From IMG/VR virus record IMGVR_UViG_3300029319_007471, positions 1-54,471 of that record: a stretch of 54,471 bases of DNA. One strand, 5' to 3'. Numbering within the stretch: position 1 is the stretch's first letter; the number at the start of each line of letters is the position of its first letter. Position numbers and translations under genes: made by a program. This DNA comes from a virus. Lineage: Duplodnaviria; Caudoviricetes. Below are positions 1 to 54,471 of the stretch, piece after piece. Below the pieces are notes generated by a model that was not told the origin of the DNA, ran no database searches, and was given only the letters and a program-made list of their open reading frames with translations.

Positions 1-1388
1 ATTATAGCATTTGATGTATCACCTGTGCTTTTTATTAATATACCCTCATCCCCACTATCGGTGTGAATGTGGAGATTGTTATTTGGATTATTTGTGCCGA
101 TACCCACGTCACCAGTGAATGAACTTACTCCTGTTCCACCAGTAACAATTGAACCAAAAGAACCAGTTGAAGTTAGTGAACCACTTACCCCTCCTTCAGG
201 TGTAATTGATAATGAGGAACCCGTAGCTTCTATAGAGCCAGTAAATCTATGATTGTCGTCTAATGTATCACCAAACTTATTAGAACCGCTAGCAAACACC
301 ACACTAGCTGATGTAAATTCCGTATGAAATTCTCTTGCGAAAATAGAGCCTGATGTTGATATGTCACCTGTGGCTGTAATCGTGGTCGCTGATAAATTGG
401 TAGCAGTTAAAGTAGCTCCGCTAAAAGTTAAATCTGAATCTTCGGATAGTAATCCATTTGTTCCGTAGATAGCAACCCTACCTGATGTTTGATTGTCAGC
501 GGTCAATGTATTTGCTCTGAATCCATGCGCACCGATATCTAAATTTCCCCCAGCGGTCAGAGATGTTATGCCATCAATTGTTCCTCCATCGATATCAAAA
601 TTACTTCCCTCAATCTCTACAGAACCAGCGGTTAATTTACCACCCAATGTAAAGGCGCCGATGTTTGTCGAATTCACAGTAGTTGATACAACGTTACCAA
701 AAGATGCGGTGGATATTAATGAACTCGTTATATCACCAATCGCTTCTATGCTCGAACCGCTACCAACTATTTTGACCGTTCCGAAAGAACCTGTTGAGGT
801 AATTGAACCACTAATATTTGGAGCATTTTCAACCGTGGAACCACTAATCAAAGCGTTTGCCACAGGCCCTAAAGTGCCCTCCAATATCCCATTAAGGTGG
901 GTAGCATTTACACTACCAAAAGAACCAGTTGAAATTAATGAGCCAGATACATCTCCAACAAAATCTAAGGATGAGCCTGAATCATTTAACGTTAATCTTC
1001 CAAACGAAGCGGTTGATGCGTAAGGTGAATTAATATCCGTAAAATAACTTAACTTAGAGGATGAAATCTGAGCGCTATCGGCTATGTGAATATTTTCTAT
1101 CGAATTTGTTCTTATAAATTGTGATTCACCTGTGATTATACCATAAAATTTTGTATTAGCATCCGGCGCCTCACTAAAAACTATTCGTGAACCACTCATC
1201 GTATAGGCTTCATTGGCGTGTTGTAATACACCACCTAAAGTTATCAAAACATTAGCGGCGTCAGGTTGTTGCTCTGTTGCACCAACACTACAGGTGAATT
1301 CTGTTTGACTACCATCAAAAGATTGAGAAATCTCATCCATCAATGCGAATTGTCCACTATTCGTTGGTGTTCTACCTATATATGGCAT
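1..1388 (-). CDS. Partial Ser/Gly/Thr-rich virion fibre protein; C-terminal part runs off the left edge; missing from the ORF track
   Basis: ATG at 1388 after an AGGAGA RBS. Frame MPYIGRTPTNSGQFALMDEISQSFDGSQTEF...VLITLGGVLQH...YTMSGSRIVFSEAP... is open to the window edge. Shares STGSFG, LDIGAHGFRANTLTAD and AREFHTEF...HRFTGSIE modules with the 1600-aa neighbour; contains a GDVGIGT fibre motif. Confidence 0.85.
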   Translation of the reverse strand, partial: MPYIGRTPTNSGQFALMDEISQSFDGSQTEFTCSVGATEQQPDAANVLITLGGVLQHANEAYTMSGSRIVFSEAPDANTKFYGIITGESQFIRTNSIENIHIADSAQISSSKLSYFTDINSPYASTASFGRLTLNDSGSSLDFVGDVSGSLISTGSFGSVNATHLNGILEGTLGPVANALISGSTVENAPNISGSITSTGSFGTVKIVGSGSSIEAIGDITSSLISTASFGNVVSTTVNSTNIGAFTLGGKLTAGSVEIEGSNFDIDGGTIDGITSLTAGGNLDIGAHGFRANTLTADNQTSGRVAIYGTNGLLSEDSDLTFSGATLTATNLSATTITATGDISTSGSIFAREFHTEFTSASVVFASGSNKFGDTLDDNHRFTGSIEATGSSLSITPEGGVSGSLTSTGSFGSIVTGGTGVSSFTGDVGIGTNNPNNNLHIHTDSGDEGILIKSTGDTSNAI

Positions 1389-4300
1389 TTAAATAATCTC
1401 CTTATCCTAAAGCTATTGCTAATGCGGTCGCATCATCAACGGTTGCGAAACCTGAGCCAGTAAACGAACCTGAAAATGACCCACTTGCTGATGATAAATA
1501 TAAACCACCTACAATTTCGTTATTTCCCTGAGAATCCACTTTTAAACTAGCGGATGTAATTGTTAAACTACCCGTTGATTCGATTGAGCCAGTAAATCTA
1601 TGTATATCATCTTGCGTATCACCTAATTTTGTGCTACCACTGGCAAAAATAATTGATGCACTTACAAATTCTGTGTGGAATTCTCTGGCTGTGATTGAAC
1701 CTGATGTCGAAATATTGCCACCGACCTCTAAGTTACCTGTTACATCTAAATCTGTAAAGGCTAGTGTCCCTTGCACTTTATCAGCAACCACCAATGAACC
1801 AAATGAACCTGTTGAAGTTATCGAGCCACTTACGTTTCCAGCCTGAATTGTGGTCGATGATATATTTGTAGCGGTTAATGTCGCTCCGCTAAATGTTAAA
1901 TCTGAATCCTCTGATAGTAATCCGTTGCTACCATATATTGCTACACGTCCAGAAGTCTGATTATCGGCGGTGAGAGTATTTGCTCTAAATCCATGTGCGC
2001 CAATATCTAAATTTCCTCCAGCAGTTAAGGTTACGATATTACTCAACGTACCACCAACGGCGTTAACATTTGTTACGTTTAGAGTTCCAAATGAAGCTGT
2101 TGAAATAAGTGAGCTACTAACATCTCCTATCAACTCTAAAGTTGAACCGCTACCATTTATTTTTACGTTACCAAATGAACCAGTCGATAGTAATGAACCA
2201 CTAACGTTGGCTGCGTTCACAACCGCCGAACCACTAATCAATGTATTTAACGCACTACCTAAAGTTACCAAACCAGTTGCTGAGGTTATTGAATTTTGTG
2301 TGGCGGTTTGTATGGTTCCAAATAAATCTGTGCTTGTAACTTTTCCAAATGAGCCAGTTGAAATTAGTGAGCTAGTTAGATTACCAACTATCTCTAACGC
2401 TTTTGAACCCGAATCATTGATAATCGCTCTTCCGAATGAACCTGTTGAGGATATTGAACCACTTATCTTAGTTGCGCTAATATTTGCTAGAATGTCACCA
2501 TCATCTTTTACAATGACATCGCCACCATCAGCATTTAATTCTATATCTCCAGCCACATCAACAGTCAAATCACCTGTGCTTAAATCTATTTCGGTTCCGT
2601 CTATCGTAATATTATCTATGGTGACTCCACCATCAAACTTAGCCGATGGTGCTTCGAAATCGACGCTTGAAGTTATTGTCGTTCCTATGTGTCTGTATTT
2701 GATGTTTGCTACGCTTCCTCCGTCACCAAATAAAATACCTGACCCATCTATATCTGAACTATTTGTGCTTCCGCTTGACACCGTTATGGTCGCCGCCTGA
2801 ACATCCAATCCAGCGACCGTATTGTTTGTTGTTGTACCGACAACAGTTAAGTTACCTGCGATAGTTACATCACTACCTGAGAAAATTGTTTCCTCAACCT
2901 TAACCCTAGCATTAGTTGAGACAATCTGAAAATCATTAGATGCGTGGTCAGCTGTTAAATTACCACTTATTGTTTGACTACCATTTACATCTAAATTACC
3001 ATCAACAATTACCCCACTCAAAGTTCCAAAATTACCTCTACCAAACGATGCGCTTGATAATGATGAGCCAGTTATATGACCTATCATTTCTATAGCTGAT
3101 GCTGAATTGATTAATATCAATTTACCAAAAGAGCCAGTTGATGTTAAGGAACCGCTCACATCAGCAGCGTTCACAACCGCTGAACCACTAATTAAGGTAT
3201 TAAGTGAACTTCCTAAAGTGACTAAACCAGTAGCGGATGTAATGGAATTCTGAGCTGCTGTTTTTATTGTTCCATATACTTCCGTACTATTAATGTTTGT
3301 GGCGTTTACTGCGCCAAATGAAGCCGATGATATTAAGGAACTAGATACATTTCCAATCATCTCAATCGCTGGTAATGAACTCGAACCAGCTAAAATTATT
3401 CTACCAAAAGAACCAGTTGATGTTAGTGAACCACTAACTTTTGTGGACGATATGTTTAATAGTGAATCACCATCATCCTTTATATTTACGTCTCCTCCAT
3501 CAGCATTTATCTCAACATCACCATCGACATCTATTGTTAAATTGCCTGAGGATAAATCTATTTCGGTTCCATCTATTGTGATATTATCAATCGTTACCCC
3601 ACCATCTGCGTCTAATGAACCAACTGATACCGCGCCTGGAGTGACAATCGAACCAAAGGATGCCGTTGATGTTAGTGAACCACTAACTCCCCCTACAGGT
3701 GTAACCGATAATAAAGAGCCTGTAACTTCTATCGAACCAGTAAATCTGTGAACATCATCCTGACTATCACCAAATTTATTACTACCACTAGCGAAAACAA
3801 CACTAGCGGATGTGAACTCTGTATGAAACTCCCTTGCAAAAACAGAGCCAGATGTCGAAATATCTCCTGTGGCATTTATCGTTGTGGTCGTTAAAGTTGT
3901 ACTAACTAAATCTGTAGCTGTGACATCCGTTGCGTTTACATTTGTTGTGTTGAGTGTTCCAAAAGATGCGCTTGATATTAACGAACTTGAAACATCTCCA
4001 ATTAATTCTAAGCTTGAACCACTTCCATTAATTTTAACATTTCCGAATGAGCCAGTAGAAATGAGTGAACCACTTATGTTTCCTGAATTTATATTGGTAG
4101 CCGTTAAAGTATTTCCTGAAAATGATAAATCACTATCCTCTGTTAATAATCCATTACTACCATAGATAGCAACTCTTCCAGAGGTTTGTGCATCAGCAGT
4201 TAAAGTATTCGCTCTAAATCCATGTGCTCCAATATCTAAATCACCACCAGCCGTCAATGTTGTAATGTTTGTAAGTTCACCTCCAGCAGCGTTGACGTTT

Positions 4301-5930
4301 GTGACATTAACCGACCCAAATGATGCGGTTGAAATCAAAGAGCTAGATATATTACCGATAGCCTCAATGCTTGAACCGCTACCTAATAAATTTACAGTTC
4401 CAAATGAACCTGTTGATGTTAGAGAACCACTTACGTTGGCGGCGTTGACCACCGCTGAACCACTAATGAGAGCATTTAAATCACTACCTAAGGTAATCAA
4501 ACCTGTGGCTGATGTTATAGAATTTTGAGTAGCAGTTTTTACTGTTCCATAAAGTTCAGTAGCGTTAACGTTAGTAACGTTTGCTGCGCCAAATGAAGCG
4601 CTTGATATTAATGAACTACTTACGTTTCCAATCATTTCTATCGCAGAAGCTGAACCCACTAAGTTAAGTTTACCAAAAGAACCTGTAGAGGTTAAGGAAC
4701 CACTAACATTAGCTGCGTTTACAACCGCCGAACCGCTTATTAAAGCATTTAAAGAACTTCCTAAAGTTACCAAACCTGTGGCTGATGTTATAGAATTTTG
4801 TGCGGCGGTTTTTATCGTTCCATAAAGTTCGGTAGCGTTAACGTTAGTAACGTTTGCTGCACCAAATGAAGCGGTGGAAATCAACGAACTACTCACATCA
4901 CCTATTAATTCTAAAGTTGAACCACTACCATTAATTTTTACATTTCCGAATGAACCAGTCGATAGTAATGAACCACTAACTTTTGTTGAGGATACGTTTA
5001 ATAATACAACGTCATCATCCTTAACATCTACACTACCACCATCAGCGTTCAACTCAATATTACCATCCACATCAATGGTTAGATTACCGCTACTTAAATC
5101 TATTTCAGTCCCATCAATTGTTATATTATCAATCGTAACACCACCATCAGCATCTAAACTTGTTGCTGTGGTCGCCCCTAATGTCGTAGCACCTAATGTG
5201 GATTGACCTGGTACAACTAATGAACCAAATGAGGAGGTTGATATTAACGAACCACTAACCCCACCACCGACAAATTTAACAAAACTGGCGCTTAACTCAC
5301 CTCTAAATGAACCACTAATATCACTAGCTAACTGTGCTGAACTACTAACTAATGTTCTTAATCCACTCTCATCTTGCCCTTGCGAATTTTGACCTGTATG
5401 GATAGCCCAACCCATAAATTGGTGACTTGAACATTGATAATAAATTATTTGTGGACTATCTTTGTCAATCTTTAAAGTGATTACATTTCCAGCGACCGAT
5501 ACGTGACTGCTTGGGTCATATTGTGTTGTTTTAGCAGCATCAAAGTAAAATCTTATTGGATGAGAGGAGGCCCCACTATAATCAAATTTATAATAACCCT
5601 CAGTTAAATATAGGAAAGGAGTTTCAACCCCATCAATAACATATCCATTACCTGAACCGCTATCATAGTATGGATGGTTTGTTGTTTTGGATGCGGCTAA
5701 TGCAGTAAATGTATGAGCACTACCTGGCGCTATGACTGGTCCCTCTGATGCTCTAGCTAAGTAATTAAACCCTTTAACTGGCTCTCTACTTAACTCAAAA
5801 CTGCCTGAACTCTCTATTGAGCCTGTAAATCTATGAACATCATCTTGGGTATCACCAAATTGTGTCGAACCGCTTGAAAATATTATTGATGAATTTACAA
5901 ACTCTGTTCTAAATTCTCTAGCTATTATAG
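230..5930 (-). repeat. Interspersed protein-module repeats shared by the two fibre genes
   Basis: Approximate copies. Module A (AREFxTEF...GDxxDDxHRFTGSIE): 230-345, 1575-1690, 3725-3840, 5810-5925. Module B (DGGVTIDNITIDGTEIDLS...NADGG): 2500-2635, 3470-3610, 5010-5150. Module C (TAxQNSITSATGLxTLGS...VSGSLxSTGSFG): 2175-2310, 3130-3265, 4400-4540, 4675-4815. Module D (LTAGGxLDIGAHGFRANTLTAD...EDSDL): 415-560, 1880-2030, 4115-4260. Confidence 0.9.
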
Positions 5931-6204
5931 ACCCGCTGGTTTCTATATTGCCAGATACTTGTAAATTACCTGTGGCTCCTATGTCCCCAACTACTCTCAG
6001 GCTTTCACCATTTAATTGGGTGGTTCCAATACCAACTCCACCATCGGCATAAATCGTGCTTAAAGAAGATGTTCCAACTGAATCTATGGCAGAGCCAGAG
6101 TCTACTAAAGTTAATCTACCAAAAGAGGCAGTAGATGTTATAGAGCCAGTTACATTACCTACTTTTAAACTACCTGTTAATTGTTTACCTTTGATAATAG
6201 CCAT
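1402..6204 (-). CDS. 1600-aa modular Ser/Gly/Thr-rich virion fibre or appendage protein
   Basis: Many S[TS][GA]SFG units and four larger repeated modules; C-terminal DDATALAIALG; downstream of the neck genes. Confidence 0.8.
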   Translation of the reverse strand: MAIIKGKQLTGSLKVGNVTGSITSTASFGRLTLVDSGSAIDSVGTSSLSTIYADGGVGIGTTQLNGESLRVVGDIGATGNLQVSGNIETSGSIIAREFRTEFVNSSIIFSSGSTQFGDTQDDVHRFTGSIESSGSFELSREPVKGFNYLARASEGPVIAPGSAHTFTALAASKTTNHPYYDSGSGNGYVIDGVETPFLYLTEGYYKFDYSGASSHPIRFYFDAAKTTQYDPSSHVSVAGNVITLKIDKDSPQIIYYQCSSHQFMGWAIHTGQNSQGQDESGLRTLVSSSAQLASDISGSFRGELSASFVKFVGGGVSGSLISTSSFGSLVVPGQSTLGATTLGATTATSLDADGGVTIDNITIDGTEIDLSSGNLTIDVDGNIELNADGGSVDVKDDDVVLLNVSSTKVSGSLLSTGSFGNVKINGSGSTLELIGDVSSSLISTASFGAANVTNVNATELYGTIKTAAQNSITSATGLVTLGSSLNALISGSAVVNAANVSGSLTSTGSFGKLNLVGSASAIEMIGNVSSSLISSASFGAANVTNVNATELYGTVKTATQNSITSATGLITLGSDLNALISGSAVVNAANVSGSLTSTGSFGTVNLLGSGSSIEAIGNISSSLISTASFGSVNVTNVNAAGGELTNITTLTAGGDLDIGAHGFRANTLTADAQTSGRVAIYGSNGLLTEDSDLSFSGNTLTATNINSGNISGSLISTGSFGNVKINGSGSSLELIGDVSSSLISSASFGTLNTTNVNATDVTATDLVSTTLTTTTINATGDISTSGSVFAREFHTEFTSASVVFASGSNKFGDSQDDVHRFTGSIEVTGSLLSVTPVGGVSGSLTSTASFGSIVTPGAVSVGSLDADGGVTIDNITIDGTEIDLSSGNLTIDVDGDVEINADGGDVNIKDDGDSLLNISSTKVSGSLTSTGSFGRIILAGSSSLPAIEMIGNVSSSLISSASFGAVNATNINSTEVYGTIKTAAQNSITSATGLVTLGSSLNTLISGSAVVNAADVSGSLTSTGSFGKLILINSASAIEMIGHITGSSLSSASFGRGNFGTLSGVIVDGNLDVNGSQTISGNLTADHASNDFQIVSTNARVKVEETIFSGSDVTIAGNLTVVGTTTNNTVAGLDVQAATITVSSGSTNSSDIDGSGILFGDGGSVANIKYRHIGTTITSSVDFEAPSAKFDGGVTIDNITIDGTEIDLSTGDLTVDVAGDIELNADGGDVIVKDDGDILANISATKISGSISSTGSFGRAIINDSGSKALEIVGNLTSSLISTGSFGKVTSTDLFGTIQTATQNSITSATGLVTLGSALNTLISGSAVVNAANVSGSLLSTGSFGNVKINGSGSTLELIGDVSSSLISTASFGTLNVTNVNAVGGTLSNIVTLTAGGNLDIGAHGFRANTLTADNQTSGRVAIYGSNGLLSEDSDLTFSGATLTATNISSTTIQAGNVSGSITSTGSFGSLVVADKVQGTLAFTDLDVTGNLEVGGNISTSGSITAREFHTEFVSASIIFASGSTKLGDTQDDIHRFTGSIESTGSLTITSASLKVDSQGNNEIVGGLYLSSASGSFSGSFTGSGFATVDDATALAIALG

Positions 6205-6213
6205 TAATATTCC

Positions 6214-7209
6214 TTAAGAATTAAATTTTCCGTGTGCAATAATCTCATCACTAGCCTCTAATTCGTAACCTATGCTATCCGTATCAATCTTTAAGTGAAA
6301 TAATACTGCGGTTTTTTGTTCTATTTCTAATGCGTCGTGTTCCATATATTGTCCATTGATAAAAAATGTAAAATCTGTTTCTGTAGTGGCGGTCATGCCA
6401 GTCGGAGCTGAAGCTGTAACCGCTGTAAAACTGGCGGTGTCGGAGCCAGTTATCGACAATGATTTTTTTACAAAATTCTTCCTTAAATAATCTGCGCCGG
6501 ATGATGTCACGCTACCTGATATTTTAGCATCAACATATGCCTTTGAAGTTGATGAACCAGCGGCAGTTGGACTTGCTGGCAAACCCAAAACCTCACCATC
6601 ACCACTAAATGTTAGATTGGCTGCGCTAGCCATCGTAGAGGTAGCTAATGATGTTATTGTTTTATTTGTCAAAGTATCAGTAGTTGAAACACCAACTATA
6701 TTTATGTTACTACCAGCTGCATTATCTATCGCCCATCTTGTCTCTGAATGGTCAAACACTAATTGTGCATTTGTAGCACCACTTCTTCCAACCCTTAATC
6801 CAGCGTCGGCTGAGGCTAAAGCAGTTGAACCTGAGAAATTTAAATCTATTATTGGGTCTTGTACGGTAAATTGTTCTACATTTTGAATGGATTGTGAACC
6901 CTGCACAATTAAGTCACCGTGAATCTTAATGCTACCGCTTTGAACACTACCAGTCGTTAAAAATTCTATGGCTGGATTATTACGACTATCCCTTATAAAA
7001 CTTGGGTCACCAGACATACTAATCTGTCCGACCTGCAAAGTATGGTCAGAACCCATATCTAAACTACCTGTTCCTAAATTAGCAATTGAAATTGTTGTAA
7101 ATTCAGGTTCAAATCTACTCGTTATGGAGCTAGTTGTTGGGGATGTTTGAAAAACCAAACTTCCTGTTTGTGGAACTTGTGCTTGTCTCGTTAAATCTAT
7201 TAATGACAT
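6214..7209 (-). CDS. Virion structural or fibre-like protein
   Basis: GDLIVQG...VQDPIIDLN...DAGLRVGR and TLTNKT, TSKAYVD motifs typical of phage fibre proteins; SGS/TGS-rich. Confidence 0.65.
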   Translation of the reverse strand: MSLIDLTRQAQVPQTGSLVFQTSPTTSSITSRFEPEFTTISIANLGTGSLDMGSDHTLQVGQISMSGDPSFIRDSRNNPAIEFLTTGSVQSGSIKIHGDLIVQGSQSIQNVEQFTVQDPIIDLNFSGSTALASADAGLRVGRSGATNAQLVFDHSETRWAIDNAAGSNINIVGVSTTDTLTNKTITSLATSTMASAANLTFSGDGEVLGLPASPTAAGSSTSKAYVDAKISGSVTSSGADYLRKNFVKKSLSITGSDTASFTAVTASAPTGMTATTETDFTFFINGQYMEHDALEIEQKTAVLFHLKIDTDSIGYELEASDEIIAHGKFNS

Positions 7210-7764
7210 TTAACTACTCTCCAATTGAAATCTTATATTAACTCTGTCAGGTTCTCCAGTGCCAGATTGGGTTGGTATACCCTCAAATACTGAGCCTGTT
7301 ATCAACGTAATTCCCAATCCAAATTCATCTCCTAGTTGTCTTTTTCGTATTCTAACTTTTGTTTGACTCGAATCTATCTGAAAATCAGCACTTGAACTAT
7401 CGGTTTGGTCAATGTTTGAAATCTGACTAACACCATTAACATTGACTTTCACCGAACCATTTCTAATTCTAAAACCGCTAGGTATTGTTGGCGCGAATTG
7501 TTGGTAATAAATATTCGATAACTCAACTTCTGATAAAGTAAATGATTGAAACTTAGTATTGAATCTCTCATTACCACTTTGTTGATTTATTACATTATCA
7601 TCTTGTCTAGCTGAACCCAAATTAACATTATTAAGGGTAAAAGGTAGTTTCTCACTACCGCTATCTCTAAAATTTATTATGTCTCCATCAAATTTCGACT
7701 CACTTACAGGAGTCATAAACTTTCTAATTGAGCCTTTTAAACCCTCTAATGCCTGCCTAGCCAT
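7210..7764 (-). CDS. Hypothetical structural protein
   Basis: 184-aa ORF in the structural operon; GSVKVNVNGVSQ resembles the C-terminal domain of the gp15-like neighbour (GSLDLQVNG). Confidence 0.55.
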   Translation of the reverse strand: MARQALEGLKGSIRKFMTPVSESKFDGDIINFRDSGSEKLPFTLNNVNLGSARQDDNVINQQSGNERFNTKFQSFTLSEVELSNIYYQQFAPTIPSGFRIRNGSVKVNVNGVSQISNIDQTDSSSADFQIDSSQTKVRIRKRQLGDEFGLGITLITGSVFEGIPTQSGTGEPDRVNIRFQLESS

Positions 7765-7765
7765 C

Positions 7766-9121
7766 TTATTCTATGGCCTGTTGAAAATTCATTATTATTT
7801 TATCGTCTTCTTTCAAAGTGATACCTGAGCCAGACCTTTGTGCGAATATGACTATATCTTTTAATGAGCTAGAAATAAAAAAATCAAACGTATTTGTTAT
7901 ATCTTTTTGATTTGTTTGTTCTGATAATAAATTTAATCCATTCACCTGTAAGTCTAATGAGCCTGTTTGAATAACAAAGCCAGAATCAAATGTTGGTTGA
8001 AAGACGGAGCCAGAACTACTTCCTGTAATCATCGCAGATGATGATTGACTACCTGAAAAAAATTGTGTTTTATTCATATAGATTCCATTTCCAGAGCTCA
8101 AACTCACAACCGCTTTATCATCTTTTGATGAGGTAGGAGAACCTCCACCCCTCATAACATAAAAAGTGTCACCTCCAAACGTATTGGTAAACTCTAAATC
8201 TTGTGCGGCGTTTCCATAACCAGGTGATATAGGTCTGATAAAATCTGTGGAACCACCCAATGAATTTAAGGTCGAGGAGCGATTACTAAATACCTTAACT
8301 CTTTCGGTTCTACTATCTGGTGAAAATACTGATGAAACTCCAAACTCAAACTCACCCTCTGTGACAATTTGTTTGGGAGTTAAATATTTTTGCGTATTAA
8401 TAAATTCATTAAATGATTCTGGTATTAGATAACCTCTAAAGTTAAAACTAAAAGTAGTTTTAATCATCCTTTCATTATCAACCATTTCGGTAGCATCCTC
8501 AAACGACTCTATGTTGGCCTTAAATTTGAATTTATTAGGTTCACCCCAATACGAACCACCACTCCAATTTATTTTTTCCACAATACTATTCATTTGTTCA
8601 ATTAATGTTGTGAATATAATCGCTTCATAATTCATTGTGATATATTTTGGAACGGCTACCTGATAAAACTCCTTTGTCGGCATTAGATTATTTTTTGCCG
8701 AAAACTGGTCATAACGATTTTCTTTTGAATATTTTTGTTGAAAAAAGTAAAAGTTTTTAGGGTCATTAGCATCGACTGAATCTATAGCGATGCTATCATC
8801 TCTTGATATTGATGTTCTTTTAAATACTATAGCTGGTGTTATTAGTTGATTATTTTTATCTCTAATATTACCTCTTCTTTGAATTGAAGCCCAACGTTCA
8901 GCATTAGCGTATAAAACAGGTACCTTTACTTCCTCACCATTATCTTTTACTGTCGGTTTAATAACCTGAGTAAAGTAATACATTATGGCTGAATCCACAT
9001 CCATCAAACCGATGTTTACATTTTTAACATCATCAGTTTTTCGTGTTCTCTCGATTCCACGATTAATCTCTCTACCTCTAAGTATTCTTTCAGACCTTGG
9101 TAATGGTTTGGTTCTTGCCAT
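7766..9121 (-). CDS. gp15: Tail terminator / sheath stabiliser (T4 gp15-like) with C-terminal extension
   Basis: KVPVLYANAERW, PAIVFKRTSISRD, VPKYITMNYE...EQMNSIVEKI, FSFNFRGYL; position after gp13/gp14-like genes. Confidence 0.7.
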   Translation of the reverse strand: MARTKPLPRSERILRGREINRGIERTRKTDDVKNVNIGLMDVDSAIMYYFTQVIKPTVKDNGEEVKVPVLYANAERWASIQRRGNIRDKNNQLITPAIVFKRTSISRDDSIAIDSVDANDPKNFYFFQQKYSKENRYDQFSAKNNLMPTKEFYQVAVPKYITMNYEAIIFTTLIEQMNSIVEKINWSGGSYWGEPNKFKFKANIESFEDATEMVDNERMIKTTFSFNFRGYLIPESFNEFINTQKYLTPKQIVTEGEFEFGVSSVFSPDSRTERVKVFSNRSSTLNSLGGSTDFIRPISPGYGNAAQDLEFTNTFGGDTFYVMRGGGSPTSSKDDKAVVSLSSGNGIYMNKTQFFSGSQSSSAMITGSSSGSVFQPTFDSGFVIQTGSLDLQVNGLNLLSEQTNQKDITNTFDFFISSSLKDIVIFAQRSGSGITLKEDDKIIMNFQQAIE

Positions 9122-9606
9122 TATAAACTTCTCACCTCTTCAATATTTAGATTCGCCACTCTAATCATAAATGTATTTGCGATAATTGAGTGACTATTTG
9201 ATTGTTGTCCAGCTACTAATTGATTTTCATTAAGACTCGCTATCTCCCAATAACTTTCATTCCATTCTATCACATCACCGATATCAACAACATAATCAAC
9301 ATCAACTAATGATTGTCTTAAAAATGCAAATGTTGCGGTTTGTCTTAAATCTGGCCCAAATTCATCGGTGTTATACTCCATATCGGCGGCATCAACTATG
9401 CATGCTAACTGAACACCTGGATTAAATATTTTTCCTTTTCCAGCCTCACCATACATATTAGTCTCTGTTTCATTAACTGAAATTTTATAAACTACAACAG
9501 TTTGGTTTATATAACCATCTTGTGCAGTTAATAAATTACCAACTAATTCTTTATTGATTTTATCAAAAGTGTCTATATCCTTCTGACTTATAAATCTGTT
9601 TGGCAT
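9121..9606 (-). CDS. gp14: Head closure / neck protein (gp14-like)
   Basis: TNMYGEA...F...GDVIEWN...WEI pattern; lies between gp13- and gp15-like genes. Confidence 0.6.
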   Translation of the reverse strand: MPNRFISQKDIDTFDKINKELVGNLLTAQDGYINQTVVVYKISVNETETNMYGEAGKGKIFNPGVQLACIVDAADMEYNTDEFGPDLRQTATFAFLRQSLVDVDYVVDIGDVIEWNESYWEIASLNENQLVAGQQSNSHSIIANTFMIRVANLNIEEVRSL

Positions 9607-9610
9607 TATT

Positions 9611-10762
9611 TTATCCTATGTAAATTGGATATGGAACTTTTCTTAATTTTTCTTGTAAAAACTCAGCCTCATCTTTGTCAGCCTCTAACATAGCCTTCCT
9701 ACTTGTTTGTTCCAACATTTCCCTCAATTGTGTCGTTAACGTTTCTTTTTCTGCGGCCGCTTCTGAACGTAACGTATCTCCATCTAACGCCACATCAGAG
9801 TTTGGTATCGGAATAGTTCCATATTTACCTCTGATTGTTCCGAGTAGTTCTTTAGATAACGCTAAACCGTATTTTCTTATCCATTGTTTTCCAACATCAT
9901 TAATCTGCGCAAAAACCATATTACTATAAGGTACATTTGAATAATCGGATATAACATCATTGGAACCACTTAATTCAGTAATTAGATTGTTATCTCTCGC
10001 CGACCTCAAGACGTAATTAAAATGTAACTTAAAATCATCTAATGGTTTTGGAAAAATTCTTAATTTGTTGTTTCTAAGTTGAAATGAATACGCGGCTTTT
10101 CTAATTTGGTCATTATATTCAATCGCTTGTATTCTGAGTAAATCAGAATATATTGGCATCATCAAAAAAGAGATGGATGGTGAATAATTACCGAATCCAA
10201 ATTGGTCTAATAAATTTAAAGAACCAGCACCAGTACCAGCATAAGGGTCAAAATATCTTTGTATTGCTGGTGTTGCTTCATAGAAAACTTTTCTCACCTC
10301 TATAGCATTACCGCTTTCAGACGCTTCAGCCCAAAGAGCATTTAAATCATAATCTTGTGAACCGCTAACCACATCGATAGACCCACTTTCTACACTTACT
10401 AAACCTCCGACACCAGCTTCAGTACCATAAGCCTCAGATAGAAAAACGTTTCTACCTAAATTTGGTGTAACCCTTTTATGAGTTAGGTTAGAGCCAGTAG
10501 ATTGACCAGTTAAACTTAATAAATTATCTTTAATATTAAATTGATTGACCTGTGCCGAATACTCTGTGACCGATTCTTCTAAACAAGCATAAAATTGTGT
10601 GTCTTGTAATTCTATTGAAGCGATAGGATACCCTAATCTCCTAGCACACCAAGTTGCAAAATTAGGTGCTTCGGTTTGGAATTCACTATCATCATCATAA
10701 AGACCGAAAGGTGTAGTACCGCTTACTGCTGACCCACTTCCAGCCCATATAGCTTCTGCCAT
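9611..10762 (-). CDS. gp13: Neck / head-tail adaptor protein (T4 gp13-like)
   Basis: WCARRLGYPIASIEL, WIRKYGLALSKELLGTIRGKY, LDGDTLRSEA...PIYIG; immediately after the major capsid gene. Confidence 0.8.
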   Translation of the reverse strand: MAEAIWAGSGSAVSGTTPFGLYDDDSEFQTEAPNFATWCARRLGYPIASIELQDTQFYACLEESVTEYSAQVNQFNIKDNLLSLTGQSTGSNLTHKRVTPNLGRNVFLSEAYGTEAGVGGLVSVESGSIDVVSGSQDYDLNALWAEASESGNAIEVRKVFYEATPAIQRYFDPYAGTGAGSLNLLDQFGFGNYSPSISFLMMPIYSDLLRIQAIEYNDQIRKAAYSFQLRNNKLRIFPKPLDDFKLHFNYVLRSARDNNLITELSGSNDVISDYSNVPYSNMVFAQINDVGKQWIRKYGLALSKELLGTIRGKYGTIPIPNSDVALDGDTLRSEAAAEKETLTTQLREMLEQTSRKAMLEADKDEAEFLQEKLRKVPYPIYIG

Positions 10763-10811
10763 AACTTATCTCCAAATTAATATATTAACTCAATAATAAA
10801 TATCATAGCAC

Positions 10812-10844
10812 AAAAAAAGGGTGAGAAAAACTCCCACCCTTTTT
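10812..10844 (-). terminator. Rho-independent terminator after the major capsid gene
   Basis: Minus strand AGGGTGGGAG-TTTTT-CTCACCC followed by T7. Confidence 0.85.
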
Positions 10845-10876
10845 AAGTGTTTGATATAAACTAAGACTAAAATTAA

Positions 10877-12499
10877 TTAGACGAAGTTGACATCAGCAAC
10901 AATGACCTTACCATAGAACTCTGACCTTACCATTTTCTTAGCGTAACGAGTCATCACACCTTTACGTGGAGTAAAGTTGGTTGGGTCGTACACTAATGGA
11001 GTCATAATTAACGGTACATATGGTGCATACACAGCTCCAGTTTCTAAGAACGAAGAACCACGGAAACCGACGAGAATCTGATTCTCTGTCATGTATGGGT
11101 TCTTGTAAACTGTGAATCTATTGTTTAATAGTCCTACTTTTTGAACTCCCATTGCGTAAGTTCTAGCAGAAGCATCACCTGTTGAATCAGAAGCGTATCC
11201 TGGAATTGACTCAATGATAGTTGCTGTCTCTGGTGAAACCACCATAAAGTTAGCACCACCTCTTAGAGTTTTCTGATGGATAGCATTTGATACCGCTTGT
11301 ATTTTGTTTCCAAGAGTTTGGAACCAAGTGTTCTTTGTGTAAGCGTTAGAATTACCTGAGGATGCGGGACCCGCTTCATCAAATAGGCCGGTAGCTGAAT
11401 TGAATTCAAAACCAACTCTAGTTGACCATCTCTCAGTCTTAGCAGTTGCAGAAGCCATCAACATATCAAGTATTTCTAAATCAATTTCCATTGAAATATA
11501 TTCACTTAACATTGAAGTAAGTTCTGCTTCAGCGTCTACTGAGTGATAAGCATTAAGGTCTTGCGCAAGTTCAGGAGTCCAGACTGCTTTCAACTTTCTT
11601 GTTTTAGCAACAATAGGAATTGAACGCATTGCAATATCAACTTCTGGAATACCTGCATCTGACTCAGCGCCTGTTCCACTTGGAGTAGCTTCGAAGTCAC
11701 CACGAGTAATATCCGTTGGTTGTTTATGATACTTAACAGTATAAGATCCTGAATAATCAGTCAAGTCTGCTGGTTGAACGATGAAAGTGATATCACTTCC
11801 AGTTACTTTTGTATGTGCTGGGAAGAACGATGTAAGTTCTGTTCCTGCACTACCACTAATTTCAAACGCACGAATACCTTCTAAATCAGGATTTGTTAAT
11901 GCTGACTGAGCGACAGTAATTTTTCTCAAGTTAGATAGAGAAGCACTAAGGCCTGGCTCAAAGTCAACATCTTGGAATGATACAGAAGATGAGGCAGCTG
12001 ATGCGGTACTTACAGTATCGCTAGCGTCGTTAATAGAATATCCAAAACGACCAGCTCCATATAAACCTTCTGATGCATCACCTGATGCTGAGGTAACACC
12101 ATGCAAATTTTCACCTACGTCAAAATTTGATTGGTTTGTTCCGTATTTGAAATCAAGATAGAAAATCAGACCTGATGGTAGATTCATAGGCTGAACAGAT
12201 ACGAAATCTTGTGCAGCTAATTCACCAAAGATTCTTCTTACTAAAGGAAGAGCGACACCTGACCACTGCTCATTGTTAGCAGCTGTTCCAGCTGAACTAG
12301 CTTCGTCAATTAACTGACGAGCTTGGTTCTCAAGTAGAACTGCCATACCGTGAGTCTGTGTTTCAGAACCCATTCCCTCTAACAAACCAGTTGGTTCCCA
12401 TTTTTTAACGAGTTGTCTAGTTTGCTCAAGAAGTTGTCTTTGTGGATTATATCCATCCATCAAATCGGATATTGAGTTAAATGTACTTTTGTCTGACAT
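10877..12499 (-). CDS. gp23: Major capsid protein (T4 gp23 family)
   Basis: LLENQ, LPLVRR, VQPMNLPSGLIFYL, AKTRKLKAVWTPELAQDLNAYH, DAEAELT, YAPYVPL, FTPRKGVMTRYA. Confidence 0.97.
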   Translation of the reverse strand: MSDKSTFNSISDLMDGYNPQRQLLEQTRQLVKKWEPTGLLEGMGSETQTHGMAVLLENQARQLIDEASSAGTAANNEQWSGVALPLVRRIFGELAAQDFVSVQPMNLPSGLIFYLDFKYGTNQSNFDVGENLHGVTSASGDASEGLYGAGRFGYSINDASDTVSTASAASSSVSFQDVDFEPGLSASLSNLRKITVAQSALTNPDLEGIRAFEISGSAGTELTSFFPAHTKVTGSDITFIVQPADLTDYSGSYTVKYHKQPTDITRGDFEATPSGTGAESDAGIPEVDIAMRSIPIVAKTRKLKAVWTPELAQDLNAYHSVDAEAELTSMLSEYISMEIDLEILDMLMASATAKTERWSTRVGFEFNSATGLFDEAGPASSGNSNAYTKNTWFQTLGNKIQAVSNAIHQKTLRGGANFMVVSPETATIIESIPGYASDSTGDASARTYAMGVQKVGLLNNRFTVYKNPYMTENQILVGFRGSSFLETGAVYAPYVPLIMTPLVYDPTNFTPRKGVMTRYAKKMVRSEFYGKVIVADVNFV

Positions 12500-12525
12500 T
12501 TTATTTCTCCAATTTCAAAGATTAA

Positions 12526-13623
12526 TTAAATTATGTTCGCTAATTTTCTAAACCTATTCTTCAGTTCAGCACCCTCACTAATTACTTTCTTAGCTTTGGG
12601 TTCTGTTGAAGCTACTGGCTTAGAGGACGAACCTTTACTCTCTTTTAGTTCTTTTTGAACACTACCACCAAAAGATTCAGCTAATGTAGAATACACTAAC
12701 TTAATTTCTCTTACGTTTTGTGCTCTATCAAATGTTTCAACAACTTTCATTTTCTGCTCATTAGAGAGACCAAAGGAGCGGAAAAGTTTGTTTGTAAAAA
12801 GTAGTTTTGCATTCAATAAATTTACTTCGTTCAACTTAGAACGTAAGTATTTAACAACATCGCGGTGTTCAGCGAGTTCGGATTGTAAGGCTTTTACATC
12901 AACTGCTGGTTCAGAAACTTCTTCATCTAAGGCTTTTAATACCTCTTCTAAATCAATATCTTCTTCAACTGTTTCAGTTTGCTTAGCTTTACCAGCTTTT
13001 CCGATTTCAGAGGATGAATATGCTTTTTTATCAAGTTTATTATCACCTGCTCCGATACCTGAAGTAACGTCGTTTTCATCGACTTTCTTTTCGTCGTCTT
13101 CTTCTTCGTCATCTTCTTCAGTTACGGGCTCAGCAACATCTTCCTCAAGGTCTTCTTCAAGTTCCTTAAGGACGCTTTCTAAATCAAGCTCTTCGTCCAT
13201 TTCTTCTTCATCATCGTGCATTCCCTCTTCGTCGTCATGCATTCCTTCTTCATCGTCATGCATTCCTTCGTCGTCACCATGCATGCCTTCATCGTCATCT
13301 TTCATTCTTTCTTCCATATCATCACCCTCTTCATCATCACCATGCATTCTCTCTTCGACATCATCATCGTCGTCATCACGAGGCATTTTCATACCTCTCT
13401 CCTCCATGTCGTCTTCTTCATCGTCACCATGCATTCTTTCTTCAACATCTTCTTCGTCGTCGTCATGCATGCCTTCGTTCTCAACTTCATTTTGGATTTT
13501 TTGAGAAAGCATTGATTTTAAGCGTGGTGTGAAAGCTTCTTCTAATGCGATTTTAGCATTTTCTAGTGCTGTTTCACGAACTGCTTTTGCATCCGCAATG
13601 GCTTCTTTTAATAAGTCATCCAT
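12526..13623 (-). CDS. gp22: Prohead scaffolding protein (gp22-like)
   Basis: Very acidic, helical protein directly upstream of gp23; MDDLLKEAIADAKAVRETA start and NEVNLLNAKLLF motif. Confidence 0.8.
   Translation of the reverse strand: MDDLLKEAIADAKAVRETALENAKIALEEAFTPRLKSMLSQKIQNEVENEGMHDDDEEDVEERMHGDDEEDDMEERGMKMPRDDDDDDVEERMHGDDEEGDDMEERMKDDDEGMHGDDEGMHDDEEGMHDDEEGMHDDEEEMDEELDLESVLKELEEDLEEDVAEPVTEEDDEEEDDEKKVDENDVTSGIGAGDNKLDKKAYSSSEIGKAGKAKQTETVEEDIDLEEVLKALDEEVSEPAVDVKALQSELAEHRDVVKYLRSKLNEVNLLNAKLLFTNKLFRSFGLSNEQKMKVVETFDRAQNVREIKLVYSTLAESFGGSVQKELKESKGSSSKPVASTEPKAKKVISEGAELKNRFRKLANII
13195..13475 (-). repeat. Imperfect tandem coding repeat (EGMHDDE / ERMHGDDEE), partly 21-nt units
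   Basis: Plus-strand units such as tcgtcatgcattccttcttca; protein EGMHGDDEGMHDDEEGMHDDEEGMHDDEE. Confidence 0.9.
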
Positions 13624-13654
13624 TACTTTTCTCCGTATTATTATTTGGATTTAA

Positions 13655-13750
13655 TATTGTTATTATGAACAATAATAGAGTTTTATCTACTTAGGGTACA
13701 CCTTATGATGGCGAAGTGGCCGAAGATGTATTTTTAATTATATATAAATA
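13655..13750 (-). promoter_or_regulatory. Putative late promoter (TATTTATA) and structured 5' leader of the scaffold-capsid operon
   Basis: Minus strand ATATTTATATA near 13741-13751; hairpin TACATCTT...AAGGTGTA (13697-13730); hairpin TATTGTT-CATAAT-AACAATA (13655-13674). A similar ATATTTAT lies before gp13 (about 10796-10803). Confidence 0.4.
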
Positions 13751-13772
13751 TATAGAATCTGAAAAAAATTAT

Positions 13773-14315
13773 TTATTTTTTATCATTCCAAACTTTTTCC
13801 ATATTCTTTCTGAGTGTGGTTATATTTTTAGGAACAACTAATTGCTTAGCAGGGTCTTTTAGTATAAAAAAACAATTATAACAAATTAATCTGAGATTGG
13901 ATAATTCGTGATTCGTACCATCACCATCTAAAAAGTCTAATAGTAATGGAGATAATAAATCAGAGCCCCTACATTCATCATAACCACAGTTGGAACATTC
14001 TTGAGCCAAATATCCATTTTTCAGTAATCTTTCTTGTAATTTGTAATGAGCGTAATTTGGATGTTTACCTGAAAATATGTCTGAAAGTTTTGCAGTTGAA
14101 AAGCCAGTATCACCTTTACGACTTATACCTTTACCAGCTTGATTTTTATTTTGTTCGAATAAATCGTAATACTTAGCATATTTTTTAAACGTATTATATG
14201 AAACTCTTAAAAGTTTGGCTGCTCCAGCTATTGATTGACTATTTTCTATAGCCCATTCAATTTTTCCCTTAGGTATAATCCTACCTTTAAATGGATTTGT
14301 CCCTTGCCTACCCAT
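13773..14315 (-). CDS. HTH plus degenerate HNH / Zn-finger protein
   Basis: SIAGAAKLLRVSYNTFKKYA HTH; CSNC...LLLDFLDGDGTNHELSNLRLICYNC (F in place of the HNH His). Confidence 0.7.
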   Translation of the reverse strand: MGRQGTNPFKGRIIPKGKIEWAIENSQSIAGAAKLLRVSYNTFKKYAKYYDLFEQNKNQAGKGISRKGDTGFSTAKLSDIFSGKHPNYAHYKLQERLLKNGYLAQECSNCGYDECRGSDLLSPLLLDFLDGDGTNHELSNLRLICYNCFFILKDPAKQLVVPKNITTLRKNMEKVWNDKK

Positions 14316-14523
14316 TTTTATTTCGTTTTTGTCTTGGTATTGGTTTACGTCGTTTACTCAATTTTTTTATTTCTTCTTTTAATAATCTTCTTTGTAATCT
14401 CAAATCTTCAATAACATAGTCCTTCTCTTCCATCCTACCTGATGTTAAGAGACTCATTATCAACACACCAAATGTTGTACCGATAAATATACCAATAAAA
14501 ATCCAAATAGCAATTTCTATCAT
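14308..14523 (-). CDS. Small membrane protein
   Basis: N-terminal hydrophobic helix, coiled coil and basic tail. Confidence 0.6.
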   Translation of the reverse strand: MIEIAIWIFIGIFIGTTFGVLIMSLLTSGRMEEKDYVIEDLRLQRRLLKEEIKKLSKRRKPIPRQKRNKNG

Positions 14524-14524
14524 T

Positions 14525-14713
14525 TTATTCCTCCTCTCTAAGATGTGGGCTATCTTGATGTATATATATTATATTTTCTCTATCTAAATTAGACCCACTT
14601 CTTTCATACTCAATTCTAACATTAATCGCCTCGTCAAAAATTTCTTTTTTCAAATCATTGAAATCCCTATCCTTTTCAAATGCAGCGCCTAAATCTATCT
14701 CTTTTCTTTTCAT
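14525..14713 (-). CDS. Hypothetical protein
   Basis: 62-aa ORF packed tightly in the operon. Confidence 0.55.
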   Translation of the reverse strand: MKRKEIDLGAAFEKDRDFNDLKKEIFDEAINVRIEYERSGSNLDRENIIYIHQDSPHLREEE

Positions 14714-14715
14714 AA

Positions 14716-14943
14716 TTATTTTTCGATATCAGGATTTAGAGTTTCTTCTTTCCACCATTTATAATTTAAAGGTGGTTTATGATAGTCTTTGGCTTCTTTA
14801 ACCTCAAATATTTTATCAAATTCTTTTTCATCTAATCTTTTAACACCCATAAAAAACTTTTTAGCTTCAATGATGCCAATTTTAGAAGCATCTATTGTAT
14901 CGATTGGTTCCTCTGAACCCTTAGAAACTAATTTAAACCTCAT
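14716..14943 (-). CDS. Hypothetical protein
   Basis: 75-aa ORF with GGAG RBS. Confidence 0.6.
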   Translation of the reverse strand: MRFKLVSKGSEEPIDTIDASKIGIIEAKKFFMGVKRLDEKEFDKIFEVKEAKDYHKPPLNYKWWKEETLNPDIEK

Positions 14944-14946
14944 TCG

Positions 14947-15498
14947 TTACTCCAATATAATTTTAAAGTTTTTAGATACTAAACTGGCATTAGTATTCCA
15001 ATTATCATAGTAACTTACCCATATGCTCATTGTGTCTCCAATCATTGTTTGAACGGGCGATAACATAGTTCGAACCTCACCATTTTGGTTACTATAACTA
15101 CAACAATTTATAGTCGGAACCTCTAAACCATTGAATCCGACCACAAATGATGTATCTATGTTTCTCCATTCCATTTCATCCGTCAACCCCTTTCTGACCC
15201 AATAACCTAAAGTGTCACCTAAATGCCAGTAATGTGATGATTCCCAATTAACTTTCAAATTTTCTTTTGGTGAATCATCTTCAGTTACTATAGCCTCTAA
15301 TAATTGTAATGTTTGCCAATTATTCCTATCAATTTCTAATAAATAAAATCCCTCACTATCTTTGTTCAAATCTAAATTTAGACTTAATTCTATCTCACCC
15401 CAATCATCACTACCAATTGGATTAACACAACCAAATGTTATTGCGATAGGTATAAAGATGAGTCTTTTTAGCCAGACTTTACTTATTTTTTTTAACAT
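14947..15498 (-). CDS. Putative lipoprotein
   Basis: Basic N-terminus, hydrophobic stretch and lipobox-like ITFGC. Confidence 0.55.
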   Translation of the reverse strand: MLKKISKVWLKRLIFIPIAITFGCVNPIGSDDWGEIELSLNLDLNKDSEGFYLLEIDRNNWQTLQLLEAIVTEDDSPKENLKVNWESSHYWHLGDTLGYWVRKGLTDEMEWRNIDTSFVVGFNGLEVPTINCCSYSNQNGEVRTMLSPVQTMIGDTMSIWVSYYDNWNTNASLVSKNFKIILE

Positions 15499-15640
15499 AT
15501 TTTTTCTTACCTTTTACTTTGTAATTTTCATTTTTCATTTTATCCCAACTTTTTTTGGGTTTTTTTCTTTTGAATTTTGAATAATGTTTTTCTTCAATAA
15601 CATTATCTTCAAATGATTCATAATCTATGTTATTAGCCAT
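15479..15640 (-). CDS. 53-aa Lys-rich basic protein (not in the ORF track)
   Basis: MANNIDYESFEDNVIEEKHYSKFKRKKPKKSWDKMKNENYKVKGKKKYVKKNK*, directly downstream of a sigma70-type promoter. Confidence 0.6.
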   Translation of the reverse strand: MANNIDYESFEDNVIEEKHYSKFKRKKPKKSWDKMKNENYKVKGKKKYVKKNK

Positions 15641-15653
15641 TTAATATACCCTT

Positions 15654-15682
15654 AATATAATAAAATTTTTGAAATAAGTCAA
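15654..15682 (-). promoter_or_regulatory. Sigma70-type promoter
   Basis: TTGACT-17 nt-TATATT. Confidence 0.65.
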
Positions 15683-15918
15683 GACTTTATTTTCCATTTT
15701 TCAAGTTTATCTAAGAATTCTGTAATGGTGTAATTCTTTTTTCGTTCATCAATTATAGATATATCCTCTAACATTTGCGGTTCTTGATTAATGATTCTAT
15801 TTAGTAAAGTAAAACCTAACGCCTGATAAAAAACTCCAAAACTCTCCTCACCTATTATGTTTGGTTCATAAATGGTGTCACCCTCATTATCGCTTTTATG
15901 TAATAAATAATATATCAT
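15679..15918 (-). CDS. Hypothetical protein
   Basis: 79-aa ORF coupled by ATGA overlap to the upstream epimerase. Confidence 0.6.
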   Translation of the reverse strand: MIYYLLHKSDNEGDTIYEPNIIGEESFGVFYQALGFTLLNRIINQEPQMLEDISIIDERKKNYTITEFLDKLEKWKIKS

Positions 15919-16823
15919 TTAGAATCCCCAATTAAAGTCTTAATATATGTTTCTAAGTCATGAGTTGGTTCCCAATTTAATAAATCTCTTTCTATTTTAG
16001 ACTCACATAAAGTTTCTCTCATTTCCCCATCACGCGCAGGAATGTATTTCTTTGGATAAGATTCTCCAAACATATTAGCTAACTCATTTATAGAATAATT
16101 TTTACCACAACCAAATTCAAATTCTAAACCGTTAATTTGTTCGAAGTTTACATCAGATAATCTATCACCACATTTAATTAATCCGTCAACGATATCATTG
16201 ACGTGGGTGAAATCTCTCCTTTGTTCCCCATCATCGGTAATTGTAAGGGGTTCATTTTTAAAAAATTGATTTTCAAAAATTGGTATCACTAATGAATATG
16301 GGCCTTCATAAATCATATTTGGGCCGTAGACATTATAAAATCTACAAATTGACATTCTGACATTAAATAATTTATGATACATCTTAAACATCAATTCACT
16401 TTGCCATTTAGTAAATGTGTAAGGGTTAGCGTATTTATCTCCGTGTATTGAGCTAGTCCCTGCGAACACCACAGGTATGTCTTTATCTTTTGCCCAATCT
16501 AGTATATTCTGTGTAGATATTACGTTTGACTTAAAAACCTCATTTGGATTTTCAAATGATGCTTGTATTCGTGGTAGAGCTGCTAAATGAAAAATAACAT
16601 CAACTTTAGGTTCGTACAATCCATAAGATTCCTGTATAAACCCACCACTTTTACGAGTTGTATCACCCAAATCGACATTTCTGTAATCACAACCTTTTTG
16701 TTCATTTTTCTTTAAACCAGTTGAGTAATTATCTAAACTAACTACATCGTGCCCATCATTAATCAATCGTTTAATTAAGTTAGTTCCAATAAAACCAGCT
16801 CCTCCAGTCACTATATATCTCAT
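15915..16823 (-). CDS. NAD-dependent epimerase/dehydratase (extended SDR)
   Basis: VTGGAGFIG, HLAA, YTFTK (YxxxK), RFYNVYGP, RDFTHV; start placed at 16823 (TAATG coupling). Confidence 0.9.
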   Translation of the reverse strand: MRYIVTGGAGFIGTNLIKRLINDGHDVVSLDNYSTGLKKNEQKGCDYRNVDLGDTTRKSGGFIQESYGLYEPKVDVIFHLAALPRIQASFENPNEVFKSNVISTQNILDWAKDKDIPVVFAGTSSIHGDKYANPYTFTKWQSELMFKMYHKLFNVRMSICRFYNVYGPNMIYEGPYSLVIPIFENQFFKNEPLTITDDGEQRRDFTHVNDIVDGLIKCGDRLSDVNFEQINGLEFEFGCGKNYSINELANMFGESYPKKYIPARDGEMRETLCESKIERDLLNWEPTHDLETYIKTLIGDSK

Positions 16824-17494
16824 TAACCAACACCTTTCCAAGTTGCACCACCATCAGTATAATGATGTTTGCAAATTAATTTTGAGTCATAATAAATTCC
16901 ATCTCCGTTTTCTATTCTATCATTAGCCCAATATCTATCTTCTTTACCACTTAGTCTTTCATCAAACGGAAATTCTTCTAAATAATCTCTTTTATAAATT
17001 GCAAATGCGTTATGTAAAAAATACCTATTTTCAGCATCACAAAAATAATTCCAACTATCTTTATCTTTGAAATTACTCCATATGTAACGTGGAGTTACTC
17101 TTTTACCATCCCAAACTGGTATTTGTTTTCCCCATATGCAAGCCACCTTATTATTGATAGTTTTTTTATAATCGAATGCATTTATGACATTATCAATATC
17201 AAATTCAACTAACTCACAATGTGATGAAAAAATTAGTATAATTGAATTGGTAGCCTCTTTGACCCCAATGTTCAAACTTTTACCTGGCGTATAATCATCG
17301 TTATTAATGTGTATTTTTTTGATATTCATCCAATCGAAAGTATTTACAACTCTAATTGAATTATCAGTAGAGTTATTATTAAGTAATATTATTTCAGGCT
17401 CATATAAGAAATCATCTAAAGATTGTAGACAATGACCAATATATCTTTCTTCATTTCTACATCTTAGTATTACCGATATTTTTTGTTTCAACAT
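16823..17494 (-). CDS. Glycosyltransferase family 2
   Basis: ISVILRCRNEERYI, NNNSTDNS, LNIG, FDERLSGKED. Confidence 0.85.
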   Translation of the reverse strand: MLKQKISVILRCRNEERYIGHCLQSLDDFLYEPEIILLNNNSTDNSIRVVNTFDWMNIKKIHINNDDYTPGKSLNIGVKEATNSIILIFSSHCELVEFDIDNVINAFDYKKTINNKVACIWGKQIPVWDGKRVTPRYIWSNFKDKDSWNYFCDAENRYFLHNAFAIYKRDYLEEFPFDERLSGKEDRYWANDRIENGDGIYYDSKLICKHHYTDGGATWKGVG

Positions 17495-17503
17495 TTTTTC
17501 TTC

Positions 17504-18334
17504 CTATTTTATATCATCTAATAATAACATTAAAGTTGAAAGTGATATTGCTTGGTCAGCATCACTAATAGATTTTGGTGGGTTTGGATGTGATTCAATA
17601 ATCAAACCATCCGCTCCAGCCGCGATAGCTGCTTTAGAAATAGCAGGTACAAAGTTTCTATATCCAGTCGCGTGACTTGGGTCATAAATAATTGGAATAT
17701 CACATAATTCTTTTAGTGCGGGTATCATCATTAAATCGGGTGCCCATCTAATAGATGGAAACACGTGACGATAAGATGGCATACCCACCACACCTCGTAA
17801 ACAGATAGCGACCTTTTCATTACCACCAACTAATATTCTTTCAACAGCGCCTAATATCTCATCTATAGTTCCCCAAGTGCCACGTTTTAAAAGAATAGGA
17901 ACATCTAATTCACCAAGTGCATCTAATAAGGTATAGTTTTGAAAGTTACGAGTTCCTACCTGAACTATATCAATACAATCCATTGTGGAACCTGTAATCT
18001 GATATGCATCCATAATTTCAGATACAATAGGTAGTCCAGTCTCCTCTCTGGCTGTTTTAAGAAATCTTAAACCATCTTCTCTTAGTCCCTCTTTCCAACC
18101 GTTACTACCGACCTCTTTAGTTATCGGATATGTGCATGGTTTATATGCACCACCCCTTAACGCGTTAACACCGACTCTCTTCATTTTTTGTGCCCAATCA
18201 ACTATCATTTCTTCGGACTCCACAGAACATGGGCCTGAGATAATATAGGGATTTTCTTCAAACTGCCACCTATTTGGTGATATTGAGATGGATAACTTAT
18301 CTTGTTCGGATAACATTTTTATATAATCGTTCAT
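17504..18334 (-). CDS. DAHP-synthase class I-beta-like aldolase with variant active site
   Basis: GPCSVES, LRGGAYKPCTYP (canonical KPRTSP), QVGTRNFQNY, LLKRG, DPSHATG, GADGLIIESHPNP. Confidence 0.85.
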   Translation of the reverse strand: MNDYIKMLSEQDKLSISISPNRWQFEENPYIISGPCSVESEEMIVDWAQKMKRVGVNALRGGAYKPCTYPITKEVGSNGWKEGLREDGLRFLKTAREETGLPIVSEIMDAYQITGSTMDCIDIVQVGTRNFQNYTLLDALGELDVPILLKRGTWGTIDEILGAVERILVGGNEKVAICLRGVVGMPSYRHVFPSIRWAPDLMMIPALKELCDIPIIYDPSHATGYRNFVPAISKAAIAAGADGLIIESHPNPPKSISDADQAISLSTLMLLLDDIK

Positions 18335-18912
18335 TTTTTACTCTTTATGTTTATTTCTGCTTGTTTTAAATCATCTTCGCTATGGATATTTGTACAATCA
18401 TCTAAGTGACTACCAACTCTACGACTCATAACGCCATGTTTTACAAATCCAAATTTTGTAATTCTAACACCACCATTTCTAGTCCCATCAGAGTTTACTG
18501 TGACTAAATCATCATATTTATTTTTTACAGAGTAAGTTAGTAAATCATCTACATTTGTATTTCTATCAGGATGGTCTGGCTGTATTCCAACAACGTGAGT
18601 TATATCTTTTAATATTTCTGGTGATGATTCCTGAACAACATTAACGTAAACATCAGCTACCTCTCTTTCACCCATATAACTTTTATCCCTATCACGTAAT
18701 ATTATATTATCGTATTTTTTTGTTATATCTTTAACTTCATCGGACTCTGTTGTAACTATAATGCGTTTAATTAAATTGCTATTTTTAGCGTAATCTATGG
18801 CGTGTTCTACAAGTGTTTTACCAGCGATTACCCTCAAATTTTTTTTCTTCAATCTAGTGGAATCGGTTTTAGCAGGTATAATAGCTAATCCACAAATATC
18901 TTTTGTATTCAT
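18331..18912 (-). CDS. Acylneuraminate cytidylyltransferase-like (NeuA/PseF family)
   Basis: IIPAKTDSTRLKKKNLRVIAGKTLV, IQPDHP, NIHSEDDL. Confidence 0.8.
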   Translation of the reverse strand: MNTKDICGLAIIPAKTDSTRLKKKNLRVIAGKTLVEHAIDYAKNSNLIKRIIVTTESDEVKDITKKYDNIILRDRDKSYMGEREVADVYVNVVQESSPEILKDITHVVGIQPDHPDRNTNVDDLLTYSVKNKYDDLVTVNSDGTRNGGVRITKFGFVKHGVMSRRVGSHLDDCTNIHSEDDLKQAEINIKSKK

Positions 18913-19871
18913 TTTATTCCTTTAAATTTATTTATTGCCCAATGATAAGCCTTTGTTTGACCCTCAATAGTCATACCACCAATATGAGGTGTTATTACAA
19001 CATTGTTGTTGGGTTCAATTGAAAACTCTACCAACTTACTATTTCTAAAATCACCAAACTCATCTTTTATGACATCCGTGCCGTAACCTTTCAAATGTCC
19101 TTTTTGTATCGATTTAATTATTGAACTCTCATCTACCAATTCTCCTCTGGCAGTATTAATTAAATAACTTCCTTTTTTCATATTACCTAAAAATTTATCA
19201 TTAACCATATTTCGTGTTTCGTCGGTTACGTGTGTATGTAAAAAAACTACATCAGATTTTTTAAGTAACTCTTCTAAACCAACACCCTTAGCATTAGTTA
19301 TTCTGGCGTATGGGTCAGTAACTAAAACATCTACATCCCAACCATCAAACAACCTTTTCATTATTTTACCAAGTCTACCATAACCTATGATACCAATCGT
19401 CTTACCTTTTATTTGATGTCCAACGTAAGGTTCGTAATCCCAATTACCATCTTTAACAGAATGAAATGATGATGGTATGAATCTTAATAACGACATCATC
19501 AATCCAAACGCTAACTCTGAAGTTGATGGTAAATCGTTTATTAGTTCATAATCTTTTTTTAGAGACCAAACCTCTATGTTATTTTTTTTACAAAAATCTA
19601 AATCAATATGATTAAGACCAGTTGAACAGGTGTTAATAACTTTTAAATTTGAATTTATCAAAACTTCCTCATCCAAAATAAAATTTTGTTTGTTGGGATT
19701 TGTAAATAAGTATTCTGCTTGAGTCTCAAATAAAGTTTTTTTTAGTGATTTTTTATTTATCTCTGGCTCATATAACACATTACCAAAATTTGAAATTAAG
19801 TCAAAAGCTCCATTTAAATGTTTAATTGGCGTTATACAAATTATGTTAATCTGTGAATTCTGAGTTTTCAT
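18909..19871 (-). CDS. D-isomer-specific 2-hydroxyacid dehydrogenase
   Basis: TGLNHIDL, GIIGYGRLG, LINTARGELVDE, ITPHIGG. Confidence 0.9.
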   Translation of the reverse strand: MKTQNSQINIICITPIKHLNGAFDLISNFGNVLYEPEINKKSLKKTLFETQAEYLFTNPNKQNFILDEEVLINSNLKVINTCSTGLNHIDLDFCKKNNIEVWSLKKDYELINDLPSTSELAFGLMMSLLRFIPSSFHSVKDGNWDYEPYVGHQIKGKTIGIIGYGRLGKIMKRLFDGWDVDVLVTDPYARITNAKGVGLEELLKKSDVVFLHTHVTDETRNMVNDKFLGNMKKGSYLINTARGELVDESSIIKSIQKGHLKGYGTDVIKDEFGDFRNSKLVEFSIEPNNNVVITPHIGGMTIEGQTKAYHWAINKFKGIK

Positions 19872-21078
19872 TTATAATTAAATCCTTTTCGTAACTCTTT
19901 AACGAATTAATAGTAAATGAAAATATATCATAATTCATCTTACCTATTTCTCCGCTATCATTTAAAATAGCCGATAATGAATGAATAATTTGCCAATGTT
20001 TATCGGTAAATTTATTACAATCAAATTCTACAATTATACTGTCTTTTTTATGATAATCATAGTGAGGTTTATCCCAATTAAATTTTACTTTTTCTGATAA
20101 ATCATATGATGTATTTGGTTGTTCGTGCCTAATATATGCATCTTTAATTCCTGAGTAGTCGACGACTACTTTTGAACACCACGGCTCTAAGTTAAATAAT
20201 AATTCATAAGTTGTATTATTTAGAATAAAAGTAATATCGTATTTTGGAGTTATAATTGGCATCATATATCTATCGTGATTAACTAAACTACCCCATTTTC
20301 TGAAAAATTCTCTGGTCGAAGCATCCATCATTTTTCTCCACTCCTTAGATTTTTGACTATGGTCTTGAGTTAGTTTTCCGTGTTGAAATTGACCTGCTCT
20401 AGCCGTTAAATGATAAACATAACTCTCCCAAGATTGAACCAAATCATAACCAGCCAAAACACATCTATTGAAAACATCAGAATCTTCTCTACACGAATGA
20501 AATTTTAAATCATGACCCCCTATTGCGACAAAATCTGTTTTATACATCATCCACGGTGCAAAACAACCATTAGTTGTCATATCTTTATTTTCAACTTTTG
20601 ATTTTTCAACAAACTCATCAAACTCTTTTTCTTTCCAACCATCCTCAACATCCTCCTCAGGCCATAATCCAAAATCTTTAATTATTTTTTCAGGACCAGA
20701 TGGGTGTAAAGGTGGTTCAATTCGGGTAGAACAAACAACTTTATTTTTATCTAAATGTTTAAAAGCTTCTAAATCAGCGTTTTTACCTAACATCATATCC
20801 GCGTGAAATATCATAAAAATATCAGTTTTTGAATTTTTAATACAATGGTCATAAGCCCGTCCTATTCCGTAAAGTTTGCCTGTATTATTAACTTCAAAAT
20901 TTATGTTATATTTTTCTTTTACAGAATTCAACCATTCAACAGTGCCATCCTTATCCTCATCCACAAAAACTATTATATCGTGGTCATCCCTAAAACTATT
21001 TTTTCTAATAGACGGTATACAAGCTTCAAGATATCTTTTGTTATTTTTGCTTGGTATACAAAACGTTATTTTTTCCAT
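19846..21078 (-). CDS. Glycosyltransferase family 2
   Basis: ITFCIPS, DGTVEWL, IFHADM, GGHD...EDSD...VYH. Confidence 0.8.
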   Translation of the reverse strand: MEKITFCIPSKNNKRYLEACIPSIRKNSFRDDHDIIVFVDEDKDGTVEWLNSVKEKYNINFEVNNTGKLYGIGRAYDHCIKNSKTDIFMIFHADMMLGKNADLEAFKHLDKNKVVCSTRIEPPLHPSGPEKIIKDFGLWPEEDVEDGWKEKEFDEFVEKSKVENKDMTTNGCFAPWMMYKTDFVAIGGHDLKFHSCREDSDVFNRCVLAGYDLVQSWESYVYHLTARAGQFQHGKLTQDHSQKSKEWRKMMDASTREFFRKWGSLVNHDRYMMPIITPKYDITFILNNTTYELLFNLEPWCSKVVVDYSGIKDAYIRHEQPNTSYDLSEKVKFNWDKPHYDYHKKDSIIVEFDCNKFTDKHWQIIHSLSAILNDSGEIGKMNYDIFSFTINSLKSYEKDLIINENSEFTD

Positions 21079-21079
21079 T

Positions 21080-22237
21080 CTAACCTCTTTTAATTATTTC
21101 AACTACCCTCTCACAATCATATGAATTCATTTTCAAATGAATAGGTAATGTTATTAATTGTTCATTGTATTTATGAGCTTTAGGACACGTACCTTTAGCA
21201 TAATCATACATAGGATAATTTGTATTATCAATGTAATGAACACCTGGATAAATCTCATTATCAGTTAGCTCATTAATCAATTCATCTCTTTTTCCATTTG
21301 TAATCAATCCCTGATACAAATGCTGTGCGGATTGATATGTGTGATGAGAAATCGTAATCGGTTTAAACCAATCAACGTCCTTTAGTAGCTCACTATAAAG
21401 GGTAGCTATTTCTCTTCTTTTTTTATTGTCCTCATTTAAATATTTTAACTGAACTAGACCAATAGATGCCATTATAGAATTTCCGTGATATTTAAAACCT
21501 ACATTTGGGACATCGTATTTCCATTTGTATTTTCCGTCATCGGAAGTTCTACTGAATGTATCCTTATCTATACCCAACCAACTTAATTGTCTTACTAACT
21601 TATCACACTCTTTATCTTTAAAACAAATCATACCTGAATCAGCAGTTGGTAAATTCTTAACCGCTTGAAAACTAAAAACTGAAACATCAGCTTCCCAACC
21701 AACATGCGGTGTAGTATAACCAGCACCATCAAAAATATTCTTCGTTTTTGTACCGGCCATATGAGCGGCGTCTAATATCAATTTTAAATTATTTTCTTTA
21801 CAGATTCTACTAACCGCTCTTAATCTACCAGCATTACCACCCATACCTACAAACATAACAGCTTTAGTTTTAGATGTAATTCTTTTTTCTATTGATTTTG
21901 GACTTAAACAAAGATACTCATCAACATCTGCAAAAACTGGTTTCAGTTTTTCATATAAGATAGCGTGATTGGTAGAAACAAATGTTAATGGTGTTGTTAT
22001 TACTTCATCACCATCTTTCCAACCATACATTTTTTTAAAAGTGTGTAAGGCTAAATGCAATCCTACGGTGTTTGATTGTAGAAAGTGAGCGTTTTGTAAA
22101 GAAGTAAACTCTTTCCACTTTTCTTCAAATTCAATTGTTTTGAAACCCATTCCGCTCCATCCTTTATCAAGACAAATTTTTATTTCATCTAAAATTTCAT
22201 CTGTTCTAAATTTTGGAACAAAAACATTTATACTCAT
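21080..22237 (-). CDS. DegT/DnrJ/EryC1/StrS PLP sugar aminotransferase
   Basis: GDEVITTPLTFVST, PVFADVD, DAAH, FSFQAVKNL, LITLPIH. Confidence 0.93.
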   Translation of the reverse strand: MSINVFVPKFRTDEILDEIKICLDKGWSGMGFKTIEFEEKWKEFTSLQNAHFLQSNTVGLHLALHTFKKMYGWKDGDEVITTPLTFVSTNHAILYEKLKPVFADVDEYLCLSPKSIEKRITSKTKAVMFVGMGGNAGRLRAVSRICKENNLKLILDAAHMAGTKTKNIFDGAGYTTPHVGWEADVSVFSFQAVKNLPTADSGMICFKDKECDKLVRQLSWLGIDKDTFSRTSDDGKYKWKYDVPNVGFKYHGNSIMASIGLVQLKYLNEDNKKRREIATLYSELLKDVDWFKPITISHHTYQSAQHLYQGLITNGKRDELINELTDNEIYPGVHYIDNTNYPMYDYAKGTCPKAHKYNEQLITLPIHLKMNSYDCERVVEIIKRG

Positions 22238-23037
22238 CCTATGACAGAATCCTTTCCTAATTGTTCAAATGGTGGTTCCTCATAATCTAGTCTAGATTGT
22301 CCAGCCCCACACTCAATCATATATTTTGAAAACCTATAATGATTTGATAAATACTTCATACCTTCATATCCAAATACCTTTGAAAATTTATATCCATTCA
22401 AATATTCGGATGTATTCCCATGCGGGTCTCTCGAATCATTACCATCAGGCATTTTGATTAGTGGTTTATCTACATAATCAAAACTACCTATCTCTCTAAT
22501 GTAACTAGCTTTGGAAGTTAAGAAACTACCTCTCATTGACCAACAAACTAATTTATCGTTAAATATATGTTGATTTTCTGGCCTAACATAATCTACCCAC
22601 CTATCATTAGTTTTTAACCAATAAGATAGTCTAGCCTCTTCTAAAGGATTAATCTCCCACGGATAGTTCCAACCATTACCAATAACTTTTGATTTTGGAT
22701 TATTATCAAAATGATTTATACATAATGGAATAAATGACCAATCATGCACAATCATATCATCTTGAATATAAAAAATATAAGTATCATCATCCAGATTCAT
22801 ATCCGTAAACGCTTTGTGATAAGCACCCCACTCTAAACCAATATTTTCATATTGTTGGTATTCAAAATTATCAGTTATAATTTTTGGTGGTGTTTTGTGA
22901 CACGTCCAAAATACATCAATATTTTTATTCTCTGTATTTAATTCAATTAATTGGTTAATAAAATCCGTTTGATTTTCTTTACTATCAAATTTATCATACC
23001 ACCAACCACAGACTATAAATTGAATTTTTTTATCCAT
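22234..23037 (-). CDS. Putative GT-A fold glycosyltransferase
   Basis: ENIGLEWGAY, IFYIQDDM (DxD-like); start moved to 23037. Confidence 0.5.
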   Translation of the reverse strand: MDKKIQFIVCGWWYDKFDSKENQTDFINQLIELNTENKNIDVFWTCHKTPPKIITDNFEYQQYENIGLEWGAYHKAFTDMNLDDDTYIFYIQDDMIVHDWSFIPLCINHFDNNPKSKVIGNGWNYPWEINPLEEARLSYWLKTNDRWVDYVRPENQHIFNDKLVCWSMRGSFLTSKASYIREIGSFDYVDKPLIKMPDGNDSRDPHGNTSEYLNGYKFSKVFGYEGMKYLSNHYRFSKYMIECGAGQSRLDYEEPPFEQLGKDSVIG

Positions 23038-23998
23038 TACGATTCTCCAATCTTTTAATATCGCTTGATACCATTTTATTAACCATTTGGTCAAACGATG
23101 TTTTTGGTTTCCAACCTAAGACTTCTCTAGCCTTTGTGGAATCACCTCTTAATACATCGACCTCAGCAGGTCTCATATACCTTTCATCCTCTCCAACATA
23201 ACCACTCCAATCAATTATCCCTATATGTTTGAATGCTCTATCCAAAAATTCTCTAATTGAATGTGCTTTACCTGTGGCTATAACATAATCATCTGGTTTA
23301 TTTTGTTGTAACATCAACCACATTGATTCAACATAGTCGGGCGCATATCCCCAATCCCTTTTGGAATCTAAATTTCCTAAAATTATTTTATCCTGCAATC
23401 CACAATATATTTTAGCGACTCCATCAGATATCTTTCTGGTAACAAACTCAATACCTCTTCTTTCAGATTCGTGATTAAATAATATACCACTCACATTGAA
23501 CATATCATAAGACTCTCTGTAATTTTTTGTAATCCAATGTCCGTATAATTTAGCCACCCCATATGGTGAGCGTGGGTAAAAAGGTGTTGTTTCTTTTGCA
23601 GGATTTTCAACCATTCTACCAAACATTTCAGAAGTTGAAGCTTGATAAAATTTAATCTCTTTACCGTATTCTCTGATAGCCTCCAACATTCTTAATGTTC
23701 CTAGTCCAGTAACGTCACCTGTTTGTTCTGGTGTATTCCAACTCTCTCCTACAAATGATTGAGCAGCTAAATGATATATCTCATCTGGTTTAGATTCTTT
23801 TATCACTCTTAATAATGAGTTTTGGTCAGTTAAATCACCATTTAAAAAAGTTATTTTGTTTTCTAAATGTTTGCTGTTTAATCTATTTGGATAAGATGTT
23901 CTTCTTTCCATACCATAAACAGTATAGCCTTTTTTTAATAAAAAATCAGCTAAGTGACTTCCGTCCATCCCATTTACACCTGTTATTAATGCTCTCAT
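23030..23998 (-). CDS. gmd: GDP-mannose 4,6-dehydratase
   Basis: ALITGVNGMDGSHLA, YHLAAQSFV, FYQASTSEMFG, PRSPYGVAK, GILFNHES, LGNLDSKRDWG. Confidence 0.95.
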   Translation of the reverse strand: MRALITGVNGMDGSHLADFLLKKGYTVYGMERRTSYPNRLNSKHLENKITFLNGDLTDQNSLLRVIKESKPDEIYHLAAQSFVGESWNTPEQTGDVTGLGTLRMLEAIREYGKEIKFYQASTSEMFGRMVENPAKETTPFYPRSPYGVAKLYGHWITKNYRESYDMFNVSGILFNHESERRGIEFVTRKISDGVAKIYCGLQDKIILGNLDSKRDWGYAPDYVESMWLMLQQNKPDDYVIATGKAHSIREFLDRAFKHIGIIDWSGYVGEDERYMRPAEVDVLRGDSTKAREVLGWKPKTSFDQMVNKMVSSDIKRLENRNG

Positions 23999-24006
23999 TT
24001 TATCTC

Positions 24007-24942
24007 CTAAATTCTGAAAAGAAAAGTGTCATCTTTTTTTTCGTTTAATATTTTTGTCTGATTTATTCTATTGGGTGAACCATCAACAATCGGTAATGGT
24101 ATAACCATATCATTTTCATCATTATCAGGCAGCCTACCATATTTTTGTACAAAAGCGTTAGTGCTATTTATTTCAAATTGTTCTAAATGTTTAGGTCGAT
24201 GATTTAGATTATCATCAGGAAATCTGCTACTACGTGATGCAAAATGCCACATCAATGATTTTGTTGTTAGTGAAAATTCAAAACCCTCATTCATCATTCT
24301 TATATATAAATCTTTATCTTCCCAATACATTGGCGCAAACCTATCATCATTACCACCAATATAATCCCAATCCTCTTTTAAAATAAATCCACTTACACCC
24401 TCAGCTTTTCTGTATTCATAATCATTATTGGATGAAAACTCATCACACCAATCTAAAAAATATTTTTCATTAAAATCGTGATGATAAGCTCCAAACTCCT
24501 CTAAAGGTACAAAGGTGGTTCCTACACGTGGACTATCATTAAAAATATTAGGTTGTATTCTGTAACTAAACGTATGCCACTTTTTATCAGGTTGTTTTTT
24601 CTTATTGTTTTCATAACATCTTTCCAACTCTACATCCCAATTCCTAGCCACATATGTATCGGCTTGTAAAAAATTAATATACTTTGTTTTTACTTTACTG
24701 GCACAAAAATTCATCCCGCCACCTATACCTCTTCTAACCATATTGGTTGGTTCGATATAAACTTCCAAATTCCACTTATCTTTATTTTCATTCAACCACT
24801 CGTTTGTTCCGTCATCACAATTTTCGGCGTAAACAACAAATGGTGAATCTTTGTAATAAGAATTTTCTCTTACAGATTTTATAGCCAAAGGTAAATAATT
24901 TACGTTATTATAAACTGATACACAAAATGTCATTTCACTCAT
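24007..24942 (-). CDS. Glycosyltransferase family 2
   Basis: DDGTNEWL, FLQAD, IGGNDDRF...WEDKD; paralogous to 19846-21078. Confidence 0.8.
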   Translation of the reverse strand: MSEMTFCVSVYNNVNYLPLAIKSVRENSYYKDSPFVVYAENCDDGTNEWLNENKDKWNLEVYIEPTNMVRRGIGGGMNFCASKVKTKYINFLQADTYVARNWDVELERCYENNKKKQPDKKWHTFSYRIQPNIFNDSPRVGTTFVPLEEFGAYHHDFNEKYFLDWCDEFSSNNDYEYRKAEGVSGFILKEDWDYIGGNDDRFAPMYWEDKDLYIRMMNEGFEFSLTTKSLMWHFASRSSRFPDDNLNHRPKHLEQFEINSTNAFVQKYGRLPDNDENDMVIPLPIVDGSPNRINQTKILNEKKDDTFLFRI

Positions 24943-25727
24943 AAAGTAACCCTTTCAATTGACTCATGCGCTGGATTTGTTTCAGATATTATTTTAAAAT
25001 CAATATTTTTAGACATTAACCATTCATTCAAAAACTTCGTGCTTTTAATTACTGTTTCTGCCTCATGCTTATTTGTTGGTGTTGGTGCATAAACAATATT
25101 AGATTTACCCTCATAAGAATGTTTTTGAAAACTATCATCATAGGGGTCATCTTTGAAAGAATTCATATCAGCTATATCCCAACCTAAAGTTGTTATAGAC
25201 TTAACGCCTAAATGTTCTGCCAAGTGGATAGCGGTTTGAAACATTATGCCCGGCCCATACCAACGAGTTAAAGTTTTATCCAAAGTATATTTATCCCAAC
25301 TATTCTCTCCACATTGTGATTTTAAGTTTTTCTCAATGGTATCAGGTATTCTATTACCATCTATAGGTAACATAATGTCACATCTAATATTATTATCTAA
25401 AATCATTTTAGGATGAAAGTGTTCATATACTTCCCAAACAACAATTGTGTTAGATGAGTAATTTTCATAAGGTTCGTAATTAGCAAAATTGAGCACGTGG
25501 AAATCAGTAACATCCATAAAGTTTTTTATTGATTGTTTTAAAGATATGATGATTTTGTCTTTTAGTTTTTCCTTAACGTAATTTACATCGTAATTATTTA
25601 GGGACGGGCCAGCGGCTAGAATAAAACAATCCTCTGTATCATAATAGTCCTTTAGGCATTCAACCCTATCAGGTATATCTTCAAACTTTTTTATTTTAGA
25701 TAATAATGTTTTATTTTTTTCTATCAT
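24939..25727 (-). CDS. Maf / DUF115-like putative CMP-sugar transferase
   Basis: CFILAAGPSL, AIHLAEHLGVKSITTLGWD, H-x-Y; adjacent to kdsB. Confidence 0.65.
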   Translation of the reverse strand: MIEKNKTLLSKIKKFEDIPDRVECLKDYYDTEDCFILAAGPSLNNYDVNYVKEKLKDKIIISLKQSIKNFMDVTDFHVLNFANYEPYENYSSNTIVVWEVYEHFHPKMILDNNIRCDIMLPIDGNRIPDTIEKNLKSQCGENSWDKYTLDKTLTRWYGPGIMFQTAIHLAEHLGVKSITTLGWDIADMNSFKDDPYDDSFQKHSYEGKSNIVYAPTPTNKHEAETVIKSTKFLNEWLMSKNIDFKIISETNPAHESIERVTL

Positions 25728-26518
25728 TATCTGATACCACTTTTTCTTTTATCTGTAATTTGAGAATAAATTTGTTGTTTTCTGAATATCTTTTCAACCT
25801 CTGATACATCCTCTGGAAAATCAACGGCTAAAGTTCCACCTTCAACTCTAACCATCTTTACTCGCTTACCCATCTCTAAAAATCTGATAATCTCTATATC
25901 CTCAGATAACTCTGCTGGTGTCTTACCACTATCCTTACCTCTCTCAAAATAAGTTTTTAATTCATCTTTATTAAAAGCGTATACACAAACCTGCTTGAAT
26001 GCGCTTTTCACAATACCATTTTTACTTGATGGTATAGCGTTTCTAGACACATACATTAATTCATCATTGAGATTAGTGGCTACTTTACAGGTTTTCAAAT
26101 CATTTGGGTCTTCGGATGATGTTAACTTAGCCATACAGGTAACGACTGAATTACTATTCTTAATTTTTTCCTTAACAACTTGCACAATATCATTAGGATT
26201 TAAAAGAGCTTCATCACCTTGCACATTAACAAATATATCAGCATCGATTTGTAACGATGCTTCAGCAACTCTATCGGTGCCTGTTAAACAATCTTCAGAG
26301 GTTCTTACAACATTATAATTATATTCTTTTACTTTATCCTCTATCCTATCATCATCGGTAGCAACAAAAACATTTTCTTTTCCAACCGCTTTACTTGATA
26401 AGTCAGCTACCCTAACAACCATAGGTTTACCCAATATATCAACCAAAGGTTTACCTGGAAATCTGGTCGATTTATATCGTGATGGAATAATTACTACAAC
26501 TTTTTTATTAAATTTCAT
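25727..26518 (-). CDS. kdsB: 3-deoxy-manno-octulosonate cytidylyltransferase
   Basis: IIPSRYKSTRFPGKPL, VATDD, TGTDRVAE, VNVQGDE, YVSRNAIP, EDIEIIRFLE, AVDFPED; start placed after a GGAGA RBS. Confidence 0.9.
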   Translation of the reverse strand: MKFNKKVVVIIPSRYKSTRFPGKPLVDILGKPMVVRVADLSSKAVGKENVFVATDDDRIEDKVKEYNYNVVRTSEDCLTGTDRVAEASLQIDADIFVNVQGDEALLNPNDIVQVVKEKIKNSNSVVTCMAKLTSSEDPNDLKTCKVATNLNDELMYVSRNAIPSSKNGIVKSAFKQVCVYAFNKDELKTYFERGKDSGKTPAELSEDIEIIRFLEMGKRVKMVRVEGGTLAVDFPEDVSEVEKIFRKQQIYSQITDKRKSGIR

Positions 26519-26520
26519 CT

Positions 26521-27261
26521 TTATCTCCATTTAGTAATTTCGTGAAAACTATCATACAAAACTTTGGTGTCCACACCATAGGTCAAAAAGTTCACTCCAA
26601 TACTTTGAAACTTTTTTAATTCATTTTTGTTATGAAAAAGACATCCGACACTCTTTTTTGAATCCCTTATTATTTTAGTAGTTTTTTCTAAAATATTAAA
26701 CACATCCTTATGATTGGTTGATTTTCCTAAAGTTTGTGCTATGTCATACGTGCCCACATAAACTAAATCAATAAACTCATTATCAACGATACTCTCAACG
26801 TTTCTTAAACCCTTTATATCTTCAATAATAATACCAACTATACTTTCTTGATTAATAACATCGGTAGATTTTTCATCTTTCATTTTTCCAAAATCTCCAC
26901 CACGAATGTAAGGTGAAAATCCTCTATCACCTAAAGGATGATATTTAGCCGCTTTAATAATTTTTTCAACATCTCCCATCTGTTTGACGTGAGGGACTAT
27001 TATACCGTTACAACCCGTATCTAAAGATGTGGATATTAAGTAATCTAAATTTTTAGGAACCCTAATCAAACCATTACACCAATTTGTTTGTGCAGCTGTA
27101 ACCATTTGTTGTGCTGTTTTTAAATCAATCGCTCCGTGCTCCATATCAACAATAACGAAGTCCAAACCAGCTTTGGTCAGTAAATCAACAACCTCAGGTG
27201 ATGGTAATATACACCAGGTTCCTATAACTTCCTTTTGTTCTTTTAATAATAACTTAAGCAT
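26521..27261 (-). CDS. HpcH/HpaI class II pyruvate aldolase
   Basis: GLDFVIVDMEHG, LDTGCNGIIVPHV, YHPLGDRG, IIE, YVGTYD. Confidence 0.9.
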   Translation of the reverse strand: MLKLLLKEQKEVIGTWCILPSPEVVDLLTKAGLDFVIVDMEHGAIDLKTAQQMVTAAQTNWCNGLIRVPKNLDYLISTSLDTGCNGIIVPHVKQMGDVEKIIKAAKYHPLGDRGFSPYIRGGDFGKMKDEKSTDVINQESIVGIIIEDIKGLRNVESIVDNEFIDLVYVGTYDIAQTLGKSTNHKDVFNILEKTTKIIRDSKKSVGCLFHNKNELKKFQSIGVNFLTYGVDTKVLYDSFHEITKWR

Positions 27262-27637
27262 CCATAACCTCTAAAAATTTCAAAGTATTTTTTTGAGACA
27301 ACACATCACCAAAACCTAAAACTTTATCATCGATATAATAATCCGCCATTATTTTTGGACTATAACCTGATAACTTCTTTTGGTTGGGTAGATTTTCATT
27401 AACAGCATCAAATTCTAAACCTCTTTCCTTACACCATTCGACTGCTTCGGTTAGAACAGGATATTCCTCGTTATCACCCCTATTTGTCCAAAGTATTAAC
27501 TTATGTCCTTCATCTCTTAATTTAATTAATGTTTTCAATAGTTTTTTATGATTTTCTGTTTGTTTTCCTATTTTTGGAAAATCAAACTCACATAACGTAC
27601 CATCAAAATCAACTGCGAATGTAAGTTTTTCCTGCAT
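27254..27637 (-). CDS. Small HAD-family phosphatase
   Basis: AVDFDGTL, LILWTNR, ADYYIDDK; start placed after AGGAGAAGG. Confidence 0.85.
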   Translation of the reverse strand: MQEKLTFAVDFDGTLCEFDFPKIGKQTENHKKLLKTLIKLRDEGHKLILWTNRGDNEEYPVLTEAVEWCKERGLEFDAVNENLPNQKKLSGYSPKIMADYYIDDKVLGFGDVLSQKNTLKFLEVMDA

Positions 27638-28733
27638 AACCTTCTCCTTTATTGATATTACTATCAACAAGATTCTTTCCTATTAAATAAGCCTGTTTTA
27701 TATTATCATAATCTTTATAAAAATTATCATCGTCATAGGAATAATTTGTTTTTATCCTATCATAAATTAGATTTCTAGCAAATGTACCCACCGCAACTCC
27801 CTGAAATCTTACATCACCTTGCACTGCTAAATCGGCTGTTAACGTATTGGTTCCGCCTGATAATACGACGTTTAATTTTTTTCTTCTCGTATATTGTAAT
27901 TGTTTAGTTTTTTTATTTAACCTCATATTGAAATTTTTATTTACCACATCCGCAGTAGCAACTGCCTGTAATGTAGTATTGAAATCATCTTGTCCGCCAC
28001 TCATAGGATACCCATCGGCTTGTAAAATCATTAAACCAGGCTTTGTCATCTCTAAAGCTTTTTCTATTCTATTTTTTAACTCAAAATTACCAATATGTAA
28101 CCTATCTAAACACATACTATTGTGACCATCAGGATTTGATTTAATAACGGTTTCCCACTCTTTCATTATTACATCCGTTTCGGCGACAGCCGCGTGTAAC
28201 TCAATGTTTTCTGCTCCTAACTCTATACAATGAGGTAAAAGTTCCTCTAACAATTTATCATTGTGACTATAAGTTATACAATCCATAATCGGACAAACAG
28301 CGCTACAAGCACCACAACCAATACATTTTTCCTCTATTACAAACGCTGTTTCAACTTTTATTTCGATAGGTTCAATAGCTACAGTCGGACATACCGGCGC
28401 CACACATAGACCACATTTAATACATAAATCTTCGTGAATATATGCTTTTCTAACGTGGTGGTCGCCAGGCATACCAACGCTAATCATTATAAAAGGTTTG
28501 ATTCCAATATCTATGTTTAATTTATGAGCTATCTCATAAGCCCTATTAATACCATCAACAGCAGCTAAGACAACGGATGGTGTTGTTGATATGTCCAATC
28601 CTTTTGCACCTGCTAAGGTATAAATCATAGCTAGTCTTCTAACCTCTTCAGTATCCTCATTCCCAGCACCACATATCATTTTAAAATATTGTCCTGTATC
28701 CAAAAGGTTTTGTAATTCTAATGTTCTATCCAT
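27609..28733 (-). CDS. LdpA-like 2x[4Fe-4S] protein
   Basis: FKMICGA, YTLAGA, HHVRKA, CIKCGLC...CP, CIGCGACSAVCP, IELH, QADGYPMSG, LSGGTN, GVAVGTFAR: the motif order recalled for cyanobacterial LdpA. Confidence 0.8.
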   Translation of the reverse strand: MDRTLELQNLLDTGQYFKMICGAGNEDTEEVRRLAMIYTLAGAKGLDISTTPSVVLAAVDGINRAYEIAHKLNIDIGIKPFIMISVGMPGDHHVRKAYIHEDLCIKCGLCVAPVCPTVAIEPIEIKVETAFVIEEKCIGCGACSAVCPIMDCITYSHNDKLLEELLPHCIELGAENIELHAAVAETDVIMKEWETVIKSNPDGHNSMCLDRLHIGNFELKNRIEKALEMTKPGLMILQADGYPMSGGQDDFNTTLQAVATADVVNKNFNMRLNKKTKQLQYTRRKKLNVVLSGGTNTLTADLAVQGDVRFQGVAVGTFARNLIYDRIKTNYSYDDDNFYKDYDNIKQAYLIGKNLVDSNINKGEGYAGKTYIRS

Positions 28734-29515
28734 TATACTCTTTCATCTAATAAGCTAGCTCTGTTTAAATATGAATTACCAATGTTCATATAGTAAGATG
28801 ATTTTGACCTCAACCAAAGTGATTCAAAGGTTATAGCATTTTTAATAGCCTCAGATAAATTATTGATATTATTATCATCTAATTCAAACACCACATTTCT
28901 AGTTTCTATCTTATCTAATAAGTTTTGTTTGTATAATTTTCTCACAAAATCAACACTATCAACCGATATGCTACCACCCATAATCGTATTTAATTTATAC
29001 TCTTTTGCCTGTTCAAATACATCCCTAACAATGTTAAATATCTCATCATCATTTACATTACTTTTTGTTAGTCCAAATGATTTACATAAATCAGAGCGAC
29101 CTAATACTATCCCATTAAGATACCTACAATAATTCGAACTAATTATATCAGTTATATTGTCGTATGCTGTTTTACTTTCTATATTAACATAGCATTTAAT
29201 TTTTTGTCTAAGTTGTGGTGTTAAGTTGTCATCTAATGAAGTAATAAACTTCTCTAATGCAAAAGGTGATTCAACCATAGGAGCGACCATACCATCAACA
29301 TTTAAGACTAAACAATTGTTAATATCACTAATAGCTTCACATCCACCTATTTTCATATTAAGGAAAATATCTGTGCTCAAACAAAGTTGTCTAAGCTTTA
29401 TTAACTCTTCAAATTTAACACCTTCATCTTCAAAAGATGATTTTATTCCAACGACATTGTAATCGGACTTTAAACTTTTTAGTGTATTCAATAATTCTTT
29501 ATGATTGTAAATCAT
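28733..29515 (-). CDS. HpcH/HpaI aldolase / citrate-lyase family protein
   Basis: KSSFEDEG, KIGGCEA, VAPMVES, NIES, VLGRSDL, MGGSI, ETRNV. Confidence 0.75.
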   Translation of the reverse strand: MIYNHKELLNTLKSLKSDYNVVGIKSSFEDEGVKFEELIKLRQLCLSTDIFLNMKIGGCEAISDINNCLVLNVDGMVAPMVESPFALEKFITSLDDNLTPQLRQKIKCYVNIESKTAYDNITDIISSNYCRYLNGIVLGRSDLCKSFGLTKSNVNDDEIFNIVRDVFEQAKEYKLNTIMGGSISVDSVDFVRKLYKQNLLDKIETRNVVFELDDNNINNLSEAIKNAITFESLWLRSKSSYYMNIGNSYLNRASLLDERV

Positions 29516-29566
29516 TTAAAACCTTTCTATATAATAATATATCAGTATAAAGTTCGAAAAATCAAT

Positions 29567-30268
29567 TTATTTTCGTTCAAATTCATATTCAAAAAAGTTG
29601 ATATCTTTCTTAAACATCTTAGCAATAAATTCTTGGCTTTCATCATCATAATAATCTGAATAATGTTTATGAGACGATTTGTTGGCTGATGGTAATTGTG
29701 GGATTGGTTTTAGATTCAACTCACTAAACATATTATTCCAATCCTCATTCAAATTTTCAAATCTTAAAATTTTATTTACCAATAGATTACCTTTTAAATC
29801 ACAAACAACATCAAGTTGATTTATAAATTCAATATTAGCTCTAAGAAAGTTAACGTTAAATTTAGTTTCTTTTAAAAAAGCGCCACTAGCCATCTCAAAG
29901 TAAATTTCATTGGAATCAACATTTTTTATACCAGGATCCATTATCCATCTTTTAAAACCCCAAACTTTACCGTCTGGCCCAAACGATTTATCAACTCCTA
30001 AATTATTCATATATAAATCTTTTTGTTGTTTTCTGAAGTGATATAAAGAAACCATTCTGTCCCACGGATTTCTGACCACCGTAAATTTAGTGTAAGAGTT
30101 AAAAATTCTTGGGTCTGTGTATTTTTGTATATCTATTGCAAGATTTGTGGTTTTTTTAAAGACCTTTGGGTGATATTTGGTATCTAAACCTAAAATTCTT
30201 CTAACGCTAACACCCGCATTTTTAGGTATGTGAAAGAAAATTAGCGGATATTTGAGACTTTCATTCAT
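29567..30268 (-). CDS. Sulfotransferase family 2
   Basis: PAPS-binding motifs FFHIPKNAGVSV and FTVVRNPWDRMVSLY; RFENL, YSDYYD. Confidence 0.9.
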   Translation of the reverse strand: MNESLKYPLIFFHIPKNAGVSVRRILGLDTKYHPKVFKKTTNLAIDIQKYTDPRIFNSYTKFTVVRNPWDRMVSLYHFRKQQKDLYMNNLGVDKSFGPDGKVWGFKRWIMDPGIKNVDSNEIYFEMASGAFLKETKFNVNFLRANIEFINQLDVVCDLKGNLLVNKILRFENLNEDWNNMFSELNLKPIPQLPSANKSSHKHYSDYYDDESQEFIAKMFKKDINFFEYEFERK

Positions 30269-31187
30269 TTATTTTTCCTTTTATAAATTTATTTACTTCC
30301 TCTCTATAATGTTTTTGTGCGACAACTCTAAATTTTTGTTTGAATTCATCACTATTGGTTAAATCAGCTATGTATGGTAGATACGGATTTAAATCCCTAT
30401 ATTTTCTATTCTCACAGACTAACATATTATCTAAAATATATTGATTAATATCGTAACCTGATTTTGACATAATACCAGCACATTCAAAAATAAATGTATC
30501 GTCTAATCCATAGGAGCCAAATGAATCTGGTATGTCAATGTACTTTAACAAATTTGAGCTAAACAAATTAAACCAACCACCACCAAACTTAAAGTCATTT
30601 AATTTTTTTATCTTTACTTCACTTAAATAGTTGTAAACCTCAGAATCTAAGCCGTAAGGGTCATACTTCAACCATATTTTTGATTCGATGCCCATAGGTA
30701 TGTATCTATCATTTGAAATGATATTCCAACCATCATCCCATAGCCTTAAAATTTGCGAGTTTAGAATATAATATTCGTCCTTTATATTATCTAAGGCTCT
30801 AAACATATAAGCTAAATTAAATTGTGAGAAAAAGACATCAGTATCTAAATACATAAAATTTTTCGGATTATATTCTCTTATGCTATTTCTTCTTTTGTCG
30901 TTTATACCCAAACATCTATTACTTTCACCATCATTTATCTCAAAAATATTTTTGTATGTCCAATCGGATTTCGATTCCATAACTTTATACTTTTCAACAA
31001 AGAAATCCTTTGGTAATTTGCTAGCGTTCCAATCCGTATAATAATCTGATAAATTTAAGGTAAAATCTAATACAACTTTGTCGTTTTTTTCTAAATAATG
31101 ACTAGATATCTTTAATTGATTTACTATTCTTTCTAAGTCATCTATTTCACGCGGTAAACAATGTAATATTATATGAATATCATTCAT
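30261..31187 (-). CDS. Putative GT-A glycosyltransferase
   Basis: FMYLDTDV (DxD), GGGWFNLFS, YGLDDTF. Confidence 0.55.
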   Translation of the reverse strand: MNDIHIILHCLPREIDDLERIVNQLKISSHYLEKNDKVVLDFTLNLSDYYTDWNASKLPKDFFVEKYKVMESKSDWTYKNIFEINDGESNRCLGINDKRRNSIREYNPKNFMYLDTDVFFSQFNLAYMFRALDNIKDEYYILNSQILRLWDDGWNIISNDRYIPMGIESKIWLKYDPYGLDSEVYNYLSEVKIKKLNDFKFGGGWFNLFSSNLLKYIDIPDSFGSYGLDDTFIFECAGIMSKSGYDINQYILDNMLVCENRKYRDLNPYLPYIADLTNSDEFKQKFRVVAQKHYREEVNKFIKGKINE

Positions 31188-31795
31188 TTAAGTATCGTTG
31201 GTTTAAAGTTATCTTTTAAAAACTCCCAACATTGTCTTTCTGCTGATATTTTGTGGTGGCCATCTTTAAATTTATCGTAAAAATACTCTGTAGTCCTATC
31301 ATCTGTTTTTGAAAAGTAATGTCCAAATTTATATTTGTCATTGTAACCATCAAAACCAACTAAAGTTACATCCATATCGAAACATTTTAATATATGATAA
31401 GTACCTATTAAGCCAGTTGAAGGCCAACCACCCCCAAACTCAGCTTCTCTTTTTAAATTTGTTTCTACACTGGTTGGAATAAACACTAACTTTTCTGGAT
31501 ATTTATCATATTGATTTTTAATTCGTTGAACCTCTGACTCCCATTTAAAAGCTGGTGTGCCTATTAAAATGTAAGCAGTATTTTCAAATAATTCATCGGA
31601 CATATATTCATCAGTCATAAATCCATCATGCACAATCAATATATCGGTTCTACTACCAACATTTTTTTCGTATCCGTCAATACCTTCAAAAAAACCCCTA
31701 TTCATACGACAAACTAAATCAAATTTATCAATTTGTTTCCCGTATTCATTATCTAACATTGATGAACCGTTTCCAACTATAACCAATTTTTCCAT
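31184..31795 (-). CDS. GT29-like sialyltransferase
   Basis: Sialylmotif L-like VIVGNG...GKQIDKFDLVCRMN...VGSRT; motif S-like PSTG...GF; HY; H-x4-E. Confidence 0.8.
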   Translation of the reverse strand: MEKLVIVGNGSSMLDNEYGKQIDKFDLVCRMNRGFFEGIDGYEKNVGSRTDILIVHDGFMTDEYMSDELFENTAYILIGTPAFKWESEVQRIKNQYDKYPEKLVFIPTSVETNLKREAEFGGGWPSTGLIGTYHILKCFDMDVTLVGFDGYNDKYKFGHYFSKTDDRTTEYFYDKFKDGHHKISAERQCWEFLKDNFKPTILK

Positions 31796-31799
31796 AATC

Positions 31800-32432
31800 T
31801 TAACCTTTTTGTATGTTTATACTTTGATATAAGGAATTTTGTTTTTCTTGCTTTTTTATATTTTTTGGATGATATAAAGATAACTCTTCATTTGGTGGAA
31901 GATGAGCGTATGTCTTACAGCCAGTTATTCTTTCATGCACTTTACCTGCCCATCTTATATTAGGGTCATTTTTAAAAATTCTACTCTGATAATCTGGATA
32001 ATTAACCCAACCTTTTTCTGTTATTCTCCATCCCCATTTGACACAATGTTCTTCGGTTATTCCATCAACCGTATTAACTCTTGGAACCCAAATCATTTCA
32101 ACACCCTCATTTACCTCTATGATGTCTTTTAACTGATTTAGTAAATTTTTATGTGGATACTCATCAGCATCAATGTGGAAGATATAATCACCCGTACATT
32201 TTTCTATCACAAAGTTTTTTTGTTCAGCGAAGTCACCCTCAAACTTTTTATCATAAACTTTAATGTTCTTCGATTCTTTATGGTCATTTAATAAAGCACC
32301 AACTGGCACATCCATTCCATCCCTAACAATTATTATTTCATCTCCCTCATCAATATTTTTTTTCAATATTTTTAGTAATTCGAATAATTCTTCTGATTCA
32401 TCTTTTACTGTTATTCCATAACTAATCTTCAT
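31800..32432 (-). CDS. Glycosyltransferase family 2
   Basis: DFAEQKN, YIFHIDADE, YPDYQSRIF, VHERI. Confidence 0.88.
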   Translation of the reverse strand: MKISYGITVKDESEELFELLKILKKNIDEGDEIIIVRDGMDVPVGALLNDHKESKNIKVYDKKFEGDFAEQKNFVIEKCTGDYIFHIDADEYPHKNLLNQLKDIIEVNEGVEMIWVPRVNTVDGITEEHCVKWGWRITEKGWVNYPDYQSRIFKNDPNIRWAGKVHERITGCKTYAHLPPNEELSLYHPKNIKKQEKQNSLYQSINIQKG

Positions 32433-32904
32433 CTTGCTCCTCTACTTTTTTCTTTTCTTCAGGCGGTAATACATCCGCTCCATAATCATAATCAGCTAAT
32501 TGTAAGCCCGTAACCCTATCCAATCTAAATGTCCTATATGAATCCATTACTTTTGGTATTTTACTTAATTTATTTTTATAAAACGCTCTTATCGCACCTC
32601 TAACCAATGGTAGTGATAAGGTTCTAACTTTAGTCTCCGGGTCTACGGATGTCTGTGGGTCTTGTATAAAATTAATTAATCTTTTTAAATATTGAGGTGC
32701 TAGGCTATTTAAATCAATTGAATGTATATATCTTTGACTTCTAGCACCAGCTAATGGCCAAACATTTAAAACTAAAGAAATCCTTAATCCTGCGGAGCTT
32801 TTACCTTTATACCTAAAGTAAATTATGTCACCATTTCGGATTTGATTAATTTTGATGATTTTGAATTTTTTTATTTTTCTACGATGTAGATTGTAGAATT
32901 GCAT
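32422..32904 (-). CDS. Hypothetical protein (possibly a distant T4 gp2 DNA-end-protector-like fold)
   Basis: GDIIYFRY...IHSIDLN...YRTF pattern; weak resemblance only. Confidence 0.35.
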   Translation of the reverse strand: MQFYNLHRRKIKKFKIIKINQIRNGDIIYFRYKGKSSAGLRISLVLNVWPLAGARSQRYIHSIDLNSLAPQYLKRLINFIQDPQTSVDPETKVRTLSLPLVRGAIRAFYKNKLSKIPKVMDSYRTFRLDRVTGLQLADYDYGADVLPPEEKKKVEEQDED

Positions 32905-32906
32905 AT

Positions 32907-33365
32907 TTATCTCTTTATATCCTGTGCTATACCCATATCTTTACAAGCTTCCAAAAATGAATATTGTTCATAGGATTTGGCATTTTCAACATCCAATCTT
33001 TTTTCGTGCCCATCATACTTTTCTCTCATATTAGGTGGAATATCGATAACTTCAGCATATTTCCAAACCCACATTTTCATATTACCCTCAGGAAATATTA
33101 TACCCTTTGAACCCATATTAACAACTGAAGGAAACCAAATAATATTTCTTTTGGTATCTTTAAATTGTAAGTCCTGCACTAATTTTGGAGAACTCTTAAT
33201 ATAATTATCAAATTCTTTACTATCCAATGTAAATCTACTATCACTCATAAAACCACAGTTGAAACAAAGATAAGAGCTTGATTCAATTTTACTATCTAAA
33301 AGCACGGATTCTTCAAAACATAAATCTTCATCAAAACAAACAGGACATTGAATTACTCTCTCCAT
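32907..33365 (-). CDS. Zn-ribbon hypothetical protein
   Basis: CPVC...CFNCG. Confidence 0.6.
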   Translation of the reverse strand: MERVIQCPVCFDEDLCFEESVLLDSKIESSSYLCFNCGFMSDSRFTLDSKEFDNYIKSSPKLVQDLQFKDTKRNIIWFPSVVNMGSKGIIFPEGNMKMWVWKYAEVIDIPPNMREKYDGHEKRLDVENAKSYEQYSFLEACKDMGIAQDIKR

Positions 33366-33366
33366 A

Positions 33367-34662
33367 TTAACCTTTCTTTAGTTTTGGTAATTTTAAATCC
33401 ATTTGTTGTGGTTGTTCATCAAACTTTGGTAGATGCTTTGTCAATATTTTTTCAAACTCTTTCGTCATTGCGTTTAATGAAAATTGACTTTTGTTGATTT
33501 TACCTTGCTTCTTTCCTTTGAAAGAATAGTTTTTAAAATTAGACCTAACATCTTTTAAAACCTTAGCAGCCTGAGTATAATTAATTGTAGCCCATTGTGC
33601 TCCCTCAACGTAAATATTTTCAGGAAATGAATCTTTGTGAACATCGGTCATTTCTACTGGTAATAATATTGATAGATTTTTATTCAAAAAATCAACATGC
33701 CCACTCCAACCTGTAGCAATAACTGGTTTTTCAGCCATAGTGAATTCTAATAAAGGTCTTCCAAATCCCTCACCATGCGTGAATGAAATTAAAGATTTAA
33801 TTTTATGATGATTATACAATTCATTCATTTGTATATCAGTTAACGTACCGTGCAATAAATAAATGTTAGGTAGTGTTTTTTTGAAACTTACTGTGTGTCT
33901 TATCTCCCTAATTTTTTTGAAAATAGCTTCTCTATCCAAAACAGATGGTAATGCTCCGCTAGTTTTCAAAACTAATGCTGGTGGATTTTTTGTATCTTTA
34001 AAAGCAGTTAGAAAAGTTTTTATCATCATATAACAATCTTTTCTATCTTGCCCATCAACACCCTGCAACCAATGTCCAACAAATAAAAAAGAAAAATTTT
34101 CTTTTATGTTAGATAGTTCAGATTTAATAGATTCATCCGATACTTTTAATTTTTTAAAAATATCTGTATCGGCTCCTTCAAATAAAACCTCTATTGGTTT
34201 TTCAGATTTAATTTCACCTACTTTGTTTTTATCTTTATCAAAAGAATCAAAAACAACTGAATTAAAAATATTTTTAGCGTGCACTGAGGGAACGATATTC
34301 ATATCCATACGATTTAAACCCTGTATCCAATCAACAGGACAAGCAGTAGTTTCTATACCTGCGGTTATTCCAATATTATATTTGCCGATAGGTTGAAACT
34401 CATTAGGAACTACAATGTGAATATGTATATCTGGTTGCCTGTCCAAGTTCGGTTGTGATAAACACAAATCTAATATCTTTTTATCATTTGGGTCATTTTT
34501 ATCTAATGCGTCCCAAGAAGTATTACCCCATCTAACTGGAAATATTTTAATATCAAATTTATCTATATCAATCAATGAACGGACTATATCTCTTGCATGC
34601 GCACCATAACCAGAACGAGTCTGGACTGGCGCTGTAACTAATAACAATGGTTTATAACTCAT
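33367..34662 (-). CDS. GT-B (GT4-like) glycosyltransferase
   Basis: SGYG, FLFVGHW, RKD, HGEGFGRPLLE, PVIATGWSGHVDF. Confidence 0.88.
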   Translation of the reverse strand: MSYKPLLLVTAPVQTRSGYGAHARDIVRSLIDIDKFDIKIFPVRWGNTSWDALDKNDPNDKKILDLCLSQPNLDRQPDIHIHIVVPNEFQPIGKYNIGITAGIETTACPVDWIQGLNRMDMNIVPSVHAKNIFNSVVFDSFDKDKNKVGEIKSEKPIEVLFEGADTDIFKKLKVSDESIKSELSNIKENFSFLFVGHWLQGVDGQDRKDCYMMIKTFLTAFKDTKNPPALVLKTSGALPSVLDREAIFKKIREIRHTVSFKKTLPNIYLLHGTLTDIQMNELYNHHKIKSLISFTHGEGFGRPLLEFTMAEKPVIATGWSGHVDFLNKNLSILLPVEMTDVHKDSFPENIYVEGAQWATINYTQAAKVLKDVRSNFKNYSFKGKKQGKINKSQFSLNAMTKEFEKILTKHLPKFDEQPQQMDLKLPKLKKG

Positions 34663-34671
34663 ACTCTACCT

Positions 34672-36144
34672 CTATACTTTATGTAATTTAAAAGGTTTTT
34701 TAGGTTTCCATTTTTCAAAAGCGGTATCCATATGACTGATAAAGTTTTTACACATATTTTTAGCAGTCATCATAGCATCATCGCTCAATACAAAATCTCT
34801 ACCCAATCCACCACATCTTTCTCTTTCATCTCTACCTGCATCATACCACTCTTTAATTCTATCAGCAGCGTCATCGAATCTACATCTATCATCAAAAATA
34901 TAAGGTGTTGGTACAGAACCAACCAAAGCTCTATTAGACGGCCAAACAGGTTTTACCCATTGACCGTGTGTTAGATTTTCGTTATTAGCCCATTTTTTAT
35001 CATCATGTAATGATTTGATTTTATCATAGTCCTTAGCAGTCAAAAGTTCTTCTGTATAACCACTATTATCATTGTTTGGTTTTCTTAATCGAAACCCACA
35101 TTGGTCTTGTAATCCACCTGTAACATTAACAATAATAGGAGTTCCACTCATCAATGATTCACAAGTTGCTAATCCAAATCCCTCATTTGACGCGATATTA
35201 ATAGTGACATCAGCTATGTTATAAAGAAAATTCATATGTTTATTATCTTCTTTATTGACTGAGTAATGAACATTACAATCTGACGCTACGGCCTCTACCA
35301 CAGCTGGAATATCAGTTCCATTTTCATCAACTGGTGCCGTATGAAATAATAAGGCACATTTTTTAGCTCTCTCCTTAGGTAACATATCACAAAAAGTTTT
35401 AAATGCTAATACAACATCACCAGGCATTTTTCTTCTAATATTTCTATTATTGTAGTAAAGAACAAAATCGTACTGATTATTTTCGAGTATCCTATTTTTA
35501 AATTTGTTAAGTTCATTATACTCTGAATGTAATTCATCTATAGGATAGAAAAAGTCTTCATTGATACCATGTGGTATGTAAGTTACTTGCCAATCCTCAG
35601 GTGGATTAGTCTTCCAAACATCCTTTACAATAGCTACACTTTGTTTAGAAATATTCATAATTAAATCACAAGATTCATAATACCATTCGTTATATTTAGG
35701 AGCTGGCCAGTCGTCCCAAATATTGTAATAAAATATAGGAATATTTTGTCTTATCTCATGCTCAATTTGATATAACCATACCCAAAATCGTGGGTCGGTA
35801 TAAATCATTATAGCATCAGGCTTTTCTACTTGTATTAAGTTTCTGACTAATTCCTGTGAACCATAACCATTTACTGCATATATTTTTAAATCAGCATCTG
35901 CTATACCTGTATCTTTTCGTACAGAATCATTCATATTAATTACTTTACCATTTTCAGGATGTTTTATAGCTCCGCCAATTTGAACCCAATCATATCTATC
36001 AAGCGTACCTAATACAAACTCTCTTGACATCGTTCCTACGCCGGAGGACATTCTTAAGTCATCGGCGAGCAACATAATCTTTTTCTTTTTTCTAGTTTTA
36101 ACCTGTGATGTGGTTTTCAACTTAGGTAATTTTATTTCGTTCAT
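34672..36144 (-). CDS. GT-B (GT4-like) glycosyltransferase
   Basis: IPHGI, NRNIRRK, NEGFGLATCES, GTPIIVNVTGGLQDQ. Confidence 0.88.
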   Translation of the reverse strand: MNEIKLPKLKTTSQVKTRKKKKIMLLADDLRMSSGVGTMSREFVLGTLDRYDWVQIGGAIKHPENGKVINMNDSVRKDTGIADADLKIYAVNGYGSQELVRNLIQVEKPDAIMIYTDPRFWVWLYQIEHEIRQNIPIFYYNIWDDWPAPKYNEWYYESCDLIMNISKQSVAIVKDVWKTNPPEDWQVTYIPHGINEDFFYPIDELHSEYNELNKFKNRILENNQYDFVLYYNNRNIRRKMPGDVVLAFKTFCDMLPKERAKKCALLFHTAPVDENGTDIPAVVEAVASDCNVHYSVNKEDNKHMNFLYNIADVTINIASNEGFGLATCESLMSGTPIIVNVTGGLQDQCGFRLRKPNNDNSGYTEELLTAKDYDKIKSLHDDKKWANNENLTHGQWVKPVWPSNRALVGSVPTPYIFDDRCRFDDAADRIKEWYDAGRDERERCGGLGRDFVLSDDAMMTAKNMCKNFISHMDTAFEKWKPKKPFKLHKV

Positions 36145-36159
36145 TATAACCTCACAATT

Positions 36160-36423
36160 CTAATCATTTAACAATTGTTTCTCCACTTGACCATTATAAT
36201 CATCCGCAAAATATTTATTTAAAGCCTCAAGTAAATCATCATAATTTGCTATTTGCTCTAACTCTTTTTCAATACTATCCATAATATCTGGATGTTCACC
36301 GACACCTACTGAATTATTTAACATATTTTCTACATTAACAATATGCTTTGCGATATGCGCCTTAAAATGTATTTTACTAGCTTTTATTAATTCACTTCTC
36401 AGATTAATCCTACTCATCGTCAC
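36160..36423 (-). CDS. Hypothetical phage protein
   Basis: 87-aa helical ORF with NSVGVGEHPDI; AGGAG RBS. Confidence 0.65.
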   Translation of the reverse strand: MTMSRINLRSELIKASKIHFKAHIAKHIVNVENMLNNSVGVGEHPDIMDSIEKELEQIANYDDLLEALNKYFADDYNGQVEKQLLND

Positions 36424-36426
36424 TCC

Positions 36427-36618
36427 TTATAAATTACTGCCGCTTGGTTTAAGGGCTTTGTGTTCTTCTATTCTTTTCTTAAAACTATCATCGGACACAT
36501 ACAATTCCATTGAACGATTTACTAATTTTTGCAACGTAAATTCTTTTTCAAAACTTAATGTTTTAAAATCTTTATATAAATCCTCTAATAGTTTTACGGT
36601 TGTTAATTTTAAACTCAT
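36427..36618 (-). CDS. Ribbon-helix-helix-like DNA-binding protein
   Basis: LTTVKL strand followed by two helices (DLYKDFK, LQKLVNRSMELYV). Confidence 0.55.
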   Translation of the reverse strand: MSLKLTTVKLLEDLYKDFKTLSFEKEFTLQKLVNRSMELYVSDDSFKKRIEEHKALKPSGSNL

Positions 36619-36657
36619 AATAATCTCTCGTATATGTATATACATATATATATCAAA

Positions 36658-37062
36658 CTAATTAATAATAATGTATTTTTTATTTAGCTTTTGTGCTTCC
36701 TTAATTGTATGGAGTGCTCCTGCAGTTTTAGAGTTTTTATCAATAAAGGCTACAACGTAATCAGAGTATTCTGCTATCTCTTTATTTCTTTTAAAGTAGT
36801 TTGAAACATAATATGGTTTATTATATTTAGTAGCTGGTAATTTACAATGCATATTCCAATTATAATGAGACGGTGGGAACTCTACATATTTTAAACCAAA
36901 CTCCAGCGCATATTTCTTAGCAAAACCATCAGCACCATCCTTTTGTCCCCCACTTACTATTTCTGTATCTAATCCAAAGTTTTCTTTTATTTTAAAAATA
37001 AAATCTTTGATAACAATTTTATTATCGTATATCCTACTACCAACTATGGCTATCTTCTTCAT
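36658..37062 (-). CDS. SLOG / DUF2493 (YspA-like) protein
   Basis: KIAIVGSR, IVSGG...GAD, RNKEIAEYSDYVVAF...G...TI. Confidence 0.8.
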   Translation of the reverse strand: MKKIAIVGSRIYDNKIVIKDFIFKIKENFGLDTEIVSGGQKDGADGFAKKYALEFGLKYVEFPPSHYNWNMHCKLPATKYNKPYYVSNYFKRNKEIAEYSDYVVAFIDKNSKTAGALHTIKEAQKLNKKYIIIN

Positions 37063-37510
37063 AGTCGTTCCTTTTTTGTTTCTTTGGTTTTGGTTTGAGT
37101 GTGAATGTTAGTATATTGTTAAATTCTTCTAATCCATTTAAGAATTGTTTTTGGTCTCCTTTTTGATAAATATATTTAAATCTACAATCTAAAGAGGTTG
37201 ATAGTATTTCGTTCACCTTATTTTTGTCTTCATTTGAAACTAAATTAAACCAAGCAAAATTATATACTTTTATATTATTCAAACTTTTAATCGTAGTTTT
37301 AAAGGGTAATTTATTTTGTGTGTTATCAACGAACCTTTTTAATTCCTTAGCCATTAATTTTTCATCTTCAAACCAAAATAAAGTTTGAAATGGATAGCGA
37401 GTTTTTTCATATATCAATTCAATTCTTTTAATTACGTCGTCTTCTATTTTTTGTCCGATGAAATCATCTAGTTTAATTCTTAAAGATGCGTTAAAATAAG
37501 TTGGATGCAT
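37037..37510 (-). CDS. Hypothetical protein
   Basis: 157-aa ORF, translationally coupled to its neighbours. Confidence 0.6.
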   Translation of the reverse strand: MHPTYFNASLRIKLDDFIGQKIEDDVIKRIELIYEKTRYPFQTLFWFEDEKLMAKELKRFVDNTQNKLPFKTTIKSLNNIKVYNFAWFNLVSNEDKNKVNEILSTSLDCRFKYIYQKGDQKQFLNGLEEFNNILTFTLKPKPKKQKRNDYEEDSHSW

Positions 37511-38373
37511 TAGTTTTTCCTATCACATAAATCTGGTTTATCTTTGAATTCACACCATTTACAATTTTTAGTCGTAGCTATTTTCTTATATTCTTTATTT
37601 GTGTTATGTTGTCCATTTACAAAGCAATCATCCATAAATACTTTTAACTCATTAACCACCTTATTTATGCTTGGTGTGCCATTAGCTGGTATAAATGTTT
37701 GAACTCTTCTCTGAGGAAAGTCTAAATTTTCATATAGTTTTCTTTTAACTATAAAGTATTCAACATCGATTTTATTTAGCGGAATATCATTTTGTTTTGA
37801 GTAAAATTGTTTGTATAATAAAAGTTGATTAGTTTTATTTTTATCGGCCTTCATCCATTTGTTCCAACCCATAGTGGATGTTTTGATATCAATAATTTTA
37901 TACCTATCTCTCACAGTATCATAAATTAAAACATCTATAAATCCTACAAACTTAATACCATTTGGTAAATCATAATCTATAGGAACCTCAATACCAACTA
38001 GCTCATAACCCTTTTTACTAAAATACATACCACGTTTCTTTTTAAACCACTCTAATATTAGTAATCCATGCTGATAAAACTCACCCATATCACTTTGACT
38101 ACAAAATTCTTCTCCGCCATTTTTTTTCAAAGTATTGACAAAGTTGTCTTTCATTTGTGTTAACAACATTTCGTTTAGGTTTAAGGCGTCAGCTGCTTTC
38201 ACCGTATCCGTATACATAGTTGTTAAGTAAGTTTGTAAAACTTCATGCATAGATGTACCAAATAATGTATGAATGTTATCGGTAAATTTACCTAACTCAT
38301 CGATATAATTTAGTTTCCATTTGTATGGACATTGTGTCCACATAGAAAATTGACTATAACTAATTTTTTTCAT
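37510..38373 (-). CDS. PD-(D/E)XK RecB/Cas4-like exonuclease
   Basis: ISYSQ...CP, FGTSMHEVL, GFIDV, IIDIKT, QLLLY, CKWCEF...C. Confidence 0.88.
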   Translation of the reverse strand: MKKISYSQFSMWTQCPYKWKLNYIDELGKFTDNIHTLFGTSMHEVLQTYLTTMYTDTVKAADALNLNEMLLTQMKDNFVNTLKKNGGEEFCSQSDMGEFYQHGLLILEWFKKKRGMYFSKKGYELVGIEVPIDYDLPNGIKFVGFIDVLIYDTVRDRYKIIDIKTSTMGWNKWMKADKNKTNQLLLYKQFYSKQNDIPLNKIDVEYFIVKRKLYENLDFPQRRVQTFIPANGTPSINKVVNELKVFMDDCFVNGQHNTNKEYKKIATTKNCKWCEFKDKPDLCDRKN

Positions 38374-38542
38374 TCGTCATTTCATCGATTAACACTAAAG
38401 CAATTTCCGATGCTAATACCTCTTTTGATGAATCACTAGCCAAATTAATTTGCCTATCGGTATATCTATCCAATACCTTTTTAACTACTTTTTCAATATC
38501 CTTTTCATCAACATAATACAGGTGATTAAACATTTGTGCCAT
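38360..38542 (-). CDS. Hypothetical protein
   Basis: 60-aa ORF with AGGAG RBS. Confidence 0.55.
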   Translation of the reverse strand: MAQMFNHLYYVDEKDIEKVVKKVLDRYTDRQINLASDSSKEVLASEIALVLIDEMTNEKN

Positions 38543-38551
38543 TACTACTCC

Positions 38552-38995
38552 TTATAATTTAAGCTTTTTAATTAACTTTGGGTCAGTACCATACTTATTT
38601 AGAATTTCAACTAACTCAATCTTACCACCCTCAGACATCATATAAACATCTAAATATCCAATAGCTTCAGATATGCTCACCTGATAATGTTTAGCTACTA
38701 TTTCTAAAACCCATTTTTCGTACTGCATATCTTTTTTTCCTTTTATATATCTCAACCATTGTTTCTTCTTAGGTAGAACGTTTGTGTATAATTTATATAA
38801 GACATTTGGAGATAAATTATATTTTTGTAATTCATTTACCAACTCAATCCAATCCGACTTCATAGATAAAAATCTATGTGTCATATAATTTGACCACGTT
38901 TTTTTATCCTCATCAGAAATTTCATCCCAATAATTTGGATTCTGAACAGAGGTTATCTGATTTATGTGGTCGAATAAACTTTTTTTCTTAATCAT
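38552..38995 (-). CDS. gp62: Clamp loader small subunit (gp62-like)
   Basis: LFDHINQI, YMTHRFLSM, LPKKKQWLRYIK, VAKHYQVS; close to gp44. Confidence 0.75.
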   Translation of the reverse strand: MIKKKSLFDHINQITSVQNPNYWDEISDEDKKTWSNYMTHRFLSMKSDWIELVNELQKYNLSPNVLYKLYTNVLPKKKQWLRYIKGKKDMQYEKWVLEIVAKHYQVSISEAIGYLDVYMMSEGGKIELVEILNKYGTDPKLIKKLKL

Positions 38996-39273
38996 AGACT
39001 TGGGTCAAAAGCACTTTTTGGTTTATCATCAACACCGCTACCGTCCAACATACCATCAGCAACTTTACCACAGTTACCACAACTATAAACCTGAATAGGG
39101 ACTAATGCTTCTTGGCCGCTTGGTGATACTAAAGCTGATAATCTTTTTAAAACAAAAGATTGAATCCACAAATAATTGTTACAATCTTCACATTTAATCG
39201 TTTCAGCGTCTCTTAAATCAACTTGGACTTGTTGTTGTTTTTTAGGTAAAGGCCCTTTTGGATGCATACTCAT
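38992..39273 (-). CDS. Zn-ribbon protein
   Basis: CEDC...CGNCG. Confidence 0.65.
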   Translation of the reverse strand: MSMHPKGPLPKKQQQVQVDLRDAETIKCEDCNNYLWIQSFVLKRLSALVSPSGQEALVPIQVYSCGNCGKVADGMLDGSGVDDKPKSAFDPSL

Positions 39274-40193
39274 TTTATTACTCCTAATAATTCTATTAAC
39301 ATAGCCATCGCATTGATTTCTTTATCAACCACTTGACCATCTGAAAGTTCGTATCTGGCTATTATCAATATACACTCTGCCACGTGACCAGCACCCCAAC
39401 TATCAACCTCATCATATAATAATCTAAATAAATCTGCAAAATCAGTTATCTTATTATCAGCTAATAATTGTCTTATTTCTTTGAATGCGTCTTTCTTTGG
39501 TTTTGTTTTTAATATTTCTAATAACTTAAGTTTGTAATCATTTTGTATAATACTTTTAGTATCTAACTTTAGTTCATTGTTAACGATATTTCTTTGTGCT
39601 GAATTAATAACCCTACGGATATCAGGATATCCACTTTCTATCAATACCTTCAAATCGTCAATGTTACTATTAATATTTTCTTTAACCAAAATATTGTGAA
39701 GATGTTTTGCCACATCACTTTTGGATGGAGGGATTATCTGGAAAGATTGACATCTACTTTGTATTGGGTCAATAATTCTTTCAACATAATTACAAGTCAA
39801 AATAAACCTACAATGTTTTGAGAATGTTTCCATAAGGTTACGAAGAGCGGCTTGTGCGTTTGGTGTAATATAATCACACTCATCTAAGATAATCACTTTC
39901 ATATCTTTGAAACCGATGGTAGATGCGAAGTTCTTAACTTTGGTTCTTACGGTTTCAACGTTATTCTCATCCGATGCGTTGATATAAAGATAATCACATT
40001 CTATATTATTTACTAACAATTTTGCGAGAGTGGTTTTACCTGTACCAGCCTTACCATATAGTAGAAGATGTGGCAAGTCCCCACTCTCAAGATAAATAGA
40101 CACCTTACTTTTTAGATGCTCATTACCAATGTAGGTGTCTAGATTGGAAGGCCGATATTTTTCTACCCATAGAGTATTAGTTGAATGATTCAT
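39270..40193 (-). CDS. gp44: Clamp loader AAA+ subunit (gp44 / RFC-like)
   Basis: LWVEKYRP, GKAGTGKTT, INASDE, ILDECD, SRC. Confidence 0.95.
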   Translation of the reverse strand: MNHSTNTLWVEKYRPSNLDTYIGNEHLKSKVSIYLESGDLPHLLLYGKAGTGKTTLAKLLVNNIECDYLYINASDENNVETVRTKVKNFASTIGFKDMKVIILDECDYITPNAQAALRNLMETFSKHCRFILTCNYVERIIDPIQSRCQSFQIIPPSKSDVAKHLHNILVKENINSNIDDLKVLIESGYPDIRRVINSAQRNIVNNELKLDTKSIIQNDYKLKLLEILKTKPKKDAFKEIRQLLADNKITDFADLFRLLYDEVDSWGAGHVAECILIIARYELSDGQVVDKEINAMAMLIELLGVIK

Positions 40194-40941
40194 TAATTAC
40201 CTCAATTTTTTGTATTTCTGCTGTTGAGTTTGCTTCCTTTGGATAAGGAAATAACTTATGTTTTAGACTTTTCATAAACACCTTATTCTCTCTTTTATTA
40301 CCAAGAAAATAAATGTATCGATGTTTTTCAGCTTCTTTTTTTAACCAGAATGTATGTCCTATTTGTTTCTTTAAATGCTCGACATTACTACTACCATATC
40401 TACTATAAACGTTGCGAGAATGCATCCATTCACCATCTTCCTCAAGCCTCAGAGCATAAGTGGGAGCAGCTTGAAAAGCACCCTGCCCTTGATACAACCA
40501 ATTAGTAGCTTGATAAATAAAGCCTGAGTGATTCTGTTCTGGATCGGCGTATGATATCAACACCTTAACATCTGGCGCATATTTCTTCAACCATTTAAAA
40601 GATTGTGATATAGCGTAAGATTCTATGTTAGAACCAAAACCATTTTTTACACATAACCTCGTTAACTCAAGTATGTTTCTGTTTCCAATTATATCTTCAT
40701 TGAATATAGAACCGACAACCCTTCTACCTTTTGGAAAACCATAGGTTAGAGTGCCTATGAGGTGTTCTTCGGTATCGTCAAAGAATTTGTGTTGATTATC
40801 AGTTTTATAATATAAACCTAAAGCATATCTACAAGAAGATAACTTACCACTATAGTGATATTTAGATACTATTTTAGCGGATACCTTTTTAGGAATTCTA
40901 TCAAGCGATACACGAGATGTATCAACATACTCTTTATTCAT
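40177..40941 (-). CDS. Mom-like (GNAT) DNA-modification protein
   Basis: KYHYSG, ELTRL, LISYADPEQNHSGFIYQATNWLYQG, KHRYIYFL, PYPK; start moved to 40941. Confidence 0.8.
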   Translation of the reverse strand: MNKEYVDTSRVSLDRIPKKVSAKIVSKYHYSGKLSSCRYALGLYYKTDNQHKFFDDTEEHLIGTLTYGFPKGRRVVGSIFNEDIIGNRNILELTRLCVKNGFGSNIESYAISQSFKWLKKYAPDVKVLISYADPEQNHSGFIYQATNWLYQGQGAFQAAPTYALRLEEDGEWMHSRNVYSRYGSSNVEHLKKQIGHTFWLKKEAEKHRYIYFLGNKRENKVFMKSLKHKLFPYPKEANSTAEIQKIEVINESFN

Positions 40942-40946
40942 AACTG

Positions 40947-40976
40947 AATATAATAAAAAAAGCCAATATAAGTCAA
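40947..40976 (-). promoter_or_regulatory. Sigma70-type promoter, probably giving a leaderless transcript for the Mom-like gene
   Basis: A-tract-GGC-TTGACT-18 nt-TATATT, then 5 nt to the ATG, with no RBS. Confidence 0.65.
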
Positions 40977-40985
40977 GCCTTTTTT

Positions 40986-41705
40986 TTAATCTACGGTGGT
41001 TGTTGCTACTAACCAATAAGTGACATCATAGTCGTCAACTTTAAAATTGATTCTACCCAATCCTTGCGAACTAATTTCTAAAGTAGCTGATTCACATTCA
41101 CCATTTGCGGTTAACACATCAGAGAATAAATTAGCGTTAAAAGATACGTTCTCAATATCAACATAATTTTCGGACTCAGCTGGAATTGTAACTCTATTAG
41201 TATTGATTGAAGAATAACCAATGACAATCTTTACAGACTCACCATCTGACAATACAGTAAAGCTATCAGTTTCAGATAAAGCTTTTTTACCTGCGATGAA
41301 TTTTTTAATAAACGTACTATCAACCTTTAATCTGAGTTCGAACTCAGGAACGTTTTTTAGTTGTGGTGGTTTATTAATAACCGATAAATCAGATAACATA
41401 TAGTTAACTGATGCGTTGTCATCTTTTACTTTTAGTGCTACAGATTTTCCATTTGATGATGATAAGTCAATTGTGATATCTTCTCCTAAAACGCTTAGAA
41501 GTTTTGTTAATTGTTCGGTATCATAAACACCCAACTCAGAATTGTCAAACTTCCAATTCTTCATTTTAAGTTCACCAAGTAATGATTTATCGCCAGACAT
41601 AAATCTGGTTTCTAAATTGTTATCATTAGTTGTAAGAACAACAGAATTAACATTACCACCTAAATGGTATTTTTCAATGAATCTATTTAACTTAGATTTT
41701 TGCAT
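40986..41705 (-). CDS. gp45: Sliding clamp (gp45-like)
   Basis: LGVYDTEQLTKLLS; C-terminal VTYWLVA; 239 aa between polymerase and clamp loader. Confidence 0.8.
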   Translation of the reverse strand: MQKSKLNRFIEKYHLGGNVNSVVLTTNDNNLETRFMSGDKSLLGELKMKNWKFDNSELGVYDTEQLTKLLSVLGEDITIDLSSSNGKSVALKVKDDNASVNYMLSDLSVINKPPQLKNVPEFELRLKVDSTFIKKFIAGKKALSETDSFTVLSDGESVKIVIGYSSINTNRVTIPAESENYVDIENVSFNANLFSDVLTANGECESATLEISSQGLGRINFKVDDYDVTYWLVATTTVD

Positions 41706-41784
41706 TATAACTTTCTCCTATTGATTTATTTATTATAACCTTTTTAATAACTATTATACAAATTATTCAAAATAAAAACTTTTT

Positions 41785-44289
41785 TTAAAAAAACCTCTCC
41801 ATTGAGTTTTGTTTATCAACAACCTCGCCCCAACCTAATGCTTCATAAAACATATCGAGTTTTTTCTTCAAAGCAGTATTGAATATTTTATCATAGTCTA
41901 TATATTTTTGTATGAACTCAAGTATCTGTGGAGGGTCTTCGTGTCCCTTATATGCCACAACATCTATACCTATTGGATTTTGTTTTAAATATACCCACTT
42001 TATTTTATCACCAGCTGATATAAATTGATACTTTTTTTGCTGTTTGAAATATTTCATAAGGTCATTATAGAACAAAGCTGACTTCACATGCACAGGTGTT
42101 CCTTTATGATAAGATGTCAAAATAGAACTACTCTCATCATCATTGATAAACTTCTTTATATTTTTTACACCCGTTGGCATTGAGATAGAATCATAATTAG
42201 CTTTTTTCATTCTACTTTTAAAAGCCACAACCTTATCATCAATTTTATCTTTCGGCACATCCATCAAAATATCATCCAACATAATTTCTAAAAATTTTCT
42301 CATCGCCGCTGGAAAGTTTGACCTAACGGTATCAATACCTTTTACCAACATCTTATTTACTTTGACGCCATTATCATTGATAATCTTCATACCATATCTT
42401 TTTTTAGTAATAAACAAACCTGACTTTGCAATAACTTCCTGCTTTATCTGAAAAAAGTGTTCATCAATGTTACAAAACTTTTTAGCAAAATAATTGTAGG
42501 AGTTATTTAGATAGGTTTGAACCTCAGAGGCTATCTCTAAGATTCTTTGTGTCATCATAACATCGCTTAAATCTGAATTAGGGAATCTTTTTTTGACCAA
42601 TGGTATAGCCGAATAAAATACAGAATCAGTATCGATATAGATACAATAATCTTTATTGTCACTTAACTCTTTATTGTAAAAGTTATTGGCTATGGTTTTT
42701 GTAAACTTAATCAACGATTGGCCTGTAAGTGTCGTAGCTTCGGCGTTATCGACATCATAAAATCTAAATACAGGCAAACCCAAAACACCATACATAGAAT
42801 TTAATAGAATTTTCTGTAGATGTTGTCTACGATTAAAGTAACCATATTTTTCATCATTACCATCCTCAGCAAACTTTTTAGCTAACTTTCTATATTCAAC
42901 CCTTTCATCAAACCACTTTGTTAACAAAGAGGGAATTAAACCTTTTTTATCGGTTCTATACATAACACCATTATCAGCCACCGAACATTTTGATTTATTG
43001 AGAAAGTCAGCTAACTCTGTTTCCGTAAACCTACCAAGCTCTTTTCCGTTGTTTGTTATCGTATAGGTCTTCTGTGTTTTTTTTATAAACTCTTTTGAAT
43101 CCCAACCTGTAATTTTACCAATCTTAGTTTCGGGCGATATATTTAAAGACCTAATGGTAGATGGGTACATAGAGGTTATATCCAAATCATAAACCCAATT
43201 ATGTTTACCCTTTTGTGGTTCTTGAACAAAAGCACCGGCGAACTTATCATCATTACCCAAAAGTTTTCTATTACCGATATTTTTGTTTGGAGCCACAATA
43301 CCTAATTTTTTAAGGTAAACCAATATAGCACCCTCTAAATATCGAGATGACATAAACACATCCTCATAAGGACAATGACCCATATGACATATACCCCTAG
43401 CTATATCAATATGGTCTAACTTTTTATCTAACTTTGATATCAACTTAACGTCCTGCAAATTATACTCTATGAATTTATCTATTTCATTTTCATACAAATC
43501 ATTTAAAGTACCATCATAACTTATCTTTTTTTCACCCAATTCATAGTTAGCGATATCATCCAATCTATAAGACGAACGTTGACTAAATGTAAATGTTTTG
43601 TAAAGATGTAGATAGTCTAAAGATGATACACCAGCTATTCTAAAGCTCTTTTTGAAATTACTCCATCTAACAATCTTAATAGGTGATAAAGCATTAGCTA
43701 CATCCTGACCGACAACTACGCAAGCTCTGTTGTACAAATAAGGTATATCAAAATTTTCAATATTCCAACCGCTTAATATTGTGGGTTGAATCTCCATATA
43801 TTTTATAAAGAACTTATTTAGTAAATTATATTCTGAGTCGAAAGATACAATTGTTTCATTATTAACCTTACTATCCTTAACGCGATTTCTCTCATCCAAT
43901 ACATAACAATAATATTCATCCATCAAAGCATCATAAAAAGCTATTGATGTTATTTTATTCTCAGCTTTTTCAACCGAAGGAAATCCATCAGTAACCTCAA
44001 CCTCAATATCAAAATATAATCTTTTATGACCTGTGGATGGTTCATCGGAATCAGTATAGGTGTCAACTAATGTTCTAATCTCTGCATTGACATCACTTTC
44101 GAATAGTCCCCTTTGGTCATCATCCCACCTAAATATCTTTTTCACCTTATCACCATATAGAGATACACTCTGCCCATAGGAGTCTTTTACATAAGCATAC
44201 TTTTTATATTGTATAACTCTGTAACCGCTTGTGTCATCCCAAAGATGTATTTTTTTAGTCATGTTGTCAAAAAATATATTTTGATACAT
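41785..44289 (-). CDS. gp43: Family B DNA polymerase (gp43-like)
   Basis: FDIEV exonuclease motif, GWNIENFDIPY, DITSMYPS, KILLNSMYG, YIDTDS, KKRY. Confidence 0.97.
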   Translation of the reverse strand: MYQNIFFDNMTKKIHLWDDTSGYRVIQYKKYAYVKDSYGQSVSLYGDKVKKIFRWDDDQRGLFESDVNAEIRTLVDTYTDSDEPSTGHKRLYFDIEVEVTDGFPSVEKAENKITSIAFYDALMDEYYCYVLDERNRVKDSKVNNETIVSFDSEYNLLNKFFIKYMEIQPTILSGWNIENFDIPYLYNRACVVVGQDVANALSPIKIVRWSNFKKSFRIAGVSSLDYLHLYKTFTFSQRSSYRLDDIANYELGEKKISYDGTLNDLYENEIDKFIEYNLQDVKLISKLDKKLDHIDIARGICHMGHCPYEDVFMSSRYLEGAILVYLKKLGIVAPNKNIGNRKLLGNDDKFAGAFVQEPQKGKHNWVYDLDITSMYPSTIRSLNISPETKIGKITGWDSKEFIKKTQKTYTITNNGKELGRFTETELADFLNKSKCSVADNGVMYRTDKKGLIPSLLTKWFDERVEYRKLAKKFAEDGNDEKYGYFNRRQHLQKILLNSMYGVLGLPVFRFYDVDNAEATTLTGQSLIKFTKTIANNFYNKELSDNKDYCIYIDTDSVFYSAIPLVKKRFPNSDLSDVMMTQRILEIASEVQTYLNNSYNYFAKKFCNIDEHFFQIKQEVIAKSGLFITKKRYGMKIINDNGVKVNKMLVKGIDTVRSNFPAAMRKFLEIMLDDILMDVPKDKIDDKVVAFKSRMKKANYDSISMPTGVKNIKKFINDDESSSILTSYHKGTPVHVKSALFYNDLMKYFKQQKKYQFISAGDKIKWVYLKQNPIGIDVVAYKGHEDPPQILEFIQKYIDYDKIFNTALKKKLDMFYEALGWGEVVDKQNSMERFF

Positions 44290-45005
44290 TAAAATATAGA
44301 GCCTGTATTTACAGTATTTAAATCACCTGTTGTAAAGAACTCCTTTTGCATCTCACTTATATATTTTTTCATCACATTGATAACCCTCGTAATATGTTGT
44401 GTATTAGAACCTGTCATTTCTCTAATCAATATATACAAAGCCTTTTTGTTGAAGTTTTCTATATTTTGTCTTCTACGAAATAACTCTAAAACAGAATCAG
44501 CCACTCTGATATCTTTTTTTCTTTTAAAAACATTATTTAAATTATTATCCCAATAATTTAACATAAGTTCTGTAAATTCTGAATTGGCTTCAGCGTTTTC
44601 TACCTGCGAGCTCTCAGAACTCAAACTTCTCTTAAAATCTAAAACGTCTAACTTTTCGTGTTGTTTCATTTTTTTATAGTTGTTATTGTTATGTAAAATC
44701 AGATAATTTTTAGCAACAATACTAAAGTAGGAAAATGCTTTACCCTTACCAGCTTTAAATTTGTGCATATTCATAACTAAAAAAGAAACAACCTCATGCT
44801 TAACATCCTCTGATGGAACATCAAAATAATAAAATTTAAACGTATGAATAATATTCTCAGCTAGTTTTTGAAAGGGATACTCAATATGTTCCTGATATAT
44901 TTTATTTCGTAAAATCTCATTATCAGAATTGTTGTATCTGATAATAGCCCTTTCGGTACTCTCCGTAAAATATTGTTTACTCTTTTTCTTTTTAGTTCGT
45001 GGCAT
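44289..45005 (-). CDS. gp55: Late sigma factor (gp55-like)
   Basis: KGKAFSYFSIVAKNY region-2-like motif; KLAENII...F.YF. Confidence 0.6.
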   Translation of the reverse strand: MPRTKKKKSKQYFTESTERAIIRYNNSDNEILRNKIYQEHIEYPFQKLAENIIHTFKFYYFDVPSEDVKHEVVSFLVMNMHKFKAGKGKAFSYFSIVAKNYLILHNNNNYKKMKQHEKLDVLDFKRSLSSESSQVENAEANSEFTELMLNYWDNNLNNVFKRKKDIRVADSVLELFRRRQNIENFNKKALYILIREMTGSNTQHITRVINVMKKYISEMQKEFFTTGDLNTVNTGSIF

Positions 45006-45264
45006 CTACATCTTCTCCTTTTAGTTCATCTAACGTATTTACTATTTCTTTTATTTGTTCAAATATTGTACCAATCTCATCATCGGCTTCAAAGTGACCC
45101 GAATCATCAATGGTCTTTAAATCAAATTGTATTCTATCTATTTTTTGTTGGAACTCCTCAACCCAATCCTCTAACATTTCGGTTTTTGTCATTAGATTCC
45201 AAATGACATATCCCATAACCAAAGTTAGGGTCAACAATATTCCTGACATTATTTCAATTACCAT
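44992..45264 (-). CDS. Small membrane-anchored protein
   Basis: N-terminal transmembrane helix, coiled coil, FEADDEIG. Confidence 0.6.
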   Translation of the reverse strand: MVIEIMSGILLTLTLVMGYVIWNLMTKTEMLEDWVEEFQQKIDRIQFDLKTIDDSGHFEADDEIGTIFEQIKEIVNTLDELKGEDVDATN

Positions 45265-45266
45265 AA

Positions 45267-46052
45267 TTAATCTCCAAATAATTCACTAAATAAATCTTGT
45301 GCATTGGTGGGTTTTTCCTCTTTCTTTTCAACAACAACCTCTTCTTTTTTTACAACCGCTTTTACAATATTGTTTACACGTTGTTTGGTTTCCTCATCCT
45401 GCACAACCTCACTATATTTCCATTGGTCGTACTCTATATGAGTAGCCATCATATCAGCCTGATGTAAAATATAAGCTATGTTGGATTTCAATGCCCAATC
45501 AGGATTGTAAGATATGTAGTAAGATTTATTAGCTTCCTCATACAAACCATCGGTTAGTCTTAAACCAAGATATTCATTTTCTGTCATAGTGACACCAAAC
45601 TGATTTAATAAAAATATAGCTCTATCGGTAACCGACATATAAGATAAATCACCATTATGTGTGAATATCTCACCACGATTTTTTCTATGCCATTCAGAAT
45701 CCTGTGGAACATAATAATCATTATTCATATCTCCAACCTTACCTAAGTCGTGATGCATAGCCGCAAATATTAATTCTTCATCACTAAAATCAATTCTAGC
45801 TCCATCATTTGTCCATAACTCCTTTATCTTTAGAGAACAATCTATGACATGCAACACATGCTCCACATAACCACCGATATGTGCGTTGTGATAATGTTCT
45901 TTACCACTAGCGGGCGCCATACACATCCTATCCTCAAAATAATCATACATTTTATTCAACTTCTCTAAACGTTCACCTTCGAAAGTTTCGGAAATTAAGT
46001 CACGTAATTTAACCCAATTTTCTTGGATTTGTTCTGCTTTCAACTCTTTCAT
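45267..46052 (-). CDS. HD-domain phosphohydrolase (YhaM-like)
   Basis: APAS...HNAHIGGYVEH, AMHHDLGK, LHQADM. Confidence 0.85.
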   Translation of the reverse strand: MKELKAEQIQENWVKLRDLISETFEGERLEKLNKMYDYFEDRMCMAPASGKEHYHNAHIGGYVEHVLHVIDCSLKIKELWTNDGARIDFSDEELIFAAMHHDLGKVGDMNNDYYVPQDSEWHRKNRGEIFTHNGDLSYMSVTDRAIFLLNQFGVTMTENEYLGLRLTDGLYEEANKSYYISYNPDWALKSNIAYILHQADMMATHIEYDQWKYSEVVQDEETKQRVNNIVKAVVKKEEVVVEKKEEKPTNAQDLFSELFGD

Positions 46053-46711
46053 TTACTATTCCTCCAATTAAAAAATTCATTATTATCTCTATTATCAATT
46101 ATCAATTTATGTAAATCTGAATATAATACGTGGTCTGGATTTATAGTCTCACTCCACTCATAACTGTCCCACTTACCACTTTCTGTGGGTTTATCGTAAT
46201 CTAAATGATTACTGATTATTACTTTTACACCAGCGTTAAGTAATAATGGAATGTATTTACTATTACCACTAACGAAAATACCCTTTTCGTCTTTTGTAAC
46301 AACATATAAAGGGAAAGGCCAGTTTTCCCCATGCCAAACGGTTGCGTACACCGCGCTATCTGATAAGGCGCCTTTTGAAGAGATAACGGCGACAACATCA
46401 TTTGACGGTGACAAAACAACTAAATCAACGTCAGGAAATACACCATTAATTAATAGTTGGTCGAAGGCTTTTTTGGGAAGCCCTTTACCATTTTTATCAT
46501 AATATCCAACGTTTCCATTATTCTTATGTTTTTTACCCCAATATAGTGAGTAACCTTTAAAACCATTAATTAGACCAGCTACTCTATCACAAATTCCAAG
46601 CTCTAACTCTTGTCCTCTTTTATGTTGATTACGATAAATTTCAGCCATAGTTTCATTATCAATCTTATCATTATCAACATAACCTTTTGGTTTTTTAGCA
46701 TCTACAGCCAT
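46049..46711 (-). CDS. Hypothetical protein, possible restriction-endonuclease-like PD-(D/E)XK nuclease
   Basis: RGQELE, FPDVDLVV...AVISSKGAL pattern. Confidence 0.4.
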   Translation of the reverse strand: MAVDAKKPKGYVDNDKIDNETMAEIYRNQHKRGQELELGICDRVAGLINGFKGYSLYWGKKHKNNGNVGYYDKNGKGLPKKAFDQLLINGVFPDVDLVVLSPSNDVVAVISSKGALSDSAVYATVWHGENWPFPLYVVTKDEKGIFVSGNSKYIPLLLNAGVKVIISNHLDYDKPTESGKWDSYEWSETINPDHVLYSDLHKLIIDNRDNNEFFNWRNSK

Positions 46712-48054
46712 TATATAACCTCATATCTATTCTTTGTGAATCTTATGTTCGATTCTGTTCTTAACTTATTTCTATACGGATTGAATGCTATTCTAACACC
46801 CCAACCCATATAATCTAATATTTCTTTTTTTGTAACCGATTTCTTTTTACTGATGAATTCTAATATCTTTCCATAGGATTCGCTTTTGTCTCCTATCATA
46901 GAAAATTCATTAGGATTTAAAAAGTTCCAATTATCAAACCATTTTAAAACTCTTTTGTTCCACGGAAACTCTTTTATCTTTGTATCTAAATATTTTTTAG
47001 CGTTCTCAACACTACCATCGTCATCTAAAGCACCATTAATTTTATTTAAGAAATCCTCTTTATTATCATATAATAATGGATAATCACTCCCAACCATCTC
47101 TGGATAACATAACTTATTAGGTAAAATATATGGGACACCCATGCTCAAAGAATCTGTTGTTGATATTGACCAAGCTGAATATTTTTGAAACGTACCAACA
47201 CCTATGTGCATTGAACGAATAAAGTCTAAGTATTCATTTCTATCACTTATTTTCATTCTTTTAGCATATGGTTTATCTAAGTCGGCTAGTGTTGTGTAGA
47301 CTTTGAAATCTTGTCGTCGATTCCATAACTCATCCATTCTTTCTATAAACCAACTCCAACCTGTATAGTAATTATCCCTATGATTGAATATGATTGTTTT
47401 CTTTTTAGTCGGAACCTTAACCTTATTTATTTTATCAATACCTAAATAATGTGGTTTTATAATACTTTCCAACTGGTTTACATATTGGTGATTAAAAACT
47501 TTTTTAGCTTCTTTCAATACCAACTCTTTTAACCAAACGCTATTGACACCACACTCTTCCATTCTCAACATACCGTTAAAATTGTGTAAGAGCATCCTCT
47601 CACTATAATTTGTATTTTCATCTACCTCATACCAATGACAATATCCAACAAACTTTGGGTCAATGTTTGTATCATTCACAAAAAGGTTTTTTAATTGTAA
47701 AGTATGTTCTGGCAGGTGTGAATACACAACATCGTAATCTGTGTATTTCCATCTTATATTTGATTTAATTTCATTGTAATTAAAATGACATCTCATAGCA
47801 TTTGGATAAGATGGTAGATTGATTGGTATCTGTGTTGTGTTATCAAACGTCAAACTCTTAATGTCCATAGGTGACATTATAGTCCAATGAATATCATCAC
47901 GCACTTTGTTAAGTTCTTTTATTACATTTCGTAAAACTACGACATAGGAATCTTTCTCTAAATCTCTCATATACGTTATATTAGGGTATACAAGAATTTT
48001 ATATTTATATTCTTTGTCGTTGTCTACATCTTTTGTGAAATCAAATATATTCAA
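46711..48054 (-). CDS. GT-B glycosyltransferase, possibly acting on DNA
   Basis: YDVVYSHLPEH, IIFNHR, WSISTTDSLSMGVPYILP...YPEM; TTG start abutting the DUF4338 gene. Confidence 0.7.
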   Translation of the reverse strand: MNIFDFTKDVDNDKEYKYKILVYPNITYMRDLEKDSYVVVLRNVIKELNKVRDDIHWTIMSPMDIKSLTFDNTTQIPINLPSYPNAMRCHFNYNEIKSNIRWKYTDYDVVYSHLPEHTLQLKNLFVNDTNIDPKFVGYCHWYEVDENTNYSERMLLHNFNGMLRMEECGVNSVWLKELVLKEAKKVFNHQYVNQLESIIKPHYLGIDKINKVKVPTKKKTIIFNHRDNYYTGWSWFIERMDELWNRRQDFKVYTTLADLDKPYAKRMKISDRNEYLDFIRSMHIGVGTFQKYSAWSISTTDSLSMGVPYILPNKLCYPEMVGSDYPLLYDNKEDFLNKINGALDDDGSVENAKKYLDTKIKEFPWNKRVLKWFDNWNFLNPNEFSMIGDKSESYGKILEFISKKKSVTKKEILDYMGWGVRIAFNPYRNKLRTESNIRFTKNRYEVI

Positions 48055-49248
48055 TTATCTACCTACTTCTCCCAAGTATTTAGCTTTTGTCTCATCCCAA
48101 GTAGTGTTCAATACATCAGCGTAAAACAACTTCTCCGGCTTAATCTTATTTTCATCCAATAACTTTGAGTATCTTCTAATAGCCTTTGGTTTCCACCAAT
48201 TGTTGATGTAATCCATATCCTCAACATATTTCTTTTTCATAACCAAATCTTTCTCATCAATTTCATTTCTCAAAAATAGTTTACCATTCTCATACATATC
48301 GGCATAATAAATACCCCTTTGAAATCCATGCTCAAAGTCTTTTAACTTTAATCCCAACTCATCATAAATCATTTTGATTATCTTTTGCTTAACGCCTGTA
48401 ACTGGCCCTGCCACACCACTCTTTTGTGTTGTCTCTCTGAGATATCTCTCTGATTTATTTTCCTTAACCCAATCATGCCAAACATCATATGATGAATCAT
48501 CTGGCTTCAAACTTATTCTACCTGATGATTCTCCTAAGGTTTTCCAATGTGGGATTCCATTGTACATCGAATGTATGCCATACAATGATGTGGTGGATAA
48601 TCCAACTAAGGTTTGATTATACAACTTTTTCCACATATCTCTAACTACCGAAGAGGTGACCATAGCTGCTACCAACTTACCACCTAAAAAATTAAAACCT
48701 AAAGGTTGGACACAACAAATGGTTGTGCCGATTGACGTATGATTCAACTTACCATCTTTGAATTTATTATCTTTTGTCCATCCTATAAATGAATCTCTGG
48801 CTCCTAATGAGGTAACATCGGAACCTAAACAGATTAAACCTAAAACCTTATTTGTATTCTTATCCTTAACATAGAACTTAATGTTTCTACCTGGATTTGC
48901 TGTGAACTCCATAGTGTGGATTAATCTTCTGAGTAATGTCCAATTCTCACTATCTTTAGGATTACCCTGCTCCACAGTTTCTACAATTGGATTTAAAGAC
49001 TCTATCTCACTAATTGTTTGTTCTTTGTTATAGATATCTTTAGGCACCCAAATAGATTTTTCTAATCCATCAAATTTAGATGCCTTTTGTAACATTGAAT
49101 AAGAGTCTTTGTTAAACTCTTCCCATTTTTTATATAATGTAATTTCCTGCACCGACATAGACTTTAGGAAATTTAAATTTTCTATAAACTTTTTTTTCTC
49201 CGATTCGTAATCGAATTTTGGTTCATCAAAAAAATTATCAAACGACAT
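48055..49248 (-). CDS. DUF4338 / DruA-like protein
   Basis: PGRNIKFYVKD, LGLICLGSD...RDSFIGW, QPLGFNFLGGKLVA, TTSLYG...SMYN. Confidence 0.75.
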   Translation of the reverse strand: MSFDNFFDEPKFDYESEKKKFIENLNFLKSMSVQEITLYKKWEEFNKDSYSMLQKASKFDGLEKSIWVPKDIYNKEQTISEIESLNPIVETVEQGNPKDSENWTLLRRLIHTMEFTANPGRNIKFYVKDKNTNKVLGLICLGSDVTSLGARDSFIGWTKDNKFKDGKLNHTSIGTTICCVQPLGFNFLGGKLVAAMVTSSVVRDMWKKLYNQTLVGLSTTSLYGIHSMYNGIPHWKTLGESSGRISLKPDDSSYDVWHDWVKENKSERYLRETTQKSGVAGPVTGVKQKIIKMIYDELGLKLKDFEHGFQRGIYYADMYENGKLFLRNEIDEKDLVMKKKYVEDMDYINNWWKPKAIRRYSKLLDENKIKPEKLFYADVLNTTWDETKAKYLGEVGR

Positions 49249-49265
49249 ATAACCTCTTTTTATTT

Positions 49266-49775
49266 TTAATCATTCATTACCCAACTCGTCTTATAAATGT
49301 GAGCGCCGGTAAATTTGTATGGTTTAACATCGGTTGACTCTAAAATATCAACATAATTTACATACTTCGGGTTCATAGTGTCCCTAACCTGATACACACC
49401 ATCTTTTTTATTCGTTCCTTTTATAAGAATGAAATCACCATAATTAAAAGGCCCACCCCATCTTGATAATAGATTTCGTGATAGTGCTACAAATTTATAA
49501 TCGGAAGCCCTACTTATACGAATACGAGTACCATCCGCAGTTACGTTTGGTGTATTATCTGTTTGTCTGACGACAGGTTGATACATTGTAACATCAACCT
49601 CAATTCCATATTTGTAAAATTCATTTAATTGTGAATTCAAATCATCGTTTTTTGATATCAAATCATCTATTTGATTTGCATAAAATTTATGATTGCTTTT
49701 TATGATATTAGTAGAAAAAAATCCATTCACTAATAATACTGATATCAACAATGCTAAAAATGTCTGTTTTCTCAA
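49266..49775 (-). CDS. 3D-domain (three-Asp) peptidoglycan-active protein with signal anchor
   Basis: VTMYQP...QTD...TADG, VALSRNL, VRDTMN, VDIL. Confidence 0.75.
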   Translation of the reverse strand: MRKQTFLALLISVLLVNGFFSTNIIKSNHKFYANQIDDLISKNDDLNSQLNEFYKYGIEVDVTMYQPVVRQTDNTPNVTADGTRIRISRASDYKFVALSRNLLSRWGGPFNYGDFILIKGTNKKDGVYQVRDTMNPKYVNYVDILESTDVKPYKFTGAHIYKTSWVMND

Positions 49776-49801
49776 AATAAATTCTCCATTTGTTAACTAT
49801 A

Positions 49802-49830
49802 AATATACGACTTTTATTTGGTAAAGTCAA
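49802..49830 (-). promoter_or_regulatory. Sigma70-type promoter
   Basis: A7-GGC-TTGACT-17 nt-TATATT. Confidence 0.7.
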
Positions 49831-49841
49831 GCCTTTTTTTG

Positions 49842-50243
49842 TGGAGCTGGTGGGATTCGAACCCACGTCCAGTTTGCCCGTGATAAATAGTCATTCACAA
49901 CTTAGTTAGGTTCCAAATTCGGTAGTCACCTACAACCCACCACGGTCAGTTTACAGATTGACAACTGGTAGGGTTTATTGTCTCCCTACATTGACGATCC
50001 TGTCTAACTTATTTTATGACCGAGTGTTAGACAACTCAGTATCCTATGCAGCGTATGCGTAGGATGGTTGAAAGTCAGAAACAAAATTATCAAATCCCAT
50101 TTCCGAATTGGCTAGATGCCAATCAATTTCCAACCCTTCAAGCGATTTATCGCCATTTGAGTTATGAGTCTTTTTTCGCGAGACCTACTCAATCTCTGTT
50201 GCACTATCTTATCAAAAAACACCTGTCGATACCGTTCAGCCCC
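49842..50243 (-). ncRNA. ssrA: tmRNA (402 nt); predicted tag frame 50154-50044
   Basis: 5' GGGGCTG...TCGAC and 3' GTGGG-TTCGAAT-CCCAC-CAGCTCC-A, with a G3-U pair; PK1 GAGA/TCTC plus TGAGT/ACTCA; tag ends YAYAA* inside an ATCCTA...TAGGAT hairpin; CCA not fully encoded. Confidence 0.95.
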
Positions 50244-50391
50244 AATCATCATCATCATATTCACCCAAATTCATCTCTTCGTCTCGGATTATACTTTTTC
50301 TTAATTCATCAATGACACGTATAACCAAATCCCAATCTTTCATTTCTTCCGCTTGAGTCAATAATTCAATTAAATTTTCTATCTGTGACAT
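50236..50391 (-). CDS. 51-aa acidic protein overlapping the tmRNA 5' end (not in the ORF track)
   Basis: GAGG RBS; MSQIENLIELLTQAEEMKDWDLVIRVIDELRKSIIRDEEMNLGEYDDDDWG*; its TGA lies in the tmRNA GGGGCTGA. Confidence 0.7.
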   Translation of the reverse strand: MSQIENLIELLTQAEEMKDWDLVIRVIDELRKSIIRDEEMNLGEYDDDDWG

Positions 50392-50442
50392 AATTTTTTT
50401 CCTCATATTGGATAACTATAAGAAAATAAAAAAATTAGTATA

Positions 50443-51378
50443 TTAATATTTTTTTATAAAATCAATCTTACTATGAAATTCTTCAATATTTTTAGCACCA
50501 ACAAACATAAGGGATGATTTTAATGATTCCGATATATCATTTATTGTTGCCTGTAAATCTATTTTTATCGACGAATTTTTTGTATTGTTTTTAATATAAG
50601 AGTCCATAATAAACGAATCGGCACCAGCACCAAGTCCTTTACATACATCACCAATATTGTTAGTATCAACATAACCGATAACAGGCACGTTAAAGGTATC
50701 AGCAACATTAGCACAATTAATGATAGTAGAAATTTCGGGAACATCATAACCTGTTCTATTAGCTTTTTGATGTTTATATCCACTCCCACACCCGATTGTA
50801 ATCGCGTCAGCTCCTGACTCACATAAGTATCGTACCGCTTCTTCTGTATTAACTGAGCCCGCAATAACTTCAACTCTCGATAACTCTTTTTTGATTTTTT
50901 CAACTGCATCTCCTACTAATTTATTATATCCGTGTGGACTATCAATAAATATGACGTTACAACCGTTTCTATATAACTCAGCACTCCTCTCAATAAAGTC
51001 ATCGGATAACTTTATGCTAGCGCACTTAGGTAATTTATTTAGAAAATTTATCGTATCGTCCAAATCTTTTTTTATTTCGTCTTTTATATTGTCATTTTTT
51101 TGTAACTCATAAATGTAAAGACTTTTGGTGTCATGCCAACTATGATATAAAAGTTTCATTTGATGTGATTGTTTTTTAATTGACATATTACTATTCAACA
51201 CACCAACACCCAAACAATCACTCATTTTTTTTGCCATCTCTAAATCGGTATTGTGTTGGGATAAAACAAATGGTATTGCTATTTTAGTTTTTTTTGTAAA
51301 TTTAGTTATTAAATTTATATCTGATAAATCTATTTTACTAAATTTGGAAACAATAGATGAGTTATTGAATGATAACAA
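50443..51378 (-). CDS. Degenerate IMP dehydrogenase / GMP reductase-like protein
   Basis: IFIDSPHG, VIAGSVNTEEAV, GADAITIG, KGLGAGAD, LKSSLMFVGA; catalytic GSICTTR loop reads GYKHQKA; probable TTG start near 51378. Confidence 0.75.
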   Translation of the reverse strand: MLSFNNSSIVSKFSKIDLSDINLITKFTKKTKIAIPFVLSQHNTDLEMAKKMSDCLGVGVLNSNMSIKKQSHQMKLLYHSWHDTKSLYIYELQKNDNIKDEIKKDLDDTINFLNKLPKCASIKLSDDFIERSAELYRNGCNVIFIDSPHGYNKLVGDAVEKIKKELSRVEVIAGSVNTEEAVRYLCESGADAITIGCGSGYKHQKANRTGYDVPEISTIINCANVADTFNVPVIGYVDTNNIGDVCKGLGAGADSFIMDSYIKNNTKNSSIKIDLQATINDISESLKSSLMFVGAKNIEEFHSKIDFIKKY

Positions 51379-51379
51379 T

Positions 51380-51763
51380 TTACTTACCCCATTTACCTCT
51401 ACCGACAATGGTGGCCATAATTCCATAATTAGATACATCAAGATAAGCATCTTCTAATGGTTCATCTTTAACAACAGATTTTTTATCACCAAGCAATAAT
51501 GTTTTAACACGTTGTAATTTATCATTCATTCGAAACCATAAACCTGTTAAAGATAATTTTATCTCTTCTGGTGTTACTAAAAAAGTTCCAACACTAATAT
51601 TACCCGGCCCATAATCGTGTTGTTTATGTAAGAACAACTCATATTGTTCCTTTTGTATTTTTTTAAACTCTTTTGTCATCTCAGGCCACTCCTCCTCCAT
51701 CTTTGTTATTACATCATAATCTGTTTCTGATGTGCCCTTAGGTGTATCTTTTATAAACTTCAT
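51380..51763 (-). CDS. Nucleotide-modification-associated / MazG-like all-alpha protein (DUF1599-like)
   Basis: KQHDYG, RMNDKLQR, EPLEDAYLDVSNYGIM. Confidence 0.7.
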   Translation of the reverse strand: MKFIKDTPKGTSETDYDVITKMEEEWPEMTKEFKKIQKEQYELFLHKQHDYGPGNISVGTFLVTPEEIKLSLTGLWFRMNDKLQRVKTLLLGDKKSVVKDEPLEDAYLDVSNYGIMATIVGRGKWGK

Positions 51764-52215
51764 TTATTTTTACTCACTTTATGATTGATAAAATCTTTCT
51801 GTTTTTTGAATGCTTTCTTTAATTTTTGTTTTTCGTTGTATTTTGCAACTAATATTTGTTCTTGTGTCCTACGTTTAGTTTTTACCTTAGCCTTTGTTAC
51901 TTTGGTCGGTTTTAAAGTGCCTTTCAACTTTGGTTGTTCAACACCCTTGTGAAAAACGTTACCATCTTTATCTACAAACTCAGACATCCAATGCCAACCA
52001 GCTGGCCTACCTGTGGGTTTATAAGATGGTTTAGATACCTCTTTAAAAGTTTCAGGAAACATCTTATACATTCTACCCATTAAAGCTCTATCACTTATTA
52101 CTGATATACAATCGATACCGACGTTACGAACTGGCTCACCTGTAATTTTACAATCCATATAAGGAACGCCATTTATGTAATACCCACCATAATCTTCAAA
52201 TGATTTCGTACTCAT
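51760..52215 (-). CDS. Hypothetical basic protein
   Basis: GRPAGWHWMSEFVDKDGNVFHKGVEQPKLKGTL; AGGAGA RBS. Confidence 0.65.
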   Translation of the reverse strand: MSTKSFEDYGGYYINGVPYMDCKITGEPVRNVGIDCISVISDRALMGRMYKMFPETFKEVSKPSYKPTGRPAGWHWMSEFVDKDGNVFHKGVEQPKLKGTLKPTKVTKAKVKTKRRTQEQILVAKYNEKQKLKKAFKKQKDFINHKVSKNK

Positions 52216-52228
52216 ATCTTTCTCCTAA

Positions 52229-52819
52229 TTACATACAACATTTTTTATGTTTTTTCCCACTACCACAATGACACGGGTCATTTCTACCTACTTTGTTGTT
52301 ATTAACTATCGTAGTTATAAATTTTCTATCATTTATTGTTACACCATTCAAATGGTCAATCTCATGCTGAACACAAATCGACTCTAATAATCTCAATTGA
52401 GTATCTTGTTTTTTAGATTCTACTTGCTCTTCCCAACTACCCTTACCCTCAATAATATGTTCAACACCGCTGAAATACCAATGTGATTCCGATTGTTCGG
52501 TTTTAATTACAACATCTCTAAATCTTTTAGTATTTACACCTTTACCTTTAAAAGATAAACAACCCTCATAATAAGGTATCTCAACCTCTTGTGAAATGTA
52601 CTCAGGATTTATAAGAACTAATGGTTCTCTTACATTAACAACAGCAACTTGTGCATCTATACCGACCTGATTAGCAGCTAAACCAATACCATCCTTACGT
52701 TGATTAAGTATTTCAAATAATTCTGTTGCTATCTTCATACCCTCTTCTACAGATACCTTTTTTAGAGGTTTGTTAATTAAAGGATTGTGTTCAGTTAGAC
52801 AATTGATTACTTTTCTCAT
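52229..52819 (-). CDS. def: Peptide deformylase with C-terminal SEC-C motif
   Basis: GIGLAANQVG, EGCLS, QHEIDHLNG; tail KVGRNDPCHCGSGKKHKKCC. Confidence 0.93.
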   Translation of the reverse strand: MRKVINCLTEHNPLINKPLKKVSVEEGMKIATELFEILNQRKDGIGLAANQVGIDAQVAVVNVREPLVLINPEYISQEVEIPYYEGCLSFKGKGVNTKRFRDVVIKTEQSESHWYFSGVEHIIEGKGSWEEQVESKKQDTQLRLLESICVQHEIDHLNGVTINDRKFITTIVNNNKVGRNDPCHCGSGKKHKKCCM

Positions 52820-52835
52820 AACACCTCAAATTTTG

Positions 52836-52909
52836 AGTGCAGGACTGGATTCGAACCAGCGAACAATGGTTTTGCAAACCACCCCATTAGACCACTCTGG
52901 CACCTGCAC
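52836..52909 (-). tRNA. tRNA-Cys(GCA)
   Basis: Acceptor GTGCAGG/CCTGCAC with U discriminator; anticodon arm GTGGT-TTGCAAA-ACCAT; T arm GCTGG-TTCGAAT-CCAGT; CCA not encoded. Confidence 0.95.
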
Positions 52910-53153
52910 GGCCCTCTGCATCTGCCACTCTTTGTTTAAACTTTCTGTTTTGCACCTCTAATATATGTTTACAATATTTAATTTTATGTCTCCTACGAAA
53001 CTTAAATGCTGGACAATCACACGCCCACTCAATACGAGATGGGTCAAATTGAATATCATAATCCTTTCCATCTATCTTATGATGTTCCCAACCATACTCA
53101 TCAATCAAAACACCATCAAACAACTCTATAATTTTATCAATAAGTTCAGACAT
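52887..53153 (-). CDS. SWIM zinc-finger protein overlapping the tRNA-Cys 5' end
   Basis: WACDCPAF...CKHI. Confidence 0.75.
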   Translation of the reverse strand: MSELIDKIIELFDGVLIDEYGWEHHKIDGKDYDIQFDPSRIEWACDCPAFKFRRRHKIKYCKHILEVQNRKFKQRVADAEGRAGARVV

Positions 53154-53244
53154 TACCTAATACCATCAGTAATCCAAATACAAAAAATATCCACAACAAT
53201 GTCAAAAATTCTGCTATATGATATAACCATTGTCTCCAACTCAT
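53146..53244 (-). CDS. 32-aa membrane peptide (not in the ORF track)
   Basis: MSWRQWLYHIAEFLTLLWIFFVFGLLMVLGNV*; ATGA-coupled to the upstream ORF and fills the gap between genes. Confidence 0.5.
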   Translation of the reverse strand: MSWRQWLYHIAEFLTLLWIFFVFGLLMVLGNV

Positions 53245-53513
53245 GCTAATTCTCCCCACATAATTATTTCTGAAATTAATTTATCCTCTGCTTCTGTCCA
53301 ACAAGTGGAATTCCAATTTTCCCACAATGTGGTACCAGACTCATCTTCTATTCTGTGAACTCTAAGTTCACCACTATAATCCTTATCATATGAAATTGTG
53401 TAATGATTTGATACCGAAACAACTGGCTCTTCGGTTGTCAACCATTCATTTACAGCCTCACCAACCGTAGATTGATATAGTGTTTGATTTGAATTTAAAA
53501 CCTTTTCGTTCAT
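53241..53513 (-). CDS. Hypothetical protein
   Basis: 90-aa ORF with GAGG RBS behind a promoter. Confidence 0.6.
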   Translation of the reverse strand: MNEKVLNSNQTLYQSTVGEAVNEWLTTEEPVVSVSNHYTISYDKDYSGELRVHRIEDESGTTLWENWNSTCWTEAEDKLISEIIMWGELA

Positions 53514-53535
53514 AAAACCTCTTTATTAACAATAG

Positions 53536-53565
53536 AATATAAGAAATAAAACATATATTTGTCAA
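53536..53565 (-). promoter_or_regulatory. Sigma70-type early promoter
   Basis: A-tract-GC-TTGACA-18 nt-TATATT. Confidence 0.75.
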
Positions 53566-53578
53566 GCTTTTTTTTAAA

Positions 53579-53992
53579 TTATTTTAAATAATTTGGGCCT
53601 GTCCACTCATACCAACTGGTATCTTTATAAAAAACATTACCTCTGGCATGCTTAGCTGGTGCATTCCAACTAGCAGCTTTGAATGTATCACCCCTATTAT
53701 AGAGAATATTTTTATGACTATCACTATCAATAGCGACGAATCCCCAAACTCTCGTACCTTCCAAAACCTTTATAAATTTCCTACCATACTTAAAACTTAT
53801 GTCAAATTTATCAACATTAAATCCACCCCATTTTTTATACTTAAGAATAATATTCTCTCTTAATCTTTCTAATGCGATATCCATATTTCTTTCTATATTG
53901 TTAGAATCATATTTAGATTCATATGTTTTTTTTATAACTGGTTTTTCTTTTGTTGATTTCGGAGTTACTCCGTTGATAAATTTAAAACTCAT
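53579..53992 (-). CDS. Phage hypothetical protein
   Basis: GRKFIKV...VWGFV...GDTFKAASWNAPAKHARGN, a motif recognised from large-phage early genes. Confidence 0.65.
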   Translation of the reverse strand: MSFKFINGVTPKSTKEKPVIKKTYESKYDSNNIERNMDIALERLRENIILKYKKWGGFNVDKFDISFKYGRKFIKVLEGTRVWGFVAIDSDSHKNILYNRGDTFKAASWNAPAKHARGNVFYKDTSWYEWTGPNYLK

Positions 53993-54023
53993 TATATTAT
54001 ATTTCCTTTGTTTTTCATACCTT

Positions 54024-54053
54024 AATATACGAAAGAAATACTATATTTGTCAA
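54024..54053 (-). promoter_or_regulatory. Sigma70-type early promoter
   Basis: A-tract-GC-TTGACA-18 nt-TATATT; shares AAAAAAAAGCTTGACAAATATA with the 53536 promoter. Confidence 0.75.
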
Positions 54054-54061
54054 GCTTTTTT

Positions 54062-54379
54062 TTAATTTATTTTAAAATCGTAGGTTTCCTCAAACTCATC
54101 TGTCTTAATCATTCGTATGGCATCCCACGTTAAAGCCGTACACGCCTTAGCACATAACTGACAACCAATACACTCATCGAATCTAACCTGAACTGGCGGA
54201 ATTGGAATATCATATTTTTCTTTTGGTACTGGCTCTATGCAATCCACAGGACAGAAAGGTATACAAACCTGACAGCCAGTGCAATTATCCTCATCGACAA
54301 CTGCTACGGATTTTGGTCTTTTCTTTTTGAATCCAATTTTGTTGGCTGGTTCACCAACTGATTTATAATGGTCGTACAT
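54062..54379 (-). CDS. 2x[4Fe-4S] ferredoxin
   Basis: CTGCQVCIPFCP and CIGCQLCAKAC. Confidence 0.9.
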   Translation of the reverse strand: MYDHYKSVGEPANKIGFKKKRPKSVAVVDEDNCTGCQVCIPFCPVDCIEPVPKEKYDIPIPPVQVRFDECIGCQLCAKACTALTWDAIRMIKTDEFEETYDFKIN

Positions 54380-54392
54380 TTTAATAATTAGT

Positions 54393-54422
54393 AAAAAAGG
54401 GGGGAAATAAATCCCCCCCTTT
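54393..54422 (-). terminator. Rho-independent terminator
   Basis: Minus-strand G-run/C-run stem with an AT-rich loop, followed by T6. Confidence 0.85.
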
Positions 54423-54429
54423 AAATTAC

Positions 54430-54471
54430 TTAGAAATTGACAACTAATCCAATGTTAGCATAACGTGGTGT
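54430..54471 (-). CDS. C-terminal 13 aa of a probable outer-membrane beta-barrel protein (TonB-dependent-receptor-like)
   Basis: ...TPRYANIGLVVNF*: PR-x4-G-x4-F with terminal Phe; followed by a terminator. Confidence 0.45.
   Translation of the reverse strand, partial: TPRYANIGLVVNF

What the first reader, a model, noticed from the sequence alone, without database searches (positions are those of the whole stretch)
1..36144. Candidate phage virion O-glycosylation system: [S/T]-[G/A/S]-S sequon plus a 20-kb glycan island
Seen: SGS/TGS/SAS/TAS/SSS tripeptides saturate both fibre proteins and the 331-aa protein, and also occur in core virion proteins. I count five in gp13 and a cluster in the gp15 C-terminal extension. 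All seven copies I count in gp23 lie in the variable segment between LIFYLDFKY and IPEVDIA. The 834-aa polymerase and the clamp have about one each. Just upstream lie about nine glycosyltransferase-like genes plus sugar-nucleotide enzymes. Established: that gp23 segment corresponds to the surface-exposed insertion region of T4-type capsids; Maf proteins attach CMP-nonulosonates to flagellin Ser/Thr; virion glycosylation is known in some actinobacteriophages and giant viruses. Inference: the tripeptide is a sequon and the island builds an acidic, possibly sulfated, glycan coat on the particle.
Basis: partly seen in the sequence, partly recalled or inferred. Interest (0 to 1): 0.88.

Follow-up and report, generated by a model that had tools for sequence, protein, structure and literature searches.

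The report
Serine-glycine-serine motif on phage virion proteins
A marine T4-like phage carries a large sugar-building gene island, and its particle proteins are unusually rich in the tripeptide Ser/Thr-Gly-Ser, which may mark sugar attachment sites, though no data here show any sugar attached.

Summary
The window is a lone 54-kb contig of a "Far-T4" myovirus, related to Flavobacterium phage immuto, Microcystis phage Mel-JY01 and RM378.

**Motif**
- An unbiased scan of all tripeptides in the 7 non-fibre virion proteins ranks SGS (13 seen, 2.4 expected) and TGS (9 vs 1.55) first.
- [ST]-G-S occurs 22 times vs 3.9 expected in non-fibre virion proteins and 67 vs 13 in the two fibres. In the 51 non-structural proteins it occurs 3 times vs 4.5 expected.
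- The enrichment recurs in a complete 216-kb relative and, as S-G-[ST], in immuto. It is absent from T4, Mel-JY01 and a glycosyltransferase (GT)-rich cyanophage.

**Island**
- The island (14.9-36.1 kb) is real. It has 8 Pfam-supported GT-like genes plus Gmd, a KdsB-type cytidylyltransferase, a DAHP/KDO8P-synthase relative, an aminotransferase and a sulfotransferase.
- Four GTs are a lineage-wide conserved core flanking a swappable cassette.
- No island protein looks like a multi-pass membrane protein.

**Verdict**
- Virion O-glycosylation at this motif is plausible (about 0.35) but unproven.
- In the fibres the motif sits inside a rigid 12-residue repeat, so a purely structural reading is nearly as likely.

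The parts
3..1388 (-). Fibre protein, 462 aa seen; its C-terminal end runs off the window
   Evidence: PHROG tail fiber phrog_18673, E 1.3e-14. [ST][GAS]S 19 vs 6.9 expected. Holds 5 of the 25 fibre repeat units.
1402..6204 (-). Fibre protein, 1600 aa, built largely from the repeat G-[ND]-V-S-[GS]-S-L-x-S-T-[GA]-S-F-G
   Evidence: PHROG tail fiber phrog_30742. [ST][GAS]S 81 vs 27 expected. Motif spacings of 6 and 11 residues. Holds 20 of the 25 repeat units. No PDB sequence match.
6214..7209 (-). 331-aa virion-module protein following gp15; the densest non-fibre carrier of the motif
   Evidence: 7 [ST]GS. No Pfam or PHROG hit. Homologues in 20 of 80 loci total 106 vs 23 expected.
7210..7764 (-). 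184-aa protein of the virion module
   Evidence: 2 [ST]GS. No family hit.
7766..9121 (-). gp15-like tail sheath stabiliser with a motif-rich C-terminal extension
   Evidence: Pfam T4-gp15_tss, E 7.6e-7, residues 55-184. 5 [ST]GS and 9 [ST][GAS]S, all at residues 330-432.
9121..9606 (-). 161-aa protein in the gp14 position; carries no motif
   Evidence: 0 motifs here. 0 vs 3.7 expected over 52 homologues.
9611..10762 (-). gp13-like head-tail adaptor
   Evidence: phrog_211, E 1.8e-13. 5 [ST]GS at residues 9, 89, 126, 133, 265. In the AF2 model four lie in loops or a hairpin and one in a strand.
10877..12499 (-). gp23 major capsid protein
   Evidence: Pfam Gp23, E 4.9e-80. 3 [ST]GS at residues 215, 233, 250, inside the segment 134-295 that does not align to T4 gp23. 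That domain is modelled at pLDDT 75-86.
12526..13623 (-). Acidic scaffold-like protein in the gp22 position; carries no [ST]GS
   Evidence: 0 [ST]GS. 5 vs 14 expected over 75 homologues.
13773..14315 (-). HNH-endonuclease-like protein at the junction of the island and the head genes
   Evidence: phrog_14736 and phrog_10822. Its homologue ends the island in G001, G006 and immuto.
15915..16841 (-). NAD-dependent sugar epimerase/dehydratase; conserved right flank of the island
   Evidence: Pfam Epimerase, E 1.3e-40. Homologues at 59% identity in G001, 43% in immuto and 36% in G006.
16823..19871 (-). Variable cassette part 1: GT2 (223 aa), DAHP/KDO8P-synthase relative, short cytidylyltransferase, D-2-hydroxyacid dehydrogenase
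   Evidence: Pfam. NCBIfam scores are below the equivalog cut-offs: DAHP synthase 260 vs 335, KDO8P synthase 91.6 vs 314. The first three genes are absent from G006, G001, immuto and Mel-JY01.
19846..21078 (-). GT2, 410 aa; one of the four conserved core glycosyltransferases
   Evidence: Pfam Glycos_transf_2, E 3e-14. Homologues in G006 (70%), G001 (39%), immuto (42%) and Mel-JY01 (26%).
21080..24942 (-). DegT-type aminotransferase, 286-aa unknown, GDP-mannose 4,6-dehydratase, GT2 (311 aa)
   Evidence: Pfam. Gmd scores 435 bits against a cut-off of 415. This block is 74-80% identical in G006.
24939..26530 (-). MptE-like/DUF115 protein (262 aa) and a KdsB-type CMP-ulosonate cytidylyltransferase
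   Evidence: PF01973 scores 39 bits against a cut-off of 34.6, covering profile positions 3-64 of 171. KdsB subfamily scores 266 against 255.
26521..29515 (-). HpaI/GarL-type aldolase, HAD phosphatase, LdpA-like Fe-S protein, second HpcH-like protein
   Evidence: Absent from the four relatives compared.
29567..31795 (-). Sulfotransferase (233 aa), 308-aa unknown, GT29 sialyltransferase-like protein (203 aa)
   Evidence: Sulfotransfer_2, E 1.2e-16, and GT29, E 2.9e-17. The GT29-like protein aligns to ST3Gal-I (2wml), E 1.9e-8, with the VGN..RMN, PSTG and HY stretches visible.
31800..33365 (-). GT2 (210 aa, core) plus two small conserved proteins (160 and 152 aa)
   Evidence: Pfam. GT2-210 has homologues in all four relatives at 38-58% identity.
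33367..36144 (-). Pair of GT-B glycosyltransferases (431 aa and 490 aa); conserved left flank of the island, next to the PD-(D/E)XK nuclease and the replication genes
   Evidence: Pfam GT1/GT4 matches. Among 50,697 phage records they are found in only 5 and 7 records, all of this lineage. Each matched 8000 proteins (cluster representatives at 90% identity), the scoring cap, in the metagenome protein set. Best PDB match of the 490-aa protein is chlorovirus B736L (3oy2), E 2.8e-10.

Best explanation
The window comes from a Far-T4-type marine myovirus. It holds a 21-kb locus that builds glycans in the cytoplasm.

**The locus.** Four glycosyltransferases are conserved across the lineage: GT4-like 490 aa, GT1-like 431 aa, GT2 210 aa and GT2 410 aa. 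They bracket a swappable cassette. In this phage the cassette can supply:
- a CMP-activated 2-keto-3-deoxy (Kdo-like) acid sugar;
- a GDP-6-deoxy, probably 4-amino, hexose;
- two CMP-sugar-type transferases (GT29-like and DUF115-like);
- a sulfotransferase.

**Proposed mechanism.** These soluble enzymes act late in infection on virion surface proteins. Ser/Thr in the motif hydrophobic-[S/T]-G-S, which sits in loops and beta-turns, would be the acceptor. The targets would be the fibres, the 331-aa neck-associated protein, gp13, the gp15 extension and the gp23 outer domain.

**Shown**
- The motif enrichment, its restriction to virion proteins and its restriction to the lineage.
- The gene content and the core-plus-cassette layout of the island.

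**Inferred**
- That the glycan goes on the virion.
- That the tripeptide is the sequon.
- Which enzyme would start the chain.
For: 1. In an unbiased scan of all tripeptides in the 7 non-fibre virion proteins, SGS (13 vs 2.4) and TGS (9 vs 1.55) rank first. Permuted forms (GSS, SSG, GSG, SGG, SGT) are not enriched.
2. [ST]GS occurs 22 vs 3.9 times in non-fibre virion proteins and 3 vs 4.5 in the 51 non-structural proteins. The 22 sites use 20 different 9-base codon strings, so selection acts on the protein. The Poisson tail is 2e-10.
3. With a hydrophobic residue in front, the count is 11 vs 1.1.
4. Replication. In the complete relative G001, the structural blocks again rank SGS (41 vs 11) and TGS (31 vs 11) first. 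Its 90-205 kb region shows nothing (18 vs 18.5). In immuto, SGT (24 vs 7.6) and SGS (19 vs 5.2) rank first.
5. Controls:
   - 26 T4 structural proteins: 1 vs 8.1.
   - Cyanophage S-SCSM2R, with 13 glycosyltransferases according to PMC12801897: 11 vs 6.6 summed over 10 proteins, no S/T/G tripeptide among the top 8.
   - Mel-JY01: none. Its GT4-490 orthologue is split across two frames.
6. Across 80 related loci the motif sits at many different alignment columns: 29 in gp23, nearly all in window residues 127-275, and 24 in gp13. It is absent from the gp14-position protein (0 vs 3.7) and rare in the scaffold (5 vs 14).
7. In the AF2 models the sites lie at strand ends, hairpin turns and low-confidence loops.
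8. No island protein in the window, G006 or G001 has two or more hydrophobic segments. So no flippase, polymerase, ligase or membrane-embedded initiating transferase is encoded there.
9. In G001 the element ATATTTATA lies 8-80 nt upstream of a start codon in 15 of its 26 copies, although that zone is 8% of the genome. It precedes sheath, tube and fibre genes. It also precedes the small ORF heading the GT4-490 gene, an island-internal gene, and a GT7-lectin fusion beside the fibre genes.
10. The best solved homologue of GT4-490 is a chlorovirus glycosyltransferase.
Against: - There is no direct evidence of any glycan on any protein.
- In the two fibres, most motif copies come from 25 units of one strict repeat (V-S-G-S-L-x-S-T-G-S-F-G). 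A structural Ser/Thr-Gly turn could explain them.
- gp23 on its own is only marginal in the window.
- Immuto has an intact four-glycosyltransferase core, but its gp23 (1 vs 0.6) and gp13 (0 vs 0.6) are not enriched.
- RM378 and Mel-JY01 show weak or no enrichment. So the core alone does not predict the motif.
- Only 2 of 38 related records searched hold both gp23 and the island. Covariation rests on a handful of genomes.
- The distinct-sites measure puts SGS first of 242 tripeptides in gp23, but only narrowly: 55 against 50 for the next.
- The promoter-like element was not found before island genes in the window itself.
- No gene is a recognised protein O-glycosyltransferase. The Maf-like match is partial.
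- The published reading of similar islands in marine T4-like phages is modification of the host surface or of DNA (passages of PMC12801897 and PMC12619734).
Confidence: 0.35

Rival explanations
1. The tripeptide is a structural signature, not a modification site. It would be a favoured Ser/Thr-Gly-Ser beta-turn or Ser/Thr ladder in the fibre repeat and in the beta-rich surface modules that this clade has spread among its virion proteins. The island would then serve another target, most likely host envelope glycans made on host lipid carriers. That could block superinfection or keep progeny from sticking to debris.
For: - The 25 fibre units follow a strict 12-residue consensus with invariant S, F and G positions.
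- Motifs sit at strand-turn junctions with hydrophobic neighbours.
- The gp15 extension and the 331-aa protein hit the same ORF in several loci, so part of the spread is shared ancestry.
- Immuto keeps the glycosyltransferase core but has no motif in gp23 or gp13.
- Host-surface modification is the usual reading of such islands (PMC12801897 passages).
Against: - A generic turn motif should also appear in T4 virion proteins (1 vs 8.1) and in this phage's own non-structural proteins (3 vs 4.5).
- gp13 and the gp23 outer domain are unrelated to the fibres, yet they carry the motif at shifting positions.
- The island encodes no multi-pass membrane protein.
Confidence: 0.33
2. The island does glycosylate the virion, but the [ST]-G-S tripeptide is not the acceptor. 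Sites would lie elsewhere, for example on other Ser/Thr of the fibres, and the motif would be a separate structural feature.
For: - The points on island layout, soluble enzymes and the promoter-like element hold without the motif.
- By recall, known cytoplasmic O-glycosylation systems such as Maf on flagellin have no strict sequon.
Against: It leaves the virion-specific, lineage-specific 5- to 10-fold enrichment unexplained.
Confidence: 0.1
3. The motif is a site for another modification or interaction. Examples are phosphorylation, acylation, or docking of a decoration protein. This would be unrelated to the island.
For: The enrichment pattern shows selection for the motif on exposed loops of virion proteins but says nothing about the chemistry.
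Against: The family searches of the window proteins I scanned turned up no kinase or acyltransferase candidate. The largest enzyme set in the window makes glycans.
Confidence: 0.1
4. The conserved glycosyltransferases modify phage DNA, as in T4 glucosylation or the glycan hypermodification reported by Pyle et al. The cassette would diversify the DNA-linked glycan.
For: - The GT4-490/GT1-431 pair always sits next to a PD-(D/E)XK nuclease and the replication genes.
- A SLOG-family gene is adjacent in the window.
- The phage invests in DNA modification: Mom and DUF1599.
- DNA glycosylation by phage glycosyltransferases is a published role (listing; passage of PMC12619734).
Against: - No thymidylate-synthase-family hydroxymethylase was found in the complete relative G001, in G006 or in the window (0 of 3).
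- CMP-ulosonate transferases and a carbohydrate sulfotransferase are not known DNA-modifying tools (recalled).
- This reading does not explain the protein motif.
Confidence: 0.05

Closest known systems
Virion glycosylation of mycobacteriophages (Freeman et al. 2023). Seen only as a citation and a one-sentence description in PMC12619734 and PMC12801897; the paper is not held.
   Same: Phage-encoded glycosyltransferases are proposed to decorate capsid and tail proteins made in the cytoplasm.
   Different: - There the glycans are described at the C-termini of capsid and tail tube subunits. Here the candidate sites are internal loops carrying a defined tripeptide.
- The host group, phage type and enzyme set differ, and the island is far larger.
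- Nothing is experimentally shown here.
Capsid and fibril glycosylation of chloroviruses and giant viruses by virus-encoded cytoplasmic enzymes (biology recalled). B736L of chlorovirus NY-2A is the closest solved homologue.
   Same: - Soluble virus-encoded glycosyltransferases and sugar-nucleotide pathways.
- Clade-variable gene clusters.
- Eukaryote-type enzyme families.
- GT4-490 matches 3oy2 at E 2.8e-10.
   Different: - Those are eukaryotic viruses.
- Chlorovirus glycans are N-linked at atypical sites (recalled).
- As I recall, the function of B736L itself is unproven.
Cell-wall/LPS gene islands of marine T4-like cyanophages (S-SCSM2R, S-SCSM1, P-SSM2); passages of PMC12801897 read.
   Same: Many glycosyltransferases together with KdsA/KdsB-type genes and epimerases in a marine T4-like genome.
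   Different: - The gp23 lineage is different.
- The structural proteins of S-SCSM2R show no [ST]GS enrichment.
- The authors read those genes as modifying the host surface or DNA.
Flagellin O-glycosylation by Maf proteins using CMP-nonulosonates (recalled).
   Same: Cytoplasmic transfer of a CMP-activated acid sugar to Ser/Thr of a secreted, self-assembling protein. A DUF115/MptE-like domain and a CMP-sugar synthetase are present.
   Different: - The protein here is 262 aa and matches only profile positions 3-64 of 171.
- There is no NeuB/PseI-type synthase above its cut-off.
- It has no PDB sequence match.
Heptosylation of AIDA-I/TibA-type autotransporter beta-helix repeats, and Ser-Gly xylosylation of eukaryotic proteoglycans (both recalled).
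   Same: Ser in short turn motifs of repetitive beta-structure, or in Ser-Gly dipeptides, serves as acceptor for soluble transferases. Carbohydrate sulfotransferase and GT29 families occur here, and a GT7 family member occurs in G001.
   Different: No homologue of the initiating enzymes (BAHT heptosyltransferase, xylosyltransferase) was found or specifically searched for. The likeness is one of working principle only.

Membership tests
Far-T4 / Immutovirus-like T4-type myoviruses | gp23-type major capsid protein closest to RM378, immuto and Mel-JY01, with a T4-like neck and replication module | tested here: met
   - Pfam Gp23, E 4.9e-80.
- 54-56% identity to immuto and Mel-JY01, 36% to RM378.
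- gp15, gp13, clamp loader and PolB matches.
- Lineage name taken from PMC4360716 (listing; term search).
Phage virion glycosylation system (mycobacteriophage type) | Glycan shown on capsid or tail proteins by mass spectrometry | not testable with these tools
   No proteomic data are available here.
Phage virion glycosylation system (mycobacteriophage type) | Glycosyltransferase genes placed within or beside the structural gene block | tested here: inconclusive
   The island abuts gp22/gp23 in the window and in G006. It lies about 50 kb from them in the complete relative G001, and apart from them in immuto and Mel-JY01.
Phage virion glycosylation system (mycobacteriophage type) | Modified residues at the C-termini of capsid and tail tube subunits, as described in the PMC12619734 passage | tested here: not met
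   Candidate sites are internal: gp23 residues 215-252 of 540, and gp13 residues 9-267 of 383.
Maf flagellin glycosyltransferases | Full MAF_flag10/DUF115 (PF01973) domain within a large protein that has acceptor-binding flanks (size recalled) | tested here: not met
   PF01973 scores 39 bits against a cut-off of 34.6 but covers only profile positions 3-64 of 171. The protein is 262 aa. No PDB match at E <= 1.
GT29 sialyltransferases | PF00777 above its cut-off, with the conserved donor-binding stretches (motif names recalled) | tested here: met
   63.4 bits against a cut-off of 23, covering profile positions 58-269 of 272. The alignment to ST3Gal-I shows the VGN..D.V.RMN, PSTG and HY stretches.
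Kdo pathway (KdsA, KdsB, KdsC) | KdsB cytidylyltransferase | tested here: met
   NF009905 subfamily scores 266.3 against a cut-off of 255.
Kdo pathway (KdsA, KdsB, KdsC) | KdsA (KDO8P synthase) equivalog and KdsC-type phosphatase | tested here: not met
   - KDO8P_synth scores 91.6 against 314.
- The protein scores better as a DAHP synthase (260 against 335), still below the cut-off.
- The HAD phosphatase scores 95 against 165 for the BT0820 family.
Surface polysaccharide (O-antigen/capsule) gene clusters | Membrane machinery: a flippase and polymerase or an ABC exporter, plus an initiating phosphoglycosyl transferase or a ligase | tested here: not met
   No island protein in the window, G006 or G001 has two or more 19-residue hydrophobic segments (Kyte-Doolittle mean >= 1.6). 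No such Pfam family was hit.
T4-type DNA glucosylation | A hydroxymethylase of the thymidylate synthase family (PF00303) supplying the acceptor base | tested here: not met
   0 of 3 records matched (window, G006, complete G001), while 10 of 14 control genomes matched. The TET/JBP search had a silent control and is uninformative.
Bacteroidota general O-glycosylation sequon D-[ST]-[AILVMT] (recalled) | Enrichment of that sequon in the target proteins | tested here: not met
   9 vs 9.5 expected in non-fibre virion proteins; 4 vs 13 in the fibres.

The most novel reading that the evidence does not exclude
An abundant clade of marine T4-like phages coats its particles with a proteoglycan-like layer. 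Soluble phage enzymes would start O-glycans on Ser/Thr of hydrophobic-[S/T]-G-[S/T] turn motifs, recalling the Ser-Gly acceptor sites of eukaryotic proteoglycans. A conserved four-glycosyltransferase core would extend them. A fast-swapping cassette would cap them with acidic, sometimes sulfated, sugars using eukaryote-type enzymes (GT29, Sulfotransfer_2, and GT7 in a relative). The cassette would then act as a serotype-like locus for the virion itself. It would tune particle charge, stickiness to marine gels or non-host cells, or recognition by grazers and host defences. The sequon would co-evolve with it: [ST]-G-S in this clade, S-G-[ST] in immuto.
Probability: 0.12. Interest if true: 0.9.

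Novelty: new variant of a known kind. Interest (0 to 1): 0.66.

Why it matters
If the motif is a true acceptor site, it would be the first defined O-glycosylation sequon for a tailed phage. It would also be the first case in a T4-like phage of Gram-negative or marine hosts.

The lineage is very common. Each of the two core glycosyltransferases matched 8000 proteins (cluster representatives at 90% identity), the scoring cap, in the metagenome protein set.

It would recast the glycan islands of marine phages. These are usually read as tools for remodelling the host surface. They might instead be loci that diversify the phage's own surface.

The idea is testable now. Flavobacterium phage immuto is in culture and shares both the four-glycosyltransferase core and a related motif.

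Even if the sequon idea fails, the virion-specific, lineage-specific tripeptide enrichment is an unexplained regularity that deserves a structural explanation.

Tried and rejected
1. **Distinct-sites test against independent shuffles of each homologue.** Ill-formed, because shuffles scatter sites that real homologues share by descent. I replaced it with a ranking among real tripeptides, which gives only a narrow lead for SGS in gp23.

2. **Depletion of the motif in non-structural proteins.** The first tally in G001 (12 vs 26) was biased, because I had picked proteins by their low counts. Binned by genome position it disappears (18 vs 18.5 at 90-205 kb; 2 vs 6.8 at 2-56 kb).

3. **T4 late promoter TATAAATA.** 3 copies vs 12.3 expected, so it is not used here.

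4. **The G001 promoter-like element ATATTTATA in the window.** ATATTTAT occurs 15 times vs 14.6 expected. With up to one mismatch, 6 of 49 coding-strand copies lie in the upstream zone, which is 8% of the sequence. Looser variants gave nothing. The expression-timing argument therefore rests on the relative alone.

5. **Covariation across related contigs.** Only 2 of the 38 records searched hold both gp23 and GT4-490. Four of the 42 handles were not held.

6. **GtfA/GtfB-like pairing of the two GT-B enzymes.** Considered, then dropped. Both keep an EX7E-like stretch in alignments A3 and A4, so neither looks like a degenerate chaperone. No complex-prediction job was sent.

7. **AF2 models.** Overall confidence is low (mean pLDDT 60 and 66). 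I used only secondary structure and local confidence, made no solvent-exposure calculation, and ran no fold search.

8. **TET/JBP search.** The control was silent, so the result is uninformative.

9. **Literature.** Four searches found no paper on a sequon or on virion glycosylation in this lineage. PMC4360716 does not contain the words glycosyl, polysaccharide, lipopolysaccharide or sugar. Supplements were closed and I did not request them; they could hold virion proteomics for immuto or Mel-JY01.

10. **Other sequons.** D-[ST]-[AILVMT] and N-x-[ST] are not enriched in non-fibre virion proteins.

Full report
**What the window is.** The window is a stand-alone 54,471-base virus contig. Every gene of 80 codons or more lies on the minus strand.
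- Reading along the minus strand from the right end come early-looking genes, then a replication block. That block holds PolB, a clamp-loader ATPase and A subunit, a PD-(D/E)XK nuclease, a Mom-family protein and a DruA homologue.
- Next come the glycan island (36,144 down to about 14,947), an HNH-endonuclease-like gene and an acidic scaffold-like protein.
- Then come gp23 (Pfam E 4.9e-80), gp13-like, a gp14-position protein and gp15-like proteins, two proteins of 184 and 331 aa, and two fibre proteins.
- gp23 is 54-56% identical to that of Flavobacterium phage immuto and Microcystis phage Mel-JY01, and 36% to Rhodothermus phage RM378. This places the phage in the group called Far-T4 (PMC4360716; listing).
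- IMG/VR holds at least 599 stretches that encode a relative of this gp23. I kept 80 loci.

**Checking the observation.**
- Whole-protein shuffles and block shuffles of 20 or 40 residues both leave an excess. Pooled over the seven non-fibre virion proteins it is 37 vs about 13.
SGS (13 vs 2.4) and TGS (9 vs 1.55) come out on top. SAS, TAS, SSS, TSS and the permuted forms do not stand out. The real motif is therefore [ST]-G-S.
- It occurs 22 times vs 3.9 expected in non-fibre virion proteins, 67 vs 13 in the fibres, and 3 vs 4.5 in the other 51 proteins.
- The 22 non-fibre sites use 20 different codon strings, so the cause is not a DNA word.
- A hydrophobic residue often precedes the motif: 11 vs 1.1 (context).
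- Two known sequons, D-[ST]-[AILVMT] and N-x-[ST], are not enriched in the non-fibre virion proteins.

**The fibres are a special case.**
- Twenty-five units of one repeat, G-[ND]-V-S-[GS]-S-L-x-S-T-[GA]-S-F-G, account for most fibre copies.
- Within the unit the Ser, Thr, Phe and Gly positions are nearly invariant.
- These copies are not independent events. They could be purely structural.

**Is the enrichment general?** No.
- T4's 26 structural proteins have 1 copy vs 8.1 expected, and no such tripeptide ranks high.
- Ten structural proteins of cyanophage S-SCSM2R show nothing. That phage carries 13 glycosyltransferases plus KdsA and KdsB according to PMC12801897 (passages; test).
- Within the lineage the picture is graded:
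  - Across the 80 loci, gp23 totals 200 vs 59, gp13 193 vs 29.5, gp15 71 vs 23 and the 331-aa protein 106 vs 23.
  - The gp14-position protein has 0 vs 3.7 and the scaffold 5 vs 14.
  - These totals count shared ancestry many times over.
- The sites are spread over 29 alignment columns in gp23, almost all within window residues 127-275, and over 24 columns in gp13. Only one column is held by most sequences.
- Among real tripeptides, SGS has the most distinct sites per expectation in both alignments. In gp23 the lead is narrow.
- In the complete 216-kb relative G001, the unbiased scan of the structural blocks again puts SGS and TGS first (41 and 31 vs 11 each). The excess is confined to 56-90 kb (45 vs 17) and 205-217 kb (25 vs 5.4). 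The 90-205 kb region is at expectation.
- In immuto the top two tripeptides are SGT and SGS. They sit in fibre-like and neck-adjacent proteins, not in gp23 or gp13.
- Mel-JY01 shows no such tripeptide among its top-ranked ones. In the regions I scanned, Mel-JY01 totals 20 vs 12 and RM378 12 vs 4.4.

**Where the sites sit.**
- gp23 aligns to T4 gp23 at residues 29-133 and 296-519. The segment between, which holds all the motif copies, does not align. From memory, it stands where T4's outer insertion domain stands.
- The AF2 model is weak overall (pLDDT 60). It gives this segment a beta-rich fold at pLDDT 75-86, with the three sites at a strand end, a tight hairpin and a loop before a strand.
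- In gp13 (pLDDT 66), three sites lie in low-confidence loops, one in a hairpin loop and one in a strand.
- So the sites are turn and loop positions. That fits exposure, and it fits a turn-forming role equally well.

**The island.**
- Pfam and NCBIfam give:
  - four GT2 proteins;
  - a GT29 sialyltransferase-like protein that aligns to ST3Gal-I with the donor-binding stretches visible;
  - an MptE-like/DUF115 protein (partial match);
  - two GT-B enzymes;
  - Gmd (above its cut-off);
  - a KdsB-type cytidylyltransferase (above its subfamily cut-off) and a second, short cytidylyltransferase;
  - a DAHP/KDO8P-synthase relative (below its cut-offs);
  - two HpcH-type aldolases and a HAD phosphatase;
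  - an LdpA-like Fe-S protein;
  - a DegT aminotransferase, an epimerase, a 2-hydroxyacid dehydrogenase and a Sulfotransfer_2 protein.
- Two further proteins fall in virus-only clusters with glycosyltransferase leads only.

**The island is a lineage feature.**
- Compared with G006 (syntenic, gp23 78% identical), G001, immuto and Mel-JY01, the layout is constant. It runs: PD-(D/E)XK nuclease, GT4-like 490 aa, GT1-like 431 aa, small proteins, GT2 210 aa, a variable middle, (epimerase) GT2 410 aa. The epimerase is missing in Mel-JY01.
- An HNH endonuclease-like gene follows in the window, G006, G001 and immuto, but not in the Mel-JY01 stretch I compared.
- The middle runs from about 3 kb in Mel-JY01 to about 11 kb in this window and is mosaic even between the window and G006.
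- Among 50,697 phage records the two GT-B enzymes occur only in this lineage (7 and 5 records).
- Each matched 8000 proteins (cluster representatives at 90% identity), the scoring cap, in the metagenome protein set.
- The island abuts the head genes in the window and G006. It lies about 50 kb from them in G001.

**What is the acceptor?**
- Three observations lean towards a soluble, late-made target:
  - No island protein in three genomes looks like a multi-pass membrane protein.
  - In G001 the element ATATTTATA sits just upstream of start codons in 15 of its 26 copies. It marks sheath, tube and fibre genes. It also marks the small ORF heading the GT4-490 gene, an island-internal gene, and a GT7-lectin fusion among the fibre genes.
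  - The closest solved relative of GT4-490 is a chlorovirus glycosyltransferase.
- Against DNA as the target, no thymidylate-synthase-type hydroxymethylase is present in the complete relative.
- One covariation point goes the predicted way. Mel-JY01 shows no motif enrichment, and its GT4-490 gene is split across two frames. This is one genome and could be a sequencing error.
- Against the sequon idea:
  - Immuto has the intact core but no motif in gp23 or gp13.
  - The promoter-like element was not found in the window.
  - No gene belongs to a proven protein O-glycosyltransferase family.

**Verdict.**
I give it about one chance in three. A structural-motif reading combined with a different role for the island is nearly as likely.
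- The four literature searches found no description of this motif or of virion glycosylation in this lineage. Supplements were closed, and the key mycobacteriophage paper is not held.

Noticed in passing
window 31184-31795 (-): A 203-aa GT29 (eukaryote-type sialyltransferase) homologue in a phage. It aligns to mammalian ST3Gal-I (2wml, E 1.9e-8) with the VGN..RMN, PSTG and HY stretches kept. A 34%-identical copy sits in G006.
   Followed up: partly
window 40177-41016 (-) and 51380-51763 (-): A Mom-family protein (PF25680, E 5.8e-45) and a DUF1599 'nucleotide modification associated' protein. The phage probably modifies its DNA by a route unrelated to the island. G006 has two extra Mom-related ORFs.
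   Followed up: no
window 48055-49248 (-): A 397-aa homologue of the Druantia defence protein DruA (PF14236, E 3.9e-24) encoded by a phage. It is 84% identical in G006 and 59% in G001.
   Followed up: no
window 26521-29515 (-): An LdpA-like Fe-S protein (NCBIfam CircClkLdpA, E 5e-43, below its cut-off) lies between two HpcH-type aldolases and a HAD phosphatase, inside a glycan island. This is an unusual set that may make a 2-keto-3-deoxy acid sugar by an aldolase route. It is absent from the four relatives compared.
   Followed up: no
window 13773-14315 (-); G001 at 140,730: An HNH-endonuclease-like gene marks the right end of the island in the window, G006, G001 and immuto. In the window and G006 the island is joined to the head genes at this point. 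In G001 it lies about 50 kb away. This suggests a rearrangement at a homing-endonuclease site.
   Followed up: partly
L082:5210-6790 (G001): A 527-aa fusion of a GT7 (beta-1,4-galactosyltransferase-type) domain with a Laminin_G_3/ConA-like lectin domain. It lies beside tail fibre genes and is preceded by the ATATTTATA element.
   Followed up: partly
G001 whole record (L082-L092): ATATTTATA (extended: ATATTTATAAT[AT]G) behaves like a late-promoter element. Of 26 plus-strand copies, 15 lie 8-80 nt before a start codon. For two reverse-type control words the figure is 2 of 25 and 2 of 28.
   Followed up: partly
L082:4029-5141 and L090:14020-15351 (G001): Two proteins preceded by the ATATTTATA element carry Hint/intein-type domains. 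One of them also has an AXH module and 3 [ST]GS vs 0.5 expected.
   Followed up: no
window 52835-52909 (-) and the 49,776-50,442 gap: A tRNA-Cys gene was called by ARAGORN. The 667-nt gap upstream of 49266-49775 holds a tRNA-like 3' end (a GGTTCGAATCC-type stretch) that ARAGORN did not call.
   Followed up: no
window upstream of 49775, 53513 and 53992 (-): Sigma-70-like TTGAC-N17-TATATT promoters stand before three small genes at the right end, by eye. This suggests they are early genes read by the host polymerase.
   Followed up: no
window 12526-13623 (-): The scaffold-like protein carries runs of an acidic repeat (E-G-M-H-D-D-E-E type). This produced several of the top-ranked tripeptides in the unbiased scan.
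   Followed up: no
window 52229-52819 (-) and 50443-51450 (-): A peptide deformylase with a C-terminal SEC-C motif, and an IMPDH/GMP-reductase-domain protein. Both look like auxiliary metabolic genes.
   Followed up: no
L094:15998-17489 (Mel-JY01): The GT4-490 orthologue is split between two reading frames and is annotated as two glycosyltransferase genes.
   Followed up: partly

Follow-up and report, generated by a model that had tools for sequence, protein, structure and literature searches.

A conserved unit of four genes, encoding a 2-hydroxyacid dehydrogenase, a cytidylyltransferase (CT), a synthase with the DAHP-synthase fold and a GT2-family transferase without a DxD motif, is present in the phage DNA analysed here (the window, 54,471 nt in full). 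Based on sequence comparisons, the best explanation, and quite probably the right one, is that the unit is a mobile ulosonic-acid cassette within a phage glycosylation island. The initial annotation had proposed that a variant DAHP synthase was recruited into a CMP-sugar pathway; this is supported by two CT-synthase fusions, by linkage of the variant synthase to CT genes and by its exchange with NeuB in sister cassettes.

Genomic context and the conserved genes

A Gp23 major capsid protein (10877..12499, minus strand; PF07068, phrog_138) and a T4-type DNA polymerase show that the window derives from a large T4-like marine phage, an origin that the initial annotation did not note; the contig, a fragment of the genome, is estimated to be 20% complete. 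The initial annotation described a tightly coupled five-gene run with no shikimate genes nearby, and both observations were borne out. The five ORFs, all on the minus strand, occupy 15915..19871; the dehydrogenase and CT genes overlap by 4 nt, as do the CT and synthase genes, and 9 nt separate the synthase gene from the GT2 gene, whose stop codon shares one base with the epimerase ATG. No shikimate genes were detected by Pfam in the 55 ORFs scanned in this partial contig, and a search of the window for DHQ synthase was also negative. Promoter and terminator scans gave no excess over shuffled sequences (32 vs. 34.9 and 2 vs. 2.2, respectively), and the RNA data (a single RNA run plus another presumed to be RNA) yielded only short, fragmentary contigs.

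The fifth gene does not belong to the unit. It encodes an SDR nucleotide-sugar epimerase/dehydratase of 302 aa, read from the ATG at 16823 (15915..16823, minus strand; PF01370), and was rejected as a core gene because just 2 of the 17 cassettes containing the variant (KPCT) synthase and 9 of the 38 containing NeuB have a close homologue abutting the GT2 gene. It is a common, loosely linked gene of the island.

The D-2-hydroxyacid dehydrogenase (18909..19871, minus strand; 320 aa) is a core cassette gene, with family members (at least 300 bits) in 16 of the 17 KPCT-synthase cassettes and 33 of the 38 NeuB cassettes. It matches the profiles of both domains (PF02826, PF00389) and, aligned to 1WWK, keeps the R242/E271/H296 triad and GxGxxG motif; on TIGR01327 (SerA), a model made for a longer protein, it scores 164.6 against a cut-off of 454. 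The CT (18331..18912, minus strand; 193 aa; PF02348) is a predicted minimal CMP-ulosonate synthetase of the NeuA/KdsB family, in which the CTP_transf_3 fold and N-terminal nucleotide loop are present. Of the region through which NeuA dimerises, approximately 34 residues are missing, QPDHP is found in place of the QPTSP of NeuA, and TNIH occupies the position of the NeuA DID motif. The protein falls under the cut-off of every NCBIfam model, and the best Foldseek matches of its AlphaFold model (pLDDT 93) are CMP-Neu5Ac synthetases (TMq 0.86).

The GT2-family transferase (16823..17494, minus strand; 223 aa; aligned to TarS) scores 53.9 bits on PF00535, for which the cut-off is 23.3. All 58 GT2s compared have S-x-H instead of DxD (SAH in 52, SSH in 5 and SGH in 1), and KEDR is invariant among them; judged by its sequence, the enzyme is probably a CMP-sugar transferase. 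A second, separate acid-sugar module occurs in the same island (25727..29515, minus strand), with profile matches to a KdsB-like CT, two HpcH-family aldolases, a BT0820-type HAD phosphatase and an LdpA-like Fe-S protein.

A DAHP-synthase fold with an altered motif

The synthase (17504..18334, minus strand; 276 aa) is a predicted PEP:aldehyde synthase with the class I-beta DAHP-synthase fold. It matches PF00793 (166 bits), indicating a (beta/alpha)8 DAHP_synth_1 fold, and its structure model (pLDDT 91) is closest to 1ZCO, with TMq values of 0.82-0.83 and 38-39% identity to 1ZCO and 1VS1, the unregulated class I-beta enzymes of Pyrococcus furiosus and Aeropyrum pernix. The phylogeny suggested as a check in the initial annotation places it among class I-beta DAHP synthases and outside KdsA, which forms a separate group with 100% support. 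Consistent with this, it lacks the KANRS motif of KdsA and scores 91.6 against 314 on TIGR01362 (KdsA); on PF03102 (NeuB family) it scores 21.8, under the cut-off of 22.1.

The metal and PEP motifs are kept, as originally claimed. C36, H221, E247 and D258, together with R60, K65, R129, K150 and R180, which we take to be the metal and PEP ligands, are the residues found in 122-129 of 129 KPR[TS] representatives; they are retained in 119-120 of 120 close homologues and shared with 1ZCO and 1VS1, as is the TIM-barrel fold. The phage synthase differs from these two enzymes in its aldose-phosphate motif and in two loop inserts. KPRTS aligns to K65-P-C67-T-Y69, confirming the earlier reading of this motif, and KPCT[YF] is found in 120 of 120 close homologues. 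An independent marine run yielded a near-identical contig, differing at 1 of 1361 nt, that covers the C67 codon. T68 and Q132 are retained. The inserts comprise 8 aa after KPCTY and 6 aa after CLRG; R189-H190, invariant in the family, sits within the latter and could hold another anion or, with T68, might still bind phosphate.

CERG aligns to C-L179-R180-G in the same comparison with 1VS1 and 1ZCO. The initial annotation had taken this change as a sign of altered specificity, but it was rejected as a marker, with Leu also present in 11 of the 129 KPR[TS] representatives. The replacement of another Arg, by Y225 after DPSHxxG, was likewise set aside, as just 46 of the 129 have Arg at this position.

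Linkage to CMP activation and exchange with NeuB

In the neighbourhood analysis of KPCT variants that had been proposed, a CT is found near the synthase gene in 23 of 23 KPC/KPA loci (including two duplicates), compared with 0 of 77 KPR[TS] control loci, 30 of which are flanked by 2.5 kb or more in each direction. Two proteins (P0271 and P0272) are fusions of this CT type to the synthase; among the other long homologues listed, 117 of 118 show KPR[TS]S, and chorismate mutase, prephenate dehydratase or regulatory domains are present in most. In contrast to 1ZCO and 1VS1, this synthase type is linked and fused to a CMP-transferase and not to shikimate/aromatic genes. Loss of the Arg does not by itself imply CMP-sugar synthesis, since no CT, GT2 or dehydrogenase gene lies close to L019 or L020, two relatives in which it is also absent (KPTTY). 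A phosphatase lies within 5 kb in 3 of 17 KPCT-synthase cassettes and 1 of 38 NeuB cassettes, counts that rest on a limited seed set, and neither a phosphatase nor an isomerase is a fixed cassette member. A phosphatase might be supplied by the host.

In 58 distinct GT2 cassettes, the synthase slot holds a KPCT synthase in 17 and a complete short NeuB in 36, with none having both. Six of the short NeuB proteins were confirmed by PF03102 matches and have no SAF domain. Between two phages (loci L196 and L205), five downstream flanking genes are 90-99.7% identical, the dehydrogenases 93% and the CTs 80%, while the synthases differ. The GT2 tree has 11 changes of synthase-type label (9 forced by supported branches) and the dehydrogenase tree has 8 (5 forced); as trees of single short genes from recombining phages, they show exchange but not its direction. 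The CT tree has only 3 such changes, compared with 12.6 for shuffled labels, and thus tracks synthase type far above chance, which fits different products. DAHP-type and NeuB-type enzymes set opposite C4 configurations, so a shared slot need not mean a shared sugar.

Annotated phages contain no close relative of the synthase (best, 43%) and annotated plasmids no close relative of the GT2 (best, 32%, in an unrelated neighbourhood); the best matches of the short NeuB in these sets are 35% and 31%. Hence, the cassette is not tied to a cultured strain with a known glycan. A search of Elusimicrobiota gave 0 of 201 at E<=1e-35, a threshold that a known carrier also misses.

Proposed pathway and alternatives

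We have good confidence in the first two steps of the proposed pathway taken jointly. There are strong grounds for a first step in which the DAHP-synthase-fold enzyme, with its intact metal/PEP site, would join PEP to an aldehyde other than E4P to form a 3-deoxy-2-ulosonic acid, the job that NeuB would do in sister cassettes, and equally strong grounds for a second step in which the minimal NeuA-like CT would make the CMP-sugar. With moderate confidence, the DxD-less GT2 would then transfer the sugar to a virion or host-surface glycan. The dehydrogenase may perhaps act next to a second carboxylate, because C2 must remain a ketone for CMP activation; a second carboxylate would in turn mean that the aldehyde is a sugar acid without phosphate and that a Dha-like di-acid (ulosaric acid) is formed. 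We infer that the aldehyde is unphosphorylated, in line with the lost Arg and with the absence of a phosphatase from the fixed cassette genes, and probably carboxylated. The di-acid product is offered tentatively, and it is unlikely to be Dha itself.

The overall logic (a synthase using PEP and an aldose, a CMP-synthetase and a transferase) is that of the NeuB-NeuA-sialyltransferase pathways for Neu5Ac, Kdn, Pse and Leg, and NeuB fills the synthase slot of sister cassettes. However, the phage synthase belongs to a different family, the transferase is a GT2 rather than a GT29/42/52/80 enzyme, the sister-cassette NeuB is SAF-less, and a fixed 2-hydroxyacid dehydrogenase is found instead of any fixed epimerase, aminotransferase or acyltransferase. 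In the Kdo pathway (KdsD-KdsA-KdsC-KdsB), a class I-beta family synthase also feeds a CMP-transferase, but the cassette has neither a KdsA-clade synthase nor that pathway’s isomerase and phosphatase as fixed members. Dha is a natural ulosaric di-acid, like the proposed product, and is linked to the cassette by chemical reasoning only. PMC12168206 and PMC3355719 list its enzymes and nucleotide form as unknown, and the former, a 2025 review, still gives Dha biosynthesis as unknown.

Two other fates of the synthase product were considered. The recruited enzyme might still make DAHP from E4P, the phosphate being held by T68 and the R189-H190 loop, with a host or distant phosphatase then yielding DAH for CMP activation and transfer. 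The fold and tree position of the enzyme, which place it among class I-beta DAHP synthases, its conserved T68 and Q132, the invariant new basic residues and a HAD phosphatase ~9 kb away in the window are consistent with this route; it is nevertheless improbable, as the Arg of KPR, kept in 77 of 78 non-KPCT metagenome loci (and in 129 of 129 representatives by construction, these having been chosen for KPR[TS]), is replaced throughout the KPCT clade, no phosphatase or isomerase is fixed, and both the dehydrogenase and the NeuB swap are left unexplained. Alternatively, the dehydrogenase could reduce the 2-keto acid to a 2-hydroxy-3-deoxy acid, whose hydroxyl the CT would activate and the GT2 would install as an ether. 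This would give a D-2-hydroxyacid dehydrogenase beside a 2-keto-acid synthase its simplest role, synthase type would matter less, the CT and GT2 are both atypical, and such ethers are known for 2,4-dihydroxypentanoic acid in the O-antigens of Providencia (PMC10609480). Nonetheless, the CT model is nearest to CMP-Neu5Ac synthetases, in many sister cassettes the same GT2 accompanies a NeuA-type CT of ordinary length, and CMP displacement from a non-anomeric carbon has no precedent known to us, making an ether product similarly improbable.

The existence of a phage DAHP-synthase family (phrog_5045) and the automatic naming of this protein as 3-deoxy-7-phosphoheptulonate synthase would fit an auxiliary gene that boosts host aromatic amino-acid synthesis and lies in the island by chance. 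We consider this very improbable: the TIGR01361 score (234.2) is under the cut-off of that curated equivalog (267.75), the CT fusions and linkage and the NeuB swap point elsewhere, and DHQ synthase was absent from all five virus records searched (one carrier being 90% complete) and chorismate synthase from all four. A dead or decaying copy, as loss of a conserved active-site Arg could suggest, is more improbable still; dN/dS is about 0.05-0.09 across seven pairs (i.e., <0.1), indicating purifying selection, the catalytic residues are invariant, and the C67-type Cys is encoded by both TGT and TGC among homologues.

For the favoured ulosonic-acid cassette, a broader reading, which we regard as rather doubtful, is that an undescribed pathway leading to a CMP-activated ulosaric (Dha-like) sugar is common to SAR11, picocyanobacteria and marine jumbo phages, with free exchange of repurposed DAHP synthase and SAF-less NeuB and with the DxD-less GT2 as CMP-sugar transferase. 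The swap would then possibly invert the configuration at C4 and thereby diversify the glycan; Dha-type biosynthesis would have its first candidate genes in the cassette, and the GT2 would represent a subfamily that uses a monophosphate donor. A di-acid product of any kind would bear on Dha biosynthesis. We found no published description of the cassette or the KPCT synthase in a literature search with limited reach into subscription papers; the SugarBase supplementary tables might include such a CMP-sugar.

An enzyme with the DAHP-synthase fold has apparently passed from the making of aromatic amino acids to that of glycans; in marine viromes, a gene annotated as ‘DAHP synthase’ would then not always be a shikimate auxiliary gene. 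The natural swap of two unrelated PEP-aldose synthases in one cassette allows comparison of substrate and face selectivity, and the small four-enzyme set may offer an expressible route to a new acidic sugar of abundant ocean phages and bacteria. True KANR-type KdsA genes are present separately in some carriers. Two further observations favour the ulosonic-acid reading: two SAR11-like carriers encode a class II DAHP synthase to serve the shikimate pathway, and, in some cassettes, an enolase-superfamily enzyme and a second 2-hydroxyacid dehydrogenase are added or substituted; both enzyme types perform chemistry at the alpha-carbon of carboxylates.

The variant synthase and its linkage to a CMP-transferase

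The initial annotation described a coupled run of five genes, and rechecking the ORFs in the window bore this out: a D-2-hydroxyacid dehydrogenase (18909-19871), a minimal NeuA/KdsB-family CMP-transferase (CT; 18331-18912), a 276-aa synthase (17504-18334), a GT2-family transferase (16823-17494) and a loosely linked epimerase (15915-16823), all on the minus strand. The cassette is real and conserved; the type of pathway is known and the variant new, and a literature search (coverage incomplete) found no paper on it.

The predicted synthase model (pLDDT 91) best matches class I-beta DAHP synthases. Both reported motif changes, KPRTS to KPCTY and CERG to CLRG, are present; CLRG was rejected as a distinguishing mark, as Leu also occurs in 11/129 representatives with the ordinary KPR[TS] motif. 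Among the best 120 of 7998 homologues scored (E<=0.001), C67 of KPCTY is kept in 120/120, and residues that we take, after the structural literature, to be metal and PEP ligands are kept in 119-120 of 120. Pairwise dN/dS is about 0.05-0.09. At the equivalent position, Arg58 of Neisseria KdsA touches an inhibitor phosphate in a simulation (PMC6650799). The family carries two inserts, one bearing R189-H190, which is invariant in 19/19 loci.

Close relatives occur in 14 viral and 8 cell-labelled loci. Examination of KPCT neighborhoods, as the annotation had proposed, placed a CMP-transferase within the locus in 23/23 KPC/KPA rows (including the window, and with L002/L003 and L012/L024 as duplicates) vs. 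0/77 KPR[TS] metagenome loci, 30 of which have at least 2.5 kb of flank on each side. The Arg-less exceptions are L071, on a 2.6-kb contig, and L019 and L020 (7875-8744 in each), stand-alone KPTTY synthases of high-GC MAGs with no adjoining cassette genes, which are basal to the cassette clade. CT-synthase fusions with KPCT are the top two among the 120 long homologues listed; 117 of these have KPR[TS]S, mostly with aromatic-pathway or regulatory domains, and one has no motif match. Further pairwise fusions join GT2 to CT (L021, L022), CT to dehydrogenase (L013, L016, L113) and CT to NeuB (L139). P0125, a KPCTY synthase, has a C-terminal extension that by eye resembles the NeuB SAF domain, with no Pfam SAF call. 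HAD phosphatases (near 3/17 cassettes with this synthase and 1/38 NeuB cassettes) and SIS isomerases (1/17 and 1/38) are not fixed members, as counted with a limited seed set.

Synthase exchange and cellular carriers

Searching viral contigs with GT2 and CT alignments yielded 66 and 46 loci, vs. only 14 viral loci with the cassette synthase. After identical GT2 sequences were collapsed, 58 distinct cassettes remained: 17 hold the cassette synthase (L016 among them, with a full-length NeuB in addition, in a module of its own at a distance of 8.7 kb), 36 a complete NeuB of 262-281 aa, one a contig-cut NeuB and one a CT-NeuB-SAF fusion. The synthase is out of view in 3/58, two ending at a contig edge and the third, phage locus L011, having a synthase at the locus edge. 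Cassette synthase and short NeuB occur together in 0/58. Six short NeuB proteins tested belong to PF03102 and lack the SAF domain.

The GT2 tree (53 rows, omitting the three cassettes without a synthase, the NeuB fragment and the NeuB fusion) requires 11 switches between synthase types, no fewer than 9 of them forced; trees made with a quicker method need 8 for the dehydrogenase (49 rows, 5 forced) and 3 for the CT (42 rows). Loci L196 and L205 have opposite synthase types, with identities of 90-99.7% across five downstream genes, 93% for the dehydrogenase, 80% for the CT and 67% for the GT2. The two unrelated synthases have thus replaced one another repeatedly, whichever way each replacement went.

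The GT2 family occurs in 8/301 genomes of the L016 family (Pelagibacteraceae record title) and 6/301 of the L018 family (titled Synechococcus); none of these genomes is complete. Cellular cassettes hold the cassette synthase (G003, G005), short NeuB (G280, G018, G161, G206, G260, G364) or a sister Arg-less KPL[TS]F synthase (G218, G134, G416, G320, G306); in G422 no synthase was detected with the profiles used. Among 401 alphaproteobacterial genomes there are 5 GT2 matches, one with the same dehydrogenase family and a full NeuB, another with an HpcH-like aldolase. A SAR11-family genome contig, L229 (G018:C34), carries the NeuB, enolase and second-dehydrogenase version between flanks 78-88% identical to phage locus L006; the contig may stem from an infecting phage or from contamination, and gives a weak host hint. 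The cassette at L015 comes from an archaeal MAG, on a contig of 3.3 kb; its GT2 is nearly identical to that of phage L021, and the contig is probably viral and mis-binned.

The proposed phylogeny was built by a quick method from 80 synthases, with KdsA as the root. The cassette enzymes group together with support, nested among class I-beta DAHP synthases. The Arg-less state takes 3 changes on this tree, and may have one origin. The sister KPL[TS]F clade of SAR11 and picocyanobacteria (L233:7990-12866, L234:3233-9221, L246, L248, L249) shows Asn (GPN) where the metal-binding Cys would be, as does metal-independent KdsA. Along with this synthase, 4/5 loci encode a CT, a fused GT2-CT, an oxidoreductase of the Gfo/Idh/MocA type and a protein resembling shikimate dehydrogenase; in L246 the GT2 is unfused and no CT is visible. 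We read these loci as a second, different cassette.

Proposed pathway and its rivals

In the best reading of these sequences, the synthase would condense PEP with an aldehyde other than E4P to a 3-deoxy-2-ulosonate, which would be CMP-activated and then transferred by the GT2. The synthase is not a NeuB family member, and its step would work like that of NeuB or KdsA. A main rival is unchanged DAHP chemistry, in keeping with the fold; the defining motifs of DAHP synthase and KDO8P synthase are both absent. A KANR-type KdsA and a class II DAHP synthase are likewise encoded by genomes G001 and G003, and KdsA plus a KPRT-type enzyme by G005; the variant is therefore additional to housekeeping enzymes.

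The CT has a NeuA-like predicted fold, is 34 residues shorter than NeuA in the dimerisation region and has altered metal-site motifs. DxD is absent from the GT2 in 58/58, with KEDR kept; CMP-using GT-A sialyltransferases are not known to have DxD either. DxD binds metal and phosphate (PMC4202792). The CMP-activated form of ulosonic acids is the only one observed so far, according to the SugarBase preprint (bioRxiv 10.64898/2026.04.20.719630).

The dehydrogenase keeps its catalytic triad in the family alignment and appears, in a low-confidence alignment, to be missing the Arg found in the 'VRS' loop of PGDH. Variant cassettes (L013, L016, L121, L229, L230) have an enolase-superfamily enzyme and a second dehydrogenase, and this pair, like the fixed dehydrogenase, would act alpha to a carboxylate. 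The other main rival is reduction to a hydroxy-acid ether, consistent with a dehydrogenase in the cassette. Because glycoside formation requires that the C2 ketone be retained, the transferred sugar may have a second carboxylate. Each synthase has acquired basic residues that do not vary (R189-H190 in the cassette synthase; DGR and PGRDN, each 37/37, in short NeuBs) and that could bind it. Dha is the known two-carboxylate sugar, its enzymes listed as unknown in PMC12168206 and PMC3355719; the likeness is one of sugar type.

The phage and its glycosylation island

The window, a 54-kb fragment of estimated 20% completeness, encodes a Gp23-type major capsid protein and a T4-like DNA polymerase and clamp. 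At least half of its sampled words occur in 18 sequencing runs, 15 labeled marine or seawater and 3 merely 'metagenome', one possibly being the source run. The glycosylation island spans ~20 kb. A second acid-sugar module (25727-29515) comprises a KdsB-like CT whose score exceeds the PRK13368 cut-off, two HpcH aldolases, a BT0820-type HAD and an LdpA-like Fe-S protein; 31184-31795 encodes a protein similar to GT29 sialyltransferases. A Ser/Thr-rich protein of 1600 aa (1402-6204), with many 'SGSxxSTGSFG' repeat units and no Pfam match, probably forms a fibre or decorates the virion, and is a candidate acceptor for glycans. Also encoded are a Mom-like DNA modification protein (40177-41016), a DruA-like protein (48055-49248), a peptide deformylase with a SEC-C tail (52229-52819) and an IMPDH/GMP-reductase-like gene (50443-51450).

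Follow-up and report, generated by a model that had tools for sequence, protein, structure and literature searches.

The minus strand of a 54,471-base viral record from IMG/VR carries a gene for a 51-aa acidic protein that ends inside a tmRNA gene, its stop codon being nucleotides 6-8 of the tmRNA. This record is here called the window; it is the whole record, corresponds to about 20% of the genome by the CheckV estimate, and has all its long ORFs on the minus strand. Should ORF and tmRNA share a transcript, the ORF must lose its stop codon when RNase P cleaves at G1 of the tmRNA. The overlap arrangement recurs in related marine phages, and is not obligatory there. Our favoured explanation, to which we attach a probability of roughly 55%, is that the stop-less leader message is a tolerated by-product of compaction and not a device on which the family depends. 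We favour it because two thirds of the relatives avoid the loss by having a stop codon of their own, and because unrelated genes are packed in the same way. The features at the border are as follows.

50391..50236, minus strand: gene for the 51-aa acidic protein (MSQIEN...YDDDDWG), stop codon included; supported by homologues, dN/dS and the predicted fold.
50400..50404, minus strand: Shine-Dalgarno-like GAGGA, 9 nt ahead of the ATG at 50391; read from the sequence.
50243..50236, minus strand: 8-nt overlap of the ORF (xGG GGC TGA) with tmRNA nt 1-8; from the Rfam hit, the sequence and the fold.
Between U50244 and G50243, minus strand: expected RNase P site, from published tmRNA maturation (excerpt of PMC3985003).
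50243..49842, minus strand: one-piece tmRNA, 402 nt to the discriminator A; from RF00023, the family alignment and the family profile (362.8 bits).
50154..50044, minus strand: tag reading frame GGC GAT AAA ... GCT GCA TAG, encoding GDKSLEGLEIDWHLANSEMGFDNFVSDFQPSYAYAA and a stop; an open frame conserved in relatives.

The 3' end of the ORF reads GAT GAT GAT GAT TGG GGC TGA, with TGG at 50244-50242, GGC at 50241-50239 and TGA at 50238-50236. A preliminary description of this DNA had reported a 51-aa ORF ending GAT TGG GGC TGA and a tmRNA starting inside it with an overlap of 8 nt. Both points are borne out, the former by the minus-strand reading from the ATG at 50391, the latter by the Rfam start at G50243 and the acceptor stem. 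RNase P makes the 5' end of tmRNA, according to an excerpt of PMC3985003. The longest frame listed at this place is 56 aa, from an upstream ATG; the ATG at 50391 gives 51 aa. A 1-nt deletion in the near-identical relative L002 shifts the earlier ATG out of frame, and the close homologues other than the window's own ORF begin with MSQ or MSE in 11 of 11 cases (the twelfth, P0001, is the window's 56-aa form). These two observations and the GAGGA 9 nt ahead of the ATG indicate that the 51-aa form has the correct start. GGAG or GAGG is found ahead of the ATG in most relatives too. A TGA occupies nt 6-8 in 56/99 family tmRNAs (loci among the matches listed), so that any ORF entering the tmRNA in that frame terminates there. 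Taken alone, the overlap is not improbable by chance; what goes beyond chance is the presence of one protein family ahead of the tmRNA in 83 of the 99 loci.

The tmRNA matches Rfam RF00023 at 50243..49839 of the minus strand (82.5 bits against a gathering threshold of 47, E-value 1.4e-30, model positions 1-374), and that of L002 is also a full match (82.3 bits). ARAGORN, run on the window, reported only a tRNA-Cys and did not call the tmRNA. The 5' strand of the acceptor stem, GGGGCUG (G50243-G50237), pairs with CAGCUCC (49849..49843), including a G.U pair at G3, and is completed by the discriminator A49842; the stem is present in the minimum-energy fold of the ORF-tmRNA precursor. With CAA after A49842, the gene encodes CCA incompletely. 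The T-arm is GGGUUCGAAUCCC, and tRNA-Ala-like features are kept in the family alignment. A U precedes tmRNA nt 1 in 90/99 loci (among the matches listed). On the model score, the acceptor stem, T-arm and discriminator, and the tag frame with its degron end, all of which are present, we assign this RNA to the one-piece tmRNA class.

The tag is encoded at 50154..50047 (36 aa) and followed by a TAG stop at 50046..50044; its C-terminal end is ...QPSYAYAA. The exact resume codon is a prediction, and the Rfam alignment puts it one base later. Among 65 distinct family tmRNAs, 53 have a long tag (34-49 aa), five a short one of 9 aa (GNTANFAYA and similar) and seven no frame by the pattern used. Long tags exhibit an N-terminal block G[DE]xSLxGLxIDWHLA and end in QP[ST]YAYA(A), with L5, G7, L8, D11, W12 and P30 invariant across 46 distinct sequences. 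A nucleotide pattern for the IDWHLA region, searched in 185,579 species genomes of bacteria and archaea, occurs at five places, of which just two are tmRNAs, both on MAG contigs (736 and 2,584 bases), and one of them (L141) carries the small ORF too; this one pattern found no tmRNA on a long bacterial contig among the same genomes. The long tag thus appears, by one sequence pattern, to be a phage invention. SmpB (PF01668) was not found in the 54-kb record, about 20% of the genome, and the tmRNA would presumably use the SmpB of the host.

The 51-aa ORF behaves as a real gene under purifying selection. Comparisons within seven subfamilies gave 54 pairs; dN/dS was defined for 49 of them and lies between 0.01 and 0.41 in 48, the exception being the window against L002, where the value of 1.61 at a dS of 0.04 reflects too few changes to count. 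The preliminary description had allowed that the ORF might not be translated; these ratios are of the translated type. The 55 distinct homologues align without frame breaks, L11 and W20 being invariant and A14 nearly so. The family is defined by a length of about 45-55 aa, the pattern M-x-[LI]-x-x-[IV]..L..A.....[DN]W..[IV].E followed by an acidic tail with aromatic residues, and a gene located immediately ahead of a family tmRNA in the same orientation; the window protein exhibits all of these and is the first row of the family alignment (A3; HMM E-value 2.5e-19). AlphaFold, run on the family alignment, predicts a helical hairpin (helices 3-16 and 20-40, pLDDT 86-94 over residues 1-30) with an acidic, disordered C-terminal tail. 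A profile search of 1.84 billion cluster representatives yielded 193 relatives at E<=0.001, and most of the newly listed ones are 45-60 aa long (146 examined among the matches listed).

No known family accounts for this protein in the collections searched. Pfam returned 0 families for the window protein, and the commonest weak Pfam hits among the 55 members are RIC1 (18 members) and DeaD_dimer (11). PHROGs and a PDB sequence search gave no significant match (best E-values 0.0066 and 0.018, respectively), Foldseek against the PDB gave no hit at E <= 0.001, and the ESM Atlas no named cluster. T4 gp33 was considered as an identity because the Melnitz ssrA shares an operon with a late-transcription coactivator gene; gp33 appears in none of the match lists (Pfam, PHROGs, ESM Atlas, PDB, Foldseek). 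A dependence of the small protein on the long tag is ruled out, the short-tag members L023, L087 and L044 carrying the ORF too. For the small protein (A3) paired with the tag peptide (A4), complex prediction gave a score of 0.00, a "no answer" that speaks neither for nor against binding. By these searches the proteins form a new family, so far only from uncultured marine phages.

The phages concerned form a large family and are, to judge from the DNA polymerase, distantly T4-like. The nearest cultured relative of the window's family B DNA polymerase is that of Microcystis phage Mel-JY01 (47% identity), followed by T4-like cyanophages and pelagiphage HTVC008M (about 33-35%). In the genome of Mel-JY01 no tmRNA above threshold was found. 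A DNA search with the ORF and tmRNA region, and a tblastn search with the 51-aa protein at E<=1, each gave 0 matches in 50,697 GenBank phage records.

Related loci were collected from IMG/VR, where a tmRNA 5' pattern gave 20 stretches and a 3'-region pattern at least 119; a profile built from 14 family tmRNAs matched 125 of 135 sources. Leaving out three duplicate loci and partial hits, 99 loci with a tmRNA 5' end were retained (among the matches listed). In these 99, the A3 profile finds 83 ORFs, of which 73 abut the tmRNA; the remaining ten are on its strand at a distance of 78-950 nt upstream, separated from it by a cold-shock-like gene, a tRNA or another ORF. The first small-protein HMM had found a homologue ending at the tmRNA in 72/99 loci (among the matches listed), and it is on these 72 that stop positions were scored. 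The stop is the tmRNA UGA at nt 6-8, the protein ending ..WG, in 24 of them. Forty-six have their own TAA or TAG with a gap of 3-10 nt to the tmRNA, the first stop base being 6-13 nt before nt 1 (5, 16, 11, 10, 3 and 1 cases with gaps of 3, 4, 5, 6, 7 and 10 nt, respectively), and in the last two the stop codon begins 57 nt upstream. Relative to tmRNA nt 1, 70/72 adjacent ORFs thus have their stop within -13 to +8. The truncated locus L050 is also of the overlap form (..EEEWG and stop). After removal of identical sequences, 18 overlap forms stand against 39 own-stop forms. The wider protein library, of which 146 of the 150 representatives listed were classed, contains 16 sequences ending in WG and three further WG forms read through by a caller taking TGA as Trp, a total of 19 representatives with the stop at nt 6-8. 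Eight continue for 10-25 codons into the tmRNA, 58 have their own stop after an acidic end, and 61 are long, truncated or unclassifiable.

Sister sequences show how closely the two forms are related. Ends in ..EDW or ..NLW before an own stop correspond to ..EDWG or ..NLWG in the overlap form. In one pair, ..NPFD.Y..EDW and its stop are followed by (a)atat/GGGG, while the partner ends ..EYQSEEDWG; in another, ..DEDNLW with its own stop stands against ..DEENLWG. A few bases lost or gained between the TGG codon at the end of the ORF and the T/GG at the tmRNA border (the slash marking the border) account for the difference. A quick tmRNA tree of 65 distinct rows needs eight changes between overlap and own stop. 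A poorly resolved ORF tree (last 8 residues removed, 55 rows, 43 columns) needs four, and its well-supported branches alone force only one. The overlap is likely to have arisen repeatedly, the number of origins being uncertain. Inside clades the overlap state is kept despite a dS of 0.4 to above 2, at which synonymous change is saturated; such stability also fits a selected role. Similarly, a stop within 10 nt of the cleavage site could reflect a constraint and not compaction alone. The preliminary description had proposed to look for the arrangement in related ssrA loci: the overlap does recur there (24/72 plus L050) and is kept in clades, but 46/72 have their own stop.

Promoter-like signals suggest that the ORF lies in the 5' leader of the tmRNA. 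Those of the window are the following.

50465..50437, minus strand: sigma-70-like TTGATT-17-TATACT, 9/12 consensus, at the end of an IMPDH-like gene and upstream of the small ORF.
50422..50413, minus strand: CTTATAGTTA, the window copy of the family upstream motif, 21 nt before the ATG.
49830..49802, minus strand: sigma-70-like TTGACT-17-TATATT, 10/12 consensus, just past the tmRNA and before the gene starting at 49775.

A sigma-70-like scan of the window found eight matches overall against 9.5 expected in shuffles, which is no enrichment, and the match upstream of the ORF (TTGATT-17-TATACT) is a lead only. The word TTATAGTTA, taken as a candidate promoter word throughout the window, is likewise not enriched, with 37 matches where 47 are expected. 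An A-rich sequence with GCTTGAC, similar in form to the promoter after the tmRNA, precedes the gene starting at 53992. The family upstream motif has its core, CTTATAGT, at 50422..50415, 23 nt before the ATG. It comes in the types (G/T/A)ATACTTAT(C/A)T, ACTATTTAT and ACTATTTATAT, which in many members lie 24-38 nt before the ATG. Of 59 distinct upstream regions, 21 contain TACTTA, where 1.1 would be expected by comparison with other parts of these loci. Within positions -60..-11 of the ATG the motif set occurs in 40/59 distinct loci and is absent from 19/59; within the last 60 nt ahead of the tmRNA it occurs in only 4/59. Among the 13 distinct loci that have no ORF, three (L013, L127, L005) have the motif 9-13 nt before tmRNA nt 1. 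We infer that the ORF sits between a promoter-like motif and the tmRNA, since the motif is upstream of the ORF and not between the ORF and the tmRNA. A promoter of the tmRNA's own inside the ORF had been named by the preliminary description as a circumstance that would speak against the non-stop reading; the sigma-70-like scan found no match inside the window's ORF, and the motif is upstream in 40/59. The AT-rich acidic codons (TAT GAT ...) near the ORF end do resemble -10 hexamers. In metatranscriptomes, 20 runs hold small shares of the stretch, and the contigs of four of them (X1-X4) fall within 49834..50232. These contigs lie on the tmRNA, reaching up to 8 bases past its 3' end, with none on the ORF or on the gene after the tmRNA. 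They are of a kind that cannot show RNA ends or levels, and a stretch left uncovered carries no weight; examples are one of 151 nt at 50078-50228 (one difference) and one covering 50099-50232 flanked by adapter.

Tight packing against tRNA-like genes is not confined to the small protein. Where another gene comes directly before the tmRNA, the gap between the two is likewise 3-7 nt: a basic protein gene in L108/L126/L072 and L096/L039/L026, and a cold-shock-like protein gene in L064/L073/L055. The immediate neighbour of the tmRNA is a tRNA in L031 and L058. The window itself contains a second case of the same architecture.

53153..52887, minus strand: 88-aa Cys/His-rich ORF, its TAA being nt 21-23 of the tRNA-Cys (23-nt overlap); relatives compared.
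52909..52835, minus strand: tRNA-Cys (GCA); ARAGORN and Rfam.

This overlap is kept in 11/12 related tRNA-bearing loci, the exception having an ORF that ends 5 nt short of the tRNA; five relatives without the tRNA have their own stop. The 11 of 12 overlaps at the tRNA-Cys and the tight neighbours of the tmRNA together indicate that protein genes running into tRNA-like genes are a habit of this lineage.

On the by-product reading, the locus would work as follows; co-transcription, RNase P cleavage, its timing and trans-translation of the leader are all inferred. Promoter, small protein gene and tmRNA would form a two-gene unit, with the protein gene in the 5' leader of the precursor, and a phage gene without a stop of its own would end at the UGA that most family tmRNAs carry at nt 6-8. 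The probable origin of the overlap form is a small deletion that joined the last TGG codon of the ORF to the T/GG at the tmRNA border, at the cost of one added glycine, and the form would have been retained in several clades. The acceptor stem could not form until its 3' end, some 400 nt later, is transcribed, and up to that time the first ribosomes could translate the still intact precursor as far as the UGA and complete all 51 residues. Once the stem has formed, RNase P would cut before G50243 and free the tmRNA, leaving a leader that ends ...GAU GAU U, with the Trp codon broken and the stop codon lost. Ribosomes on the cut leader would then stall at its end and be rescued by trans-translation with the host or the phage tmRNA, which would tag the product and speed the decay of the leader message. 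The predicted rescue product consists of residues 1-49, Ala and the 36-aa tag ending YAYAA, and should be degraded.

The preliminary description had gone further and proposed a programmed non-stop mRNA. Its premise stands, as the stop loss follows from the overlap if the two genes are co-transcribed; the programming is not supported, as 46/72 relatives keep their own stop. Such a device, comparable to ArfA, would have the loss of the stop by RNase P under selection and the small protein acting as feedback on the tmRNA from the same precursor, being tagged and destroyed when trans-translation is ample and accumulating, untagged or from unprocessed precursor, when it is short. We consider this unlikely. 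Its logic works in the window given co-transcription, the overlap is retained across whole clades with saturated dS, and a stop within 10 nt of the cleavage site in 70/72 leaves even the own-stop messages almost without a 3' tail after the cut. Yet 46 of the 72 adjacent relatives have their own stop before the cleavage site, in ten further loci the ORF is separated from the tmRNA by a whole gene or a tRNA, and the overlap state flips between close relatives, with four to eight changes on the trees. Besides, an unrelated ORF overlaps the tRNA-Cys likewise, unrelated genes abut the tmRNA equally tightly at 3-7 nt, and a cleaved message would no longer encode the C-terminal Trp that own-stop relatives retain (..EDW, ..NLW). 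A fuller version of this idea is speculative and no likelier: a single precursor would yield both the phage tmRNA with its 36-aa tag and a stop-less partner message whose level reads the trans-translation load, an ArfA-like sensor working through RNase P, in a lineage that routinely makes non-stop messages at tRNA-like genes, the tRNA-Cys included, and services them partly with its own tmRNA.

The ORF message could instead be independent of the tmRNA, the latter being transcribed from a promoter in the 3' portion of the ORF, in which case stop-less message would be scarce or absent. Short leaders are common for bacterial ssrA genes, and TAT-GAT or TAT-AAT strings 13-23 nt before G1 in several members are -10-like. 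We nevertheless hold separate transcription to be decidedly unlikely: the sigma-70-like scan is empty inside the ORF, the family motif lies upstream of the ORF in 40/59 loci but within 60 nt ahead of the tmRNA in only 4/59, and read-through from the ORF promoter would be cleaved anyway. Very unlikely, in our view, is that selection acts on the coupling of translation to processing, in overlap and own-stop forms alike, through termination at the RNase P site or no more than 10 nt from it, the terminating ribosome covering the 5' acceptor strand and timing or gating the folding and maturation of the tmRNA. The stop at -13 to +8 in 70/72 adjacent ORFs, the U at -1 in 90/99 loci and an acceptor stem that requires a 3' end made about 400 nt later would all suit such coupling, but simple compaction leads one to expect the same 3-7 nt spacing that unrelated upstream genes exhibit, other genes intervene in ten loci, and the ORF is missing from 13 distinct loci. 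Finally, there is next to no probability left that the ORF is an untranslated frame open by chance. It is short, AT-rich and without a known family; against this stand the dN/dS well below 1 in 48 of 49 defined pairs, the 55 distinct homologues, which all share L11 and W20 and stay in frame throughout, the conserved Shine-Dalgarno-like sequence and the confident hairpin model, which already contradict it.

The closest known parallel is arfA, whose stop is lost through RNase III cleavage at a hairpin. Endonucleolytic processing there removes a stop codon and makes the product a tmRNA substrate, as is predicted here; in contrast, the predicted cutter in the phage is RNase P at the tmRNA's own 5' end. 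In E. coli, the product of the non-stop arfA message is a tmRNA substrate, and its level can report tmRNA activity, as stated in an excerpt of PMC10107115. The present case further differs in that the stop-less form is present in only about one third of the phage relatives, the small protein has no known ribosome-rescue role, and the system is known from sequence alone. An arrangement of the arfA type would have the stop removed in all or nearly all homologues; the overlap is found in 24/72.

A second parallel is the tRNA punctuation of mitochondrial transcripts. In mitochondria, coding regions abut or overlap tRNAs, and cuts by RNase P and RNase Z set the mRNA 3' end and can leave an incomplete stop codon, which polyadenylation completes. 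We know of no such stop repair in bacteria or phages. The overlap of a gene with a tRNA-like gene is common to both, whereas in bacteria and phages the stop-less end leads to trans-translation. Gene overlaps in compact phages are also alike, in that few bases are shared between co-directional genes, a lost stop is replaced by the next in-frame one and no regulation is needed; here, however, the gene runs into a structured RNA that is excised from the transcript, which would take the stop codon with it, a consequence unknown in overlaps between two protein genes.

Phage tmRNAs themselves have precedents. Excerpts of PMC7162821 and PMC9004378 report tmRNAs in huge phages and in pelagimyophages, with a proposed role in maintaining the hijacked translation machinery or in selective tagging, and name ARAGORN as the tmRNA finder in both studies. 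The pelagimyophage Melnitz ssrA, in PMC9004378, is two-piece and phage-encoded, and lies in the same operon as a late-transcription coactivator gene, directly upstream of it; the marine tmRNAs of these papers are of the two-piece kind. Those tmRNAs resemble the present family in that a phage-owned ssrA lies within a same-strand gene array. The present family differs in being one-piece, in having a phage-specific tag of 34-49 aa and a dedicated small protein gene ahead, and in being missed by ARAGORN. A full-text literature search, judged from titles and abstracts, found no paper on an ORF with its stop inside a tmRNA or on a small protein gene tied to a phage tmRNA. Overlap of a gene with a tRNA and phage tmRNA are thus known kinds; what is new here is a small-protein family tied to a tmRNA and the long phage-specific tag.

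Phage tmRNAs as such are known, and this family offers three experimental handles on what they do: a conserved tag of 34-49 aa, a small acidic protein in the leader and, in about one third of the members, a maturation step that must strip a stop codon. Annotation pipelines based on ARAGORN miss these tmRNAs. Should the stop-less message matter, it would be the second natural gene regulated as a tmRNA substrate after arfA, and the first through RNase P. Should it not, the family would show protein genes freely entering tRNA-like genes.

An overlap between a protein gene and a downstream RNA gene occurs at a second place in the window, some way upstream of the tmRNA. The features concerned, together with the gene that follows them, are:

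52887-53153, minus strand: 88-aa Cys/His-rich ORF with a CxC...CxH pattern
52835-52909, minus strand: tRNA-Cys
52229-52819, minus strand: peptide deformylase with a fused SEC-C zinc motif at its C-terminus

The TAA of the 88-aa ORF, for which no Pfam match was found, corresponds to nucleotides 21-23 of the tRNA-Cys, giving an overlap of 23 nt. Of the 12 related loci having the tRNA, 11 retain this overlap, and five relatives lacking tRNA-Cys exhibit an ORF with its own stop codon. The deformylase/SEC-C gene starts 16 nt past the tRNA-Cys, and the small ORF upstream of the tmRNA (51 aa in the window) is directly preceded by a gene ending ..CSCGSEKKYKKCCM in three relatives (L019, L080 and L125). 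Taken together, these neighbours suggest a loose translation-related module of deformylase, tRNA, small ORF and tmRNA.

What separates the small ORF from the tmRNA varies among the related loci. A tRNA abuts the tmRNA 5' end in L031, L058 and L100 (seen directly in L031 and L058), and a cold-shock-like gene separates the two in L064, L055 and L073; the small ORF remains upstream in all six. Four homologues (P0018, P0020, P0043 and P0111) are natural variants of the small ORF without a stop at tmRNA nucleotides 6-8, or with their own stop lost. As predicted genes they extend 18-25 codons into the tmRNA, with the C-terminus ..DRCYLTI.CSR[VD]. On the minus strand of L009, at a site roughly 40 nt ahead of the tmRNA 5' end, there is a tmRNA-like 3' end (GTGGGTTCGAATCCCACCAGCTCCA), and 20 nt further on comes a new tmRNA 5' end; this arrangement may represent a tandem or rearranged tmRNA.

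The tmRNA and the region downstream of it, with a further promoter candidate, contain:

50044-50154, minus strand: tmRNA tag frame, 36 aa, GDKSLEGLEIDWHLA...QPSYAYAA
49802-49830, minus strand: predicted near-consensus sigma-70-type promoter
48055-49248, minus strand: 397-aa protein matching Pfam DruA (Druantia defence protein; E-value = 3.9e-24)
upstream of 53992: predicted near-consensus sigma-70-type promoter

Both predicted promoters, probably early phage promoters, exhibit GCTTGAC(A/T) directly after an A-rich stretch, then a spacer of 17-18 nt and TATATT. The DruA-matching gene, two genes downstream of the tmRNA, is defence-system-like and is carried by a phage.

Among the matches listed (loci L005-L134), 53 of 65 distinct family tmRNAs encode tags of 34-49 aa sharing the same conserved N-terminal block, and five encode a 9-aa tag. 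Searching bacterial genomes with the IDWHLA-region pattern returned tmRNA matches only on two tiny MAG contigs. The tmRNA itself (49839-50243, minus strand) scores 82.5 bits with Rfam and was not detected by ARAGORN. Phage tmRNA surveys depending on ARAGORN would overlook this tmRNA family.
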